From Diadema antillarum (taxonomy: Eukaryota), in contig NW_027271164.1 of assembly GCF_040938485.1 (NCBI RefSeq), positions 310,001 through 374,000 of the forward strand: a DNA stretch of 64,000 nucleotides. The letters are read 5' to 3'. Numbering within the stretch: the stretch's first letter is position 1; each line of letters begins with the position of its first letter. The notes beneath the pieces were generated by a model. It was not told where the DNA came from and did no database searches. It saw nothing but the letters and a program-made list of their open reading frames with translations. The translations under genes and the position numbers were made by a program. This document shows positions 1 through 64,000 of this stretch, in pieces.

Positions 1-3000
1 GCGCATGCTCAACAAAAATCATTGCAAGACATCTTGGGATATATAAGCTTGGGATATATAAGGGATATATATTTTTATATCCTGCATCTGACTCGTTGTT
101 AAACGTTATTATAATATTTGTAATAACCATAAAGTGTATCTATTTTTGTTCCCTTTTTTTTTGGATCGAGACATATACAGATATTGTCTTTTTTCTGTTT
201 TCCTTTTCGGCGTTGCTTGCTGTAAAGAACTATGCAGGCTCTCAATTCTATATGATCTTGCAAATCGAACACGAAACTTAAATAATACTGATGAACAATC
301 AGAAATGATATCTCTAAACATTAAATTTGCTGTATATTTTAGGAGGCGTGCAAATTAATGTATCTAATTAATCTACGTGTAGAAGCGATGAAATTAGATG
401 AGAACGTTTATTAACGAATATTGTTGGATTAACCTTTTCAACTTCACACATGTCAAAATACTTGGAATCCAGTTTCATTCACACTAGTTGTTGCTAGTTT
501 GGGCAAGGCTCTGACAAGCTTTCTTGATTGTCGGGAAACAGACATAGGAAGGAAGATTATGACCGTGGAGCTATATACCTGTATAGCTCCACGGTTTGAC
601 CAAAACACGTCTATATTATAGCGTGCAGTATACTACGTCACATCATTGTGCAACAGAGCCACGCATTCTCCCAGTGATTGGTATTACAGGCAAGCCCATG
701 CACTACGCTCTCACTGACAAAATACGGCCAAGAATATTGTTGAGTATATGAATTACGTTACTTCAATTTCAAAGCAAATTACAGATTGTTTACTTAGTTT
801 TGTCGAGTGAAAATGCAGTGAATTTGTACTGCACGAGTGAAGAGAGTGAAGTGTTTTAAAATGATGTGTTGTTTTCGTTTTGTTTGTTTGGATGGGTAGC
901 TTTTTTTTTTTAATTCAGATTTATTTCTCGACACAACCGAAACTAGACTTATTAGACATATTTAAAAAGTATTAAGGATGGAAGCGTCTGGCCAGCTCCG
1001 CGACCGTGAACCTTTCCTCAGGCAGCTCTTCTTTGCCTTCTCTCCGCGGCCTTACCGTATATGGGCATGAGAGAATCAGCGGTAAAAGTATTTTAAATGT
1101 CACCGTTTAAAATCATAAATATTCATAGCCCTCATCACTCCTCTCTCTCTCTCCCCCTCTCTCTCCGGAGGGCGGGATTTGAATTACGGTGGCGAGAATG
1201 GTTATTGCTGTTTTCTTTATTACCTGCATGTTGTTAAAAGGCTTCGTATCTTTTGTGGGTTAATGCCCATTATGCTTTCGACGTAGCTGTCTTTTTTTTT
1301 TCTTTTCGATGTCAAGTTATTAGAAACACCGGTGACATCACAATACAGAAAAGTTTAAATTATCATGAATAGTTAGCTTCGATAACCTATGAATGTATCT
1401 AAACCACGGGTACAAGGTCTTGAATATAGTCTTGTTTCATGTCCTCGTATAGATTTTTTGTTCTCTGATTCTCATATACATGTAACTAAAGTTGTAGCTT
1501 TTCACAGCACACCTGTTTGCTGATCAGACACAACCCCTATCTCTTGTTCCTCGTAATTTACTAGCCCTTGATTGTTCAAGCACCAACCTATTAACGGTTT
1601 GAATAACTCAGTCACCAAGATGATCGTCTGTACACTAGACTAATAAAAATCTAGTTTTGCCAGGAAATTTCGGATAAAAGATCAGTGACTTCGCACTTTG
1701 CAGAAAGGTGACTGGTGTAAATTACATGAAGCTACAAGTAAACAAACACGTCTCCAATCTGATCCATAATGTTACACAATGGCCCATATAGGACTCTTGA
1801 GCGTTATACGTTGGCGTGTGTTCCGCTCGCGTCTAAATTCAGTGCGGTATTCCGTCGATAGTTGGTTTTGAAAGTCAGTGTCATTGCAGTGAGAAACATA
1901 GACGCAAGGGACTTAATATTTTAATAATAATCGCTGTTTTTAGCTTGGTTTTATCAAATGTTCAAAATGTGAAGTTCATCAAAGTCATCGTAGAAGCAAA
2001 ATCACAGCTAAAATCAAGCCCGTCCTCAGCTGCAATGAGGTAAATGACCCGGCTTGTTTTGATTGAGTTAATACTCATCCAAAACAAGCCTGGCGTGCTA
2101 ATGACCCCAAAGTCAAGGAGCCGAGACAATTTCGTTAATGATTAACCGCTACGTGCCGACATGATTGTAAAGGGTAACCATATTGACAGCCTTCTTTTAA
2201 ATTGGCGACTTTTGTGTTGTCTGTACGACACCAAACTCTCTCTCTCTCTCTCTTTCTAGAGCAGACCTGGAAAAAAATTAGTCGAACGACTTGACGGTAT
2301 CTGATTCCGTCCCTGATATTAAATTGAATTGTATATAGCAATTTAATGTTATGCATGAGATTAACTGTAACGCTACATTCAATTCCAAACGCATTCATGA
2401 TGCGATGAAGACATCAGGACGCAATGAAGGCATCAGTGCCGTCGATGGCGAGCGTGCTGCCTGCGGTCCCTTTCTTCAATATCATACGTCAAAGGGTCAT
2501 CATCTCGTAATTGGATATTAAGGTACAAGAAATAAGTAACAAAATAATAGAGATAGGTCCTATCACAACCTGTACTTAGTATTAAGACGGGTGCACTAAT
2601 CTCCGATGTCAAACGTCGTCTGTCCTTGTACTATTGTTATCACGATGTACGAAATAACTAGGCTGCAAAGTCAAGTTTGTTTACGGTAATACCACCTTAT
2701 AGTGTTAATACAGGAGATGATTGTGTTGCCAAATTGTGGATTCAACTGACTCTTTGTCTGATTTTTTTTTTTTTTAAACTCGGTCAAGACTGTAGGCACT
2801 GGTGATGAGATTTACATTCTTACCTCAATACATCACCTGTTTGCATTAGCTTTGCGAAACATTCTGTCTTGAGATACATTCGCAATATAGGTTAAATATA
2901 TGAATCACGGAGGTCGAGAAAAAAAAAAACAGAACATGTGTACAGAACTCGAATGGAGTACAATATTTTCCAGGTATCTTCTCAGTTAGTGTAATATCGG

Positions 3001-4607
3001 AGCAGGCAGAATTAGCTAAGAAATTAATGCTTTGAGTTGAGTTACCTGGTTGCAGTGCTGACTGTTCGAGTTCCGTGAAAATACCATATTACAAAATGTG
3101 AGAATCAATTACACTGACATGCAAAATATTCCTCTGATATAAAATGTACTTCATTGAAATCAAGTCCGTTTCCTAATAAGATTATCGAATTCATACAGGC
3201 ACAAGCCATTACTGACGGTGATTTACAAGGCAAGTTTCTCGCATGGTCATTCCCCAGCGAAATATCAGTTCAGATGATTTCCTTGTCTCGAATTCGACAA
3301 GAAACGACAAGTGAATGACTTTATTTTCAGACCTGGTGATCTAATTTTGATGAACAAACAGTAATTCTCTTTCATAGACTCCTTCTGAGAAATCATTACC
3401 ACAGCATAGATAGCTGTCATTAATCATGTTTATAGAAACAGGAACCAATAATAACATTCTTCTTCCACGCATACTGGACAATAAAAAGGTTAGTGAATTT
3501 ATTATCCTAAATCAAGTATGTCCTAATTGTATAGAAGGATTGGCCAACAAGTTATGAAAGACACGAGGAAGATGAAGAAGGAAGCAGAAATCTCTCTCAT
3601 AATTTCAGCTCTTCGTTTTAACGCAATTGTTTTACAGTTTTCAGCCACTTGTACTGAAACTCAGTTCTTACCCAGCTTAATTCACAGATTCCGTTTAATA
3701 GAATGTGTATTTATGTACCAAGTTATGTTGAAGGGCAAAAGTACTCTTTTGTGTCGGGAAGTCTGAATATAGTCACGCTGCTTCCTCCCAGACCAATGCC
3801 GTTGGTTGGGCTACAGGACAGGAAACCGAGAAGGAACCGCAAGAAGGGGCTACTTACAAGTAAAAAATGAATATGAATGGACGGAGGGGATTGAATATTA
3901 CCCAAGCAGGATACGAGTCCATCTGCCGGACGCGGAAACAGTAAAAGGAAGTCACTTTTAAAAACAAAATTGTAATGCGTTGTTAAGGTCGAACGGGAGT
4001 ACAAGAAAACATGATACAACTGTATTTTGATTTTCCCCTTTTTTTCCCATTAAACGGTGAGATCAGTTTTTTAGAATAATTTCGGTTTAGATGAGAAGAT
4101 GATATCATCCTCTCATAAATTATTTGAGGAGAAAAGAAAAGATTATCATGAAATCATCCTCGTCACTAGTTTATACCAACTAATTAAGTTATTATAGAAA
4201 TAAGTTCTTACATACGCTTAGAATAACTTGAAGTGAAATATGTAATTTCCTCTTTGTGATTAAATTTCATTTAATTCAATCTATTTGATAAAGAGTTTTG
4301 TGCAGATCAGTGAGTGAGTTGTGGCATCACAACTTGTTTGGTTTGACTCTGTGTATAATTGTTTAATGAAACGCGTGAAATGTTGAATTTCAGTGTTTCT
4401 GTGTTTTCTGATATAGCGTCTACTTTTCGGCGCAGTTGGTTTTCATCTCATCATCCGAGACAACATGAACAGGAAGTGCAGTATATAACTTTAAAATCCC
4501 ATCGGTGGCCATACTTAACTTGAAACGTGGAGGTGAGACGAAGAATTCGGGGTTTTTTTCACAATGACTGCCAATCTTTTATAAATTTTGTGATTTAATG
4601 TAATTAT

Positions 4608-4714
4608 TAATAACAATACTACTACTACTACTACTGATAATAATAATAATAATAATAACAATAATAATAATAATGATAATGATAATAATAATAATAACAA
4701 TAATAATGATAATA
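4608..4714. repeat. (TAA)n/(TAC)n microsatellite, likely the tail of a minus-strand SINE remnant
   Basis: Direct reading. The adjacent 4715-4770 reverse-complements to GCGCTTAGAAAC..TAAGCGCCTAATAAAT, a SINE-type 3' end. Confidence 0.85.
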
Positions 4715-4874
4715 CAATACATTTATTAGGCGCTTAATACGGATGTTTCTAAGCGCACATTGTGAAGCAATAAAACATTTGATTGAAAAGAAAAGAAAAG
4801 ATTGGACACTAAGCCAGAGATGAGATAGAGAGAGAAAGAAGGAGAAGGGGGGGGGGGGAGGAGAGAGAGAGGGT

Positions 4875-4946
4875 GGGGCGGGAGTCAGGGGGAGGAGATT
4901 CGCCGTGGAGGCCCCGCCCATCACTGCGCTCTCCTCGCACTCAGTT
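4875..4946 (+). promoter_or_regulatory. Promoter-like cluster: two GC boxes and an Inr-like TCAGTT
   Basis: GGGGCGGG at 4875-4882, GCCCCGCCC at 4911-4919 and TCAGTT at 4941-4946, in a locally GC-rich island. Which gene it serves is not established. Confidence 0.35.
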
Positions 4947-5399
4947 ACAAGCACAGTCCCGAGGGAAAATATGAGGAGAAGGAGTCTAGATGTTTGTTTC
5001 CTGTGCCGCCTCTCCCGTCATCCCTCGCAGGGTACGACATGAGGTCGTCAAGGGCGACCAAACAAACAAATAACATGATTCAGTCCTCGAAATTTTCTAA
5101 AATATCCAATATGCTTGTTCATAATCCTCATACTTCGCAAACACTGGGAAAACAGTTCATGGCAATGTAATATGTCACTCTACTAAGATAATTAAGTTGG
5201 AAATGGCGAGAGATGTCGAGATGTTGGCTGGAACTTTTCCAAAATCAACCGGAAATTACGCAAAATACAACCCATTGGATCGACCTTCTAGAATTCCAAC
5301 CTTGTTGTATTACTGGAGAAAACACATGAATGATGGTTCGAGGTCTTTACCGTCACTGTCACTTGTTCTAGTCATTTTTTTACCAGCCCAGCTATAACT

Positions 5400-5541
5400 G
5401 CCACTAGCCCGACTACCACCACTGCTACTCGTACTCACACTATAATGTGTATACTACTTCTACTACTCCAGTACTTCTTCTACAACCACTACTTTACTCT
5501 TGCTACTACTCTTTCGGCTTCTTCTATACTTGCACTACTTA

Positions 5542-5603
<62 letters not shown>

Positions 5604-5780
5604 TATACTACTACTACTACTACTATTACTTCCACTACCACTTCTATTACTACTGCTGCTGTTACAACAACTACTATTACAACTACTTTACTGTTTGTAG
5701 GCCTACCACTACTTTTACTTACAACTACGACTTCAACCACTATTCATACCGCTTCTGTTAGTCACACTGGTGTAGATGCT
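5400..5780. repeat. (TAC)n microsatellite (pure at about 5542-5602) within degenerate CTA-rich low-complexity DNA
   Basis: Direct reading. It is the source of the poly-T/L/Y/S pseudo-ORFs. Confidence 0.95.
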
Positions 5781-6258
5781 TCTACTATTTCGCCCCTTTA
5801 ATTTAGGACGTACCTTAAATCATCAGAGCAACCTTTTGTGATGTCGCTACTCTTTCCGTTGCTATTGGATTTATGTGCGAAGTATATTACCACCATTACT
5901 GTCGTAATAATCATTACGATGTATTTGATGTATCCCAACAACAACAACAACTATACAACAATGAAGGTAAAAACTACTCTTGGTACTGCTACCTTGTTGC
6001 TCTCCTCTAAGGACCTATTCCTCCTCCTGCCTGCTTCCGGCAAAGTGTAAAGAGATATTTAGGTTGGAAGAGTGAAGATAGATAGGACAAGCAGGGAGAT
6101 AACCAGAACAGTGGAAAAAGGATGAAAAAAAAGAGACAGATAGGATGGTGAGATAAGATATCATGTCTATGAATTGACGAAAAATCTTTCGGAAACACAA
6201 ACCCAATTCCTTTCAACCTAAAATTGCTACAGTTATCAACAGACAGAAAAAGAATAAG

Positions 6259-6950
6259 ATGGATACGCTGTGTTGGAGAGCACCGTCCTGGTTTAGCCGT
6301 TATTTGGTTACAGAGGAATATCGAGAAGAACGAAAGCAAAAGGTCAGACCCTGGTCTATGGCATTCGATGACAGCAAGGCGGCATACGACTCGGGACTGT
6401 CATCCCGACTTCGAATCCTGCCGAGTACCTACACACTTGGAGAGACAGTGTCACACAGGATCTTTCTAGACCCAAGAGTAAAAAATGGGATGGGTGCCGA
6501 GACATTTGGCGATGCTTGGGCAATAGTAATAGGTCTTCTTGTGGAGCAGGAGAGCGAGACTGAAGAGGATATCCCTGGTAAATTATGCTCACGATATCAT
6601 TCTAATCAAAACAGACAAGAATTCTGACTAAAAGACTGCCTCGTCCCTGTCACTGAGGATGAATGTTTTGATAAATCGATTCGCCAATCCCATCCCAAAC
6701 CGCCGCCTCTCGGTGCTCTTCAAACCGCTGGATGTTGCCAAACTCACGGCAGTCGGATGAGCCTTGATACACAGCGCGTGTGATAGGGTCATACGAGAAT
6801 GAGGTGATTTGTGTTTTGGCGGAAGTGTGAGGCAAGATCAATTTACAACCGACTTCCGGATTCTCCTCCTACGCGGACAGACGGGTTGCCGAGCAGCAGG
6901 GAGGAGACAGAAACTCAACGTGTACATCTACATGATGGTGGCGCAGTGTG
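6259..6950 (+). mobile_element. Probable degenerate hAT-family transposase fragment
   Basis: IFLDPRVK motif in ORF 6259-6627. About 115 codons downstream, in a shifted frame, VFWRKCEAR resembles the start of the hAT dimerisation domain. Contains stops and frameshifts; recognised by eye only. Confidence 0.4.
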
Positions 6951-7288
6951 AACCACTCTGAACACAAGCTGAAAAAGAAATTTTGCCTGAATTATTTATT
7001 TATACATGATCTAAGGAATAAATGAAAACAAAATCATGGGGGAGGAGATTAAGGCTGATAGTTGACAATAAAATTGGTACACGTGACATTCCAAAATCTA
7101 TCATCAGCATAACGAATGCTTTCGTTAAGAATATACCCCCATAATCAGATGCCATTCTAGCCATTGGTAAGGTTTAGGCCTACATCAGTATAATCTGGCA
7201 CGTGTCCAAAAATAACAATAACACTACTACTACTTTAAATGCTGCTGCTGATGATGATGATGTTGATATTGATGATATCAATAATGGT

Positions 7289-7432
7289 NNNNNNNNNNNN
7301 NNNNNNNNNNNNNNNNNNNNNNNNNNNNNNNNNNNNNNNNNNNNNNNNNNNNNNNNNNNNNNNNNNNNNNNNNNNNNNNNNNNNNNNNNNNNNNNNNNNN
7401 NNNNNNNNNNNNNNNNNNNNNNNNNNNNNNNN
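7289..7432. other. Assembly gap (N run)
   Basis: Ns. Confidence 1.
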
Positions 7433-10400
7433 CATACGAGACAAAATGATAAGAATAACGGTCATATTAGTGATCCATTGTAACAAAAACAAATTGCAAA
7501 GCGTCTTTAGGTCGATGCTATTGATAGGTATCCATCTCTATACTCGTAAGTCAAGAGGAACATCACAGATAAACACAACACTTCCCTCAAAGGATATTGG
7601 CACCATGCAGCAATCCACTATCATAATTTATAACAGTATTCTCACTAAAATTGGACTAACATTCAGGATTCGTTACACACAAAAATTAATGTCGAGATGT
7701 ATGAACATTGATTGTTTTCTAAACTCTACGCTTAAGTTATTTAAAATAAGAAAAATGAATGCATGTATTGACATTTATTGCTTATTCAAGTCGTCCCTGA
7801 AGTAACTTGAAATCAATTTTTGAATTAATGCATGCAATTGATTTTCAGCATTTAGCACGGGGGAAAATCTGTGTAGCTGTAATGGAGCATACTATAGAAC
7901 CTGCCAGGTATGCCGGGGAAGTTGTGTTGTCAGTACAGCGTATTTGAAATAATGGAGCTTCAATCCTTTAACATATATGTTTCAATTTTGTTAATCCTAC
8001 GTGCCGTCGGAGCCATTAAGGTCCGGAATGTTATGCTGATTTATACCGAGACCTCGACAAAAAACTCTGTGGAGGTAGTATAGCCGCGTTTGGAGGCTAT
8101 AGAGATGAGACGTGCTTTTATTTCAATAGATGGTGATGCAATTTAGAGACATTTAGATCCATCCTACTCGAATGCATGGATGTGTAACGGCACGATATAC
8201 GGCGCAGAGCGGCAATATTGTGTTGTACGTCGAAAATGCGCATGTATTCAGTCTGAACTGAACATGCTAAATCACAGCACACACATAGTTCAGTCTTCAT
8301 TAGTGACGCCACGTTACACTCGTCTGCCACCGCTTGTCTGGGGGAGTGTTGAAGGGTTGCCCTTTGCCAATATTACTGGTACTTTTTAGCTACTCTTCGA
8401 GGTGGCCACGCTTTGAATTCAAGGCTGTTTTTCATGCTTATGGAGATATTCTTATCATCAATATTTATCGTTGATATTATGATAAGAGAAAACAGTAGGT
8501 CTACAACTATGATTATGCACATACATTCATATTTACATAAAACATGTACGCACATACACACTGCATTAATATTTTGAATAGAGTTTGACATTCTAAGCAA
8601 ATTCGATATCATGGAGTTTCATGGTTTATCATAGCAGGCAGCATGTAATTTCTATACACTTAATTAGCACGACAGTAAGATTCGTATTATCGTTAGTTCC
8701 TCCACTGTCACGTGCTTAACTCAGACACTGTTCGTCATACATTCAAATTTTTATCTAGCGACTTACTTCCTTATAGTGTTATTAGTTGTATTGTCCATGA
8801 GGAGACTGCAAAATACAAGCTTGGCTTTTCAGCACGTCTCCACCATTTCCTGCAACTTTAATATTAATTCGATATCATCAGAAAGTGATACGTAGTACTG
8901 TTGATTTCAGAGTATTTTTCTTCATTACTAGTACTACATTATATTGATATTGTGTTATTATGTGTGTGTGTGTGTATGTATGTAAATGTTTTGCATTGTT
9001 GGAAATGAAATGAAATTAAATGAAATGAATAAAAAAGCTATATAAACAACAAACAAACGAAAAAACAAACAAACCTGATATGCTTATAGTACGGTCCTGT
9101 ACGTAGCTGTGGTAAATCTGTAAATGTGTGAAACTGAAGTTATCAAAACCAATGATGGGGTTGAATAATTTGTCCTAACAATTCGTTGAAATTTGGAAAC
9201 AAAAGTGCTTAAAAATTTAAGATCTTCAAGTGACTTTCACTCAGTTTTCTCACAGAAAATAGTATCACAATCTCGAAAACAGTTACCAACACTTCAGTAT
9301 ATTATGATATTTGTTTAAAGGTATCATGATAGTGACAACATTATCATAAAAAAGTCTTCCGTGTGTTTGATTTTTTTTTATCTGTTCGAAGTTTTAGCTC
9401 TATCATACATCAGTCAGTCAGCAAACTTCGCAAAGATTGAGTCACCCCAAAGCTAAATAGTATTTCATAATAATGTCTCCCGCCATCTCCCTCGTAATGC
9501 TCAATCCCCTTTAAACTCATCTTTGGCAAATTTGTTCGGTCCTCCAAGCTAATCAATACTCTCATCCCAATATGCTTTAATTTCCTGTGGAACGAAGCTA
9601 AAGCATGTAAAGAGAGAGAGAGAGAGAAACGGTGGTAAGAAGACAAAATTGTCCGCAATTGTCTCCTGATTCATTGAGCCAATTCACATAATTATTCTTT
9701 TAGCTGATGTTCAGCTGTGTTTTGTCGCCTATGTGGATGATGATAATGATAACTCTAAGTCAACTTTAATCAATATCAGATTTTACAAGTTTCAAACATT
9801 AGTCACGCTTGAGGATGCATTTCAGAGCGCCACTTTTTTTTTTTCCATGAATTCTAATATTTTTTTTTGGTCAACCTTGCTAAGTGTGCATTGCTATTTT
9901 GGTTTTTGGTTTTTCTTTGATGAAATTGTATGTATATTTTGATATACCTCATGAGTAAGGGTTTTTTTTTAATGATAAAATAATAATTGTGTAATGTATA
10001 CTTTGTATTTTGTTTCGGTGTTTGTGGATGAATGGAAATAAATATCAGTTGAGTTGAATTGAACTGAATTTCTTTGCAAATCTTTGTTCAAGATGAGGAC
10101 GTGTGACATGAAATGTATTCCCGTATTGGGAGCCGACTCAAACGACACTTTCATTCCAGTAAGTGTTTTGCTGTGGAAAGTTTGTCGTCTAAAAACAAAG
10201 AAGCGGAAGTTGAAGCTCATTTCTTCAAACTCTTCTGTCACAAGAATGCCACCGGGAAACGCACTCGAGACAAGAAAAAAAAAGAAAAGAGAAGAAAAAG
10301 AAAACCAAGCACACAAACAAACAAGCAAGAACAAAGGAAACACTCTGATCTCGTGATGATAGGTACAACCAGTGGGTTTATTCTTAACCAGCTGAAATAC

Positions 10401-10874
10401 AATCTTGACCTTGAGAGAAAGCTTAGATCAGGCTTCCATTGCAGTAATAGGCACGATCATTATGATTATGATAATAAATCCAAACTATCCGTGATATCCT
10501 TCCGCTTGAAATTCTAACGCATCTCCTTTTTTTCTTCTGCTTCATGTGGACAATATAAACATTACTGATATTGCTCAGATAACCGACAATTATCATAATG
10601 TGTGGATGTTATATGGAGGAATGAAAATTACGACAGGGAGTAGAGAAACTGAGATCGAAAGTGAAGATAAACGCAACGCACTTTCTTCAGCAACGTTATT
10701 CTTATAACCATGCAGCAACATACTGATGGTCGGAAAGAGATATTGAAAACGTTGATTGGCAAAATTAAGAAAAGTGCCAGTTTGCGCTTGAATTAATTAC
10801 ATATACGACAATAATTAAGAAATCAACATTCCGGATCAACTTTCTGCGAACAATACACTTTGATACGAATTATA

Positions 10875-10876
<2 letters not shown>

Positions 10877-10950
<74 letters not shown>
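10877..10950. repeat. (TA)n microsatellite
   Basis: Direct reading. Confidence 0.95.
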
Positions 10951-10954
<4 letters not shown>

Positions 10955-11948
10955 CATAAATAAGATTCAGATTTATAGCTCTGTTTGTATTTAATGTGCG
11001 ACAAAAATCCAAGACATGATGGTTGATACATCGAGGATCAACCGCACTTGTAATCTTGCATCGCTCATTCACAAACTAACTCGGGCAAAATAGCTGTGAA
11101 CTTGCTTACAAGAAGGAGATATGGTATTAATGTCACATAAAAACTACAAAGAAATGTCGGCAATTCTGAAGTATATTATGTATCTTAATGCATGTTGCGA
11201 AATGACAGCCCAGGTGTATTTTTCTTCTCCCACCATACTCTCTGAAGAGCTTTCAATACACTTTCGTTTTCGTTTTCAACTTCTCCACCAGGTAACTGTG
11301 TTCCACTGTTTATTATTAAACAATAAAAAGGAACTGACTGAATTTTCCATGTCATCCTATTCAGCCATCGAGTGTCAACTGCAACATCCGCTTCTCTAAA
11401 AACAATATCCGCAAAGTCTTACTTGAAAAGCGTTGATTGTTTCTCCGCTATACAGTAAAAATGATAGTTTGCGTCCTCCCGTGCGTAAGAAGATCCTCTA
11501 TCATATTAAGTAAGCAAACCACATACAAAGCTGTAAGGAAATCATGTAAAACATACCACTTTCTTGGCATGGCATTGCCTCACTTGTCTTCCCCTTTCTC
11601 TTTGATAAACCGATTACCATATTTCAATTGCTGATGATAATTTTCACGTGTAATATCACGTGATTGTTTGGTTTTTCCCGTTCACATTTTTTTTTGTTCT
11701 TGGCATAAAGTTGTCTCCTATCTGTTTACGTATAGCTTTATCACAATATTGGAGTATAAAGTGAACACGAATGTGAAAGCGGATAAAAGCATACGCAGCT
11801 GTGCGATCATGATGATGTTACAAGCATTTCTTTTGAATTTATTGAGACAATAAACTGTCATTTTGCGGCATCGATTTATATGATCCTCTCCCTGAATACC
11901 CCCCCCCCGTCTCCTTACATCAAACTATTCAATAAACATATTTAAGTA

Positions 11949-13402
11949 CTCTTCTTTTCTCACCCTGACCCAAACATTTTAATAAGAACAGTCAATGAAG
12001 AACTGAAAAAGGTTATACAATGGATATACGCAAATAAATTGTCATTAAATATTAAAAAAACAAAAGTTATGCTTTTTAGTAATTCTTTAAATAGCCTCCC
12101 AGGCAATATAACATTTGATACTACTCCTTTAGAAGAAGTTTCTTCCTTTAAATTTCTTGGTGTTTGTGTCGATAACAAGCTTTCATGGAGGAATCATATT
12201 GATAACATATGTAAAATTATATCACGTAACATTGGTGTAATGAATAGATTAAAATATTATCTTCCTTCATCTGCATTATTAACTCTTTATTCTAGTTTGA
12301 TACTACCTTATTTAAACTACGGGATTCTTGCTTGGGGTAATACATGTCAGATGTTACTTGATAAACTTCTTTTACTGCAAAAGAAAGCGCTTAGAATTGT
12401 TTTTAATTTACATACCCGAGAACATACAGATGCTTTGTTTTCTGACCATAAAATATTAAAAGTAAATGATTTGTATGTGTTTCAACTTGGCCAGTTTATG
12501 TTTAATTACAACAGTAACTTTTTACCTAAAATATTCCATGATTCATTTCATCGAAATAGTCATGTTCATAACTATCCCACGCGACGATCCGACGAATTTC
12601 ATCTTCCATTAATGAGAACCGCACATGCCCAAAATACATTTCTTTATACCGGACCCAGACTTTGGAATAATTTAGATAATAGTTTAAAAGATTCCCCCAA
12701 ATTTGTTACATTTAAATACAAACTCAGAAAATATTTACTTTCTACTTATAATCTTAGATAATTTAAATTGTTTTGATTTATGCTTGAGCCTTCACTTGTC
12801 CTGATGTCGCAGCACTTGGCGTGTTCTGTGTGCAGACTTCTCTTCTTCCTTCTCTCCTCTTCCTTTCCTGTCTCTTGTTCTTCGTAGACTTGTATTGTTA
12901 CCGTCTTCTCTCCTCTCGGTACTGTCTCGCGTCTTACAGTGTATACGTGTGGGTAATTGAATGTGTGTACGAACGTGTTGTCCTTGTCATATTTTCCCGG
13001 TACACGTGGTTCAGTGAGCAGTGTCCGGGCACTAGCATTGGTATTCTATATTTTTTCCCAACCGGTGTATCTCAAAATAATTACATGTATATTGTTATAG
13101 AATAGTATATAAATTACTCATTATTTGTCTAGCGATCCACGTCCGACAAGCTATGCTTTTTAGTGGATCACTATTTTCCATAATCGAATTTATTTTCCGC
13201 TCGCCCACGAAGTATTTATACAGTGTTTTCCTAAATATTGTACATGTTATAATTATGTTGTTCTATAATATGTCTCGTATATATATTACATAAATCTTAT
13301 GCAAACGTTTGAACAATATTTCATCACATGTATACTTTGTACTATGTTTTTTGATTTTCGATGATTGGAAATAAACTATGATTGATTGATTGATTGATTG
13401 AT
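11949..13402 (+). mobile_element. 5'-truncated non-LTR retrotransposon (L2/CR1 group): end of ORF2 RT, 3' UTR and (ATTG)n tail
   Basis: Open frame 11949-12761 (LFFSHPD...WIYANKLSLNIKKTKVM...FKFLGVCVDNKLSW...LILPYLNYGILAWG...GPRLWNNL), typical of the post-YADD RT C-terminus. 3' UTR stem-loop at 13130-13173, AATAAA at 13370, (ATTG)5 tail. Confidence 0.9.
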
Positions 13403-14499
13403 AAGTTTTCCTATCTCAAAAAGGCACCTAGTATCGCGCGCCTGCTGGGCTCTCCCACTTGCACCAGCACTCACCTCACTCACCTCATTCCCTGTATCTC
13501 ATAGTGTCTATACAATTTTTGTTGTCGTAATGTGATGCCAGAATGTCACTTTTTTTCTTTTTCTTTTCTTTTCGATAAGTATACAAGATGTATGTTTTGC
13601 CCATTTTCCTTTTTTAGATTCTCTTTCAAGGCTGTCGTATCTTCAAGCTATATGCCTATTTGACGACAGTCTTCTGCATTCATACTCCCAATACATGTGC
13701 CATAATTTACTCAGATCATTTGATTCACTTTATCCCGAGTGGTTCCCAGTTGACGTGTTCTCTTATTCTTTTCTTCAATCTGTACACGTATATCTCAGTT
13801 TTATATTCGGATGTACTCACTGTATGTTATATTGTCTTGTAAACAAAAAGAAATGACAGTATTTCATTTGTAATAAATATTCGATGCAGAAAATTACTAA
13901 TAAATTCATTTGAATTGAAAAAAAAAGTCGAAGCAGGACAGAGATTCAACTCATTGTACCTAATGGAATGCATGCAAACACACTTCATACGGTTTTTGTT
14001 TTACTATAACATCGTAAAACTGATAATATTGTTGCTTTTTCGATAACCCCAATAGGGTGACATCATACAGACTCCATGAGTTCTTGGGTAAAGCATCATT
14101 CTGATTTGCACAATTTTAGCACTAGATATAGTGAGATAAAATAAAGCTTATTGCTATAATACTCTAAGTTCGAAGTGACCATGCAAGCCTGAAAGATGTT
14201 TCTTCTTCTTCTTCTTCTTCCTCCTCCTCTTCTTCTTCTTCTTCGTGATAGGCGTAGAGGGCTTCCGTCTGTGTCTGTCTGTGTCTAATGTTTTCACCAA
14301 GTTATTGTTAACTTTATGTGGTGATGTGTTCGAGTATATCATATATGATCATTACCTTATCGTGTGTGTGTGGGGGGTGTGAGAGTGTGTGTATGTGTGT
14401 TTGTCTTCCCATTTAGTATGCATTTGCAAATGGGCATTGCTTCTTTTCTTATATGAAATCAATCCATAGTCGACATACTTAATTTATTCTGACCAGGAG

Positions 14500-14718
14500 T
14501 TTGAATTGTATATGCTATTTTTGTCGCTTAGGAAGCAATTGCATGCTATTAAGCTAGCAACCATCCAACTGGTTGCTCTAATCTTCTGAAGGACTATTCA
14601 TACAGGCAACGAGGATAATTTACCTTACCTAGGGGAACAATCGCTGCTACTAGTGGATTCTTACCAAGGGCTTCAAGATTGAAAGTCCATGTTCTTAACC
14701 ATTCATCAGCCACATTGC
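14500..14718 (-). mobile_element. Degenerate tRNA-derived SINE
   Basis: Minus strand GTGGCTGATGAATGGTTAAG...GGTAAGAATCC (eroded A/B boxes), then a GTTCCCCTAGGTAAGG...CCTCGTTGCC core and a TAAGCG-type 3' end. Confidence 0.45.
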
Positions 14719-14865
14719 ATCTTCACTGATGTATGCTTATAGAATATAGAAATATACAATACAAAGGGTTTTCATACGACACTGACTTGACTGAATTCTG
14801 TACACTTAAGTTCGTTTAGTCCGGTCCTGTCATTTTGGTGTTATTTGATTATCATATCTCACCAG

Positions 14866-15029
14866 GCTTTCCAGACTGTGAAGTCGTCTGCCACTTTCTC
14901 GCTGAAGCTGGTGAGCTACTCCAATCTTGCAAATCGGGAACTAGACGGCGACTGCTGTGACACAGTGTGGTTGTGTAGAATTGACAAGTGCGACCCCAGA
15001 TTTAACATCTGCCTTCATCGTCAGGGCAG
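14866..15029 (+). CDS. Gene 1 exon: C2/MNNL domain part 1
   Basis: caccag|GCT...GGCAG|gtaaga; [54 protein letters not shown]. The F.LKL..Y.N...DG.CCD..C..F.ICL pattern matches the N-terminus of DSL ligands. The 5' boundary could instead be 14811, 14820 or 14875. Confidence 0.85.
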
Positions 15030-16009
15030 GTAAGAGTAAACATGGGTACAACAGAAGAGCGTCTTCAAATTCGGTTTCTAAAGTAACACAGTTCCATGAC
15101 TGACTAGCGATGATTCCCGACCAGGGCTTTCTTTGTTTTCATTTCCCACTGAATTCAGTTTAAGAATGTCTTGTCTCAAAGTTTTAGCGCAGGCATTTAG
15201 TGCTATGATTTGCTTATTATGTTATGTATCAGAGAGTATGCATTGTACTGCTGATATTTTCCTGCTTGCAAGCTGTAGTTTCAGTTTAACGACGTGATTG
15301 TCCAGCTGCATAGAATGTGCCTTTCCCATTTATCATTGTTTTGCTTTTGCTTTTCTTGAAGCAAGTATTTCTCCTGCTTTCAACGCATTAGAAACCGGCG
15401 TGCTGGAATAACCTTAAAAACTGCGCAGAAGCAAAGAAGCGTACAGAAAACAACAACTATTTTGTAGAGTCATGATTTGAGCGATCGCCGTTGCCATTGT
15501 CCCTGTTCTTCCAAATTGATTATCAGTAATCATGTACTCCTCAAAAAGTTTGAAGCAGTGCCACCTTGTCTCAGTAATAATGGAGACATGCTTTGGTAAC
15601 CACAGGAAGATTGTTAAAATCTTTGTAAAATTATATCCTGTCCGTTATGATTATATATGGCTTACATGAAGATGAAGTGCTTTAGATTTTGGGGTGTGGT
15701 CAAAATTGAAAAGTTGCAACAATGACCCAAGCTTGGTAAGTCCTCATTTTTCCCTCGTTGATGAGTGAGTTTTCCAATGTCTCTTTAATAATTGTTATGC
15801 ATTCTAACATCGGCGTTGAGGTAGAAACGTGTGCATAAGTAAACAAATAAACATGCATGTATGGGCATTAAAAAACAGGACTTCAGCCATCTAATGTAAC
15901 AGAACCGTCACCACATTAACACACCAAATCCGTAAACAAATTACTGGCAGGGTCTTGATTTGCTTGGATTTTCATTGTTACTGTCACAGGGATAGATATA
16001 GATTATATA

Positions 16010-16057
<48 letters not shown>

Positions 16058-19000
16058 ATGAACAGATAACAGATAACAGGTGTACCATTGAATCAATGAA
16101 TCACATCCTATGTTATGGATCGTCACCGTTTATATTTTGGCGGCTTTCTCTCTCGCAGTTCTAACAGCATGACGGCATGTGACCACGGTCGTATCACTAC
16201 TGGTTTGGTGCAGGACAACGGACAGTCCTTCTCCTTCCCCGCTGTACTACCCACCAATATTGCAAATCCCATTCGGCGACAGCTACAGAGATGGCAGGTA
16301 GGCCGATGCTTTTCACAGTCCCAGTATTATAGTGGATAATTTTAGTCCAGCGGAAGAATGGTGTATACTAAGTGACACGTCATTTGCTCCTGCGAAAATA
16401 GTGCTTGCCCCGGTCTTGTTTTCTCCAAGAACTTACGTTTAGGGTTACGATTGCGATAGGGTTTTAGGTTTTGTTTGATGTGAGGATTAGGAATAGGGTT
16501 AGGGTTATGTTTGGAGGTAGGTTTCATGTTTGGCTTAACGTGCAGATATTTCATTGGAGCAATCGAATGGGAACAAAATGACAAGGAACCGGTATGTACA
16601 TGTATTGGGTAAGGTTCACGGTTCAGTCCTGCCAAGAGCGGACATCTTTCGACACAATGATGCACCCCCTGTGTCCCTCATTACCCATTTGTGCTGTCTG
16701 TGACATTGACAAGGCCATCTGGTAGAAATTAATAAAGTAAATATTCTTCAAAAGCCAAGAATGTTCATGAATCTGTATTCGCAATACTTACCTATGTGAT
16801 GTATATATAACCTATACTGACTGCATGATACGATAGATCATAGATTGTCACGTGTTCTCTTAAAGTAATCACATCTTGTTTCCTATAGGGTGGTATAAGA
16901 GTGAAAATCGAGATTTGGGACGTGGACCCGAACGCAGACGACAAGATCGATTTCTACGCTGCAAACTTGAGAATGGCGCCCGCACGCGATGAGGCGAGCG
17001 CGGTTCCCATCCGCACCACGCTGTCCAGTACCAGAGGATACTCTGCGTGAGTTCTTGCTTTCGATTCCTCTGATTTACAATCTTTAATACAGGGCTTCGT
17101 AAAGACAGAAAACAAATTTCAAGTCGGTATGAGACCGGATGACATCTCCACATAAAATCCATCTTACACATTTTCATATCTCACCTTCAATTTTCTGTTC
17201 CCTTTTGTACATCAACATGTCTACGCTTATTCGCTGCATTTCAGTTCTATTTGTTTTTCATCTTTTTGCACTTCGTTTTCTGACGAATGCAATTGCAGCT
17301 GAATCTAAGATAATACATTGTAGTTTCACTCTTGATATGATTCTCACGTTGTTGTTTTCGTCAGTGAGTTATAGATGCTATTCTTGGTCATCTCTCTCCA
17401 TTGGCCAGAATGACACGACATGTCTTGTTATGGCACGTGCTTCTTTTGTTTTCTCCACCGCAGAACCATCATTGAGACCAAAGTGTTTTGCAATCCACAC
17501 TACTACGGCAGTGACTGCACCCGATTCTGCAGGCCGAATAACGGGCCGGGTGGACATTATTCCTGCAGCCCTCTAGGACGAAAGATATGTCACGCAGGCT
17601 ACACGGGACTCAACTGTGATGTGGTAAACACGCACATCAAATAAACTTTAAGCCCGCTGCACACTATACGACTCACGACTATACGAATGACAGACTTTGG
17701 ATCCGAAATAAATCACGTAGTCTCAGAATAAACGCGCCTATTTATTTCAGATCCAAATCTGTCTGTCGTATAGCCATGGGTCGTAGTGTGCGATGGGCTT
17801 TACAATGAGGGTGTCGCCGAATCGGATCGCAATCCAAACAAAGCATACCAAGAAAGAAAGAAGAAAGAAAAGAGAGATTTGCAGAAACTTGTTGGTGATC
17901 CTAGGAGAAATTTTCACGTTAGTCCCTAACAATCATCATGAACATGCAGTACTGCATTCAATTCGTGGTTCAAATCATATTCGCAGATTCGAGCAGTGAC
18001 TGGTAATTGCAGCTTCTCCTTTGAAGGCAATGGCAAGCACGCCACGAGACTATTAAGACAATGCAAAGATATATGGATTACTTTTAAACCTCATGGCTTA
18101 ATCCCTGTGCCTGTATAGTGAGAAGTAAAAATATCAATTGCCATCTTAAAAACGAACTTTAAAAAAACCAAACAAACTTAGAAAGCCATGCTTACAATTT
18201 CTGTTGCCTTTAGAGATGAAAGTAATGATAATGGTGATGATGATGATGATGATGATTACATTAGTTATAGAGAGATGATCATGTTGATGCAGGAGTGTAA
18301 ACTCTGACTGCAATCTTGCTTTTTAAAAGGTGCAAAATTAATAAATCCTTGCTTCGAGTTGCTTTATTGCAACTTATTGACAAATTGCCCTTTATGGACG
18401 AAAATTTGTTATCATGACCACTACTCTGACACTAACTAACCGTGGCTTATTTACATCGATGAAGGGTAATTTGTCAATCAGTTGCAATAACAACTGTTAT
18501 GATTGTTTTCAACGTCCTGCATGTCACCCTACCCCTCCCAAACCTATCTACTGTCCTACATAGCTGAAAAGATTTCAGACAAAGATGTAAACATTTCCCA
18601 TTCACAACTCTTCCATGATCTACTGCTGTTAAATATCAGGACTACGTGGCACCGGCAAATCAGTGCAGTAGCTGTGTCTATGTAACGTTAAAGTTTCCAA
18701 AACGACCGAAGCCGAATAGCCATATCTTTCACTTACGCAATTATTAAAGGAAAGATACAACAACAGCTGGTGAGAGGTAATATAAGATCACTCTGGTCTA
18801 TATGGTAATGGCAAGCACCTTTTCAGGTATAGCGTTACAAATGATTACTAGTACATCCCACTCACATGTTGCTTGATATATGACCCAAACACTGAAGACG
18901 TGAAGTATCATATCCCCTAACTTTGCGCGTGGAGACCAACATAAGATCACGCGATGTATTGTAAACTCTTTATCACCCTAAGAAGTCTGTGACTGGGTAA

Positions 19001-22000
19001 ATGTACTTTCGTTTATCTGGGTCACCGTTATCGCCAGAGTTCCACATTCATGCCTACTTTTGTTAGTCGAAAATAAATGGCATCAGGTGACGAGACCGGT
19101 ATAGGGCAAACCACCTACTTAATCTATGGAGTTAATCGAAGCTCGTTCGTCTGTTTTGATGCCAGCAGTGTTTCGTGACAACAAAAACAGGCATTGTTCA
19201 AATAGTGAAATGCTCATGAATGTAAAGAAAATGAAATTTGATTCATCAATCAAAGTCTGATTTCTCTTTCGGGAAAATCCTTTTCATCGATTAAAAAAAA
19301 GACTTTACTTCAAACGGTGATATTTTGTAACACCTTCATGTAGCTTTGCAGGAAGAGTTGGGAATATTTCAGCGGCTTACAGCATGGTTCAATTTCTCAT
19401 TTCTAGACTAGGGAAACACAAGACCCAAGCGTAAATGTATTACACAGAAAACTGGTTGTTAAGAATTGTAGGATGGGGAGGTACCATTGCTTCGGGGTTT
19501 TTTTTTCCTTATAGATGTATCAAGATATTCATGGACGCTTATAAGACTTGCGCTAGAACGAATGTACTGGTTTCGTAGATAACTTGGGAGCTGAAGAGAC
19601 ACATTCATAACTCCAAAGGGTGTTTTCTAAGACAACATAATGTCATAAAGAGACACAAAAGTATAAAAACGGGCTGCTGCAATTTATCTTGTTTTTTTTT
19701 TGGGGGGGGGGGGGGCAAATCGTTGACGAAGAGGGGGCTTTGTACAGGTGGATGGTTTGTGTTTGCTGCTGAATCATCGGTTTTTTTTTTTGTATACATA
19801 CAAATCTTTTTGTAAATGAACGTAAGTTGTGTGACCATTATGTCTTAGGACGACAGTGGAGTTAGAATCAAGACTGTTGTTTCCAATTACTGTCGTCAGC
19901 ATGTGCTTTACCATCTTGCTAACACTTCGATACTCTCCTTAAAACATGGGAAAGGGAGAGATCATAATGAACAAAGCGTCATTTCTTAATCCGTGCTACC
20001 GATATATGGAAATTTTAGTGTCAGAAACTTTACGTAAAATGATGTATGATGTCGTTTGATGAAATAGTTTGAAGATATTCATTGAGTCAGAAATCAATAA
20101 TGGCTGTTTTGATTTGTTGTCTGTGTTTCTGTGTCAGGAAATTAATGAGTGCGCATCAGGACCTTGCCAAAATGGAGGATCTTGTTCTGACATCATCAAT
20201 GGATACACATGTGAATGCGTGCAGGGAATACAAGGTAAATATCTCGTCTCATATCAATGTACAACACGTAATCAAAAACGAGTTCTTAAAGACATGGAGT
20301 CATGGGGATTTGTGCAATGGGGAGGCTGGCCTGATTCGGATATATTCGAGAATACCCGTAGCGAATTGTGTGTAGCGTTATCACTGATATCTATGTAAGT
20401 ACACACACAGCCGAAGAATCTCGACTGTAGTCGAACGTTACCGATGTGCGTACGCTTCGATTCACATATTCGCTGACGGGCAAGCAAGCTGCGTTATTTG
20501 TAGTTTGAAAGTGTGCGTATTTAAGCAGCAATGAAGATCTATTGAATTGGACCACCTTCTCTCTCCACGCTTCCGGGCCTTTAAATTCTTGTCTGCTTTG
20601 TCCTCCATGTTTAGAAGGGGTAACGGCGAAACTTTATGTGCAATATTCGTCACGAAACAGTCACTACGAGCAAATGTAAGAAATATATTTTTGAATTCTT
20701 TTTAAAGGAATGAGTGATTAAATGGGTATGTTCTGTATCAATAGTTTCGAGAAGTCTCAGCTAATCAGATGAATGACAAATATACATGTTCGATCTCTTG
20801 TGCTGAAGAGTGATCATGGAATGACCCAAATTAGTGTTTGATTGTCCACAAAATCGAACGCATAGAGTAGTATGATGCGAATGACTATTCGGCAAATGAA
20901 TGTTGATTTTACCCTAGTGTTGTATCATATTTCTCTTTTATACACTGTGAATTTGTTTCAGGTCTAAATTGTGAAATCAACATAGATGAGTGCGCGCCCT
21001 CACCGTGTCAGAACTCTGGATCATGCACAGATCTGATTGGAAACTACTCATGTTCTTGTCTTGCTGGCTTTGAGGGGACAAATTGCGAAGTCAACGTCGA
21101 TGAATGCGGTAGCGACCCTTGTGTTAATGGAGCGACCTGCCTTGATGCCATCGACGGCTTCACCTGTGTGTGCGTTGATGGGTTTGAGGGTGCTCTCTGT
21201 GAGGTGAACAGGGACGAGTGCCTCAGCAACCCGTGCACGGCTAATCATACTTGTATTGACGGCGTGAATGGTTATCAGTGTGAATGTTCAGCAGGCTTTG
21301 AGGGTGTTCACTGCGAGCTAGAGATCAACGAATGCAGCAGCCGACCTTGCTTGCATGATGGCGTCTGCACCAGCCTGATCGGCAGCTTTGTTTGCAGTTG
21401 CCAGGATGGTTATAACGGAACTCTTTGCGAAGTGAATGTAGATGAGTGTGAGAGCGGCCCGTGTTTAAACAATGGAACCTGCTCCGATCTCGTGAACGCG
21501 TACAACTGTAGCTGCCAGCCTGGTTTCTCGGGACCAGATTGTGAAACAAATATCGACGAATGCCAGAGCAGTCCCTGCAACAATGACCACACGTGCGTTG
21601 ACGGCATTAATGGTTATGTCTGCCTGTGCTCCTCTGGCTTTACGGGAATACACTGTGAAGTGAATGTGAACGAGTGTCAGAGTGCACCATGCTTCAACAA
21701 CGCCACCTGTGTAGACGGCATCAATGGCTTTATTTGCGAATGTTCTCCTGGATTCGAAGGTACCCTGTGTAACACTGATATCAATGAATGCGTGAGCAAC
21801 CCTTGCCAAAATGGACACACATGCGTGGACGCTGTTAATGGCTATCATTGCCCCTGTAGGCCGGGATACTCCGGAGCCCACTGTGAAGTTAATATTGACG
21901 ATTGTTCGCCTGAACCATGTCTTAATGGAGGAACCTGTGAGGATCTCGTCAATGGATTTTCTTGTCACTGTAGGGTAGGATTTGAAGGCCCCCTGTGCCA

Positions 22001-25000
22001 AGTCAACATCGACGAGTGTCACAGTGATCCCTGTATGAACAACGGGATTTGCCAGGATCAAATCGCGGCATACCTGTGTCTGTGTCCTGACGGTTTCCAA
22101 GGTGAACGATGCCAATCAGAGATCAACGAATGCGAGAGTCAGCCCTGCTTGAATGGCGCCACTTGCATAGATAGAATTAATGGCTATGATTGCGCCTGCC
22201 CGTATGGTTTTACTGGATCTGTCTGTGAAATCAATGTTGATGAATGCCATAGTGCGCCATGTTTGAATAACGGAACTTGTCAAGATGGTATTGCTCAGTT
22301 CACATGCAGGTGCCAGCTGGGTTTTGATGGTGACTTGTGTGAACAGAACATCAACGAGTGTGCGAGCAGACCTTGCCAAAATGACGGCAGTTGTACCGAC
22401 GGTGTGAACGGATTCCGTTGCGACTGTGATCCAGGATTTGACGGAGAGGTCTGCCAAAACAACATTAACGAATGCGGTAGCAATCCCTGTTTAAATGGGG
22501 CGTATTGCATTGACGAGATCGACGGATACGTCTGCTCATGCGCAAGTGGTTACTATGGGATCCATTGCGAGGTAGACCATGACGAGTGCGCCAGTAAACC
22601 ATGTCTTCATAATGGTACTTGTGTCGATTTCGTAGATGGATTCCGATGTCGCTGCACTCGTGGCTTTGGAGGAATGTATTGTGAGTCTAATCTGGACGAA
22701 TGCAGTAGTTCTCCCTGCTTGAATAATGGTACGTGCCAAGATGGAATTGCGGGTTTCGTATGCATGTGTTCAGCAGGATACGACGGCGACTTCTGCGAAA
22801 ATGACATTGATGACTGCCTGCTAGAGCCGTGTTTCAACAATGCAACGTGTACTGACATGGTCAATGATTATCACTGCGAATGCTCGCCGGGGTACACCGG
22901 TAAGAACTGTTCGATAAATGTAAACGAATGCGCAAGTAATCCCTGTCAGAATGATGCTAAATGTGTAGATGGCATAGACGGATATCTGTGTCTTTGTAGA
23001 CCTGGTTTCGAGGGTATTAAGTGTGAGACTGATACCAATGAATGCGCAGTTTGGCCATGTCAGAATGGAGCCACTTGCCAAGATCTTGTGAATGACTTTA
23101 GGTGCTCTTGCCCCCTTGGTTTTGAGGGAAAATCTTGCGAAGTGAACATCGACGAATGTGCGGGAAATCTTTGTCTGAACATGGCCACGTGCATTGACGG
23201 CACAGCGTCGTTTTCCTGCGTCTGTGCAGATGGGTATTTCGGGAGACGCTGCGAGAATGACGTCAATGAATGTGAGGAAAACCCATGTCCGCCTGAACGT
23301 CCTCATTGTGTCAACCTACCAGGGACCTTTCGATGCACAGAGCTGCCGACCTCCACGCCGATGTCACTATGTGCTGCAGATTTTTGCCAGAATGGGGCTT
23401 CGTGCAGTCAACAGGGTCACGAAGTTAGGTAAACTACTCCCTTGGTATTATCTTATCACAAATTGTTGTTGTTGTGGGAAATCGCCCCCGGGTTATTTTA
23501 AAATTATCATATTACTTCACGATCATCATCATGACAAACCATCATGAAGGAGATGTTGTTAATGAAATCTGTGATTGAAAACCTTTCTTGAAGTAATTTC
23601 ACTCAGGATACATAATAATATTTGTGGACTAATATCGCAATTTCATAACCGAATATCTCACTACAGCACGCTTCAGCAATTCTAAAGGTTCTCTCGAATA
23701 ACTTTCTCGATTGTAGTATCTGCGCCTGTAGCGTAGCCAGTAACAACAAGTTCAAATTGTTCTGATCGAAGTTATAAACTCAATTGTCAGATTTAGCAGA
23801 AATCTTATAAACGTCGTCTTGCAAGTTTTGAAATCTCGAGTTTGTTTGTGGTGTAGATGCACATGTCCAGCAGACTTTACGGGTGCCCGATGTGAAAGCC
23901 CACTCAGAGGGCCCTGCCACCCTTCACCCTGTGTTAATGGTGTCTGCGAGCTGGACACCGCTGGCCCTTCACCGGCAGCACGATGCATCTGTCAAGAAAA
24001 CTTCGTAGGCACCTTGTGTGACGTCGGTGAGTGTTAACTTACATCTGACTGCACACCATATATTAATGTGTCTTCTTTCAACAGTCTTGCAGCTACTTAA
24101 GTAGGCTATAACTCCACAGTTAATTCCACGATAACTCATAATTTATTGTTTGTCACTTTTGTTACCCGGTCGAAGAGTAAAACACAGACTTCAGACGTAT
24201 AGGTAGCAAGATTTGCCGATCAGTGGTAATGGTATAATCGTCTTTATTTTGATGGTAATCCCTATACTAAGCAAAAGGCTAAGTGTATGAGACTATTTTC
24301 CCGTTTCATTGACGTACTAATCTGACTTTTTAAAGGTTAATTTAGTTTTCCTATTCGTTTTTTCAGTCACACACTCACACAAATACATACATACACGCAA
24401 AATTTCTGCCTGTCTGTTTTATACATATCTTCAACCATTTGCCTTCGACATTATCTACAAACCAACAGACCCAAGCAAACACGTTTTCTCTCTGACTCTG
24501 GCTGAGCACACCACTCCCTCGGGTGATCTGGAGTACGAAATCTCTCAGCTTCTGCTATCCACCATGGACATCCGGGACCCGGAGAGTCTGAAGGTGGTCT
24601 TCCAGAAGGCCCAGTACGGCGAGTCTCAGCTCAGCGGGTAAGCCGTTGCATTGAGACTTGGCATAGGGTTTGATTGGAAATCACGTTACAACTCTGCGTA
24701 GTCTCTCCATGTAGTGCTCACACTTTTTTCCCCCACGGCCTTAGCATTATTATCACCACAACACTGATTGGTAATCATGCCTTCATATAGTCAAGGAGGT
24801 CATGGGGAATTTAGCCCAGGAATTGTGCACACGGGGGAGGAAATCTGACCTCTTCTGGTTAAGCGTCAACAGATATTATACTGTACGCACCAGAGGTGAT
24901 CTATGGAAAAAAACAGAAAAACTAACTCCAAATTCAATCAATTAGGTGTACGCTCATGTAAATGTCAACTTAATTATATTCTTACTTTCTATGAACACCT

Positions 25001-26313
25001 ATCTATAAATAAATTTTAGCTTTATTCACTTACCCTCATAGTATCGAAAGTTTTAACGCAAGAGGGAAGCAAGTTTTCTGCGACAAACCTAGTAGGTAGA
25101 GCGGATGGTGGGAGGTAAAGCTGAAGAGAAATGGATCCCAAAACACACACAATAAAAATAATAATCCCACTCATGAGAGTCATATACCGGGTTCACGTTA
25201 CCAGTTCGACACCCGCGAGGCATACAGCCTACGAGTCATACAGCCCACGAGTCGAACAGCCCATGAGCTCGACACTAGACAAAAGGAAAAAAAAATGCCC
25301 ATGAGTCGACACTGGGCCAACAAGGCCCTCAGACAAGTCAGACAATAGGTAAGCCAGGCCCACGAGTTCGACACTAGGCAAAACAAAACAAAACAAAAAA
25401 AAAACTCATGGGACCAACATTTCATCACGGGGCTTAATGTGTCAGATTCGTGGGTCTATTTTTTGCCTGTGTCGGACTCACGGGCCATAATAGCCTCGTG
25501 TCGAGCCCATGGACTGTATGGCTTGTGGGCTGTATGACTTATGGACCTTTTTTTCGATGTCAAACTCGTGGGCTGTATGACTCGTGGGTGTCGGTCTCAT
25601 AGGATGACTCCAATATACCCAAATGATGACTCACATGGAATCTCATTGATGTTTCCGTTGTCTTGCTTTATGTTCAACAGCCAACTCTACACTGTGATCG
25701 AGTTTTACGTGCGAGCTGATGGTGACGTGATTACGTCATCAAAATTAGAGACTGCCATCCACTCACGAACGAGCAAGGAAATAAACGACATAATCCGTCC
25801 TTACAGACTTTTCGCTGAGGCAACACCAGTTGGTGTCAAATCAAGTTATAAGAGGGTAAGTTAATTATGAAATGCTCCTACAAATGACCAAGCGTCGTGA
25901 AGATTGATGAAATATGATATTTCAAAGTTGACACTTTCTGACAACACTGTAAACTTCTTAAGTTTGTGATTTGATTCTACGTAGATGTTCTTTTACTGAC
26001 ACAGTATGAGTAGAATTTTTCTGCATGTACCAAGCAGAAATTCCGCTGTTCCAGAAGAATGTCCTTAAACATTTCAACACAATGTAATGTCAGGCTATGA
26101 CTTTTTACCCATTGTCACATCCTTTTCATCAGAGTTACCAGCCTCTGCAATTATAAAAAAAAACAGCAACCACAACAACTTTCACTGCAAACGCATTTCG
26201 CCAAATTCCTCAAACACGACAGATAGCAACATTAAGGCGTGTCCATAATACTTGGTGCATGATGGCCGATTAAGAAAGAAGCAAAGAAAAAGAAAACAAG
26301 CAAAGATTATGTG

Positions 26314-26357
<44 letters not shown>

Positions 26358-28285
26358 GGGGGTGGGGTAGATAACTACTAGTATGATGCCGAAGAAATAG
26401 CCCCATACTTTTGCAATGACAACCCGTATGGATAGGTTTATGGATGTAACAGGTGAATGTTCACTATGGCGTCGCACTGTATTACTAGCCATGTATGTTA
26501 TTAACTTGGTTTAAATACATGTAGATTCACGTAAGTACGTTCATAGCTGGCTTTCAAGGTAAAGCTCTAATTGCGTGCAAACCTGAACAGACTAGTAGCG
26601 TTAGTGATTTGTGCAAGTAAAACATCCTTTCCTGACAATATTCACAAAATATGAACTTCAAGAATTTGACAAACTTTTTGCTGATCGAAATGTTTATTAT
26701 CATCTCCAGGCAAAAAGTATTGTTGATCGTCGCTGGCAGTAAGATCTTTCATGGTTGAAATACCCCCCTTTATTTCCCCCTAGATATTTCGTGTGGATAT
26801 GCTATGTATATCAGACTCAGGAAAAAAAAGTTAATTCTGTCTGCAAGGTTTCTAAGCTTATATTTGAAGACATATCACGCTAAGTCTGTATCAATACTCT
26901 TTGACAGGAATGGATGACCCACAACTGGTTCGTCTTCGTGGTCATCGCTTTGATCATCCTCATCATCGTAGTCATATTACTGTATGTGTATGTGAAGAGG
27001 TAAGACTATGAGAAAACGGAGTTCGTTTTATTCATCATGTGGTTCCATAGCCCCATGTAGCATATTATCAATATAAAAATATTCATGATTACCTCATGAA
27101 ACCATGTCCTCTCTGGTTATTGCATCATTGTTTTATGTTTCTACCTTGACATAATATTATGAGTGCATTGAAAGTGCTGAAAAACAAAGACTAGACACAG
27201 ATTCCAAACATTTTCAGAAGGTTTTGACACCTTGAAAATGAACGTTCCCTGCTCCTGTGATCTTCATTAAACGTTCTCTGCAGAATCTCCCTGCAAAAGT
27301 TGCAATGAAAGTTGCTTACTCGTACACTGTCGTAACGATCGTGATTCATTGACAAAAGAGACAAATAATATTGTTGGCACCTGGTAAGAATTGCTCCGTT
27401 GTATACTCTGTTCCAAAATCGAAATAATGTTTGAATAGAATTGATTTGAATTGAATTAGATTGAGTTAAACTGATGTGATTTAAATTGAATTAAATTGAA
27501 TCGAATTGAATGTTGAATGGAATTGAATTGATTTTAATTGAATTGAATTGAATTGAATTGAATTGAATTGAATTTAAGAATTGTCATGAAATAAAGGTTG
27601 CAAAGCCACATATGTGTAAGAAAGGGGGGTCAGGGGTCGGCGTACCACTGTAAATTATGACTGCAATGAATTTAAAGTCATTGCATCCCTCTCGCATTGT
27701 TTACCCTGCTATAGCTTACTCATACATTCTATACTATGTTACTTTCTGTTCATGTCTTTTGCGTGATACCCTTTAGCCTATACCTCACTTTTCTGGTATT
27801 TCACAATTACGCTGTAATCATGTTATAACGACTTGTGGTCAAAGTTAAATCTCCTCTTCTCGGTGACACTTTTTTCGTAAAAGGCAGTTTTCTTAAAAGG
27901 CAGACATAGAGTTGCATATGTCTCGGGAAGTCAGAAGTGCAATAAAGACGGAAATATTGTTTCGCCCTTCGCTATGTTATACACTGTAATATATTTTTGT
28001 TCGCAGGATTAAGAATAACTTTGACCGCGTTGAACAAAGTTGCATTTGTTTTTCTAACTTACTTGACGATGCAGGAGAAAACGGAGGGAGGCTTTCGATC
28101 ACGACGAACTCGAGAAAGAAGGTACGCGATTCCTCAATCCCGCCTTTGCGACCACGCCAACTGGCGCCCAACTACGGCTAGAGGACGCTAGCACGCCCAG
28201 CGAAACGACGCCATGGGAGACGAATTTGAGCAATACGAACATGTATTCTTTCAGGGGGCCGCCAGAGACCGAGTCTGAACAATGA
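14866..28285 (+). CDS. Gene 1: Notch-ligand-like (C2/MNNL-DSL-EGF) type I membrane protein with SEA-like juxtamembrane domain; 11 coding exons found, start/signal exon unresolved
   Basis: Manually spliced exons: 14866-15029, 16159-16297, 16889-17046, 17464-17623, 20138-20234, 20962-23428, 23857-24026, 24469-24637, 25681-25855, 26908-26999, 28075-28285. All introns are GT-AG with phases 2,0,2,0,1,2,1,2,0,2. Total 4002 nt in frame (1333 aa + stop). DSL cysteine spacing C-x8-C-x3-C-x11-C-x7-C-x8-C, cbEGF array, [25 protein letters not shown]. No symbol given: it lacks the DOS motif and full Notch-binding face of Delta/Serrate. Confidence 0.9.
16014..16055. repeat. (TA)n microsatellite in a gene 1 intron
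   Basis: Direct reading. Confidence 0.95.
16159..16297 (+). CDS. Gene 1 exon: C2/MNNL part 2
   Basis: cgcag|T...TGGCAG|gtaggc; [46 protein letters not shown]. 139 nt, the same length as the gene 2 counterpart. Confidence 0.88.
16889..17046 (+). CDS. Gene 1 exon: C2/MNNL part 3
   Basis: ctatag|GGT...TCTGC|gtgagt; [52 protein letters not shown]. 158 nt, the same length as the gene 2 counterpart. Confidence 0.88.
17464..17623 (+). CDS. Gene 1 exon: DSL domain
   Basis: cgcag|A...GATGTG|gtaaac; [53 protein letters not shown]. Confidence 0.92.
20138..20234 (+). CDS. Gene 1 exon: first calcium-binding EGF
   Basis: tgtcag|GAA...CAAG|gtaaat; [33 protein letters not shown]. 97 nt, the same length as the gene 2 counterpart. 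Confidence 0.92.
20962..23428 (+). CDS. Gene 1 giant exon: 20 complete cbEGF repeats, one 4-Cys EGF, start of next EGF
   Basis: tttcag|GT...GTTAG|gtaaac; 2467 nt open frame that extends ORF 21168-23432 upstream. The repeats follow D/N-x-D/N-E-C...C-x-D/N. Confidence 0.95.
23857..24026 (+). CDS. Gene 1 exon: end of split EGF plus last EGF
   Basis: gtgtag|A...GTCG|gtgagt; [56 protein letters not shown]. Confidence 0.92.
24469..24637 (+). CDS. Gene 1 exon: juxtamembrane (SEA-like) domain part 1
   Basis: caacag|AC...AGCGG|gtaagc; [57 protein letters not shown]. Phase 1 in and phase 2 out fit the neighbouring exons. It is absent from the ORF track. Confidence 0.8.
25177..25610. mobile_element. 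Foldback-type element built from CCCACGAGTCATACAG/CGACAC units
   Basis: The left half carries units in one orientation and the right half the reverse complement (GGGCTGTATGACTCGTGGG). Termini GAGTCAT...ATGACTC. Confidence 0.65.
25681..25855 (+). CDS. Gene 1 exon: juxtamembrane (SEA-like) domain part 2
   Basis: caacag|C...AAGAGG|gtaagt; [58 protein letters not shown]. Confidence 0.82.
26310..26356. repeat. (GT)n microsatellite
   Basis: Direct reading. Confidence 0.95.
26908..26999 (+). CDS. Gene 1 exon: transmembrane helix
   Basis: tgacag|GAA...AAGAG|gtaaga; [31 protein letters not shown]. Confidence 0.9.
27437..27574. repeat. (GAATT)n pentanucleotide array in the last intron of gene 1
   Basis: Direct reading; degenerate at the 5' end and pure at the 3' end. 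Confidence 0.9.
28075..28285 (+). CDS. Gene 1 terminal exon: short cytoplasmic tail
   Basis: Branch-point-like ttctaac, then gatgcag|G; [69 protein letters not shown], with a polybasic stop-transfer segment. An alternative acceptor at 28006 is possible. Confidence 0.72.
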
Positions 28286-28558
28286 CGTTTGTAAAACTGT
28301 CACACATTCCGGGGCGAATGCAAGACCTTGAACTGTGTTATGTATAGAGATAATGAATATAATGCATCTTTAGTGATACTCCATAGATATGCAAATATTT
28401 TCTGTTCGTTTGCCCTACATTCTTGGTGTCAATGTCAGCTTCTGTATGAAATACAGTAGGTGTGTCCGGGACGACTCATTACGAAGATAACGTGCTGTCA
28501 GACTGATCCAAAACTATATCCGACATCGACGCTTCTTCGCTTTGTCAAAACGTGGATT

Positions 28559-28596
<38 letters not shown>

Positions 28597-29500
28597 TTTT
28601 TACACATACGTACGTGTATGTGTGTGTGTACATGTAGGTATAAAGAAAATTTTGGTAACATTATAGACAGCACATTGACAGCAAGATACCAAATACTAGT
28701 TGGGAGAAAGAGAGAGAGAGAGAAAAGAAGATGAAAATACGCGTGTTTTTTGTCGTTCGAAATGGCGGTATTTGTGTATTTTACATCACTGTACCACTAG
28801 TATTTTTAGTTTCCGTTTCATTTTGTCTTACATTGTCTTGGCGTTGTCCGGTTGAAACCATTAAACAGACTAAAGAAAACTGTGCGCTTGCAATAACACT
28901 GCGGCAGACAGGATCATTCCAGATTCGGTGCTCATGTTTGTTCCACGGAGCCGGGATAGTGCCTTATTGTGCCGTTCTGTATGGGCTAAAAGGGCGATAA
29001 AACGTGTGGTACGTGTGGTCATGCGAAAATACAAAAACGTGACGCAGCAGGAACTTGTGATTTTTTTTTAAAGGCAGAGCTTGAATTAGAAAGGATGAAA
29101 ATTAGTAAATAGTTACCCAGCATAATGATCGAGTTATTGATAACTTACGTTGTTAATATCGTGACATTATCACTTTCATATCTGTCCTCAAACAATCACG
29201 CGGACTAGCACTGTGTCTTGGTTTAATGCACTTTCTCCGCCGCATGAAATTATCCCAATGTCTCCCAGATAATATGGTGTCCTCAGTGCACTGTAATACC
29301 GTAACCAGAACGTGTAGTTTTGTAAAAAAAAAAAAAACTAGAAATAAACGAAAACACAACATTGAGCCAGCAAGGTAGGATAACCTGCTGTCGTGGCCAT
29401 CAGCGGAGATTGCGGTGCACAGCTTGTTATTATCTTCTTGTGTCTGTAAGATATAAACATACATCCAAGCATCAGTACAGATAGATCGATAGATAGATAC

Positions 29501-29657
29501 NNNNNNNNNNNNNNNNNNNNNNNNNNNNNNNNNNNNNNNNNNNNNNNNNNNNNNNNNNNNNNNNNNNNNNNNNNNNNNNNNNNNNNNNNNNNNNNNNNNN
29601 NNNNNNNNNNNNNNNNNNNNNNNNNNNNNNNNNNNNNNNNNNNNNNNNNNNNNNNNN
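29501..29657. other. Assembly gap (N run)
   Basis: Ns. Confidence 1.
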
Positions 29658-29978
29658 ATGTGTGTGCTTGTTTGTATGTATGCAATGTCAAATTCCGACG
29701 TTTTGTCCCAACCGGTCTACCAATGGAGGAAGCAAATATTCCCATAATAAGTGCCTTCCTTGCCATTTTCGAAGAGAAAAATCATTCAGTGGTATTTTCA
29801 TGATAGACGGAAATTAAGCCAACCATTAGCAAGATCAGGCAGGCTATCTTCTTTTAGACATAGAATGTGAAAGACATTCACTCGGTATTTTTACAGCTTA
29901 ATTTCAACCCTTAATATTTCATTTCTTTGTCGCCACCATCATGACACTTGTCTTTAAATATGCCACGTAATTTCGTAA

Positions 29979-30325
29979 AGGGATGGTCTGGTATTGGTTG
30001 AGACGGGGATTGAGCTTTTAACTTTTTGCGAGACACTAAGAAACCACCTATGAAATATTACAGAGCATCCAATTCTGAGAGGGATTCAAAGTTTATTTGA
30101 TGAAAATCGGTTTTGAAATGGCAGAGATATGAAAAAAATAAAACAAAGGATCCAATTCAAAAGGTGGGTCCCACCTTTTACTATCTAGGATCCCTTGTTT
30201 TGGATATCTCAGCCTCAGCCACTCCTGGAATTACATGCTCTTTCATATTTCACAAGAGGTTTCTCATTATCTCACAAAAAAGTTGGAAACCTAAGGCCCA
30301 TCTCAACCAAAAGTATACCATCCCT
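29979..30325. mobile_element. Palindromic Kolobok-like MITE
   Basis: GTAA|AGGGATGGT..TTGGTTGAGA ... TCTCAACCAA..ACCATCCCT|TTAA, with a central perfect palindrome AAAAGGTGGG-T-CCCACCTTTT at 30159-30179. Confidence 0.75.
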
Positions 30326-33300
30326 TTAAATCTCACTATCACATTCAAACACGCCATTACGCACATATACGGACACACATACACACGCATGCATGCACAT
30401 TTAATGTATACAAGACTAAATGCTGGTAATGAATAGACTGCATGTAATGTTTTGAATGAATTTTGCTTCATTATGGCAGTAACATGATGGTGTCATCATA
30501 TTTTGTTGAAACTTTCCTTCTATTTCTTTTTGTTGTTGTTTGCATGGGTTTGTCATACTCTTGTGAAACAAAATTACCCATGATCTGATGATAATTTTTA
30601 TCTTTTGCGTTGTCAGTCGCTTAGAATCTAAGGGTCCATTTGCTTTAAAGCAATTTAATTGGAAAGATTAGTATCATAGTGTAATATACTTGCAATTTAT
30701 GTTCTATGATTGTTATATACGTTATGTATCTTTTCCATTTCCTCATGCCACAATTGTAAATAGGCTGTGTAAGATTGTGCATGACACTGTCACGTGATCA
30801 CATTTGTAATCGACAGTCTGTATGATAGTGTAAATAAAGCAAAGGGAAAAAAATCATGCCAAACTACTTCTTTGTAACTTGACTAGGTGTTTAGTTTACT
30901 TTGTAATACTTGAGTGCTTTTGCTGGTTAGGTGTGTATAGGAAGAGTTGAGTGGGTCGATGTTTAAAATAGAGTGAAATCCTGTTTTGTTGTTGTGATTG
31001 CACCAATGATGGTATAAGAGCGAGTTAGATGCTTCCAAGGAAATGAATGGATGGAGGTGTCATAAAACCGAATATATACCAACTTTTCGAAAGCAGTTTA
31101 GAAATAACTTCAGACGCACTTTAAATAAATAACAACTGAGTTTTGTATATTCTGCCAGTACTTCACTCTTTTCCTTCTCCACTCTGCTTTGCTTTATTAT
31201 TATTATTTTGTATTCCACAAGTACCACTATTTTAACTTGTGAAAGTTTAAAACTTACTTTGGGGCCTTTTCCCATCTAGCCAGTAAGAGGTTTTGATCAA
31301 CCCCACCATAACTATGATTATACTACGACTTGAAACTGTAACGATTGCTGTTTTTAATGTAGAAATAAATGAAATGAAATCTATAGAAGGTGAAAAAAAA
31401 GACAGCACGCGCCATTTTTGCTAGAGCAAAGCCGTCAATCATTAGAATTTTGCACGGGTCAACTAACAACTTGCTTAAAACGGCATACACTGATGTCGTT
31501 CAGCCTATACCCTATATCTTAGGGACTTGTTTACTCCCAATTCTTTGAAATCTACTTAGAATAGTTGGATCTTATGCATTGAACGACTTTTTTCTTCTAC
31601 GTATTCTGTCATTTTTGTCAGACTAAGTATTGGAAAATGTTAAGACAAAGCGGCAACATAAGAAACTCAGATAATTTGCACTTTGTCAGCAAGCCTATAC
31701 TCTTCACAAACTTGTTTTTCATAAACTATTATCGATGTTTCTTAAATGGCGGTGAACTATTGTATTTCTCCCTGTCACATCGCACAGAATATTAAGGGTC
31801 TTTGACAACAGTGAAATAGTTGGATAATAGCAGGAAAAAAGCAAATATATCTCCTACAGCGTTGTTACCTGCATGCATGACGCATCCACGCTACCATAAT
31901 ACAGAACAACAATGATGATTGTTCGGCAGGCTTCAACCATGACCGAGCAGGAATGGAAGGGGCCTATATAGTAGGAGATGATAGTGCCAGGAATAAGTTT
32001 TGCCATTTTGACTTCTAACGATTTACTAATGCTTAGTGTTTACTCAGTTATCATAAAGACACAATGCGAATTGTGTTGAATAGGCACAGCAATTAGACAT
32101 AATTATATATGCCGTTCATTGCCCTCGGACCGAGATTGATAGGCTACATTAAAACATATCATAATGTGATACGTTCCTTTCCCCTGGAATCACTGACAAA
32201 GAAGCACAAGAATGCAGTTTAGTTAAGTGGATAAAAGGATTGGAAAATATAGACAATTTCTTCAGTTCAACTGATTCAAGCAGGTGGCGTATCATGCAGT
32301 CCCTACAAAAATAAAGATCATTTAGTTTAACTAGTGATAGAAGGCAACGTCTTTTAAAGATTTATTTCTGTTATTCTATTTGTTTATGTTTTTGGGGGAT
32401 GGTTTTCTCCACCACACACACATTAAAAAAATAATGAAGTGTCTTCAAAGGGAAAACTACATTAGAAAATACCTCCATGATAAATTCTAATTTCATATCC
32501 TCATTGATTTAACGAATTTTTGATCGATAACTACAAACTTTTTAATCAATAAAGAGTGTTGGAAATTATGTCTTTTTAATTTGAGAATAATGCCTCAACG
32601 GCATCCTTTCTCTTAAAGCATTTCTTCAATTATTTTATTCTAGCTGCCACTGTTCATGTAGTGTGTGATTATCTGTGCGTCTATCGAGTGGACAGGTTTA
32701 AGTGAGCTAGTGCTGTGAAAGGATTTTTGTTTAATGTATGATTAAAGCGGAGTAAATGTAATAACTAAATTCGAATCTAGTAATAATTACAGTATCATTA
32801 TGATACCAAAATCACAGGGAGACGATTTTGAGTGAAACGGACGTAAATGATTATCAGCAGGAGACATTGATTTTGCAGTCTCTTCGGTATATGCTCGGCT
32901 ACTGTGACTGACGAAATTAAATTGCAGAGCACGAGATTTCGTTTCAAATGGAAATTTGCGCATTCCAGAGTGTCAGGGAAGAAACTGAAAATACATTTTC
33001 AGAAAATGGGAGGGAAACCTATTATACTTGGTACTGCGCGTATATACTACATGTTCTTTCATGAAGTTCGTCCATGGTGCCAAAATGATAATGAAATGAA
33101 AATCCCCTAACTGTCTGCCATCATTTATGTCGTTCGGAATTCTTCGATTTAGATTTTCTGGGCTATAGAAGTCAGTGATTGAGGAAGTTCACAGTATCCT
33201 ATTTCGCTGCCATGCATTGTCAGAAAGAAATCGACCCCCTCCCCTTTAAAAAAGAAAAATCCCCTCATGCTTGTGTAGTGTGGGAAGTATCAACACGACG

Positions 33301-33748
33301 AAAACATTTTGGCTGCCACTTGAAAAGTGGCAGACATTAGTGGTAAAGATGATATTCTTTCAATTTGCATAAAAGGTTTTTATATGTCGCATCATGAGAA
33401 GTCTTGTAAACAAGATGACAAGCTTAGGTTATGGCTTACGCTGACGAATTGCTCTCGAAGACAAGGATATGGGAAACGTGTGTGTCCTGTATGCATGACC
33501 TCCATGGAGATATGTCAATTTGTCGAAGGCAACAAGTTAATAAACATAGTGGTCAATGAGTGACAAGGTCGTTTCGTTACAGTGGCACTGATATACTACC
33601 AAACAATCCGGACGCCATGAAGCACCAAAGACCACCGTCATTTCATATCATATTATGTCTTTTTTTATCAAAAAAAAATAATATCATATGTCAATGCTAG
33701 ATTCACTAAGTGCACACACACACACACACACAACCCAAACAAATAAAT

Positions 33749-33792
33749 AAACAAACAAACAAACAAACAAACAAACAAACAAACAAACAAAC
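33749..33792. repeat. (AAAC)n microsatellite
   Basis: Direct reading. Confidence 0.95.
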
Positions 33793-35799
33793 GAACACTC
33801 ACAGAAAAGTTTGTCGTGGGTGACTGACGATTTTGATGAAATTTTCCTAATCACACAGAGGTGAGATTCAAGGTTAGCCTTGGATCAAGCCTTGATAAAA
33901 AACAACGACACCACCACTAGCAGCAGCAGCAGCAGCAACAACAACAACAACAAAAACATTATTTCAAAATATTTTCACAGAGTTGATTGCAAAAGCCGAA
34001 GATACCGGATTGCATAACGTTTAACCAGTGGTGCACAAACGTCTGTAACCTTAAAGCAGAGTTGTCTCGGTGGATGATATCACCGAAGAAGCTACTGGAA
34101 ATAGTCAGGAGCTAGCTAAAGTAAGAAGTGGCATGCTACTATCGAAAGTCAATATTCAATGCTCTGTTTGACGGGTTACCATATTTGATTATTTTTTTTT
34201 CTAAAAAGGAACCACTAGTCTTGAAGAAATTTCCGTTTCGTGTTTGCCCAAAATATGTTTCATAAATCCCATGCAGTAAACCATCACAACCATAATGTTG
34301 TCTATAGTTTGAGAGGATGCTAATCAAACGCTTGGCGAAAATATTCTACTACGAAATATGAAGCGACTCGACCGCGTTACCAGGAGGGTGAAAAGAAGGC
34401 TTCCTTGGTGTTGCCAATCTTAGAATCACGTTGTACTCCTCCATTCATAGAAATTCCCTATTCGCAATCAATACATGATGTCATCGGCGATTGCCCAATA
34501 ACAAGAGGGAATATAGAGGAGTCTTAGAGGGTGGGGTCAGAACGCCATTGTCTTCCTGCGACCCTAAGCGGTATCCTCTCACGGTCGGGCGATGATCAGG
34601 TCCAGTCATAAAGGTAGAACAATGGAGGTACAATCTACCTCCTTGGTAGAACTGCTGTTACGAGTTGGCAGGATGTCGGGCCACCAAATTTCCCTACCTT
34701 GGTGGCTCGATCGGGCAGCTAAAATTCAAAATCAATTTTTATATTTCCTTTTATTTAAGATCACTACAGGTCTTTTTCTGGCCACCAAGATTCTATATTC
34801 GAAAGGGCCACCAGAGAAAGAAAAATTTAATCTATATACATAATTATATGTATTTATATACGTGTGTGTGTGTGCGTGTGTATTGATGTACATATCATGT
34901 TCATCGATTTAAAGAACTTAAGAGAATTTCCTTATGAACATATGATGAGAGAGAACGATTGTACTATAATGTAATGACAACAATGGTATTAAAAGATTGG
35001 TAGTAAAAGATTGCTGACACTTGAAACACAACTGCTATACTGAAAATTATACTAATGATAATAACAACAACAATGGGGATCACGATGATGATAATGACGA
35101 TGACATTGTTACCGAATTGATAAAACGCTTTCAATTCTCACAAATAATTATCTAAATTCTTAGGTGGATATGATAAAAGACACAAAAGTTAAATAGCTTT
35201 CTTTTACAGCTTGTTAGGTTTGACTTCTTGATAATTAACTTCGGGAATATTTTTCTTGCAGTACAAGATTTTAAACAGTTAAAAAAACACTCCAAACTTA
35301 TCAAACTGATCAAAGCGGTCAAATTATGAAATAGACCAAACCCTGCCTGAGCTTTGAGCATTAAGTTATAGAAAAATATAGTAGTTTACCAGACATGTGG
35401 ATAGTACTTTCTGTCCTGATGTAAAAAAAAAATATTATTGTTAGGATAAACCAATTGACGTGTGACCAAGATCAGGAAAACATGATGACATGGATCGGCA
35501 TCTCCATTTCCTTTAGTACTTTTAAAGAACAAATTTTCATTATTATACACATGGATAAATTAATTGTCTAAATCTGGCCTCGACTTTGTGTCTATTTTAA
35601 GTTACACCCAGTCCCTGCCTGTTACGAGGCCCTCACCTTTCATTGAGGCTGCTTCGTAACTCTTTTGTGAAGATTTTTTTTTGTTCGTTATTATTCGTGA
35701 CGAAAGACTGGCATTATTGTGGACGCACTGGACCAACGAATCCTGCATTCATCGCACCACACAGCTCCCACGGACTTTTGTGAGGTGATCCGTCGTGTA

Positions 35800-35840
35800 T
35801 CCTGACGTCGTAGGACTCGGGTTAGACAGTTCTCAGTTGC
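35800..35840 (+). promoter_or_regulatory. Probable core promoter of gene 2
   Basis: CRE-like TGACGTCG at 35803-35810 and Inr-like TCAGTT at 35833-35838, about 95 nt before the signal-peptide ATG, in a CpG-richer stretch. Confidence 0.45.
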
Positions 35841-35928
35841 GCTGAGCACTGCGCGGAGGGAGAGCATCTCACAAGGCACTTGCAGGCAAGATATAAGCCA
35901 AAGAAGTTTTAGCCTTCAGTGGAAAGTC

Positions 35929-35976
35929 ATGGATCGATTCATAAAACTCTTCTTAACCATTTCTTTGCTTCATCAG
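35929..35976 (+). CDS. Gene 2 exon 1: signal peptide
   Basis: gtcATG...CATCAG|gtatgt; [16 protein letters not shown] joins in phase 0 to ALG-RVE, giving a hydrophobic core and an A-x-G cleavage site. An Inr-like TCAGTT lies about 95 nt upstream. Confidence 0.75.
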
Positions 35977-38900
35977 GTATGTTTTGAATGTCATACTCTA
36001 TTTGTTTGTTTGGCATAGTGCTATACTAATTAACATTTAGTGCTTCCCTGTACCTGTGTGTTTTGTTTATGTACATCTGCCCACAAGTTTGTGCACGGTG
36101 CGGTGTAGCAATGGGTACTGGCATACCGGTGTAGACCACTCGTGGGCTGGTGGAAGGTCAAACCGCAGGACGATGCCTCGGTCTTGCACGGGGTGTGTTC
36201 CTGGCAACGCTCCTTGGTCACTCGCTGGGTCGTGGGTAGCTGACGCGTGGCAGAAATAGACATATGCCGCTATTTCATATCACTTCTATAAGACGATTTA
36301 AAGAGTAATTGTGATAATGAATATGATGATACACATGATATTTTCATACTAAAGAAACGGTCTGCCGATCAGATTAAAAGTTTATAGGTGGGTGTGTGCA
36401 TGTGTCTTTGCGTGCATGTGTTAATTGTGTTTGTGTGTTGTTGTGAATCAGTTTTCAGTACTTTATTATAGATTATTGAATATATCAGCAGCCTTAAATC
36501 TTCTTCTCTCCAATAATGTGCTTGACCACTTCACCGGGATTTCACCGTGTCTTTGTGAGAGAAGTGAAATGGGTTTTCAATAATTGATAGGTCGATCCAG
36601 ACAGACACCGAAATCACATTACAATGAATACTGTGTAACCAAAGCAGCTCGGCTACAAGACGTACACTCTCACTCCTACAGGCCTACCCCTCCAAGTGTG
36701 TAACTTAACTGATAAATGATCGAACTAAAAGTTTGATTTAGATATTACTCTATGTTTTATGTAAGTGTTTGCCTTGTTCGTTGTGCTTCTTTCTTGCATT
36801 CTTCTTCTTCTTCCGTGAGAGTGAACACAATCAACTTGCTGATTATTGTGTCCCTTTCGGGGAGGTCTAAGTTGTACAAGTCTTCGAAGGGTTCAAGTAG
36901 TTGTAGAAATAATCATCATCCAAATAAGTATTGTAAAGGTATAAAAAGAGAATAGAAGGACGTGACTCAAAACTGAAAATGTACTCAGAGAATAGAATAA
37001 AAAAAATGATGTGGGGAATAACACCACTATACCGAAACAGACAGCCGTGGCCTTTCTCGCAGATGCCTTAGCCTTGCTGTCGATCTCACAAGTTGGAGTC
37101 TGCTTGTTTGTAAGCCTCTTTAGAGGTCGTAGGTAATCTACTGGAAGTGTCCACCCGAAAGAAAGGAAACCGAACATGTCGATCCGCGGATAACGAGAGA
37201 CAAAGAACAGTATACCTGGGTCTTGAGAAGTTCGAATGGCTGCTGTTCCATGTCCTTCTGTCAATCGCACATAGCAGTTGTAGAAATGTAATGGTTTGAC
37301 CCGTCCGGCAAAGGCAGGTGGAAGGCGTAGACGCTAAACGTTGAAGTTTACCAAAATGTTTTAAAAGCAAACTAACAAGATAACAAATCAGTGATAGAAT
37401 AATAAGAGAACAATCCTATAAATAAAACCAAATTTACCACAATATAAAGCCCCCAGTAACAAGCATCAACACCAACAGCACCACCACCAACAACAACAAC
37501 AAGAACGGCAACGACAACAACCACAACAACCACGACAACAACGCAGAGACTTGAAAAGACATGAAGAACACTGCAAATTAATTTTTTTTTTTCACATTGT
37601 GTACATCCGGGTATGAAGGCATTTTGTGGATCTATTATTCAATACTGACTTGTGTGACTCCCAAAGTTGATCGTTGCATTTCTGTAACATGTGCCGGCCT
37701 ATATTGTGCAAATCACCGCACCACACATAGCGACAAACATTGCTCCTGTATTTCTATTTCCGCATGAGCAATTTGATTTTGCTCTGGGACAAATGAAATA
37801 TAATTATGTCGCTGACATTTCACAAGCTAACATCATTATTCATTACACTATCCTTTGGTGTGCTGAACACATACACACACAGACAACTGAACATTATACA
37901 GACACAGACATATTTCCTTATTCACAAACTATAAATATGATCAATAAAAAAATGGCTTACAATGTATACATCGAGACCGCCCTCGCGTATTAGCTGACTA
38001 AACAGTAATAGATTTTGTCATTTCATTGTTCTCTCTTCGGGCTAATGGCTTCATTCATTTTATTTTTTTTTTTAATCTCGCAATTTGTTAGTTCACTAAT
38101 TTTTCGCTCATTCTTCCCCAACTTTGCAATTGGGAATTTAGAGTGGGAGAGGTGGGGGTTGGGAGATCATTGTCATTATTATTGTTTTGTTTTGTTATTT
38201 GTTTTTTAGCGTACTGATTTTATGCAAGTACTATCTTGCGTCGTGCGTAATGCTACTTTCTTGATTGTTAATGTCTCATGCAGGCATTCTTTGTCCTCTC
38301 AGGTTGTTACCAATTAGTTTGTTACCAAATATATAAATTATTTTTAAAGGGGGTCTTTTTTGCCTTCTTCACTCTGTCAGACTGGTTTATTCAGTGATTA
38401 ATTTCTGAAGGGAAAAGATGGCTGAAACCAGTCCTTTAAAGATTCTATACTTCACGGAAGAGGAACTAAATGGGCAGATGTAGCATCAGTTAAAGAGAAG
38501 GGATGTTTAAAAATGTGCACGGCTTGGATGACAAAAGTTAACGAAAGTCGTTTGGATGGTAAACTTAGATTATATATTTGAAGCTGGTATATAGGATTGA
38601 ATAACACATTAGTTTCAACCATGTCTAAAGAACGAGAATGTTATGCGATGGGAGGTAATTGAAGTTTTGCATTTAGTTAGATTCATTGTCTTCCAGCTTG
38701 CTCACTTGCTGAATCCCTTTATCCAACACACACACGAAAATATGTGTAGATTCAGGTGGCATGATGTATAATACATACATTTGCAAATGAATATATTGGT
38801 TAATAGAAACAGATAGGTAATTTGTAATAGTGAGAGACAACAGTGCTGATATGATAGTATGTTTTCTCGTATAGAGTGTTAATGTCAGTTGTAAGTTGTC

Positions 38901-40235
38901 CCAAAAGTTCACTAACATAGATGAAATGTCAGTTACATTTCCCAAAGTAGCTTTGCTGTTTCGTTTGATTGTTCGTTGTTGTTTTTTTTTTTGAGAAAGA
39001 AATGCTCGAAGCAGAGTTGAAATATTTCCTGCTTTCCCCCGTTTTTTCAGAACCGAAACTATTTTATTAACAAAAGCGAAGCAGGGCGACATAGAAATCA
39101 ACACTATTGTGGAATGGAGCAAAGTTCATCCACATTAATAATTGCAGATTACAATCCAGAGTCAAGCTTGTTCCTAACATTTTCATACCTTATTCCTGTT
39201 TCGCTGTTGTGTTCAATTGACAAGTCTATTAAACGTTGGCTCACAAGCACCGCTGTAGCTTAACAGCGTTGAAGTCAGACATGTTGATTACTAGTTTTAT
39301 AGACTTTACAGTCCTTATACATTGTACTTGCTTTTTCCCGACCAAAGGTGCCCTAAAGTTTCTTATGTATGTATCATATTCATTGAAAAGTGTGGTGTCA
39401 TTCATCGAGAAATGCTTTTGACCTTAAAGGACAAGTTCACCTTCATAAACATAAGGATTGAGAGAATGTAGCAATATCAGTAGAACACATCATTGAAAGT
39501 TTGAGGAAAATCAAACAATCCGTTCAAAAGTTATGATTTTTTGAAGTTTTTGTGCAGTACCCGCTGGATGAGAAGACTACTGCAGTGTATGAATAACTTA
39601 GATGTCACATGCGTACAACAATATAAGGAAAATATAAAGAGAATTTCACAAAATTCCATCTTTTGAAGAAAGTACACATTCCCCTGACTCGTTACCGATA
39701 CATGTTATGGGTAATATTATTCCCCCTGCCCTTAGAAAGAGGCAAGTCAATTGCTCTTTTATTTTGCGAAAAAAGTGAAAATATGTTGAATTTTCTTTTA
39801 TATTTTCTTTATACTGTTGTACGCATATGACTCACAAGCTGTAGTAGTCTCCTCATCCAGCGGTTCCAACACAAAAATTTTAAAAATTCATAACTTTTGC
39901 ATCGATTGTCCAATTTTCCTCAAACTTTCACTGATGTGAAGGACAATATTGTTGCATTTTCTCAATCCTTATGTTTATGAAGGTGAACTTGTCCTTTGTT
40001 GCATTTTCTCAATCCTTATGTTTATGAAGGTGAACTTGTCCTTTAACATACCAGACGCTGAAAATAAGTGATTATAAAGATTCGCTTTTGATTTTTGTGA
40101 CTTGCGATAAATCGCAAGTGTGTGCAACCATAATATAAATACGAGTAGTCCTCATGCAAATGCAGACAACATTCACGCCCATTATAGGCGAACGAAATAT
40201 GTAAAGCATTGGGGCCCTTGTGATTGTCTACTGTC

Positions 40236-40273
<38 letters not shown>

Positions 40274-43200
40274 GATATGCTTGTCTGTCCAGGGAGATGG
40301 GGATTTTTTCCATATTCCCTGTTGGTCTTTCTTTCTCATTATGATCCCCATAATACCGACTGGCAGTCATTCGCATCACTTTATGACGACTCATGTGGCA
40401 GTTGAATGGGTTTAACAGGTTGAATTTCACTGTGCGTTTTGTTTGTTTATTTTTCTTGCGGCCACTATTGTTTAGGCTGCCAAATATCATAATATTCTAC
40501 TAGAAGTGCACTGATGGCCCACGAATATCACTGCTCTAAGAAATAAAGCTTCCGTAATTTTCTCTATTTCTTCCCCTTGAGCATTCATATCGATGAACGA
40601 TGAATTCATTTTAAGTGCTTTTTTTACAGACCGTTTGCACACCGTGCCATGGTTCAACAGGTTTATTTATTAACAATTAAATCGGGAGCAAACGTGAAGT
40701 TTATAGTACATTGTTGACATAGAGGTACACAATTCCTTTTGAACTTTCATCACGACCAAACTAAATGTCAAGCTTAAAAAAAATACAGGGCATGTTCGGA
40801 CACGCAGCAGATGTAAGAAAGTCGTTAAGAATAGATCGGAACATATTTTCCCGAAATGTATTATGTGCATGACATATTCGATAGGATTGTGCTGGTCCAA
40901 TTGCATATAGGAAAAAAAATAAACTTTTTTATTGATTAAGGAGTTGTGATGTGAACAATGCTGGCTGCTGCTGACCCGCACCCAAAGCAAGCAGTAAAAG
41001 GAACTCTGTGATGTTTTGGTCAGAAAATGACACGGGTTGTTGTCGATTGAAATAAAGCCTGGGTTGTCACAAAACTATACTTTTTGCCTGAAAAAAGTTG
41101 TTGCTTTTTTTTTTCTTTAAGTTTTAGTTGTAAACTTGTAACCTCTCCAATAGGGACATGAATCCAAGTGATAATATAAAGAGCAAAATACAATGTTATT
41201 CATACTGAAGACAGGACTCATTTTCATGTCCGCTTCGGTAACTTGAGTGTCACGTGATAAGAACTTGAAGGAGAATACCGGTTACTATGGAGCTATACAA
41301 CACAATATCTCCATGATAATGACTTGACAAACACCATCTCATAAAATGAGTGTAACGACACAGAAAAGTCGACGTGCCATGGTACTAACTTGTCGTAGTC
41401 AAATATTTATGCGTCAGAACAAAGGTTGCCCAGGTTCATGGTTCTCGCCATAAACAAAAAAAGAAAAAAGAAAAAAAGAATGCGAATGCATTTACCAATA
41501 TGATGACATTATTCGTCGCCTAGACACGCCTTTCTCAGATCCGTTGATGTTTGTCAAGATTTCCAAAATTAATGGTAACCGTTTGTTTGAAGGTCCCTCT
41601 ATAGGTTATCCCAACAAGGCGTTTGACATCACGTATAACATAAACTTCATACACGTCATAGGATCTACTCTGTTCTTGAAAATCAAGCTTTTTGTGTGAC
41701 ATGATTGTGTTTTTGTAAGTGGAAATTTGTGTAAATTTTGAGGATTCTGTGCATTTGTTCTGTGAAAGGAGGAAATGATCACCATGCTTCTGTTAGATTG
41801 ACACTGCAAAAAGTCCGGTGTTAAATAGTGAACACCGAGCTGGTGTTAAATTTTCGGTGCTCATTTATGGTGTTAAATCAACACCTCCGGGTGTCATTTC
41901 CAAATTCTAAACTGTTTTTTGAAGAGTTTCTTAGTAACTGCACTTCTTGTTGATTTTTAATTTAAACAAGACGATCAAGAATTTTACATTAAGATACTAG
42001 ATTTTTGAAAAAATTTGAAAATAAATTTACACCAAAGTAACACAAGCTGGTGTGGTCCCTTATTGAAGCTGGACGGTGTTAAACCATTGATATTAACACC
42101 AACAAATATCAAATCAACACCATGTGGTGTCATTTTTGAATTAACACCAGTACAGTGTCAAAATAACACCAGGTACAGTGTCAAATTAACACCACGAAGT
42201 GTCAGGTGAACACTTTCCAACACCATCACAGTGCATTTTTAACACCTGTGGGTGTGGTCCTTTATTGAAGTTTGAGCGGTGTTAGATTTAACACCCGTGG
42301 TGTTAAATCTAACACCGATGTTTTTACAGTATGATGACTCAAATGTTATTATCCATTGGAATCATGTATGACTACAGTTGTGATGTACCTATTCCATCAT
42401 AGCGTTGGCAAGCTCCATGGGTCACACCCTCCTAAAATCTGTGTCCATATCCTTTTTTCATGCACTCACTGGGACTTTTGTTTGCCTGCTTCGAGTGCTT
42501 GGATGATACAGGTGGGTGCTTTCCAGTCAAATAAAGAGCAAACAAGAAGCTCTGACTTCGCCGACCCAACATGGCAAAAGTGTTGACCTGTTTACGGCAG
42601 TTTGAGCTACATACACAAGGGATATTTACCTTCCTTGATTTGTCTCTTTGTCGATTTTATAGGGCAATACAGTGAAAACCCGTGCAAAGGTGTAAGCCTT
42701 ATCCATTTTGACAGAGAAAAAAGAGACAGGAATATGTATTGATATAGAAGAGGAAAGGACAGTGAATGACAACAATCGACGAAGAAAACTGCACCCTAAG
42801 TTCTTATGATCTATATTGACCTGCATACGTACGATATCTTCTCCTACTGGACCTTGAACACAATCATACACTTGCCCGCACGCGCGCATTCATTATGACT
42901 TGCACAACAGCTACATCAACGACAACATCAACAACAGCAACAGCAACAACAACAAATACAACAACACCAACTACAAAAACAACAATAACAACAGCAGCTA
43001 CAACATTTTTCTTTTCTTCATCCTGGCGGATTATGGCGACATGAGGCTTAAATTGCTCAAGAGAGACCAACTGTGATGCCGGTCCCGCACAAAACAAATG
43101 AAAGCTCAGCAGTAACATTTATAACCTTTCCTTGATGGTTTATTTATTCAGGTATACACCGCAATACACGCACCTCGATCAGTCACATGACCAACACTCA

Positions 43201-44287
43201 CTAGGAGGACAATCAGGGAAGTGAGACACGTCCCTGGTACAATGTATGTCGATTATGACGTCAACTATGGAACCGCGAAAAACAGATGATATTCAATGTA
43301 TCTGCATTCGTAAGGGTAACGTGCAAACTAACATTCCCTGGGTGATATAGATTATTGTATAGCTTGGTAAAGGAAGAAGAAACTTTAACCCAATGCATTT
43401 ATTACAGGTAAATATGGTGGAGATCCCCGGTAGTTCTCTAGAGTTAATTACGATAAGTGTTCATTAGTTTCTTAAACAAATGAACGCGATAAAAGCACGT
43501 GATATGGTGGAATTCCAAATAAGGGCAAGAAACTGCAGTTCGTGAGAGTTTGCTACATGTACTGTTATAGAAGTCTTGACGCGTTGGCAGGTATCCACTT
43601 CTTTTCTTCGCCATTGTGTTCATTCCAGTCGATCGCACTTGAATTGATGCTGACTGGAGCACAGGCATGTACAATCGGTACTAGACAGCCCTCTTTTTAT
43701 GACGTCACTACCAAAGCAGTATTTTTTCCTAGTCTAAGGTTATTTTTATCATTTTTGTTTGTCCCGCGACAAGTCCTACATTTCTTGAGATCATTCATGC
43801 GGTCTTTTATGGTTACCGTAGCTTGGTTGATATTGGAAGTTGCCGGGTCACTATTCATCCTGTGCAACGCCAGAACGCACCGTTTTCATTCAAGAAAGGG
43901 GCGCAAATGCATATCATTCTTATAGTCGTGTACGTTCAGCCATCTTTCATTTCATATATGCCGGCTATAAAATAACAAGACTCTGTTGTAATCTTATAGC
44001 CGGCAAATATGAAATGAAAGATGTTAACCATGGAATCAATAAAAGGTTTTACGATGAAAAGGATTTTGACAGTGATCCTATGCTTGTGTAGTTTAGAGAT
44101 AGGAGAAATACAAACAACACTTGACGTTCATGACAGGAATAGTTGTTGCGTTGGGTCAAAATGATAGCAACACAGACTTGGCATGTTCAAGATGCATCAA
44201 GGGATGAGAAGAAAGGCCCAATTCGAACAGTGACCATTTTCATTAAATAAATTTATGCACCCAAACAACATCAATCAAAGAAACAAA

Positions 44288-44339
<52 letters not shown>

Positions 44340-47300
44340 GCAAAACCATGGCTGTTTTTATCGCTATCGTTTGTTTAATTAACTAATTTGCATATGACCT
44401 GGTAATTGCCACAACAATCTCCATTCCTTTTAAACACATAAAAGTTGAACTTTCATCCTTGCCCAGGTTTGGCAAAACCCCCTGCTATTCCTGCTCTATT
44501 GGTCATTTCTTTCTTTTCTTTTCTTCTTTTTTTCTTGCTGGTTAATTTATTCATTATCAATCTGACGTGTTTAATTCTTAAATTTCTGTCCGTGTTATCA
44601 TTACGAAATCATACTGAACAGAGTAATATCCAAATATTGGAGTAGTTTCCATAAAGAGGACATCCCAAAGATCTCGTGCTTGTGCCATAATCATCGTTTT
44701 AACGTTTCAATTGCAACAATCGGTATCAGTCTTAACTCACTGGTTTAGTTTCTACTCTGTAAGACAAATTTGCTCTTGAGTAAGTTCACTATAATCTGGT
44801 AAAACCGAATTATACAACTGATCGATTCTTAGCCACAGGTTGTCTTAATGATAATCAAACAAAATATGCTTCTTTTTAAAAAAATTAAATTAGAACTTAG
44901 ATTCTCAAAAGTTTTGCTTCTATGTCTATAATACAAGGATCTTGGAAGAAAATTATGTTATGGTCGTTACATACTCCTTGAACGTATCCAACACCCACAT
45001 GACTGGAAGGAAAAATAACCCCCAACTTGTACTTCTTTGTTTAGTAAATATCGAGATACATATCTCATGCGGGTCATGTAATATATTTTGAGTTTTCTCT
45101 CCACACAATCATGTCGCTTTTCTCGGGACGTTATCAGCAACAACAGTCATACTATACTATGCACAATTCAGTGTATGTTTTGGCACATCTTACTCTAATT
45201 TCAAACATTTTTCAATACCCAGAGCGTACTAGCCTTTTTACAAAAAACTCCCATGGTGTTTTTTTTTTTCCACTGACAGTCGTGAGTAAAGAGCTGGTAA
45301 AGAGTTGAAGCCAAGAGTGTTCGCTGGTCTTGGCTCTTAACTGTCGCTGGTGGTTTGAATAGACCGATCCTCTCTTTGCTTGTTCAACTTGCAATCATGA
45401 CATCGAAGGGGCCTTTGACAAGGCTAGTAACACACTTGAAAAGTACAGGCAAGGGTAAAGTTTTGCTTAGAAATATAATCAAACATACCAAACACATTGC
45501 GAGATATATTTTGTTGAATATAAGTCCAGTGGGCAGAAGTGAAGGGATTATAATAAGTTTCATGTCTTCTGCTCAAATGAGATGAAAAAAGAAAACAACA
45601 ACAAATGAAACGCAGTTGATGCATCTGTTAATAAACGCAACTGCGTAGTGGTTGAGTCATGCAGAGCAAATACTTCGACTATACAACTTCACAATGAGTG
45701 TACTGTATAATCCTTATACTTGGACATTGTTTTAATGAGGTAATGTGTTTTCATGAACTTTGTGATTGCTGGGGCTCAAGTAAGCTGACCACAAAACTTA
45801 TCGATTGATGAAAATAGTCAATGCAAAGTCAGATAGAAGGATATGTGACGCTTTCAGTGTTGCTGAAGAGTATGGTTAAGTATTAGGGAATATTTCTGGA
45901 AACGAACCGTGGTGAGTCATTTCTTACACTTCCTCAAGCAATAACCAAGAGGTTACCAAAACTCTTTTCAATGCTCTAAATCCGGGACAGAGGTGACAAA
46001 AGGTCTGAACTCTGTGCCATCAAGTTCCCGCATTATCCTTCCTTCTGCCAGATCCCGCTATTCTACGCCCCCCCCCCCATGGTTACATTTCGAATGGTTA
46101 CATTCGTATGTCAGAGCATTATGGTAGTATGGGACATCATACTATTAAAACGAAAAAACAAACAAACTAGCAAGCAACAGGTGCATGTGTGTTCAAAAAT
46201 ATCATTATATTTGTATGCATCGTAGGTGCGTAATGGATTGGTGTGGTGACGTATTAAATGAATGAACGAATAAATTGATGAATTAATACGACCAAATAAT
46301 AATCTAACATAAATAAACACATTCCATCATTCTTTCTGTCACCTCCGTTATCAAGTGAGTCAATATCGGTTTTTAGTGACCGTTGAAACATCGACGTCAT
46401 AATTATCTTTCATGACATCATTGAATCGATATTGTTTCATCTCTTGTCGTCTCTTGGTTGACAGGCACTGGGAAGGGTTGAGATATCCTACAAGCTCAAA
46501 CACTACGAGAACCTGGGCCACATCGAGCTGGACGGGGGTTGCTGCGATCTCTTCTGCGGCAGCTGCGACAACCGGTTCAATCTCTGCTTCGACCAGTACC
46601 GTGGGTGAGCAAGTCCAAGCGCGCCATCTCGCGGTGATATTACCCTGGTGCCCGGGGGCTTTCCTAACTTGAATCTTGTTTCAACATGTACACAGTGGTA
46701 TGATTTCAGTGGTTTGATTTTAGAGCTTTCCAAGGTACCAAGTGCGGATGCGGCGCCTTGCCGAAATGCATATAAATGTATATGTATTAAAAATTGTAGA
46801 AAATCACTCTCGAATAGCATGATGACATGGCAATAATGTAAAAACATGTGCCCCGGGTTGGTTGTGGGATGCTTTAGCTCTCTACACAACGCATATATGG
46901 GCTGTCTGAAAAAAAAAAAAAAAAAACAACCAGCAAGTTTCACCATAAATCTTGTTTTTAAAATGTTTACACCCCTTGTCCTTCATTTACTAACACCGAG
47001 AGCATGGACATACTTATACACGTACACACAGTAGGCCTACACACTTATACCGTTCCCACTCATTTCCGAAGCACACCCGTACAGATATTTTACGTGATAT
47101 GTATACGTGCACATTAAAAAAATTAGGCACTACAAGCCATCACCTCCATCCCCACCATGTTTTCGATTTTTGTTTCTCTCGTAAGATCCATGTAGCATTT
47201 CATATCTTTCATGTTATTGCAATGTTATACAGCAACAATGACGTCGCAGACTGCGACTATGGAAACTATGAGACGGATCGCTTGTACGAGAACAACGATA

Positions 47301-50300
47301 ATTTCAACTTCCCGACTTCCTTGTCATCTTCCGTCTCGAACCCGATCGTTTTTACCATCAATTCGTTTTCGGTAAGTCTGTCAACTGTAAAACCAGACAT
47401 GTTTGTGTGCATAAAACTTTCGCGAATTTCGTGAGGAGACAAGATCCGCGAGAGAAAATTACGTGATTAAGATCCTTAGTAATAAAGCTTTTGTCCATGC
47501 ACAATTTACAGAATTCCAGTCGCCGATTCGCGAAAGTTTCATGCCGCGAAAAAGGCCGTCGGCTGGTTTTACCATATGTCACGGAGTAACCGCCAACCTT
47601 TCTTCATGCTTTGAACGCTCTGGTTAATGGATTATCGTTGGATAAAGTACCTGCTTTGATATCTGAGGTCGTTTTTAATGACGTCAGCGTTAACATTGCA
47701 ATAAAAAAAAAGTCCGAGTCGAGCCCTCTAAACTAACTTGGTATAGACCCTATCATTATTATGGTTTAATGTTTGTTTGTTTGTTGGTTGTTTGACTAAT
47801 ATATCACGATTTTGATGAGTTTAGTAAAACGTCAAAGATATTTGTGGTTTAAACTTTTTCTGTCTCTTGATGATTTCCATAACATGAAAATGCTGTGTAT
47901 AAACTGTATAGTGACTGATAGGTTTTATGGCTCAGAAGAGTTGTCATGTCGACAATGTGCAAGAAGACAATTAGAATCTACTGTAGAATTCTGGAAAATT
48001 TGTGATGACGAAACGATAATTCCATTGCAAAAAAAAAAAAAAAAATCTCGCATTGAACATGTAGAATGATAGACACATAGACCAGATGACTAGACAAAGG
48101 CCTTTTTATGAATTTGTGTTTTTCTAAGCCCTTTTTTGTTGCTTTATGTTGCTGCAATTGAGTTTAATGTTTTCCTTCTTGTGAGATTTGTCGAAACGCA
48201 ACCCTCACAAATATACTTTATATTATTTACCCATTTTTTTTTTTAATAATTGAAAGTTTTTGAGAAAATGAACAAAACACTGATGATATGTATAGTAAAC
48301 CACCAACGTCAAATGATATCACCAACCCCAAACAGAACGGTTTCCGATCAAAAATCGAAGTATGGGACTATGACCCGGGCAACAGCGATGATAAGATCGA
48401 TTACTTCGGCTACAACTACAGAATATCACCGGACAGGACAGCCGCCCTCGCCTCAGCCCATGCGGTGACACTCACTGGTGCCGGAGAGGCTACGTAAGTA
48501 TTCCTTCCCCCACCTCCCTCCCTCCCCCCTCGACTCGCTCTGTCTGTCTGTCTTATTGTCTATCCATCTGTACATCTATCTGTAATATATAATAGTCCAT
48601 ACCAAATTTTGACTGTGTCGATTGCCAGCATTATAGATCAATCACTGTTTCGGGGGGGGGGGGGGGGGGGCGTAAACAGCCAGCCTGTATACTTCAGTTT
48701 CAACAAGACTATAATTATTTTTCTACGCTTTGTGTGAAGGAAACAGGGAAGAAGCAATGAAAGGGAGAGGCACTGAGATCGGAACCTACTATATCATTTC
48801 CTTTCACAGGACAAATGCTTAGAGGACCCTGTATATACCATGACGACACCAACAACGTTATTAACACTGCTACCAGTCCACTACTTTTGTCATTGCTACA
48901 ACAACTACAATCGCAGTCGCCATCAAAATAATTCCCCCCGTATGACTTGAATTTTAGATGTTTTATTTTTTCGCATTAGCTTACTATACACTTCGTGTAT
49001 GTTTATGTAAAAAAAAAAAGCAGCGAGAATTGTTCGTCCCTTCCCTTACACCACACTTGCTGGGGAAAATGCTATACTTCCACCTTCACAATGACCACTT
49101 ACGTTCCAATGACACAATTGTTCAGTACAAAATATACTACTTATAGAAATATGGACCGACATATACATACATGGACTATTAACGGAGGTCTTTTTTTGAT
49201 CCCATCATCACCGCCGCCACCTGATTATGTACATGTTAATAAGTTCATTCAGAAGTTTGGACAATGACGATTGTGTAATCGTGCGTCGTCACTGACAAAA
49301 GAATCGTTTCTCTCATTTTGGTCTTATTTCACTGAGGGGCTTTTTCAGACTCAACTGCCTTTGAATAAACATCAATGATGGGGAGCAGCAAACCTAAATA
49401 CATGACAAATTTTGTGTCACAAATAGATTGATAATTACTGAAGTGGACACTGTCTTGTGGACACGCATGTAACGTTGCTTAATGGTAAAACATAACATGT
49501 CGTCTGCCGTTACTGTCCATGTTTACTCTGAAAAAATGTGCGAAAATTGGGGAAAATAGATTACAAACCACAATCAATCTGCCAAAATATTTGCTTTCTC
49601 TTGTAAAGTACGTGGATTTCGAAAACGAAACTTCTTGAGAGATGATTTACCAATACACACTACAACTGCACATGCATTTTTTTTCATGATTTACAAGAGT
49701 TATTATCTTCTGCGTATGTGGTTCTTAGATTTCTCAAAGCGCCGTCTTGATTTTATCCAGACTGACTGTCGGCGGTGATGGTAAGATCAATGCAGGATCA
49801 TTTTTGACAAAAATAGATGCATGAATTAAATAACGAATGATGAATGTCCATGTGCAGTAGGTACATGCTAGAAACAAACGCATACTGCAGTATTTCCGTT
49901 AGAACGTTAGAACATCAATCTATACACTTTCTTAAGTCTTCTGATTATTCTGCAACAACCTCAAAGGAATATCTGCCCAGTAGGCCCTATAAATAAAAAC
50001 AAACTGTCATTTGGTTTTCTTTGTACTGGACATGTTGAGAATTATTGTGTCATTCGCTTGTAAATTGCAGAATGACTGTGGAGGTGAAAGTGTACTGCGC
50101 CCAACATTATTACGGAACCTCGTCAGGGTGTGACGTGTACTGCGTTGCCAGGGACGACGTTGTTGGGCATTATGACTGCAATGACGTCACAGGGGCCAAA
50201 ATGTGCCACGATGGTTGGACAGGGACAGACTGCAATGTGGTAAGTTTTACGCTGTGACATTTATCCGGCATTACAACCTTCACGATATCGTCAGTCGATA

Positions 50301-53300
50301 ATATCGAAATGAAAATCATATCGTCTTCTTCATACATTTTGTACAAAATTAATACTGGGTTAATTTTTCCTGTAGGTTCTATACTACCCTGAGATTTAGA
50401 CTTCATTAAAATTGTGCTTATCATGCTGTAATCGACAATTATTGCCACAAATTCATGGTGTTAGTGTCGACATGAGACCAAACAATACATTGTATTTGCA
50501 ATCCGTTCATCCATGAGGTAATGTCGCGTATAATTGTCGAGTTCTTGTGCTCATTATTGTAGGAGTATAGTGTGTATAACATGCATGACTAGCCAATCAT
50601 CAGATTGATTGGGCAGAACAAATACTTGGAGGTTACTCCTGAATTCAGTCGTTCATTTTGCATCTACTGTTAATTTGGTTCACACCAGTCGATAAAGTTG
50701 ACGTGGTAACGCCTGTATGCGCAATGGTTAACTCCATAAAGCTTTGAAGCTATTTTGACCCCTTCCACGCGGGGTGGGGGGGGGGGGGGGGGACAGCACG
50801 GTAAATTTTACTATTTGATACGGTTGAAAATTCTCGAGGTCCACACATGGGGGCGTTTTTCGTTACAATAAAAAGGAATATATGATTCCTATGATGTATT
50901 GTCTGGGATTGTTTGCAGATAGATAATCATAAACAATGATACTACCGGTAAAACTCGTGAGAAAGATTCAAAATGACACTAAATAAAATCTTCGGAAAGT
51001 ACTGTATTTTTAATTATTTCTGTTACGTCTATTGCTTGATGCCTTTGTCACATGAAAAAATAAAGGAAATAATAAGACCATTTCAGCATCATTCACAACA
51101 GTAATTACTTCCTTATTCTTGTTCTCAGCAAATTACAGCCGAGAAAACCCAATTTCATCCACTTTTTTCAACTGAAATTTGAACAGAAAAACATGCAAAA
51201 TCTGATTGTCAGTTGGTTGTCAGTTTATGGTTGTCATGGCAACCAGCAATATCGGACATAGCTATATTATATATAATAATGTTTGCAATAAAATTCTACG
51301 AAAAGTTACCAAATTTGGTTGAAATAACAGTTAAAGGGCGTGGGAGTGGCAATTGGAAATAATGGTGGGGCACAATGTGCCCCTTTGAGCTTTATAGAGT
51401 CAGTACAATGCATGCATGAGATACCTTACACAAGGCCCCAACACAGGGTAACAGGTCTTCACCCGCTGAAAACACACAAACAAACGAACACGCACGCACG
51501 CGCGCACACACATAAATCATACACACACAAAGACACACACGCACACGCACACACACATACGCACGCAGAGGCACGCACGCACGTGTAAGCCTTCGATTTA
51601 CCTTTTTAATGTGATTGTATGCAGGAAATCAATGAGTGCGATTCGAACCCATGCTTGAACGGTGGGAGCTGCAACGACCTCTTGGCTGACTATTCATGCA
51701 ACTGTCCGGCGGGAACACAAGGTAAGATTGTGTCGATGCGATACGAAACGAATATGCTCGACATTGATTTTTGCTTATATGTATGAGGTATTATAGACTG
51801 CACAAAATGTTGGTATGATCATGAGTTCTCTATGCCTCTATGACGATGACTGGAATGAGAGGAAAATGATCTTGGATTAGGATGGTGTCAATGCAAATCA
51901 TCTTACCTTTCGAAAACTCTGAAACGCTATCACATTCCCAAAAGAACACTGTCATGACAATATTTGGATAATCGGAAAAACCACAACAGTCTAGGTACTT
52001 TTAAGGACCTGCCTTTAACTACAATGAATTGCACTTAATGTTTATTTTGGCCCTCAGCAGGGGAGGTATGTTGAACACAGTGATTAGAATTCCTGCTTGT
52101 TATGATTGATTTACAGGAAAAAACTGTCTGAACATCGATGAATGTGCTTCTTCGCCATGTGAACACGGTGGTACGTGCCAAGATTTCATAAACTACTTCA
52201 CTTGCGTTTGCGCTCAAGACTACAGCGGCGTAACCTGTCAGTTTGAGATCGATTACTGCGATCCGAATCCTTGCCTCAATGGAGCAACTTGTCTCGGACT
52301 GGACGACGATCGCGTAATCGAGTGTCAATGTGCACCCGGATACACTGGGGGAAATTGCTCTCTCGACATTGACGAATGTGCCAGTGACCCTTGTTTGAAT
52401 AATGGAACATGTGTCGACCAGGTAAATGGCTACAACTGTTCTTGTCCCGCTGGGTTTATTGGGACACATTGCGAATCAGATGTCCGCAATGAGTGCGAAT
52501 CGAATCCTTGTCAAAACAACGCGTCATGCGTTGACCAAGTAGGTGGATACGTGTGTGTCTGTATGGCTGGCTTCGCTGACGACCATTGCAATGAAGATAT
52601 AGATGAGTGCTCTCCGAATCCTTGCGTGTTCGGCAATTGTTCGGATAAAGTCAATAAGTACATTTGCGAGTGCGACCCGGGATACGCTGGTGTCAACTGT
52701 ACAGAGAACGTTGACGATTGTGATCCGAATCAATGTCAGCACAACTCATCTTGCGTCGATGGAATCAATAATTTCACCTGCTCTTGCTCTCCGGGCTTCT
52801 TTGGACGTTTCTGCGAGATCGACATCGACGAGTGTGCCAGCGCGCCATGCCAACACGGTGGACGGTGCGAAACCCCAGCAGTGAACGACTTCAGGTGCCA
52901 TTGCTCTGGGACGGGTTATACCGGGCTGCTGTGCCAAGAGGATGTGAACGAATGCGACTTTGACTTTGCATGTCCACCGGAGACTACCTGTGTCAACACG
53001 AATGGAAGCTATTCGTGCTCTCAGCCAGAGGGAACCACACCTTTGCCAGGACTGTGCCGCTCCAATATCTGCTACAATGGAGGCACCTGCATGATCGTCA
53101 ATGACACATATCAGTTAGTATTGATTTTCACTTTTATTTTATCCTGATGATGCTTAAATCAGAAAGAAGATAATTATACAAACTTACCCTTTATTCATGG
53201 CCATGAAGCCTTTTCTTTGCTTGACATAATCATTATTAGAAGATGATGCCAAGCAGGGTGAGAATGTCCTACACAGTCAAATTGACTAGGTGTAACAGGG

Positions 53301-56300
53301 AATATTTAAGACGGAATTTAAACGAGAGTCCGTTATGGGCGGTTTAATTGTTCTGGTTTGGCTGTTACGGTTCCAAAGGATGGGGGTAATGACTGAAAAA
53401 CGCGATTGCCCTACACTTTGTATCAGGTCGTTGTGCGATGTCCAGGAAAACGTTGACCAGTGACACAGGCAGAGGTACGCCTAAGATTTTTATGAATTTG
53501 GATCGCAAGGATTCAGGATTATGTCAGTATCGTTGTGCTAGGTTGTGCATGATTCTGGAGAGGAGAATATGAATTTTGAGTACGATAAGTTGTTAAATAT
53601 AGGAAGCCCGTGGAGGGATTTGAGAAGGGGTAGTCACATTCTCTTTTGTATGGGTTGAAAAGGGGAGCAGTTTCATTTCGTCGCAAAGGGGAAGATGTTT
53701 AGTATACAGGAGTCAAGATTGGGGAACTTTTTTTCTCCGTCTATCTGTTGTTTGTGAACAAAAATCTATATTCGACTTTCTGTCAACTATGATTCACAGG
53801 TGCTTGTGTAACAACGACTTTAAAGGGGAACTGTGTCAGACACCGACTGAGCCATGTTCTCCCAACCCCTGCCAGAATGGAGGGCTCTGTGAAGTACTGG
53901 TGGCTGGCAACGGTACAGTAAGCTATGAGTGCACATGTCTGACTGGTTACTTCGGAGTCAACTGCACACAGAGTAAGTAGACTCAACCATTAGCTCTCTA
54001 TTACTTATCACACTCACCAAGCTTGCAGACGGAGGCGACCTATACTAAAACATCCATGCCCATTTATGACAGCAGAGAGTGAAGGAAAAATGTTTCCATT
54101 ATTAATTGTACGACAATGGCATGTCTAGAGGTCTTTGTAAGTGGACTGTTGTGATCCTCAGTATTGCAAAAAATGGTTTCTTTAATATGTAATAATTACC
54201 GAGCATTGATCATAGAGGGGTATACATCCCGTACTCTCCCTCTCACCCCTCCCACTTCAGACCTATCCCAGAAAGCATCTCTAATCCAACAGCGCTTGTG
54301 AGAAAAAAACAACAACTGAAAACAAGAGAACAAAACAGAGACATCCCTAAAAACAGTAAGGTTGAAAATAAAAGGTGCGAGAAAAAAAAAATTATCATTT
54401 GATAGATATGAATTCTGCCAACAAAGAAAGTGAATACTCGAGTACAATTTTAGAGGTGTGAGCTGAAAATTAAGTGAGAGATGATTCCTACTAATGTAGA
54501 AACGCATCCTTTGTGAAATGATTACCTGTTTGTGTTGTCGATTGAAAATTTTTGTGTACAGATAGTATGCAATTCAAATTAGTTCGTATAATCCGTCATG
54601 TCTCCAATATTGTTTAAAACTTTTGGTAAGACACACATACACGCACAGACACACACAGACACACATACACACACTACAAAGACAAGCAAACGAACAAACA
54701 GATCAAAGTATTAATGAATGGGAATACAGTCCGCAATATCAAACCGTAATTATTTCTCTCCAAATGAATATATCTTTCTCATTTTTGTTCGACAGGTGCT
54801 GTCGTATCTCCGGGACCGCAGTCGGTAAGTTGATTTTGCAATTCTGTCTTATCATAGCTCGGTGCTTTTATTATTATCATTATTATTGTTATTCAATAAA
54901 ACGTTTTTTATCGAATTATTATTTTTGAAACGCTTTCATAGCATGTGTAAATAGATGATCGTAATATTCACTTTTATTTCGCTTTATTCCAGTCGGCACC
55001 CATATGGATCAGTGCTCCCATTTTGCTACTGATCATCGTTATCATCCTCGTGTTGGCATTGTTCATCTACATAGTGAGAAGGTAAGCTCTTCTGCATGCT
55101 TATTTTTTTCTGTTCGTTTTATGCCTTCGCAAATTATACGAATTTGATATGCATTAAACGCTGTGCCATGAAAGCTGATATTTTCAAAACAATATAATGC
55201 CAGGTTGCCCATTTACGTTTCTTCCAAGATTCTCAAGCATGGATATCATGCAATTACGGAACGGTTCAGAAAATAATTATACATTACGGAAAACCGAAAA
55301 AAAAAAAAGAGACATGGCTTATCCTGACGTCCGACAGTTGCTATCCCCACAAAGCTAAGCCTTTTAGAAAATTATGTTGTTGTTGTTGTTGTTTTTTCAG
55401 GAACAGGAAGAAAGATCGGTTGGTAAACTCGCCTGTAGTGCTAGCTAACCCTCATGCCGATACGGTGGTCCTTCCCGGAATGAGCTCTCCCGAGGCCCCG
55501 CCCTTGCCCCCTAAGGGAAAACTCGGCCAACCCGATGGGTCTGTGGTCTTTACCAACAATCTGTACAGTGATATGGACATTGAATCGCGTGGGGCTTGTG
55601 CCCTTCCACCGTTACCTCCTCCGTACACAGTATCTGAAAATAGTGACTACCATGGCATTGAAAATCCCTATGCAGAGGGAAACTACATGGGAACTGATCC
55701 ACTTAAGGCTAGCAGTGGGTCAACAAAAGAACCGCGAAGTCAAGCAGTTGAGAACGATTACGAAATGGCGCCCGACCTCTTTCACTCTGAGCAAGGCCCT
55801 AGGGTGCAGAATGAGTACACGATGGACCCAGCGGCCGCTCCTGTTCATGCTCCAGATGGACCCTACTCAACAAAGATCTTCCCCGGAAAGGATGACTCAG
55901 AACAGAGGGCACAACCCAATGTGAGACCACTGTCCATCTCTCTTGATCCTCCAGCTACCAACCCAGAAAATGATTACGTTCTTCCTTCTTCCCCTGCCAA
56001 ATCCCAATCCCCTTCTACCCCTGCTAGCCCTTACTCAACTGCCATCTATGCTCAAAAGGCTGACGAACCGTCACCATATTCTGGTTCTGCGGACCCGTAC
56101 TCCACCAAAATATTCCAAGGCAGTGACGCATCTCAACCGACCACTCCGGTGAGCCCCCAGTCACCAACGTCTCCCAACAGTGATCATACCTCAACCATCT
56201 CTACTCCCAATAATGACTATGCTTACCCAACAGCATTCGATGCCAAGCCAGATGAGGTCTCCACCCCTCCAGCAAATCACTACGCACAGCCTACCATACC

Positions 56301-56430
56301 ACCTGTACCACACTCACCAAAGGCTGATGGTCCCAGTGAGAACGTGTACTCCAATACCTCTCGTCCTGGAAGCTATTCCAAACTCCCGTCTGTCCCCGAT
56401 GCCTCTCTCGATACGGCTGATGACAACTAG
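35929..56430 (+). CDS. Gene 2: Notch-ligand-like (C2/MNNL-DSL-EGF) type I membrane protein with a long Tyr/Pro-rich cytoplasmic tail; complete 11-exon model, 1022 aa
   Basis: Exons: 35929-35976, 46465-46604, 47233-47371, 48336-48493, 50071-50239, 51625-51721, 52117-53113, 53800-53972, 54796-54824, 54993-55081, 55401-56430. All introns are GT-AG with phases 0,2,0,2,0,1,2,1,0,2. Total 3069 nt in frame from ATG to TAG. Paralogous to gene 1. Confidence 0.92.
39428..40042. mobile_element. Non-autonomous DNA transposon (Kolobok-like foldback MITE) with TTAA TSD
   Basis: TTAA|AGGACAAGTTCACCTTCATAAACATAAGGATTGAG ... CTCAATCCTTATGTTTATGAAGGTGAACTTGTCCT|TTAA. The arms are complementary over about 200 nt. 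TTAA TSD plus AGG termini fit Kolobok. Confidence 0.85.
40235..40271. repeat. (GTCT)n microsatellite
   Basis: Direct reading. Confidence 0.9.
41802..42331. mobile_element. MITE with CACTG-type TIRs and arrayed subterminal GGTGTTAA/TTAACACC motifs (CACTA/EnSpm-like)
   Basis: Left CACTGCAAAAAGTCCGGTGTTAAAT versus reverse complement of right TACTGTAAAAACATCGGTGTTAGAT. More than 10 internal copies of the motif in both orientations. No clean TSD. Confidence 0.7.
44289..44335. repeat. (CA)n microsatellite
   Basis: Direct reading. Confidence 0.95.
46465..46604 (+). CDS. Gene 2 exon: C2/MNNL part 1
   Basis: tgacag|GCA...CGTGG|gtgagc; [47 protein letters not shown]. This frame is absent from the ORF track. 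Confidence 0.88.
47233..47371 (+). CDS. Gene 2 exon: C2/MNNL part 2
   Basis: atacag|C...TTTTCG|gtaagt; [46 protein letters not shown]. Confidence 0.9.
48336..48493 (+). CDS. Gene 2 exon: C2/MNNL part 3
   Basis: aaacag|AAC...GCTAC|gtaagt; [53 protein letters not shown]. Confidence 0.9.
50071..50239 (+). CDS. Gene 2 exon: DSL domain
   Basis: ttgcag|A...AATGTG|gtaagt; [56 protein letters not shown]. Confidence 0.92.
51625..51721 (+). CDS. Gene 2 exon: first cbEGF
   Basis: atgcag|GAA...CAAG|gtaaga; [33 protein letters not shown]. Confidence 0.92.
52117..53113 (+). CDS. Gene 2 large exon: 7 complete EGFs, one 4-Cys EGF, start of next EGF
   Basis: ttacag|GA...TATCA|gttagt; 997 nt open frame that extends ORF 52395-53147 upstream. 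Confidence 0.93.
53800..53972 (+). CDS. Gene 2 exon: end of split EGF plus last EGF
   Basis: tcacag|G...CAGA|gtaagt; [57 protein letters not shown]. Confidence 0.92.
54796..54824 (+). CDS. Gene 2 29-nt micro-exon: juxtamembrane stalk
   Basis: cgacag|GT...CAGTCG|gtaagt; [10 protein letters not shown]. It converts phase 1 to phase 0, as needed to join the TM exon. Confidence 0.8.
54993..55081 (+). CDS. Gene 2 exon: transmembrane helix
   Basis: ttccag|TCG...AGAAG|gtaagc; [30 protein letters not shown]. Confidence 0.9.
55401..56430 (+). CDS. Gene 2 terminal exon: 343-aa Tyr/Pro/Ser-rich cytoplasmic tail
   Basis: tttcag|GAACAGGAAG; NRKKDR followed by ORF 55420-56430. GC-elevated, coding-like sequence. 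Confidence 0.9.
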
Positions 56431-57272
56431 TCCAGCTCGGTTTAAGATGGGCACAAGGTCTGCTCATCTACGTACTCAACAATTGAATTCTTTGATTTGA
56501 GATGGTATAACGACCATTGTTCGTCGCTGGCGACGAAAGAATTTATAAATGCGATGAAAAAAAAAAATCTTTCGTGACCCAACATAAATGAGTGACGTAT
56601 ATTTTAGCTGCATTACTATCAAACAATAGTAATAATGCTGCATGCTAATTGTGATGATGGTAGATACTTATTAATGTTATTATTATATTTCAATAGTGTG
56701 TTTTACGATGTATTTTCAGAGTAACATTGGCATCGTGTGTAGAATGACACTCATTATTCGTTCACGGCTTTTCCCATTAATTATTCGGTGATCTCTCTGT
56801 ACAGTACTTTCATGTTGGAATCCTTATTGTCTGCAGCTAGTGCAAGTATTTCGGTGAGAGATTTTCAAGTTTCTATCTTTCTTTTTCTTGGCCAGTTTCC
56901 TTATTTGTAAGAATGTTTGTATAAGTTCGATTATGCTTAAATACTTTGGAATAACAGGCGACTTGCGTTCGGACAGGGAGTTGTGCGAGGGAGAGAGATC
57001 AAAAGTACACAGACTCCATCCTCAGTCCATACGTCTGCCACATAAATATATATATTTTTATTCAATACACAATACACATACTCATGTAATAGAGAGAGAG
57101 AGAGAGAGAGAGGGAGGGAGAGATGGAGTTTGTTGAATATACATGTAGTATATTAAAGTATGTAAGTATAGCTTTTAAAGTGCGCGAGGAAAGCGTATAA
57201 CGATGGTCTCATAGAACTGACATTTTTTGACATTGTTATTTTCCATACCGTCGCTGCGCGTTGTTGCGTATA

Positions 57273-57628
57273 TTTGTTTGTTTGTTTCATTTCCATCTGA
57301 GAAGATGGCTGGATAGCCCATATTCAGCTGCAATAGCTGGCCTCCCATGGGGTCCAGTTAGATGTGAGGTGGGACCAATTATTCACCGGGTTAAACACCC
57401 TGTATGCTCTTTGCGATGAACAAATGAAGCGGCATCTTTTACGTGCATCAGTTGTGGACTATACACAAGACCTCCATTTATGTCTTATCCGAGGGACCGA
57501 GTGTGTTGCCTCTTAGCTAGAGGGGACGGTATGATTACACACAACATTGCCTCTGTGGGACCTGGGAATCGAATCGGGGTCTTTTGGATCGTGAGGCAGA
57601 CGCGCTACCGACTGAGCTAACTCACCGC
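57273..57628 (-). mobile_element. tRNA-derived SINE
   Basis: Minus-strand head GGTGAGTTAGCTCAGTCGGTAGCGCGTCTGCCTCACGATCC...GATTCGATTCCC carries the A and B boxes. An unrelated body follows, ending in an (AAAC)n tail at about 57273-57287. Confidence 0.8.
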
Positions 57629-59097
57629 ATGTATTCTGTATTGTGACTTTAATGAGCAACTCTTGTAAGTGTTTATACTGTGAATTTCGGCATCCCATTA
57701 CCAATACGCCTTAAATGTTACGTCACACGTCACATCCCATTATATACTTATTCTTATATCATACCAGGAAAGTCGTATAACAGCTCGAAAATGTACTATT
57801 TTGCTAAACACAAGTCATTCGTTTTATCGCTTGTCTGAAGAGTGTTGGGCTCTTTTCGCCTGAAGAATCTGTAATTATGAATACACGTGTAAATTTTGAG
57901 GTTCTTCATTTATACATAGTGTGTTCTTACATATTATACAGTTTTACGCATGTACAATGACATAAAACGAACACTAGTATATACCACTGTTTTGGACTAC
58001 TATCATAATATATGCACGTTGTATTCGACATTTTCTACTTTTTGTACATGTAGTGTCTTTTTCCCTTTGTGCTGATTCGATGTGACATAAAAATGACTGT
58101 ATTCTTGAAGAGCCTACGAGTATCCCTGTTTACATGGCAACCCCATCCTGCGAACCAATTTTGCCAATCTTTTATCATTGTCTTCTTATATGAACTGAAA
58201 AGGTTGTTGATATAGTAAATTTTTGTGTTTGTGTTTGTGAGAAATATAATTACCCCATGATTCTCAGTTGTCCAAGACACATATCTGGTGTCTGCCTATT
58301 ATATGCAATTATTGTATAATAAATTATAACATACTTTATTTCTTCATAAATCAGAGCATGTATATGGACAATCCTAGGTTACTATAAACCTGCCCACATT
58401 AGGCAGGTAAGTACAAGGAAAGATACAGTACTATATATTACAACACAATGTCACTGACAAGGGCACAAAATATACAAATGAGATCAGTATTGAAATGCTG
58501 CACTTTTATTTTTCACAGTCTCCATTCATCCATTACGTACAATGCAGAAGAAAATGTCCCTTGTATTGTCTCCTTTATGTTTGTCTCCATTCGTGTGAAC
58601 GAAATGTGTATGTTGTTTTTCACCCTTAAATATTGTTGTCAATCAAATATATTTTGAAGAACTTGTATGTGCAGCATCCGTGTGGTGTCAGCGAACAATG
58701 ATAAACTATACAACCTTTTACTATTTTGTACAAAAATTTTGTTCATGTATACTTATTATGATACCCTATCACAAACTGTAAATAGGCCTTTCCTCTTTTT
58801 GTCCTTCGAAATAATTATACTTAATAGCGGCATAGTAATCATAATAATAAGAGAGTAACATTATTGCACTACATATAGAGAAAGACTTTGAACTCAACTT
58901 GCTTTGCATCGACCAAAATAAGAAAGAAGAGTACTATAATGTTTTGTGCAAATTCCAACACAAAAAGGAATAAAGAAAAGACAAATTGACCGGAAATGTG
59001 CATTATTTTTTCTTCAGCATATACATGTCTGTCGTCTGTCAAGATATTGTTGATTTGTACAGTAATGTAGTATCATACGATGTAATCATGCAGACTG

Positions 59098-59283
59098 NNN
59101 NNNNNNNNNNNNNNNNNNNNNNNNNNNNNNNNNNNNNNNNNNNNNNNNNNNNNNNNNNNNNNNNNNNNNNNNNNNNNNNNNNNNNNNNNNNNNNNNNNNN
59201 NNNNNNNNNNNNNNNNNNNNNNNNNNNNNNNNNNNNNNNNNNNNNNNNNNNNNNNNNNNNNNNNNNNNNNNNNNNNNNNNNNN
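59098..59283. other. Assembly gap (N run)
   Basis: Ns. Confidence 1.
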
Positions 59284-59303
59284 ATCTATATGAAGTAGTT
59301 AAA

Positions 59304-59572
59304 AGGGCTTGACTCTAACATTTTCTGTGATGGCCAGTTCGGGCCACTAGAATCGTTGAATCTCAAATTTTGGTGGACTGAGAAAGAACTGTAGTGGCTT
59401 GAAGTAAACGACCACATGACAATCCATCGGGGCAACCTAAAGTTACTCGTTTTGTAAATTTGGTGGGGCGACATCAATTTTTAGTTGCTACGGGCCATCG
59501 AGCAAACACTTGCCAAAGGGCAAGGTGCCCGACACTGTGTGATTCCAAAATAAAATGTTGATGTAGAGCATG
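59304..59572. mobile_element. Degenerate hAT-like MITE
   Basis: Eroded TIRs (AGGGCTTGACTCTAACATTTT versus reverse complement CATGCTCTACATCAACATTTT), with internal GGCCAC/GGTGG motifs also seen at about 34680-34810. Confidence 0.3.
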
Positions 59573-60627
59573 AAAAGTTTCCACAGTATAATAATACGTA
59601 ATAGAATATTATTGTGACCGTGCTCCACAAAACCAACAAAAAATTGCACGCCGTGATTTCACGTGAGGACTCCAAATAGGTGAAACGGGTTAACATAGTC
59701 AATCTTGAGTTATCTTATATTTTCTGAAAGAGCAATCCTTCTACATGATATCAGAGTTTGGGATCATAAAACAAAATGTTGAATTTCTTCTTAGCAGTTT
59801 TTGTAGAACACTTTGTTTGCGAATAGAGAGATTCCCGGAGAGATTAGGTATATTACTACATGTCATAGAGGCCCCTTTTCATTTCTTTACGCACTGCACT
59901 TTCAACTCTAATCCCTTTGAGAAAATGCTTTAAAAGTTAGCATTGTAGTCATAAATAGGATGTGCTGATAGAGCGTGCTCAATTTCAGCCTAATCTGATA
60001 ATCCCTTCATTGTTGTTCCTATGGTGTTTTACATCTTTTTGTCGTTGTTGTTGTTGTTTCTTTTTCCCCATTCATTGTGCAGCTAGCACGGCTTGGTATA
60101 AGTGATTGAATAGACCCTGTACTTCAAAAACTCTTCTTTTTTTTTCAGTACACACTTTTCCAGAATGTGTGCGTTCTTTCAAATATTTAGATATTATAGA
60201 AATATGTAGAGTCCATTTGATTTGAGTTAAACATTATCATAAAGCTTTAGGTCTGGTTTGTTTTTCCGAATCTGTCCTTATACTCTGTCCTGATTTATGG
60301 GCGCTGCAACACAAAAACTGCGACGGGAAGCGATTGGTTGCATTTTGTTATTAGGGGGCTTTTGTAGAAGCCCCAACGAAGACCAGCAAGGTTAATTTAT
60401 TTTGTCTTAATTGATTTATTTTATAATAGCAAAAGAGTACAGTATACGGATTTGCTTTTAATATCTATCTGGATTATTCAGGATAATCAATCATATTCAT
60501 TAGGACTGATTATACACATAAAAACAAACCCTTTTTTTTAAAGAATAAAATTGGAATAGGAATGTGATAGATGTTGATGACCTTGTTGCAGTGTACATCC
60601 GAATTGAAAATTTACACTCTGCTTTAA

Positions 60628-60750
60628 AGGGGAAATCCAGTCCAATTCGTTAGTCTGATAAGAAAGAGTAAAATATTACGTGTTCAACGGTAAAATTTTG
60701 ATCAAAATCGGGTGAAAAATAAGGAAGTTATAACATTTTCAAGTTTCGTT
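60628..60750. mobile_element. Solo end of a Kolobok-like element
   Basis: TTAA|AGGGGAAATCCAGTCC...TTTGATCAAAATCGG...AAGTTAT. It has the same terminal style as the other two; no partner end seen. Confidence 0.45.
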
Positions 60751-61031
60751 ATTATGCCAGAGGCTCAAATCCTAGTAGGCCTACTAATAACCAACTGGTC
60801 ACTATTTGGGTTATTCAACCAGGAATAACATCATATTTCAGACTTTAATGATAGAAACATTGAATATTTTGGAATTCAATAGCACCTTAGTACATGTATA
60901 ATGTAATAAAAAATATATATCTATAATAGCAACTGCACCTTAAAAAAAAATGTGTCAATATCAACACAGTACATAAATAATGATCAAAATCAGACAGCTG
61001 GTACAGCAGTACTAGCAAAAACAAAATTGGG

Positions 61032-61036
61032 AAAAA
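61032..61036 (-). terminator. Pol III oligo-T terminator of tRNA-Leu
   Basis: TTTTT on the minus strand, 4 nt past the tRNA 3' end. Confidence 0.75.
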
Positions 61037-61040
61037 GTTA

Positions 61041-61123
61041 TGTCAGGAGTGGGATTCGAACCCACGCCTACAGAGTAGACTACGACCTGAACGTAGCGCC
61101 TTAGACCGCTCGGCCATCCTGAC
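61041..61123 (-). tRNA. tRNA-Leu(CAG): tRNA-Leu, anticodon CAG
   Basis: Reverse complement GTCAGGATGGCCGAGCGGTCTAAGGCGCTACGTTCAGGTCGTAGTCTACTCTGTAGGCGTGGGTTCGAATCCCACTCCTGACA. 83 nt, with paired acceptor, anticodon (CTACG/CGTAG), variable and T stems, and intact A and B boxes. Confidence 0.97.
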
Positions 61124-61599
61124 TACATGTCAACTGTGGGGCACATGTAAATTATATACACTACAACAATACTTGCACCGCACGTGTTACGTATTCACTA
61201 CTGTGCGTGTGCGTACACGCGCGTGTATAATCTTCGGTACCACCATGCACATACGTTGCTTATTTTCCCCGATATTACACAGTGCTGCGACATTTCGAAT
61301 GACTACCGCTCACTGAGCGAGTGATACGGTATTTAAATCTTCGTTTTCGATAGGTTATGAATTCCGTATGTAAATGTCAATAGAAAAAATAGAGCTGAAT
61401 AGATCAAGTTTATGACTACATAGTTTGAGTAACAAATATGGTGTAATAGATTTAAAATCGTGTTGTCGCTCCGAAATTAGATGATTGCTTGGCCTCCAGT
61501 AGGTACGGTACGCGTACGGTACAGCCCTGTCGCGACAGAGCTGTTAAAGTGAGTATCTATAGAGACTAGTCAAAGCTTGATATTTGTTTGGTTTTTCTT

Positions 61600-62080
61600 T
61601 TTTATTTTCTAAATTCTTCTAAGAATACAGTTTTTTATAAAGGTCCATTAATATGGACCGAAATACCATTTGATTTGAAAATGAAACTGTCTTTGAATAG
61701 TTTTAAAAGGAATTATAAATTTTTACTCCTGAATTCATATTTTCATTCAGAATGATTATTTCATAATTGCACTTATATATGTCTTTTGATTTGTTCTTCA
61801 GTCCTGTCCCTTTCTTTTCCTCCTTAGTTTCGTTTCTATACTCCCGATATATTTTACACAGTATTTATGTTTTCTAGGGGTCAGCGATTTACAAGGTTAT
61901 ATTGCTCTTCTCTGTTGACCCCCCATTCACATGAATTTACGCATCGGCTCTTGTTCTTGTTGTTTTGTGTATGTGTGTGTATTTCTTTTGATATTCATAT
62001 ATGTATCTATGTGTTTTCATTGTATGAATTGCTTGATGATTTTATGTCGAATGGAAATAGATTTGAACTTTGAACTTGAA
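61600..62080 (+). mobile_element. LINE 3' UTR remnant (L2/CR1 group)
   Basis: Stem-loop GGGGTCA...ACAAG...TGACCCC at 61877-61922 and a GGAAATAGA(TTTGAAC)n tail, the same layout as the 13.1-13.4 kb element. The 5' boundary is approximate. Confidence 0.45.
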
Positions 62081-63009
62081 TTTTACCATTCTAATGTTTT
62101 ATTCCCGACCTCAAAATATTACGGTACAGTCACAGTATCATGGTTTACATGGCATTGCCATTTACACTTCCGTACATTTTCGTGGTCATGCACCGCACGC
62201 AATCCATTGCATTGCCATTGGTATTGAGCCTTGATTCAGGGTCCCACGTACCTCCCTAAAACATTGCATGCCTACTATAGGACATGAAGATTAACTGCAG
62301 GTACTCAAGTTCATGTACACGGCCATAACAAATAGATCTCCGTATAGTGAGTACTAGTATTCAAAATAGAAAGCAGACATCGTATCGAAGAGTATCAGAG
62401 CATGGAGCTACAGCTCACCAGGGAGGCGGTGAGATAAACGCTTAGAAACGCACACAGCGGCAATGCTCCCTGGTTTTACCTATAAAAGAGGAATAGTTTA
62501 CAAGGACATTGAAAAACCTTTGTTGGTCGTAAAGGAGTCTGCGCCGAGACTACTATGCACCACTGACACTACCCTATAAGGCCCTGACACGGGTAAATAT
62601 TTCCCCATAGAGACGTGTGTTAAATTTAAAAAGAAAAAAGAAAAAGAAAAATAAATCTGTAAAATAGCTGGGAGAAATGAGGTGTTTCATCTTCACCTTA
62701 AGCCGAAAAGTGAGATATACCCTTTCATCCATCGAATTTCCATTGGGGGTTCTTCAGCGCAGACTCTGTCCAAGGGTTCGCAAAGCCAGACTACGAGTTC
62801 TTTAATACTAAAAAGTCACTCATTATCATTAAAGACATAGAACCTGCTCCCCAGAGAGTGGCTGGTCATTAAGCAGTGAGACATGGAAGAGTGATATTGA
62901 TATGGAATAGAGAATATTATTATCTCCCTATCTATGCGGCAGATCCAGTTTGGCACTTTCAATATGCAAACGTCCAACAATTTCAATTAATTTTAACCCC
63001 CTATCAGTG

Positions 63010-63170
63010 CATGGTGGATCCAGGGGGCGCCCCCCTTAATTTTTTTTTTTTTTTTTTTTTTTTTTTGCTAAAACAGAAGAAACAAAAAGAAAAAATGGGG
63101 AGGGGTGCGTGCGCCCCGTTTAATTTTGTAAAGGCGCCCCTTCTTTACGGAATTCCTGGATCCGCCCCTG
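63010..63170. mobile_element. Short hAT-like MITE
   Basis: Left CATGGTGGATCCAGG and right CCTGGATCCGCCCCTG (reverse complement CAGGGGCGGATCCAGG), with GCGCCCC internal repeats. Confidence 0.55.
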
Positions 63171-64000
63171 CCTATAGTCAACTCCTCTCTCGCTATGTTG
63201 ACTCTTCTACATTTATCATTTTGATAATTCTATCATAAACTTATCTCCGTTCCTGCTGATGTCATATGGACATATTCCTTTACAAACCAACTTATCTCAA
63301 GCTATTTTGCTTGTCTAATGTTGCCATTAGCATTTACTGGGGATACTTAACAGGATAGGAACGTTTGAAAGTTGTCAAAACGAATAATGATATATTTTGA
63401 ACCCATATGTTGACATGATTCAAATGCCTAAAGTGCATTTTTCGCCACTCAGATTTTAATCATAAAGAAATTTAAAGACTCCATTATGCATGAAATAGGC
63501 AATAAGACTTCGCAATCATCCCTTTACGTAATTTATGTGATTTTCTCGTTGTTGCACTATTCGTAATCAAAGTGGAATATTATTAACAACAAGTTGTAAT
63601 ATCATTTTAATCAATCAAAAAAAAATATGGTGAATAACAACCATTTTGCGTTGTGATCATGTTCCTTTTAAACGTTTGACAGTATGGTGTCTATTAAGAG
63701 CCGATTGATTTGTGTCTTGAGCATAAAAAAGACGACAATAAACAGTAGATTGAGGATCATGACACATTCATTTTAATCTTTGTCATTACTGATTACATTT
63801 TTTTGGTGATTTCATAACAGATTCATTGTGGCTACTTTCAATATGATCATACTGGTATACATTTTACTGCTTCTCTATTGGTCAAGTATAATCAGAATAA
63901 AGTTACAATCAACTCGTTACTAATCAAAAACTGAAACGTAATTTTGTTATCTTTGAACAACGCTCTTTCCGGGAAGAACTTGTTTACAACGAATAGTTAC

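Follow-up and report, generated by a model that had tools for sequence, protein, structure and literature searches.

Canonical Notch ligands of the Delta and Serrate/Jagged type (JAG1, JAG2, DLL1, DLL4, and Drosophila Delta and Serrate) combine a C2 (MNNL) domain, a DSL domain, an EGF stalk and a single transmembrane (TM) helix, and have an intracellular NNL-type tripeptide. DSL ligands that do not contain the DOS motif also exist, and may be either active or inhibitory (PMC2504490); they include C. elegans LAG-2 and APX-1, for which separate DOS co-ligands have been proposed to be needed, together with vertebrate DLL4 and DLL3, the last setting a precedent for inhibition, rather than activation, by a divergent DSL protein. 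A looser category is formed by proteins called 'Delta-like' or 'DSL-like' in spiralians and other invertebrates (Gazave et al. 2017, PMC5356439; Liu et al. 2021, PMC8166818). These are additional MNNL-DSL-EGF proteins whose origin is uncertain and whose function is unknown, with an expansion in lophotrochozoans; they were delimited by missing features and left unplaced. The two genes described here fall into the same loose category but, by contrast with those studies, belong to a family with a shared signature: a calcium-binding EGF (cbEGF) after the DSL domain, a SEA-like module and N-x-Y tails.

The window (the whole 64,000-nucleotide stretch analysed, from the sea urchin Diadema antillarum) contains two real genes, A and B, that encode type I membrane proteins of C2(MNNL)-DSL-EGF-TM organisation, with the following features.

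14866-28285, + strand: gene A, 11 exons, 4002 nt in frame, 1333 aa
14866-15029, + strand: first gene A exon found, start of the C2/MNNL domain (Pfam MNNL; acceptor and donor read)
16159-16297, + strand: gene A C2 exon, 139 nt (splice-site scan)
16889-17046, + strand: gene A C2 exon, 158 nt (splice-site scan)
17464-17623, + strand: gene A DSL exon (Pfam DSL, E 3.4e-15)
20138-20234, + strand: gene A EGF array, 97-nt exon (Pfam EGF/hEGF/EGF_CA)
20962-23428, + strand: gene A EGF array, 2467-nt exon (Pfam EGF/hEGF/EGF_CA)
23857-24026, + strand: gene A EGF array, 170-nt exon (Pfam EGF/hEGF/EGF_CA)
24469-24637 and 25681-25855, + strand: gene A SEA-like juxtamembrane module, two exons (homologue HMM, fold comparison)
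26908-26999, + strand: gene A TM exon
28075-28285, + strand: gene A tail exon, ending in TGA; 71-aa tail with FLNPAF and TNMYS
29501-29657, no strand: assembly gap between genes A and B, outside both coding sequences
35929-35976, + strand: candidate gene B exon 1 (16 residues, then gtatgt), the best-scoring candidate
46465-56430, + strand: gene B, 3021 nt in frame, 1006 aa
46465-46604, + strand: gene B C2 exon (MNNL weak in Pfam)
47233-47371, + strand: gene B C2 exon, 139 nt
48336-48493, + strand: gene B C2 exon, 158 nt
50071-50239, + strand: gene B DSL exon (Pfam DSL, E 9.1e-14)
51625-51721, + strand: gene B EGF array, 97-nt exon
52117-53113, + strand: gene B EGF array, 997-nt exon
53800-53972, + strand: gene B EGF array, 173-nt exon
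54796-54824, + strand: gene B 29-nt micro-exon, predicted only, encoding 10 residues
54993-55081, + strand: gene B TM exon
55401-56430, + strand: gene B tail exon, ending in TAG; 344-aa tail

Our own splicing gave GT-AG boundaries at every intron. Corresponding exons agree in phase, and both genes have exons of 139, 158 and 97 nt, as the sequence-only reading of this DNA had it. Pfam, which that reading had proposed as a check, places MNNL on A (first exon, E 9.2e-7, exceeding the curated cut-off) and weakly on B, and DSL domains and EGF arrays on both; the EGF numbers it had given, 23 in A (about 20 fitting the calcium-binding consensus) and 10 in B, were reproduced by regular-expression counts. 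The C2 exon joins of gene A are gap-free when aligned to sea-star, holothurian and transcript-derived relatives. Position 14866, previously taken as the beginning of gene A, is a splice acceptor rather than a start codon, so the ATG/signal-peptide exon, which was not found, must be upstream. Over C2 and DSL the two proteins are 41.8% identical, from which the duplication is judged to be old.

The C2-DSL head resembles that of Notch ligands at the level of fold. The DSL exon of gene A matched Serrate, Jagged-2 and Jagged-1 in the PDB (E 2e-10 to 5e-9), the DSL exons matched experimentally determined structures of JAG1, JAG2, Serrate, Delta and DLL proteins (E 1e-10 to 1e-6), and an AF2 model of the N-terminus of a B orthologue matched JAG1, JAG2, Serrate, Delta and DLL4 at E 1e-16 to 1e-11. 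In contrast to canonical ligands, the published DOS consensus has no match in A, B or 79 relatives (18 of 20 canonical ligands match), and in A, B and the wider family an ordinary cbEGF directly follows the DSL domain; A and B are also without the VWC/cysteine-rich region. The face through which Jagged1 contacts Notch (residues F199, R201, R203, D205 and F207; PMC3415683) is kept only in part, three of the five positions being substituted in each protein (A retains F199 and R201, B retains R203 and D205), and Phe207 is missing family-wide. These features support the view, put forward in the sequence-only reading, that A and B are non-canonical DSL proteins, and they are probably neither Delta nor Serrate; LAG-2/APX-1, DLL3 and DLL4 resemble them in the DOS-less DSL domain but contain few EGFs and lack a SEA-like domain.

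The SEA-like juxtamembrane module previously noticed in A, which occurs in none of the canonical ligands compared, is borne out by an HMM built from homologues with A left out (residues 1144-1213, E 1.5e-6) and by the fold of a homologue; the 24469 acceptor is backed by a 12-residue match to sea-star CDVDLKQHGAVVF. The model (pLDDT 89), made on a sea-star homologue 24% identical to A rather than on A, has a beta-alpha-beta-beta-alpha-beta fold and resembles KIAA1549 (Foldseek E 1.5e-6; Pfam KIAA1549 weak, E 0.003-0.007), MUC1 SEA (Foldseek, SEA+TM), PCDH15 MAD12, Nup54 and phogrin, with VIA-align Z values (Nup54 8.7, PCDH15 MAD12 7.8-8.1, phogrin 6.6, MUC16 SEA 5.5-5.7) in a range in which the fold class alone is secure. 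Like the SEA and SEA-like domains of MUC1, MUC16, PCDH15 (MAD12), CDH23 (MAD28), phogrin, Nup54 and KIAA1549, the module would place this fold immediately N-terminal of a TM helix, but it has no Pfam SEA match and A does not contain the G/SVVV autoproteolysis motif. Many other family members have such a domain, and these comparisons show that of A to be homologous to the juxtamembrane module of the sea-star and mollusc members. Comparison of the exons further shows loss of the module in the B lineage, where the predicted 29-nt micro-exon stands in its place: this is the top-scoring AG...GT candidate in the phase required, pairs with SAARTGNKGGGG of the Lytechinus orthologue, and is the phase equivalent of the two SEA-like exons of gene A.

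The short/long contrast between the two tails holds, with the lengths, given earlier as 69 and 343 aa, recomputed by regular-expression counts as 71 and 344 aa. The tail of B contains 18 Tyr, PPPY, FTNNLY and repeated [DEQN]NxY and PYST motifs, matched no Pfam family, and retains its blocks in Lytechinus, Strongylocentrotus and Diadema. Across 45 family tails N-x(1,2)-Y occurs 89 times against 27.9 +/- 4.6 in shuffles, a comparison that takes related sequences as independent and ignores phylogeny; the motif is not enriched in the tails of 18 canonical ligands, whose last residues are ATEV, DHCV or ELIV. Such PDZ-binding ends are absent from family tails, and lysine is less frequent (4.6% versus 8.4% in canonical ligands). 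Asn-Tyr motifs also occur in A-type and spiralian members, whose tails are short; the tail of B, earlier described as receptor-like, is indeed long and tyrosine-rich, but is an expansion of a pre-existing motif and not a new tail type. An NPxY signal from the LDL receptor is able to substitute for the intracellular domain of Delta, and in DSL ligands the NNL/I/V stretch is a candidate site for Mib1 docking (PMC3241720).

Full-length orthologues of B, annotated 'fibropellin-1(-like)', are present in Lytechinus, Strongylocentrotus and Diadema. Its C2 and DSL exons (46465-50239) are 65-69% identical to those of Lytechinus, the 139-, 158-, 169- and 997-nt exons are identical in length between B and its orthologues (the 997-nt exon in both L. 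variegatus and L. pictus), and the comparison shows B to be conserved across euechinoids in the lengths of its exons and in the blocks of its tail. No close annotated orthologue was found for A, the nearest relative being a transcript-like contig, 48% identical. The family extends to crinoids, sea stars, sea cucumbers, sea urchins, gastropods, bivalves, annelids and a nemertean, under names such as 'Delta-like protein', 'fibropellin-1-like' and 'jagged-1-like', and its architecture is C2, DSL, ordinary cbEGFs, an optional SEA-like domain, TM and an Asn-Tyr-motif tail. A keeps this architecture in full, whilst in B the SEA-like domain has been lost and the motif of the tail multiplied, so that the earlier description of the pair as lineage-specific is wrong and that of a paired ligand/receptor system unsupported. 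The best tree, limited to the 150 best matches of a family-biased profile and thus including few canonical Deltas, places A and B outside the canonical DOS clade (SH-aLRT 99), in an echinoderm non-DOS clade (SH-aLRT 95) that adjoins a spiralian one, B grouping with Lytechinus and Diadema (SH-aLRT 97). The phylogenetic check suggested earlier thus separates both genes from Delta/Jagged in its best tree, but an AU test does not reject their placement within the canonical clade (delta lnL 45.7, p 0.09), and the separation rests on the best tree together with architecture.

On balance we favour, with some confidence, the reading that A and B are old paralogues from a divergent family of Delta-like proteins, within its echinoderm clade. 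The C2-DSL head, projected on a stiff cbEGF stalk, would bind an EGF-repeat receptor, for which Notch or a Notch-like protein is the likeliest candidate, either in trans or in cis and through an interface that is altered and probably weaker, making A and B likelier modulators or context-specific ligands than main activators. The latter role would be left to canonical Delta and Serrate, both of which are reported in S. purpuratus. Family tails appear to depend on NPxY/NxxY and [DE]NxY motifs, to which B adds PPxY and the NNL tripeptide, and these may drive adaptor-mediated endocytosis and possibly phosphotyrosine docking; with its motifs multiplied about ten-fold, B would be the form likeliest to signal into its own cell. 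In agreement with the sequence-only reading, we found no functional description of such proteins in the literature.

That A and B are instead ordinary activating Notch ligands, DSL-only in the manner of LAG-2 or DLL4 and providing tissue-specific capacity beside Delta and Serrate, seems to us rather unlikely. The intact C2 and DSL domains, with the predicted fold of JAG1 and DLL4, the existence of active DOS-less ligands (PMC2504490), the NNL tripeptide kept in B, the ability of NPxY-type endocytic signals to power Delta activity (PMC3241720) and the AU result are all consistent with it, but the depleted Jagged1 face (two of five residues retained per protein, and Phe207 absent family-wide), the lower lysine content, the missing PDZ end and the different juxtamembrane and tail architecture argue against. 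The altered face could also point away from Notch, to adhesion or recognition receptors whose head binds another partner (a lipid or another EGF protein) and whose tail signals through tyrosine kinases; SEA-like domains next to the membrane typify adhesion and mechanosensitive proteins (PCDH15, CDH23, mucins), and the B tail is Tyr- and Pro-rich with conserved blocks. We consider this improbable, given that no alternative partner is known and that, EGFs aside, conservation is highest in the head, whose best matches are still Notch ligands.

A functional pair, in which A, with its long reach and short tail, would serve as ligand or decoy and B, with its short reach and long tail, as signalling receptor, for example in recognition, immunity or adhesion, is in our judgement highly improbable. 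The genes are neighbours on one strand in this scaffold, their ectodomain and tail lengths contrast, and the B tail has a weak language-model resemblance to the phosphotyrosine TM adaptors LIME1, PAG and SCIMP (score at most 0.81, a lead only). Nothing, however, ties A to B functionally: the duplication is old, both proteins bear the same 'ligand' head and A-type short tails have the Asn-Tyr motifs of B, so that the contrast is one of degree, and the family grows by tandem duplicates anyway, two crinoid members sharing one 948-kb contig. In the L. variegatus, L. pictus and D. setosum genomes, no A-like exon lies closer than 10 kb to the B orthologue, and in the window the adjacency spans the assembly gap, so that the order, orientation and distance of A and B hang on an unverified scaffold join.

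The gap, flanked by microsatellite-like sequence, starts 1216 nt 3' of the gene A stop, past AATAAA/ATTAAA signals at 28860 and 29343, and ends 6.3 kb 5' of the candidate gene B exon 1; lying 3' of one gene and 5' of the other, it breaks no reading frame. This candidate exon was chosen, in a scan of 28.3-46.4 kb, on an ATG, a hydrophobic stretch and a phase-0 donor, and it fits the pattern of exon 1 of the L. variegatus B orthologue, which is 57 nt long, ends with Q in phase 0 and is located 8.6 kb 5' of exon 2.

Gene models were built by scoring GT donors and AG acceptors together with frame continuity in the window, which is AT-rich (approximately 38% G+C), contains three assembly gaps, and holds two groups of Cys-rich open frames on the + strand.

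Features of the window (window-relative positions)
14866-28285, + strand: gene A, 11 exons (4002 nt, 1333 amino acids, TGA stop)
46465-56430, + strand: gene B, 10 exons (3021 nt, 1006 amino acids, TAG stop)
54796-54824, + strand: predicted micro-exon of B, 29 nt, top-scoring candidate for the required phase
35929-35976, + strand: candidate first exon of B, sole plausible hit of the signal-peptide exon scan
29501-29657, no strand: assembly gap (N run) between A and B
7289-7432 and 59098-59283, no strand: other assembly gaps, the first in a region possibly holding the signal-peptide exon of A

Our own splicing agrees with the description given by the sequence-only reading, i.e. two same-strand DSL-EGF-TM genes with equal phases and common exons of 139, 158 and 97 nt. 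Every intron of both genes is GT-AG, start phases match between corresponding exons (0, 2, 0, 2, 0, 1, 2, 1 ...), the three exon lengths are identical in A and B, and the juxtamembrane exons of A (169 + 175 = 344 nt) are phase-equivalent to the predicted 29-nt micro-exon of B. The claimed 23 and 10 EGF repeats are borne out by regular-expression counts, and the cytoplasmic tails measure 71 amino acids in A and 344 in B (claimed as 69 and 343), the latter with 18 Tyr. Over C2+DSL the two proteins are 41.8% identical, and a tblastn search of the window with both proteins turned up no further copy. No start codon lies at 14866, which is a splice acceptor; scans for signal-peptide exons upstream of the two genes yielded a single plausible candidate, for B, and nothing convincing emerged for A, whose exon 1 may lie within or past the gap at 7289-7432. 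A pseudogene reading of A was rejected in view of its 11 exons, 4002 nt in frame and cysteine patterns that are all intact. Upstream of A, a + strand open frame of 271 amino acids (11946-12758) has a weak Pfam RVT_1 match (E 0.022) and is probably a fragment left by a decayed non-LTR retrotransposon.

The gap at 29501-29657 lies 1216 nt 3' of the A stop, past two polyadenylation-type hexamers, and is 6.3 kb upstream of the candidate first exon of B and 16.8 kb upstream of the first confirmed B exon. No reading frame crosses it, and because it separates A from B the tandem neighbourhood of the two genes depends on an unconfirmed scaffold join. Microsatellites ((TG)n, (CT)n and a tetranucleotide) occur at 26249-26378, 28540-28640 and 40200-40340, in A introns and the intergenic region; both flanks of the gap are also microsatellite-like, which may be its cause.

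Pfam MNNL matches the first exon of A (E 9.2e-7; 28.9 bits, cut-off 22.5) and, weakly, B exons (12.9 and 14 bits), Pfam DSL matches both genes (E 3.4e-15 for A and 9.1e-14 for B), as do PDB sequences, and EGF/EGF_CA arrays stand behind the MNNL-DSL head in both. An AF2 model of residues 20-262 of a B orthologue (pLDDT 88) forms a C2-DSL head that matches JAG1, JAG2, Serrate, Delta, DLL4 and DLL1 (E 1e-16 to 1e-11), and the head is thus still a proper C2-DSL. In A and B a calcium-binding EGF directly follows the DSL domain (xEINEC..PC.NGG.C), in contrast to the short-looped EGF1-2 of the canonical ligands Delta and Serrate/Jagged. The DOS consensus, taken from PMC2504490, matches 18 of 20 canonical sequences and 0 of 79 members of the family to which A and B belong (the non-DOS Delta-like proteins of echinoderms and spiralians), and is found in neither A nor B. 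The conserved Notch-binding face of human Jagged1 comprises F199, R201, R203, D205 and F207 (PMC3415683); the equivalent positions, read from alignment to solved JAG1, JAG2 and Serrate structures, are F, R, N, G, G in A and Y, V, R, D, V in B, and the face as a whole is retained in neither. Of 19 canonical sequences, 15 have Phe at position 207; in the 79 non-DOS sequences Phe is outside the six commonest residues there.

As a word-index search with a sea-star C2-DSL region gave just four sea-star proteins, an exhaustive profile search with an alignment of this region was required, and returned 2362 proteins at E <= 0.001. In a quick IQ-TREE analysis of 140 C2-DSL regions, the canonical DOS clade (SH-aLRT 99), comprising the Jagged sequences and two ATEV-ended Deltas, is placed apart from a large non-DOS group that includes an echinoderm clade (SH-aLRT 95). 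A and B lie in this clade with sequences from crinoids, sea stars, sea cucumbers and sea urchins, and B groups with Lytechinus and Diadema (SH-aLRT 97). The C2-DSL phylogeny suggested by the sequence-only reading thus puts both genes outside the DOS clade in the best tree. Forcing A and B into the canonical clade costs 45.7 log-likelihood units with an AU test p of 0.09, so that phylogeny alone does not formally exclude a canonical placement; much of the argument for separation from Delta and Serrate is carried by the architectural differences. Sea urchin Delta and Serrate are themselves separate, known genes (PMC10970066).

The family had been proposed to be lineage-specific, a view contradicted by its presence in echinoderms, molluscs, annelids and a nemertean. 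Its named members are from crinoids (Anneissia, Antedon), sea stars (Patiria, Asterias, Acanthaster), one holothurian and echinoids; from gastropods (Haliotis, Lymnaea, Aplysia, Batillaria, Bradybaena, Bulinus, Babylonia, Biomphalaria) and bivalves (Solemya, Potamilus, Mytilus); from annelids (Owenia, Paralvinella); and from the nemertean Tubulanus. Their database names are 'Delta-like protein', 'fibropellin-1-like', 'jagged-1-like' or 'uncharacterized'. Extra 'Delta-like/DSL-like' genes are known in these phyla, unplaced and with no function given (PMC5356439, PMC8166818), and literature searches by accession returned nothing on these proteins.

The region of approximately 125 residues between the last EGF and the TM helix of A aligns weakly with the equivalent position of sea-star, crinoid and mollusc members (19-26% identity). 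An HMM built from the homologues, excluding A, gives E 1.5e-6 for A, also matches 27 further non-DOS members, and within the 280-sequence set matches no canonical ligand or other EGF protein; B and its orthologues are likewise without a match. The fold of the module, encoded in A by two exons, was read from the Asterias sea-star homologue P0079 and carried over to A; AlphaFold predicts it (pLDDT 89) as beta-alpha-beta-beta-alpha-beta, followed by the TM helix. The P0079 module is matched by Foldseek to KIAA1549 (E 1.5e-6), and also to the MUC1 SEA+TM region, with Z values of 8.7 for Nup54, 7.8-8.1 for PCDH15 MAD12, 7.1 for CDH23 MAD28, 6.6 for the membrane-proximal domain of phogrin and 5.5-5.7 for the MUC16 SEA domain; the matched regions are membrane-adjacent domains, ferredoxin-like or SEA, known from solved structures or from annotation. 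Of the Pfam domains anticipated by the sequence-only reading, MNNL (weak on B), DSL and EGF/EGF_CA were recovered, whilst SEA was not, with no match on A exons or homologues even up to E 5; since, in addition, the A module sequence lacks a G/SVVV autoproteolysis motif (GSVVV-like), the term 'SEA-like' is valid at the level of fold. A retains a module common to many family members, and the B lineage has lost it secondarily, with the predicted micro-exon in its place.

The proteins nearest to B are Lytechinus 'fibropellin-1-like' sequences (65-69% identity over C2-DSL). The full-length L. variegatus XP_041459559.1 (972 amino acids) can be aligned with B along its entire length in the same domain order, has a similar short stalk at the site of the predicted micro-exon, and has the tail blocks ANPHxD, APPLPPKxKL, FTNNLYxDxD, RGACAL, ENPYAxGxY, ENxYE and DGxYSTxIF in common with B. 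Its gene has exons of 57, 152, 139, 158, 169, 997 and 171 nt, those of 139, 158, 169 and 997 nt being common to B; a counterpart of the 97-nt B exon was not recovered in an exon scan of this gene. A search restricted to the B tail added S. purpuratus XP_003728945.1 ('fibropellin-1') as an orthologue and matched only the Lytechinus and S. purpuratus orthologues, indicating no detectable similarity to the tail of another receptor family. The identity of B is 52-53% to the proteins of Lytechinus and Strongylocentrotus, against 73% between those two, and 47% to a Diadema protein that also contains GACALPPxPPPY. On this evidence the source of the window is a sea urchin that falls outside the group of Lytechinus and Strongylocentrotus, and B is an old, conserved euechinoid gene. 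For A there is no close annotated orthologue; the nearest sequence, 48% identical and free of introns, is a contig from run SRR32120646 that looks transcript-derived. The 821-amino-acid EGF exon of A as query matched generic EGF-repeat proteins alone (fibropellins, crumbs, Notch), with neither self nor an orthologue among the matches.

The proposal that A and B form a functional pair, as ligand and receptor or as a decoy/signalling system, is speculation, and mutual action of the two is unsupported. No A-like exons are present within 10 kb of the B orthologue in L. variegatus, L. pictus or D. setosum, and tandem duplication is common in the family. The other part of the earlier interpretation stands, namely that A and B are non-canonical Notch-ligand derivatives; the family that they are part of is widespread and includes annotated orthologues.

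The short tails of the family contain motifs such as FENxLY, FQNPVY, ILNPLY, DNIYAEIP and ENPYSD; the A tail has FLNPAF and TNMYS. In the B tail, FTNNLY is accompanied by [DEQN]NxY (approximately ten instances), PYST(K/A)I(F/Y) (repeated three times) and a single PPPY. NPxY and NxxY sequences are ligands for PTB domains, and PPxY binds Nedd4-type WW domains. N-x(1,2)-Y occurs in 39 of 45 family tails, with 89 instances observed against 27.9 +/- 4.6 in shuffled sequences (maximum 41 in 300 shuffles), these counts including related sequences and the statistics ignoring kinship; the 18 canonical tails show no excess (8 observed, 9.5 shuffled). The C-termini of A (ESEQ) and B (ADDN) differ from the PDZ-type ATEV, DHCV and ELIV of canonical ligands, none in the family being PDZ-type, and lysine makes up 4.6% of family tails compared with 8.4% of canonical tails. 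Delta is active when the NPxY endocytosis signal of the LDL receptor stands in for its intracellular domain (Daskalaki et al., PMC3241720), and the recurrent NNL/I/V tripeptide of DSL-ligand tails is a likely Mib1-docking element (PMC3241720). The FTNNL/IY of B, which contains NNL, is kept in the window species, Lytechinus and Strongylocentrotus, and is not present in the Diadema protein compared. Neither Pfam nor ESM Atlas gave anything firm for the B tail, its nearest ESM Atlas neighbours being the phosphotyrosine adaptors LIME1, PAG and SCIMP together with vaccinia A36, which at scores <=0.81 are leads only.

In the most likely mechanism, a rigid cbEGF stalk would carry the C2-DSL head, and the head would bind Notch or a different EGF-repeat receptor by way of an altered and probably weaker interface, such that A and B would serve as modulators or context-specific ligands, not main activators. 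Internalisation would proceed via the Asn-Tyr and PPxY motifs instead of lysine ubiquitylation and PDZ scaffolds, and the same motifs may perhaps also signal into the bearing cell. We infer that A is the fuller form of the family architecture and that B, short in its stalk and with its tail multiplied, is a form derived within echinoids. A bolder reading, which we consider improbable, is that the family constitutes an ancient, separate arm of the Notch-ligand superfamily, retained in echinoderms and spiralians (unseen here in chordates or ecdysozoans) that acts bidirectionally, somewhat in the manner of ephrin-B. The C2-DSL head would have Notch or a Notch-like receptor as its partner. In the cell that bears the ligand, the phosphorylated Asn-Tyr tail would recruit PTB/SH2 adaptors; the SEA-like domain might be force-sensitive or sheddable; and echinoid B, which has lost that domain and multiplied its tail motifs ten-fold, might be specialised for reverse signalling.

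The usual account of Notch-ligand evolution involves Delta and Jagged, with stray 'Delta-like' genes put aside as unplaceable. Among echinoderms and spiralians, many of these genes appear to follow one architecture, lacking DOS and Phe207 and possessing a SEA-like domain and NPxY/NxY tails, a family-level signature of which we did not find a description in the literature searched. If this common architecture holds, it would define a third class of DSL proteins, one that is coherent and can be tested. The sea urchin embryo is a tractable system in which to ask whether family proteins activate, inhibit or bypass Notch, and could reveal whether adaptor-driven endocytosis replaces ubiquitin-driven endocytosis in ligand function; A and B offer a natural comparison of ancestral and derived forms inside one genome.

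Several observations concern individual models and loci. The L. pictus model XP_063952926.1 has no counterpart of the first confirmed B exon (46465-46604); tblastn located this exon in the L. pictus locus (L004:6645-6797, 63% identity to B) 3.2 kb 5' of the annotated start, and the RefSeq model is therefore 5'-truncated. A second L. pictus protein, P0132 (XP_054774538.1, 497 amino acids), has an unrelated 120-residue N-terminus and a B-like C2-DSL joined straight to pieces of a B-type tail, with EGFs and TM absent, and is either a mis-assembled model or the product of a second, rearranged locus. Two PBP (phosphatidylethanolamine-binding protein) genes lie 3' of the D. setosum B orthologue (L003:30643-37531); in the 7.5 kb 3' of B in the window, a survey of open frames of at least 95 amino acids found none resembling PBP. 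Two family members of the crinoid Anneissia japonica, P0145 and P0229/P0303, are located on one 947,859-bp contig and have neighbouring accession numbers, which suggests local tandem duplication beyond sea urchins too. Finally, the C2 domain of P0015, a Haliotis rubra fibropellin-1-like protein, contains at residues ~60-190 an internal repeat of approximately 25 residues, with DLSQCQYGRAVTGEVRDQDRITFRTDIG occurring twice, that looks like an assembly or annotation duplication.

What the first reader, a model, noticed from the sequence alone, without database searches (positions are those of the whole stretch)
55401..56430. A DSL-family protein with an 18-tyrosine scaffold tail
Seen: 343 aa, Pro/Ser-rich, 18 Tyr. 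Motif matches are PPLPPK (class II SH3 ligand), YSDM (YxxM, PI3K p85 type), PPPY at 55615-55626 (WW/Nedd4-Itch type), SDYHGI (ITIM-like SxYxxI), YVLP/YAYP/YAQP (YxxP, Crk/Nck/Abl type), YSNT (YxN, Grb2 type) and YSKL (YxxL). There is no C-terminal PDZ motif (ends ADDN), unlike Dll1/4 ATEV or Jagged1 EYIV. Inference: phosphotyrosine-based reverse signalling or receptor function, as in engulfment or immune receptors. Short motifs can arise by chance, so the density is the argument.
Basis: partly seen in the sequence, partly recalled or inferred. Interest (0 to 1): 0.8.

Follow-up and report, generated by a model that had tools for sequence, protein, structure and literature searches.

The report
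Tyrosine-rich tail of urchin Delta-like ligand

Summary
Window 55401-56430 (+) is an intact 343-codon terminal exon with 18 Tyr, 56 Pro and 45 Ser, and every listed motif is present. It joins in frame to a transmembrane exon (54993-55081) of a DSL/EGF gene.

In 20,000 composition-preserving shuffles, YxxP, YxxM, YxN, YxxL, PPxY and ITIM-like motifs all occur at chance frequency, so motif density is not an argument. The non-random signals are different:
- N-x-Y occurs 8 times against 1.05 expected.
- P-Y-S-T-x-I-Φ recurs. Two identical PYSTKIF copies differ at 5 synonymous sites and no nonsynonymous site.

The only relatives among 1.8 billion representative proteins are echinoid orthologues named "fibropellin-1-like" (Lytechinus, Strongylocentrotus) and one marine metagenome fragment. 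Tyr is the best-kept residue type in their tails: 6 of 13 invariant against 17% for other residues (P≈0.02).

Fate of the named motifs:
- PPLPPK is invariant.
- YSDM sits in an invariant FTNN[L/I]Y block containing the Delta-type NN[L/I] Mind bomb motif. Its +3 residue is M or I, so it is not p85-specific.
- PPPY is in two lineages only.
- The ITIM-like Tyr is Asp elsewhere.
- The last five Tyr lie in a lineage-specific extension.

AlphaFold2 predicts disorder. Most likely this is a disordered docking and endocytic tail. Phosphotyrosine signalling is plausible but untested.

The parts
55401..56430 (+). Terminal coding exon: cytoplasmic tail (1 base of a split Arg codon, 342 codons, TAG stop at 56428-56430)
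   Evidence: Open frame. Acceptor ...(TGT)6 TTTTTCAG|G at 55375-55400. Orthologous tails align from the first residue.
54993..55081 (+). Transmembrane exon ([29 protein letters not shown] + AG of a split codon), donor AG|gtaagc
   Evidence: Hydropathy scan and sequence. AG plus G(55401) gives Arg, reading ...IYIVRRNRKKDR... The same continuous join is seen in RefSeq orthologues...FYKVRRDKREKF....
55438..55605 (+). Conserved membrane-proximal block: [LF]ANPH[AT]D, APPLPPK.KL, FTNN[LI]Y.D[IM] (Delta-type NN[L/I] motif plus YxxΦ), RGACAL
   Evidence: Invariant columns in A1 and the alignment. The NN[L/I] motif definition comes from PMC4447371.
55660..56049 (+). Conserved tyrosine-motif core: ENPYA.G.Y, EN.YE, [QE]N[DE]Y[ST].DP, G.YST.I[FY], YVLP (camarodont YDVP), [SP]YS..IY
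   Evidence: Y90, Y120, Y139, Y155 and Y211 are invariant in 5/5 sequences; Y95 and Y216 in 4/5. N-x-Y is enriched in every orthologue.
56050..56427 (+). Lineage-specific distal tail: SPYSG, second PYSTKIF, NNDYAYP, NHYAQP, ENVYSNT, GSYSKL, end ADDN
   Evidence: No aligned Tyr in the orthologues, and the camarodont proteins end earlier. The second PYSTKIF differs from the first by 5 synonymous and 0 nonsynonymous changes.
50075..50242 (+). DSL-domain exon of the same gene
   Evidence: Pfam PF01414, E=6.9e-14. Aligns to the DSL of Jagged-1, Serrate and DLL1, E about 1e-10 to 1e-8. Colinear with the orthologues.
46417..53973 (+). Rest of the ectodomain exons: N-terminal C2/MNNL-like region (46417-46605, 47231-47380, 48273-48485) and EGF exons (51616-51726, 52116-53120, 53795-53973)
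   Evidence: tblastn of P0004/P0005 is colinear at 50-73% identity. Pfam EGF families. The orthologue N-terminus matches the DLL1 structure 4xbm, E=5e-58.

Best explanation
The interval is the last exon of a divergent Delta-type DSL/EGF gene that, in the data searched, is found only in echinoids. It encodes an intrinsically disordered cytoplasmic domain of about 340 residues that works through short linear motifs, not through a fold. The tail has three zones. (1) A membrane-proximal block is conserved across urchin lineages. It carries the NN[L/I] motif that Delta ligands use for Mind bomb-dependent ubiquitylation and endocytosis, directly followed by an invariant Tyr in a YxxΦ context, and an invariant PPLPPK proline motif. 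(2) A core holds conserved tyrosine motifs of two recurring kinds, [E/Q]-N-x-Y and P-Y-S-T-x-I-Φ, plus a YxxP site. These most likely act as docking sites whose occupancy is switched by tyrosine phosphorylation. (3) A fast-evolving distal part gains and loses further copies of the same motif kinds. Shown here: the exon structure, family membership of the ectodomain, predicted disorder, and the conservation and non-random context of the tyrosines. Inferred: Mind bomb use of the NN[L/I] block, phosphorylation, and any reverse signalling. The kinase and the reader domains are unknown.
For: The frame is intact and the splice phases match. The DSL and EGF domains and DLL1/Jagged similarity of the ectodomain are established. 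The gene is colinear with RefSeq orthologues. A whole-library HMMER search found only the orthologue cluster and one metagenome fragment, so the tail is specific to this subfamily. In the five-sequence alignment Tyr is the best-kept residue type: 6/13 invariant vs 42/247 for other residues, Fisher P=0.018; 8/13 vs 73/247 across the three camarodonts, P=0.020. None of the six invariant Tyr is replaced by Phe. N-x-Y is enriched in every orthologue: 8 vs 1.02 expected in the window, 5 vs 0.82 in each camarodont and 4 vs 0.61 in the TARA fragment (shuffle P from below 0.0002 to 0.0014). The Y[SAD][TF].I motif is present 2-3 times in each. The two PYSTKIF heptapeptides differ at 5 of 7 codons, all synonymously. 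AlphaFold2 gives mean pLDDT 46 with no secondary structure. NN[L/I] is a published Delta ICD motif needed for Mib1 interaction (PMC4447371). Notch-ligand tails are generally predicted to be disordered and motif-driven (PMC1965462).
Against: There is no expression, splice-read or phosphorylation evidence; no RNA run was listed. The alignment holds only about three independent lineages, so the conservation statistics are modest (P about 0.02). The acidic residue that precedes NN[L/I] in the published pattern ([E/D]x2-4NN[L/I]) is 6-8 residues away here, and no KNxNKK or IKNTWDK-type N-box is evident. [LF]ANPH[AT]D only loosely resembles one and lies on the wrong side of NN. No known reader domain is established for N-x-Y or P-Y-S-T-x-I-Φ. 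The SH2-type +1 to +3 contexts are at chance frequency. Whether the ectodomain binds Notch is untested, and its DSL differs from Jagged-1 at several positions ([11 protein letters not shown] vs CRPRDDFFGHY).
Confidence: 0.55

Rival explanations
1. The tail is purely an endocytic and trafficking tail. The tyrosines act unphosphorylated, as sorting or adaptor-binding residues (YxxΦ for AP-2, NN[L/I] for Mind bomb, PPPY/PPLP for WW-type ligases). The tail only serves ligand internalisation, as in canonical Delta/Serrate, with no phosphotyrosine signalling.
For: The most strongly conserved Tyr (Y55) sits in NN[L/I]Y.D[IM], which reads as YxxΦ in all five sequences. Ligand endocytosis is the established job of DSL tails (PMC11887331, PMC12577249). 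The tail carries 14 Lys, four of them near the membrane.
Against: Only one Tyr fits YxxΦ. The other conserved Tyr lie in [E/Q]N[D/E]Y and PYST.I contexts that match no known sorting signal. Acidic residues at -1 (DY, EY) are typical of tyrosine-kinase substrates (general knowledge). No Lys is invariant across all five sequences.
Confidence: 0.25
2. The motifs are a by-product of composition. This is a fast-evolving Pro/Ser-rich disordered tail in which the tyrosine motifs have no specific function.
For: The distal 125 residues, with 7 of the 18 Tyr, have no conserved counterpart. Tail identity is only 41-47%.
Against: Tyr is the best-conserved residue type. N at -2 is about 8-fold enriched in every orthologue. 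A repeated heptapeptide is kept through 5 synonymous changes. Tyr at 5.2% is high for a disordered segment (general knowledge).
Confidence: 0.12
3. One reading: an engulfment- or immune-receptor-like phosphotyrosine scaffold using p85 (YxxM), Grb2 (YxN), ITIM, Crk/Nck (YxxP) and Nedd4/Itch (PPPY) sites.
For: The strings exist. PPLPPK is invariant. One YxxP site is positionally conserved as YDVP in camarodonts. PPPY is shared with the TARA fragment.
Against: The +3 Met of YSDM is Ile elsewhere. The ITIM-like Tyr is Asp in all other sequences. YSNT, YSKL, YAYP and YAQP are window-only. PPPY is absent from three orthologues. Motif counts are at chance level.
Confidence: 0.08

Closest known systems
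Delta / Delta-like Notch ligands (DLL1, Drosophila Delta, zebrafish DeltaD)
   Same: Type I membrane protein with an N-terminal C2/MNNL-like region, a DSL domain, an EGF array, one TM helix and a disordered tail. The orthologue N-terminus matches the DLL1 structure 4xbm best (E=5e-58). The tail holds an invariant NN[L/I], the Delta ICD motif implicated in Mind bomb interaction (PMC4447371).
   Different: The tail is about 340 residues long and has no detectable sequence similarity to any other DSL tail; HMMER over 1.8 billion representatives hit only its own orthologues. No KNxNKK or IKNTWDK-type N-box was recognised and there is no PDZ ending. It is rich in conserved Tyr motifs. The DSL has a 2-residue insertion and V/A/V/V in place of Jagged-1 R/P/F/F. 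cbEGF-like repeats follow the DSL directly.
Serrate / Jagged
   Same: DSL plus many EGF repeats. The window's DSL scores about as well against Jagged-1 and Serrate as against DLL1.
   Different: No von Willebrand C / cysteine-rich region was found between the EGFs and the TM. There are about 11 EGFs. The Serrate-type tail pattern [E/D][E/D]x2-3NNx5Nx3-5NP[L/I] (PMC4447371) is not met; NPH lies upstream of NN here.
Ephrin-B-type 'ligand that signals backwards' through conserved cytoplasmic tyrosines
   Same: A membrane-bound ligand with a kinase-less tail whose tyrosines are its best-conserved feature. This is an analogy of logic only.
   Different: There is no sequence relation. Ephrin-B tails are short and end in a PDZ motif. 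This comparison rests on general knowledge and was not tested here.
Robo conserved cytoplasmic motifs (CC0 YAxΦ; CC1 Tyr phosphorylated by Abl)
   Same: Short conserved Tyr motifs in a long disordered receptor tail, with order and number varying between species (PMC8045725). From memory, P-Y-[SA]-T-x-I-Φ, and especially Lytechinus DPYATTIL, resembles the Robo CC1 core.
   Different: The CC1 sequence could not be confirmed from the papers held, so this is a lead and not a test. The hydrophobic pair is offset by one residue, and the ectodomains are unrelated.

Membership tests
DSL (Delta/Serrate/LAG-2) Notch-ligand family | DSL domain with six Cys and the YYG motif | tested here: met
   Pfam PF01414, E=6.9e-14, 52 bits vs cut-off 24.2. 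Aligns to the Jagged-1, Serrate and DLL1 DSL, including HYYG and RDD..GHY.
DSL (Delta/Serrate/LAG-2) Notch-ligand family | N-terminal MNNL/C2 region upstream of the DSL | tested here: met
   Exons 46417-48485 are colinear with the orthologue N-termini. Orthologue residues 38-345 align to DLL1 4xbm residues 9-305. The orthologue cluster's precomputed Pfam list includes MNNL for P0006. The 48-aa window piece alone gave no Pfam hit.
DSL (Delta/Serrate/LAG-2) Notch-ligand family | EGF array, single TM helix, cytoplasmic tail | tested here: met
   EGF families, E=9e-44. TM exon 54993-55081 followed by the basic RRNRKKDR stretch. The tail exon is in frame.
DSL (Delta/Serrate/LAG-2) Notch-ligand family | Binds and activates Notch | not testable with these tools
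   Needs binding and signalling assays.
Delta subtype (vs Serrate/Jagged) | No VWC / cysteine-rich domain after the EGFs | tested here: met
   No such Pfam family appears in the exon scans or in the orthologues' precomputed Pfam lists. EGF11 is followed by a short linker and then the TM.
Delta subtype (vs Serrate/Jagged) | Delta ICD motif [E/D]x2-4NN[L/I] (PMC4447371) | tested here: inconclusive
   NN[L/I] is invariant in all 5 sequences, but the nearest upstream acidic residue is 6-8 residues away, not 2-4.
Delta subtype (vs Serrate/Jagged) | Mind bomb N-box (IKNTWDK / KNxNKK; Φx5Kx2N) and C-box | tested here: not met
   No such string is present in the tail. [LF]ANPH[AT]D is only loosely N-box-like (ΦxNP) and is not followed by the Lys-rich pattern.
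Delta subtype (vs Serrate/Jagged) | C-terminal PDZ ligand (as in DLL1/DLL4/JAG1) | tested here: not met
   The window ends ...TADDN; the orthologues end ...SQSIA and ...NPKNP.
Phosphotyrosine scaffold / immunoreceptor-type tails (ITIM, ITAM, YxxM, YxN) | Named motifs present above chance and conserved in orthologues | tested here: not met
   Counts equal the shuffle expectation. The ITIM-like Tyr is Asp elsewhere, and the YxxM +3 residue and the YxN and YxxL sites are not conserved.
Phosphotyrosine scaffold / immunoreceptor-type tails (ITIM, ITAM, YxxM, YxN) | Tyrosines phosphorylated and bound by SH2/PTB proteins | not testable with these tools
   Needs phosphoproteomics and pull-downs.

The most novel reading that the evidence does not exclude
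Echinoids carry a Delta-derived membrane protein that has replaced the usual short ubiquitin-ligase-docking tail with a long array of conserved tyrosine motifs of previously undescribed types ([E/Q]-N-x-Y and P-Y-S-T-x-I-Φ). It would therefore act as a bidirectional signaller, a Notch-ligand-like ectodomain coupled to phosphotyrosine 'reverse' signalling in the presenting cell, analogous in logic to ephrin-B.
Probability: 0.2. Interest if true: 0.65.

Novelty: new variant of a known kind. Interest (0 to 1): 0.4.

Why it matters
Notch ligands are usually treated as senders whose tails only recruit ubiquitin ligases and the endocytic machinery. A Delta-type protein whose tail is dominated by conserved tyrosine motifs would be a natural test case for ligand-side (reverse) signalling. 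It would also show how disordered tails are rebuilt after gene duplication. Sea urchins are a classic Delta/Notch developmental model, yet this paralogue is only auto-named "fibropellin-1-like" and I found no paper describing it. The negative result is useful too: in a Pro/Ser/Tyr-rich tail, hits to SH2/WW/SH3 motif patterns are expected by chance, and only context statistics and orthologue conservation separate signal from noise.

Tried and rejected
- **Word-index search with the tail alone:** blank, but uninformative. The length filter excludes full-length proteins, and the 188-aa TARA fragment fell just under the limit.
- **Profile word search with the tail alignment:** recovered only camarodont fragments. 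P0007/L002 and P0008/L003-L004 have an in-frame stop and a frame shift, so they are probably degenerate copies. No new lineages.
- **ESM Atlas feature search:** best scores were 0.77-0.81, within the range that shuffled proteins reach. Discarded.
- **RNA evidence:** no run was listed for 54900-56600, so read laying could not be used.
- **Exact look-up of the ATG-started ORF:** not on record.
- **Paralogous tail for the upstream tandem gene:** tblastn, a motif scan and an acceptor/ORF scan over 27-46 kb found nothing. That tail may be short, split over small exons, or lie in the assembly gap at 29501-29657, which I did not try to fill.
- **Pfam on the tail:** no family.
- **Literature:** Walton et al. 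2006 is not held. The 'PYATT' search returned only author names. The Robo paper held does not print the CC1 sequence, so the Robo CC1 resemblance stays a memory-based lead.
- **Rejected readings:** non-coding or pseudogene exon (frame intact, orthologues conserved); repeat-derived sequence (TRF finds only a (TGT)6 polypyrimidine tract in the intron and a weak 9-bp, 2.6-copy repeat).
Full report
**1. What is at 55401-56430**

- Read from 55402, the + strand gives 342 codons and a TAG stop at 56428-56430. Base 55401 is the last base of a split codon.
- The composition is 56 Pro, 45 Ser and 18 Tyr, with one Cys and no Trp.
- The protein ends ...TADDN, so it has no PDZ-type C-terminus.
- The exon is preceded by a textbook acceptor, (TGT)6 TTTTTCAG at 55375-55400.

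**2. The gene it belongs to**

- A hydropathy scan finds one strong TM segment just upstream, [29 protein letters not shown]. It lies in an exon from 54993 (after ...ttccag) to 55081, which is followed by gtaagc.
- That exon ends with two bases, AG. With G at 55401 they form Arg, so the spliced product reads ...[18 protein letters not shown]..., a TM helix followed by a basic stop-transfer stretch.
- Upstream + strand exons carry:
  - a Pfam DSL domain (50039-50254, E=6.9e-14);
  - EGF arrays (52110-53144, E=9e-44; also 51610-51783 and 53789-53973).
- The DSL aligns to the DSL of Jagged-1, Serrate and DLL1 at E of about 1e-10 to 1e-8.
- A tandem paralogue lies at about 14.8-27.0 kb. It has MNNL at 14791, DSL at 17414, a 2.5-kb EGF exon at 20907-23429, and a TM exon ending at 27000 with the same split-codon phase.
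- I could not find a similar tail for that paralogue in the window.
- The EGF11 exon ends at 53973 (CAG AG|gtaagt) and carries two bases, while the TM exon starts in phase 0.
  - At least one small exon with length ≡ 1 (mod 3) must therefore lie between them.
  - The best-scoring candidate is 54261-54297 (37 nt, [13 protein letters not shown]), but it is unproven.

**3. Relatives**

- The tail has no Pfam family.
- A full HMMER pass over 1.84 billion representative proteins returned two hits only:
  - P0001, an 898-aa Lytechinus pictus protein named "fibropellin-1-like" (tail 41% identical, E=7e-15);
  - P0002, a 188-aa fragment from a Tara Oceans metagenome contig (47% identical).
- Cluster look-up and a word search added the L. 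variegatus (P0004) and S. purpuratus (P0005, XP_003728945) orthologues.
- tblastn of these proteins on the window is colinear over all ectodomain exons at 50-73% identity.
- The RefSeq proteins run without a gap across the position of the TM/tail junction...FYKVRR|DKREKF.... This is indirect support for the splice.
- The orthologue N-terminus matches the DLL1 ectodomain structure 4xbm far better (200 bits) than Jagged-1 (70 bits) or DLL4 (52 bits).
- Earlier notes of this scan name the genome as Diadema antillarum. I did not check this. It fits the moderate identity to camarodont urchins.
- Gazave et al. 2009 already counted at least three Delta-type DSL genes in S. purpuratus (PMC2770060), so extra urchin Deltas are known. 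I found no description of this tail.

**4. Is the motif density more than chance?**

| Motif class | Observed | Shuffle mean |
|---|---|---|
| YxxP | 3 | 2.93 |
| Yxx[LIV] | 2 | 2.15 |
| YxN | 1 | 1.05 |
| YxxM | 1 | 0.27 |
| PPxY | 1 | 0.47 |
| ITIM-like | 1 | 0.52 |
| Any SH2-like context | 7 | 6.08 |

With 16% Pro and 5% Tyr, such hits are expected. What is not expected lies on the other side of the tyrosines:

- Asn at -2 (N-x-Y) occurs 8 times against 1.05 expected. No shuffle in 20,000 reached 8.
- [E/D/N]N.Y occurs 6 times against 0.19 expected.
- PYS occurs 4 times against 0.39 expected (P=0.00025).
- The same two signals are seen independently in each orthologue:
  - N-x-Y is 5 vs 0.82 in each camarodont and 4 vs 0.61 in the Tara fragment.
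  - There are two or three copies of [PSA]Y[SAD][TF].I in each.
- The heptapeptide PYSTKIF occurs twice in the window (residues 154 and 232). The two copies differ at five of seven codons, all synonymously. This argues for selection on the peptide and against a recent duplication.

**5. Are the tyrosines conserved?**

- In the five-sequence alignment (A1), 48 of the first 260 window residues are invariant.
- Tyr is the best-kept residue type apart from the single Cys:
  - 6 of 13 Tyr are invariant against 42 of 247 other residues (Fisher one-sided P=0.018);
  - 8 of 13 against 73 of 247 when only the three camarodonts are required to agree (P=0.020).
- None of the six invariant Tyr is exchanged for Phe.
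- The statistics are modest because there are only about three independent lineages.

Fate of each named motif:

| Motif | Conservation |
|---|---|
| PPLPPK | Invariant in all four sequences that cover it. |
| YSDM | Tyr invariant; +3 is Met in the window and Ile in the other four. It ends the block SV.F[TS]NN[LI]Y.D[IM]. |
| PPPY | Only the window and the Tara fragment. |
| SDYHGI | The Tyr is Asp in all other sequences. |
| YVLP | Corresponds to YDVP, present twice in camarodonts. |
| YAYP, YAQP, YSNT, YSKL | In the last ~85 residues, which have no counterpart; the camarodont proteins end earlier. |

The conserved tyrosine motifs are ENPYA.G.Y, EN.YE, [QE]N[DE]Y[ST].DP, G.YST.I[FY] and [SP]YS..IY.

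**6. Link to known Delta biology**

- Palardy and Chitnis (PMC4447371) report that Delta homologues share the tail motif [E/D]x2-4NN[L/I]. They also report that the NN pair contributes to Mind bomb binding, ubiquitylation and internalisation of zebrafish DeltaD.
- In Drosophila the corresponding VNNI was dispensable (PMC11887331).
- The invariant NN[L/I] here fits the core of that motif, although the acidic residue is 6-8 positions upstream rather than 2-4.
- I could not recognise the main Mind bomb N-box (IKNTWDK / KNxNKK). [LF]ANPH[AT]D is only loosely similar.
- The membrane-proximal third therefore looks like a Delta-style endocytic or ligase-docking region.

**7. Structure**

- AlphaFold2 on the alignment gives mean pLDDT 46 and pTM 0.11, with no helix or strand.
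- This is consistent with intrinsic disorder, as is generally predicted for Notch-ligand tails (PMC1965462).
- The alignment is shallow, so this is supporting evidence only.

**8. Reading**

- The best-supported account is a disordered, motif-driven tail with three zones:
  - a conserved Delta-like proximal block;
  - a conserved core of tyrosine motifs of two recurring kinds, plus one YxxP;
  - a fast-turnover distal part that adds further copies.
- Three features favour phospho-regulated docking over a purely aromatic or sorting role: the conserved Tyr, their acidic or Asn-rich upstream contexts, and the absence of Y-to-F exchange. This remains inference.
- No known reader domain for N-x-Y or P-Y-S-T-x-I-Φ was identified.
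They are scored in the Rival explanations section.

**9. Verdict**

- This is a real, conserved feature of an uncharacterised echinoid Delta paralogue.
- The general idea of a tyrosine-based tail survives. The density argument and most specific motif assignments do not.
- I rate it a new variant of a known kind, of moderate interest.

Noticed in passing
window 14791-27000 (+): A tandem paralogue of the DSL gene: MNNL exon 14791-15030, DSL exon 17414-17641, and a single 2.5-kb exon (20907-23429) encoding about 21 EGF repeats. Its TM exon ends at 27000 with the same AG|gt split-codon phase. No tail exon resembling 55401-56430 was found downstream. An assembly gap lies at 29501-29657.
   Followed up: partly
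window 53973-54993: The EGF11 exon donor (53973|gtaagt) carries 2 bases and the TM exon starts in phase 0, so an intermediate exon with length ≡ 1 (mod 3) is required. The best candidate is 54261-54297 (37 nt).
   Followed up: partly
L003:179-581 and L004:179-581 (Logan SRR31798692/SRR31798690); L002:4933-7397; P0006: Camarodont-like copies of the tail carry an in-frame stop and a frame shift (L003/L004). L002 has a duplicated EGF11-like exon plus a partial tail. An L. pictus model (LOC129282693) fuses MNNL-DSL directly to pieces of the tail. These are probably degenerate extra copies or mis-assembled models of the same family.
   Followed up: no
L001:2-583 (Tara Oceans metagenome scaffold): An uninterrupted 188-aa open frame homologous to the tail (47% identity) sits on a 586-bp marine metagenome contig. 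It is presumably echinoderm larval or environmental DNA. It shares PPPY with the window but not with camarodonts.
   Followed up: partly
window 26249-26378, 44246-44382, 51395-51628: Long (TG/CA)n microsatellites in the introns and intergenic DNA of the two DSL genes.
   Followed up: no
window 50075-50242: The DSL domain has a two-residue insertion (YYGTSSGC) and reads [11 protein letters not shown] where Jagged-1 reads CRPRDDFFGHY. The first EGFs after the DSL look like calcium-binding EGFs rather than the atypical EGF1-2 of canonical ligands. Notch binding may be altered.
   Followed up: no
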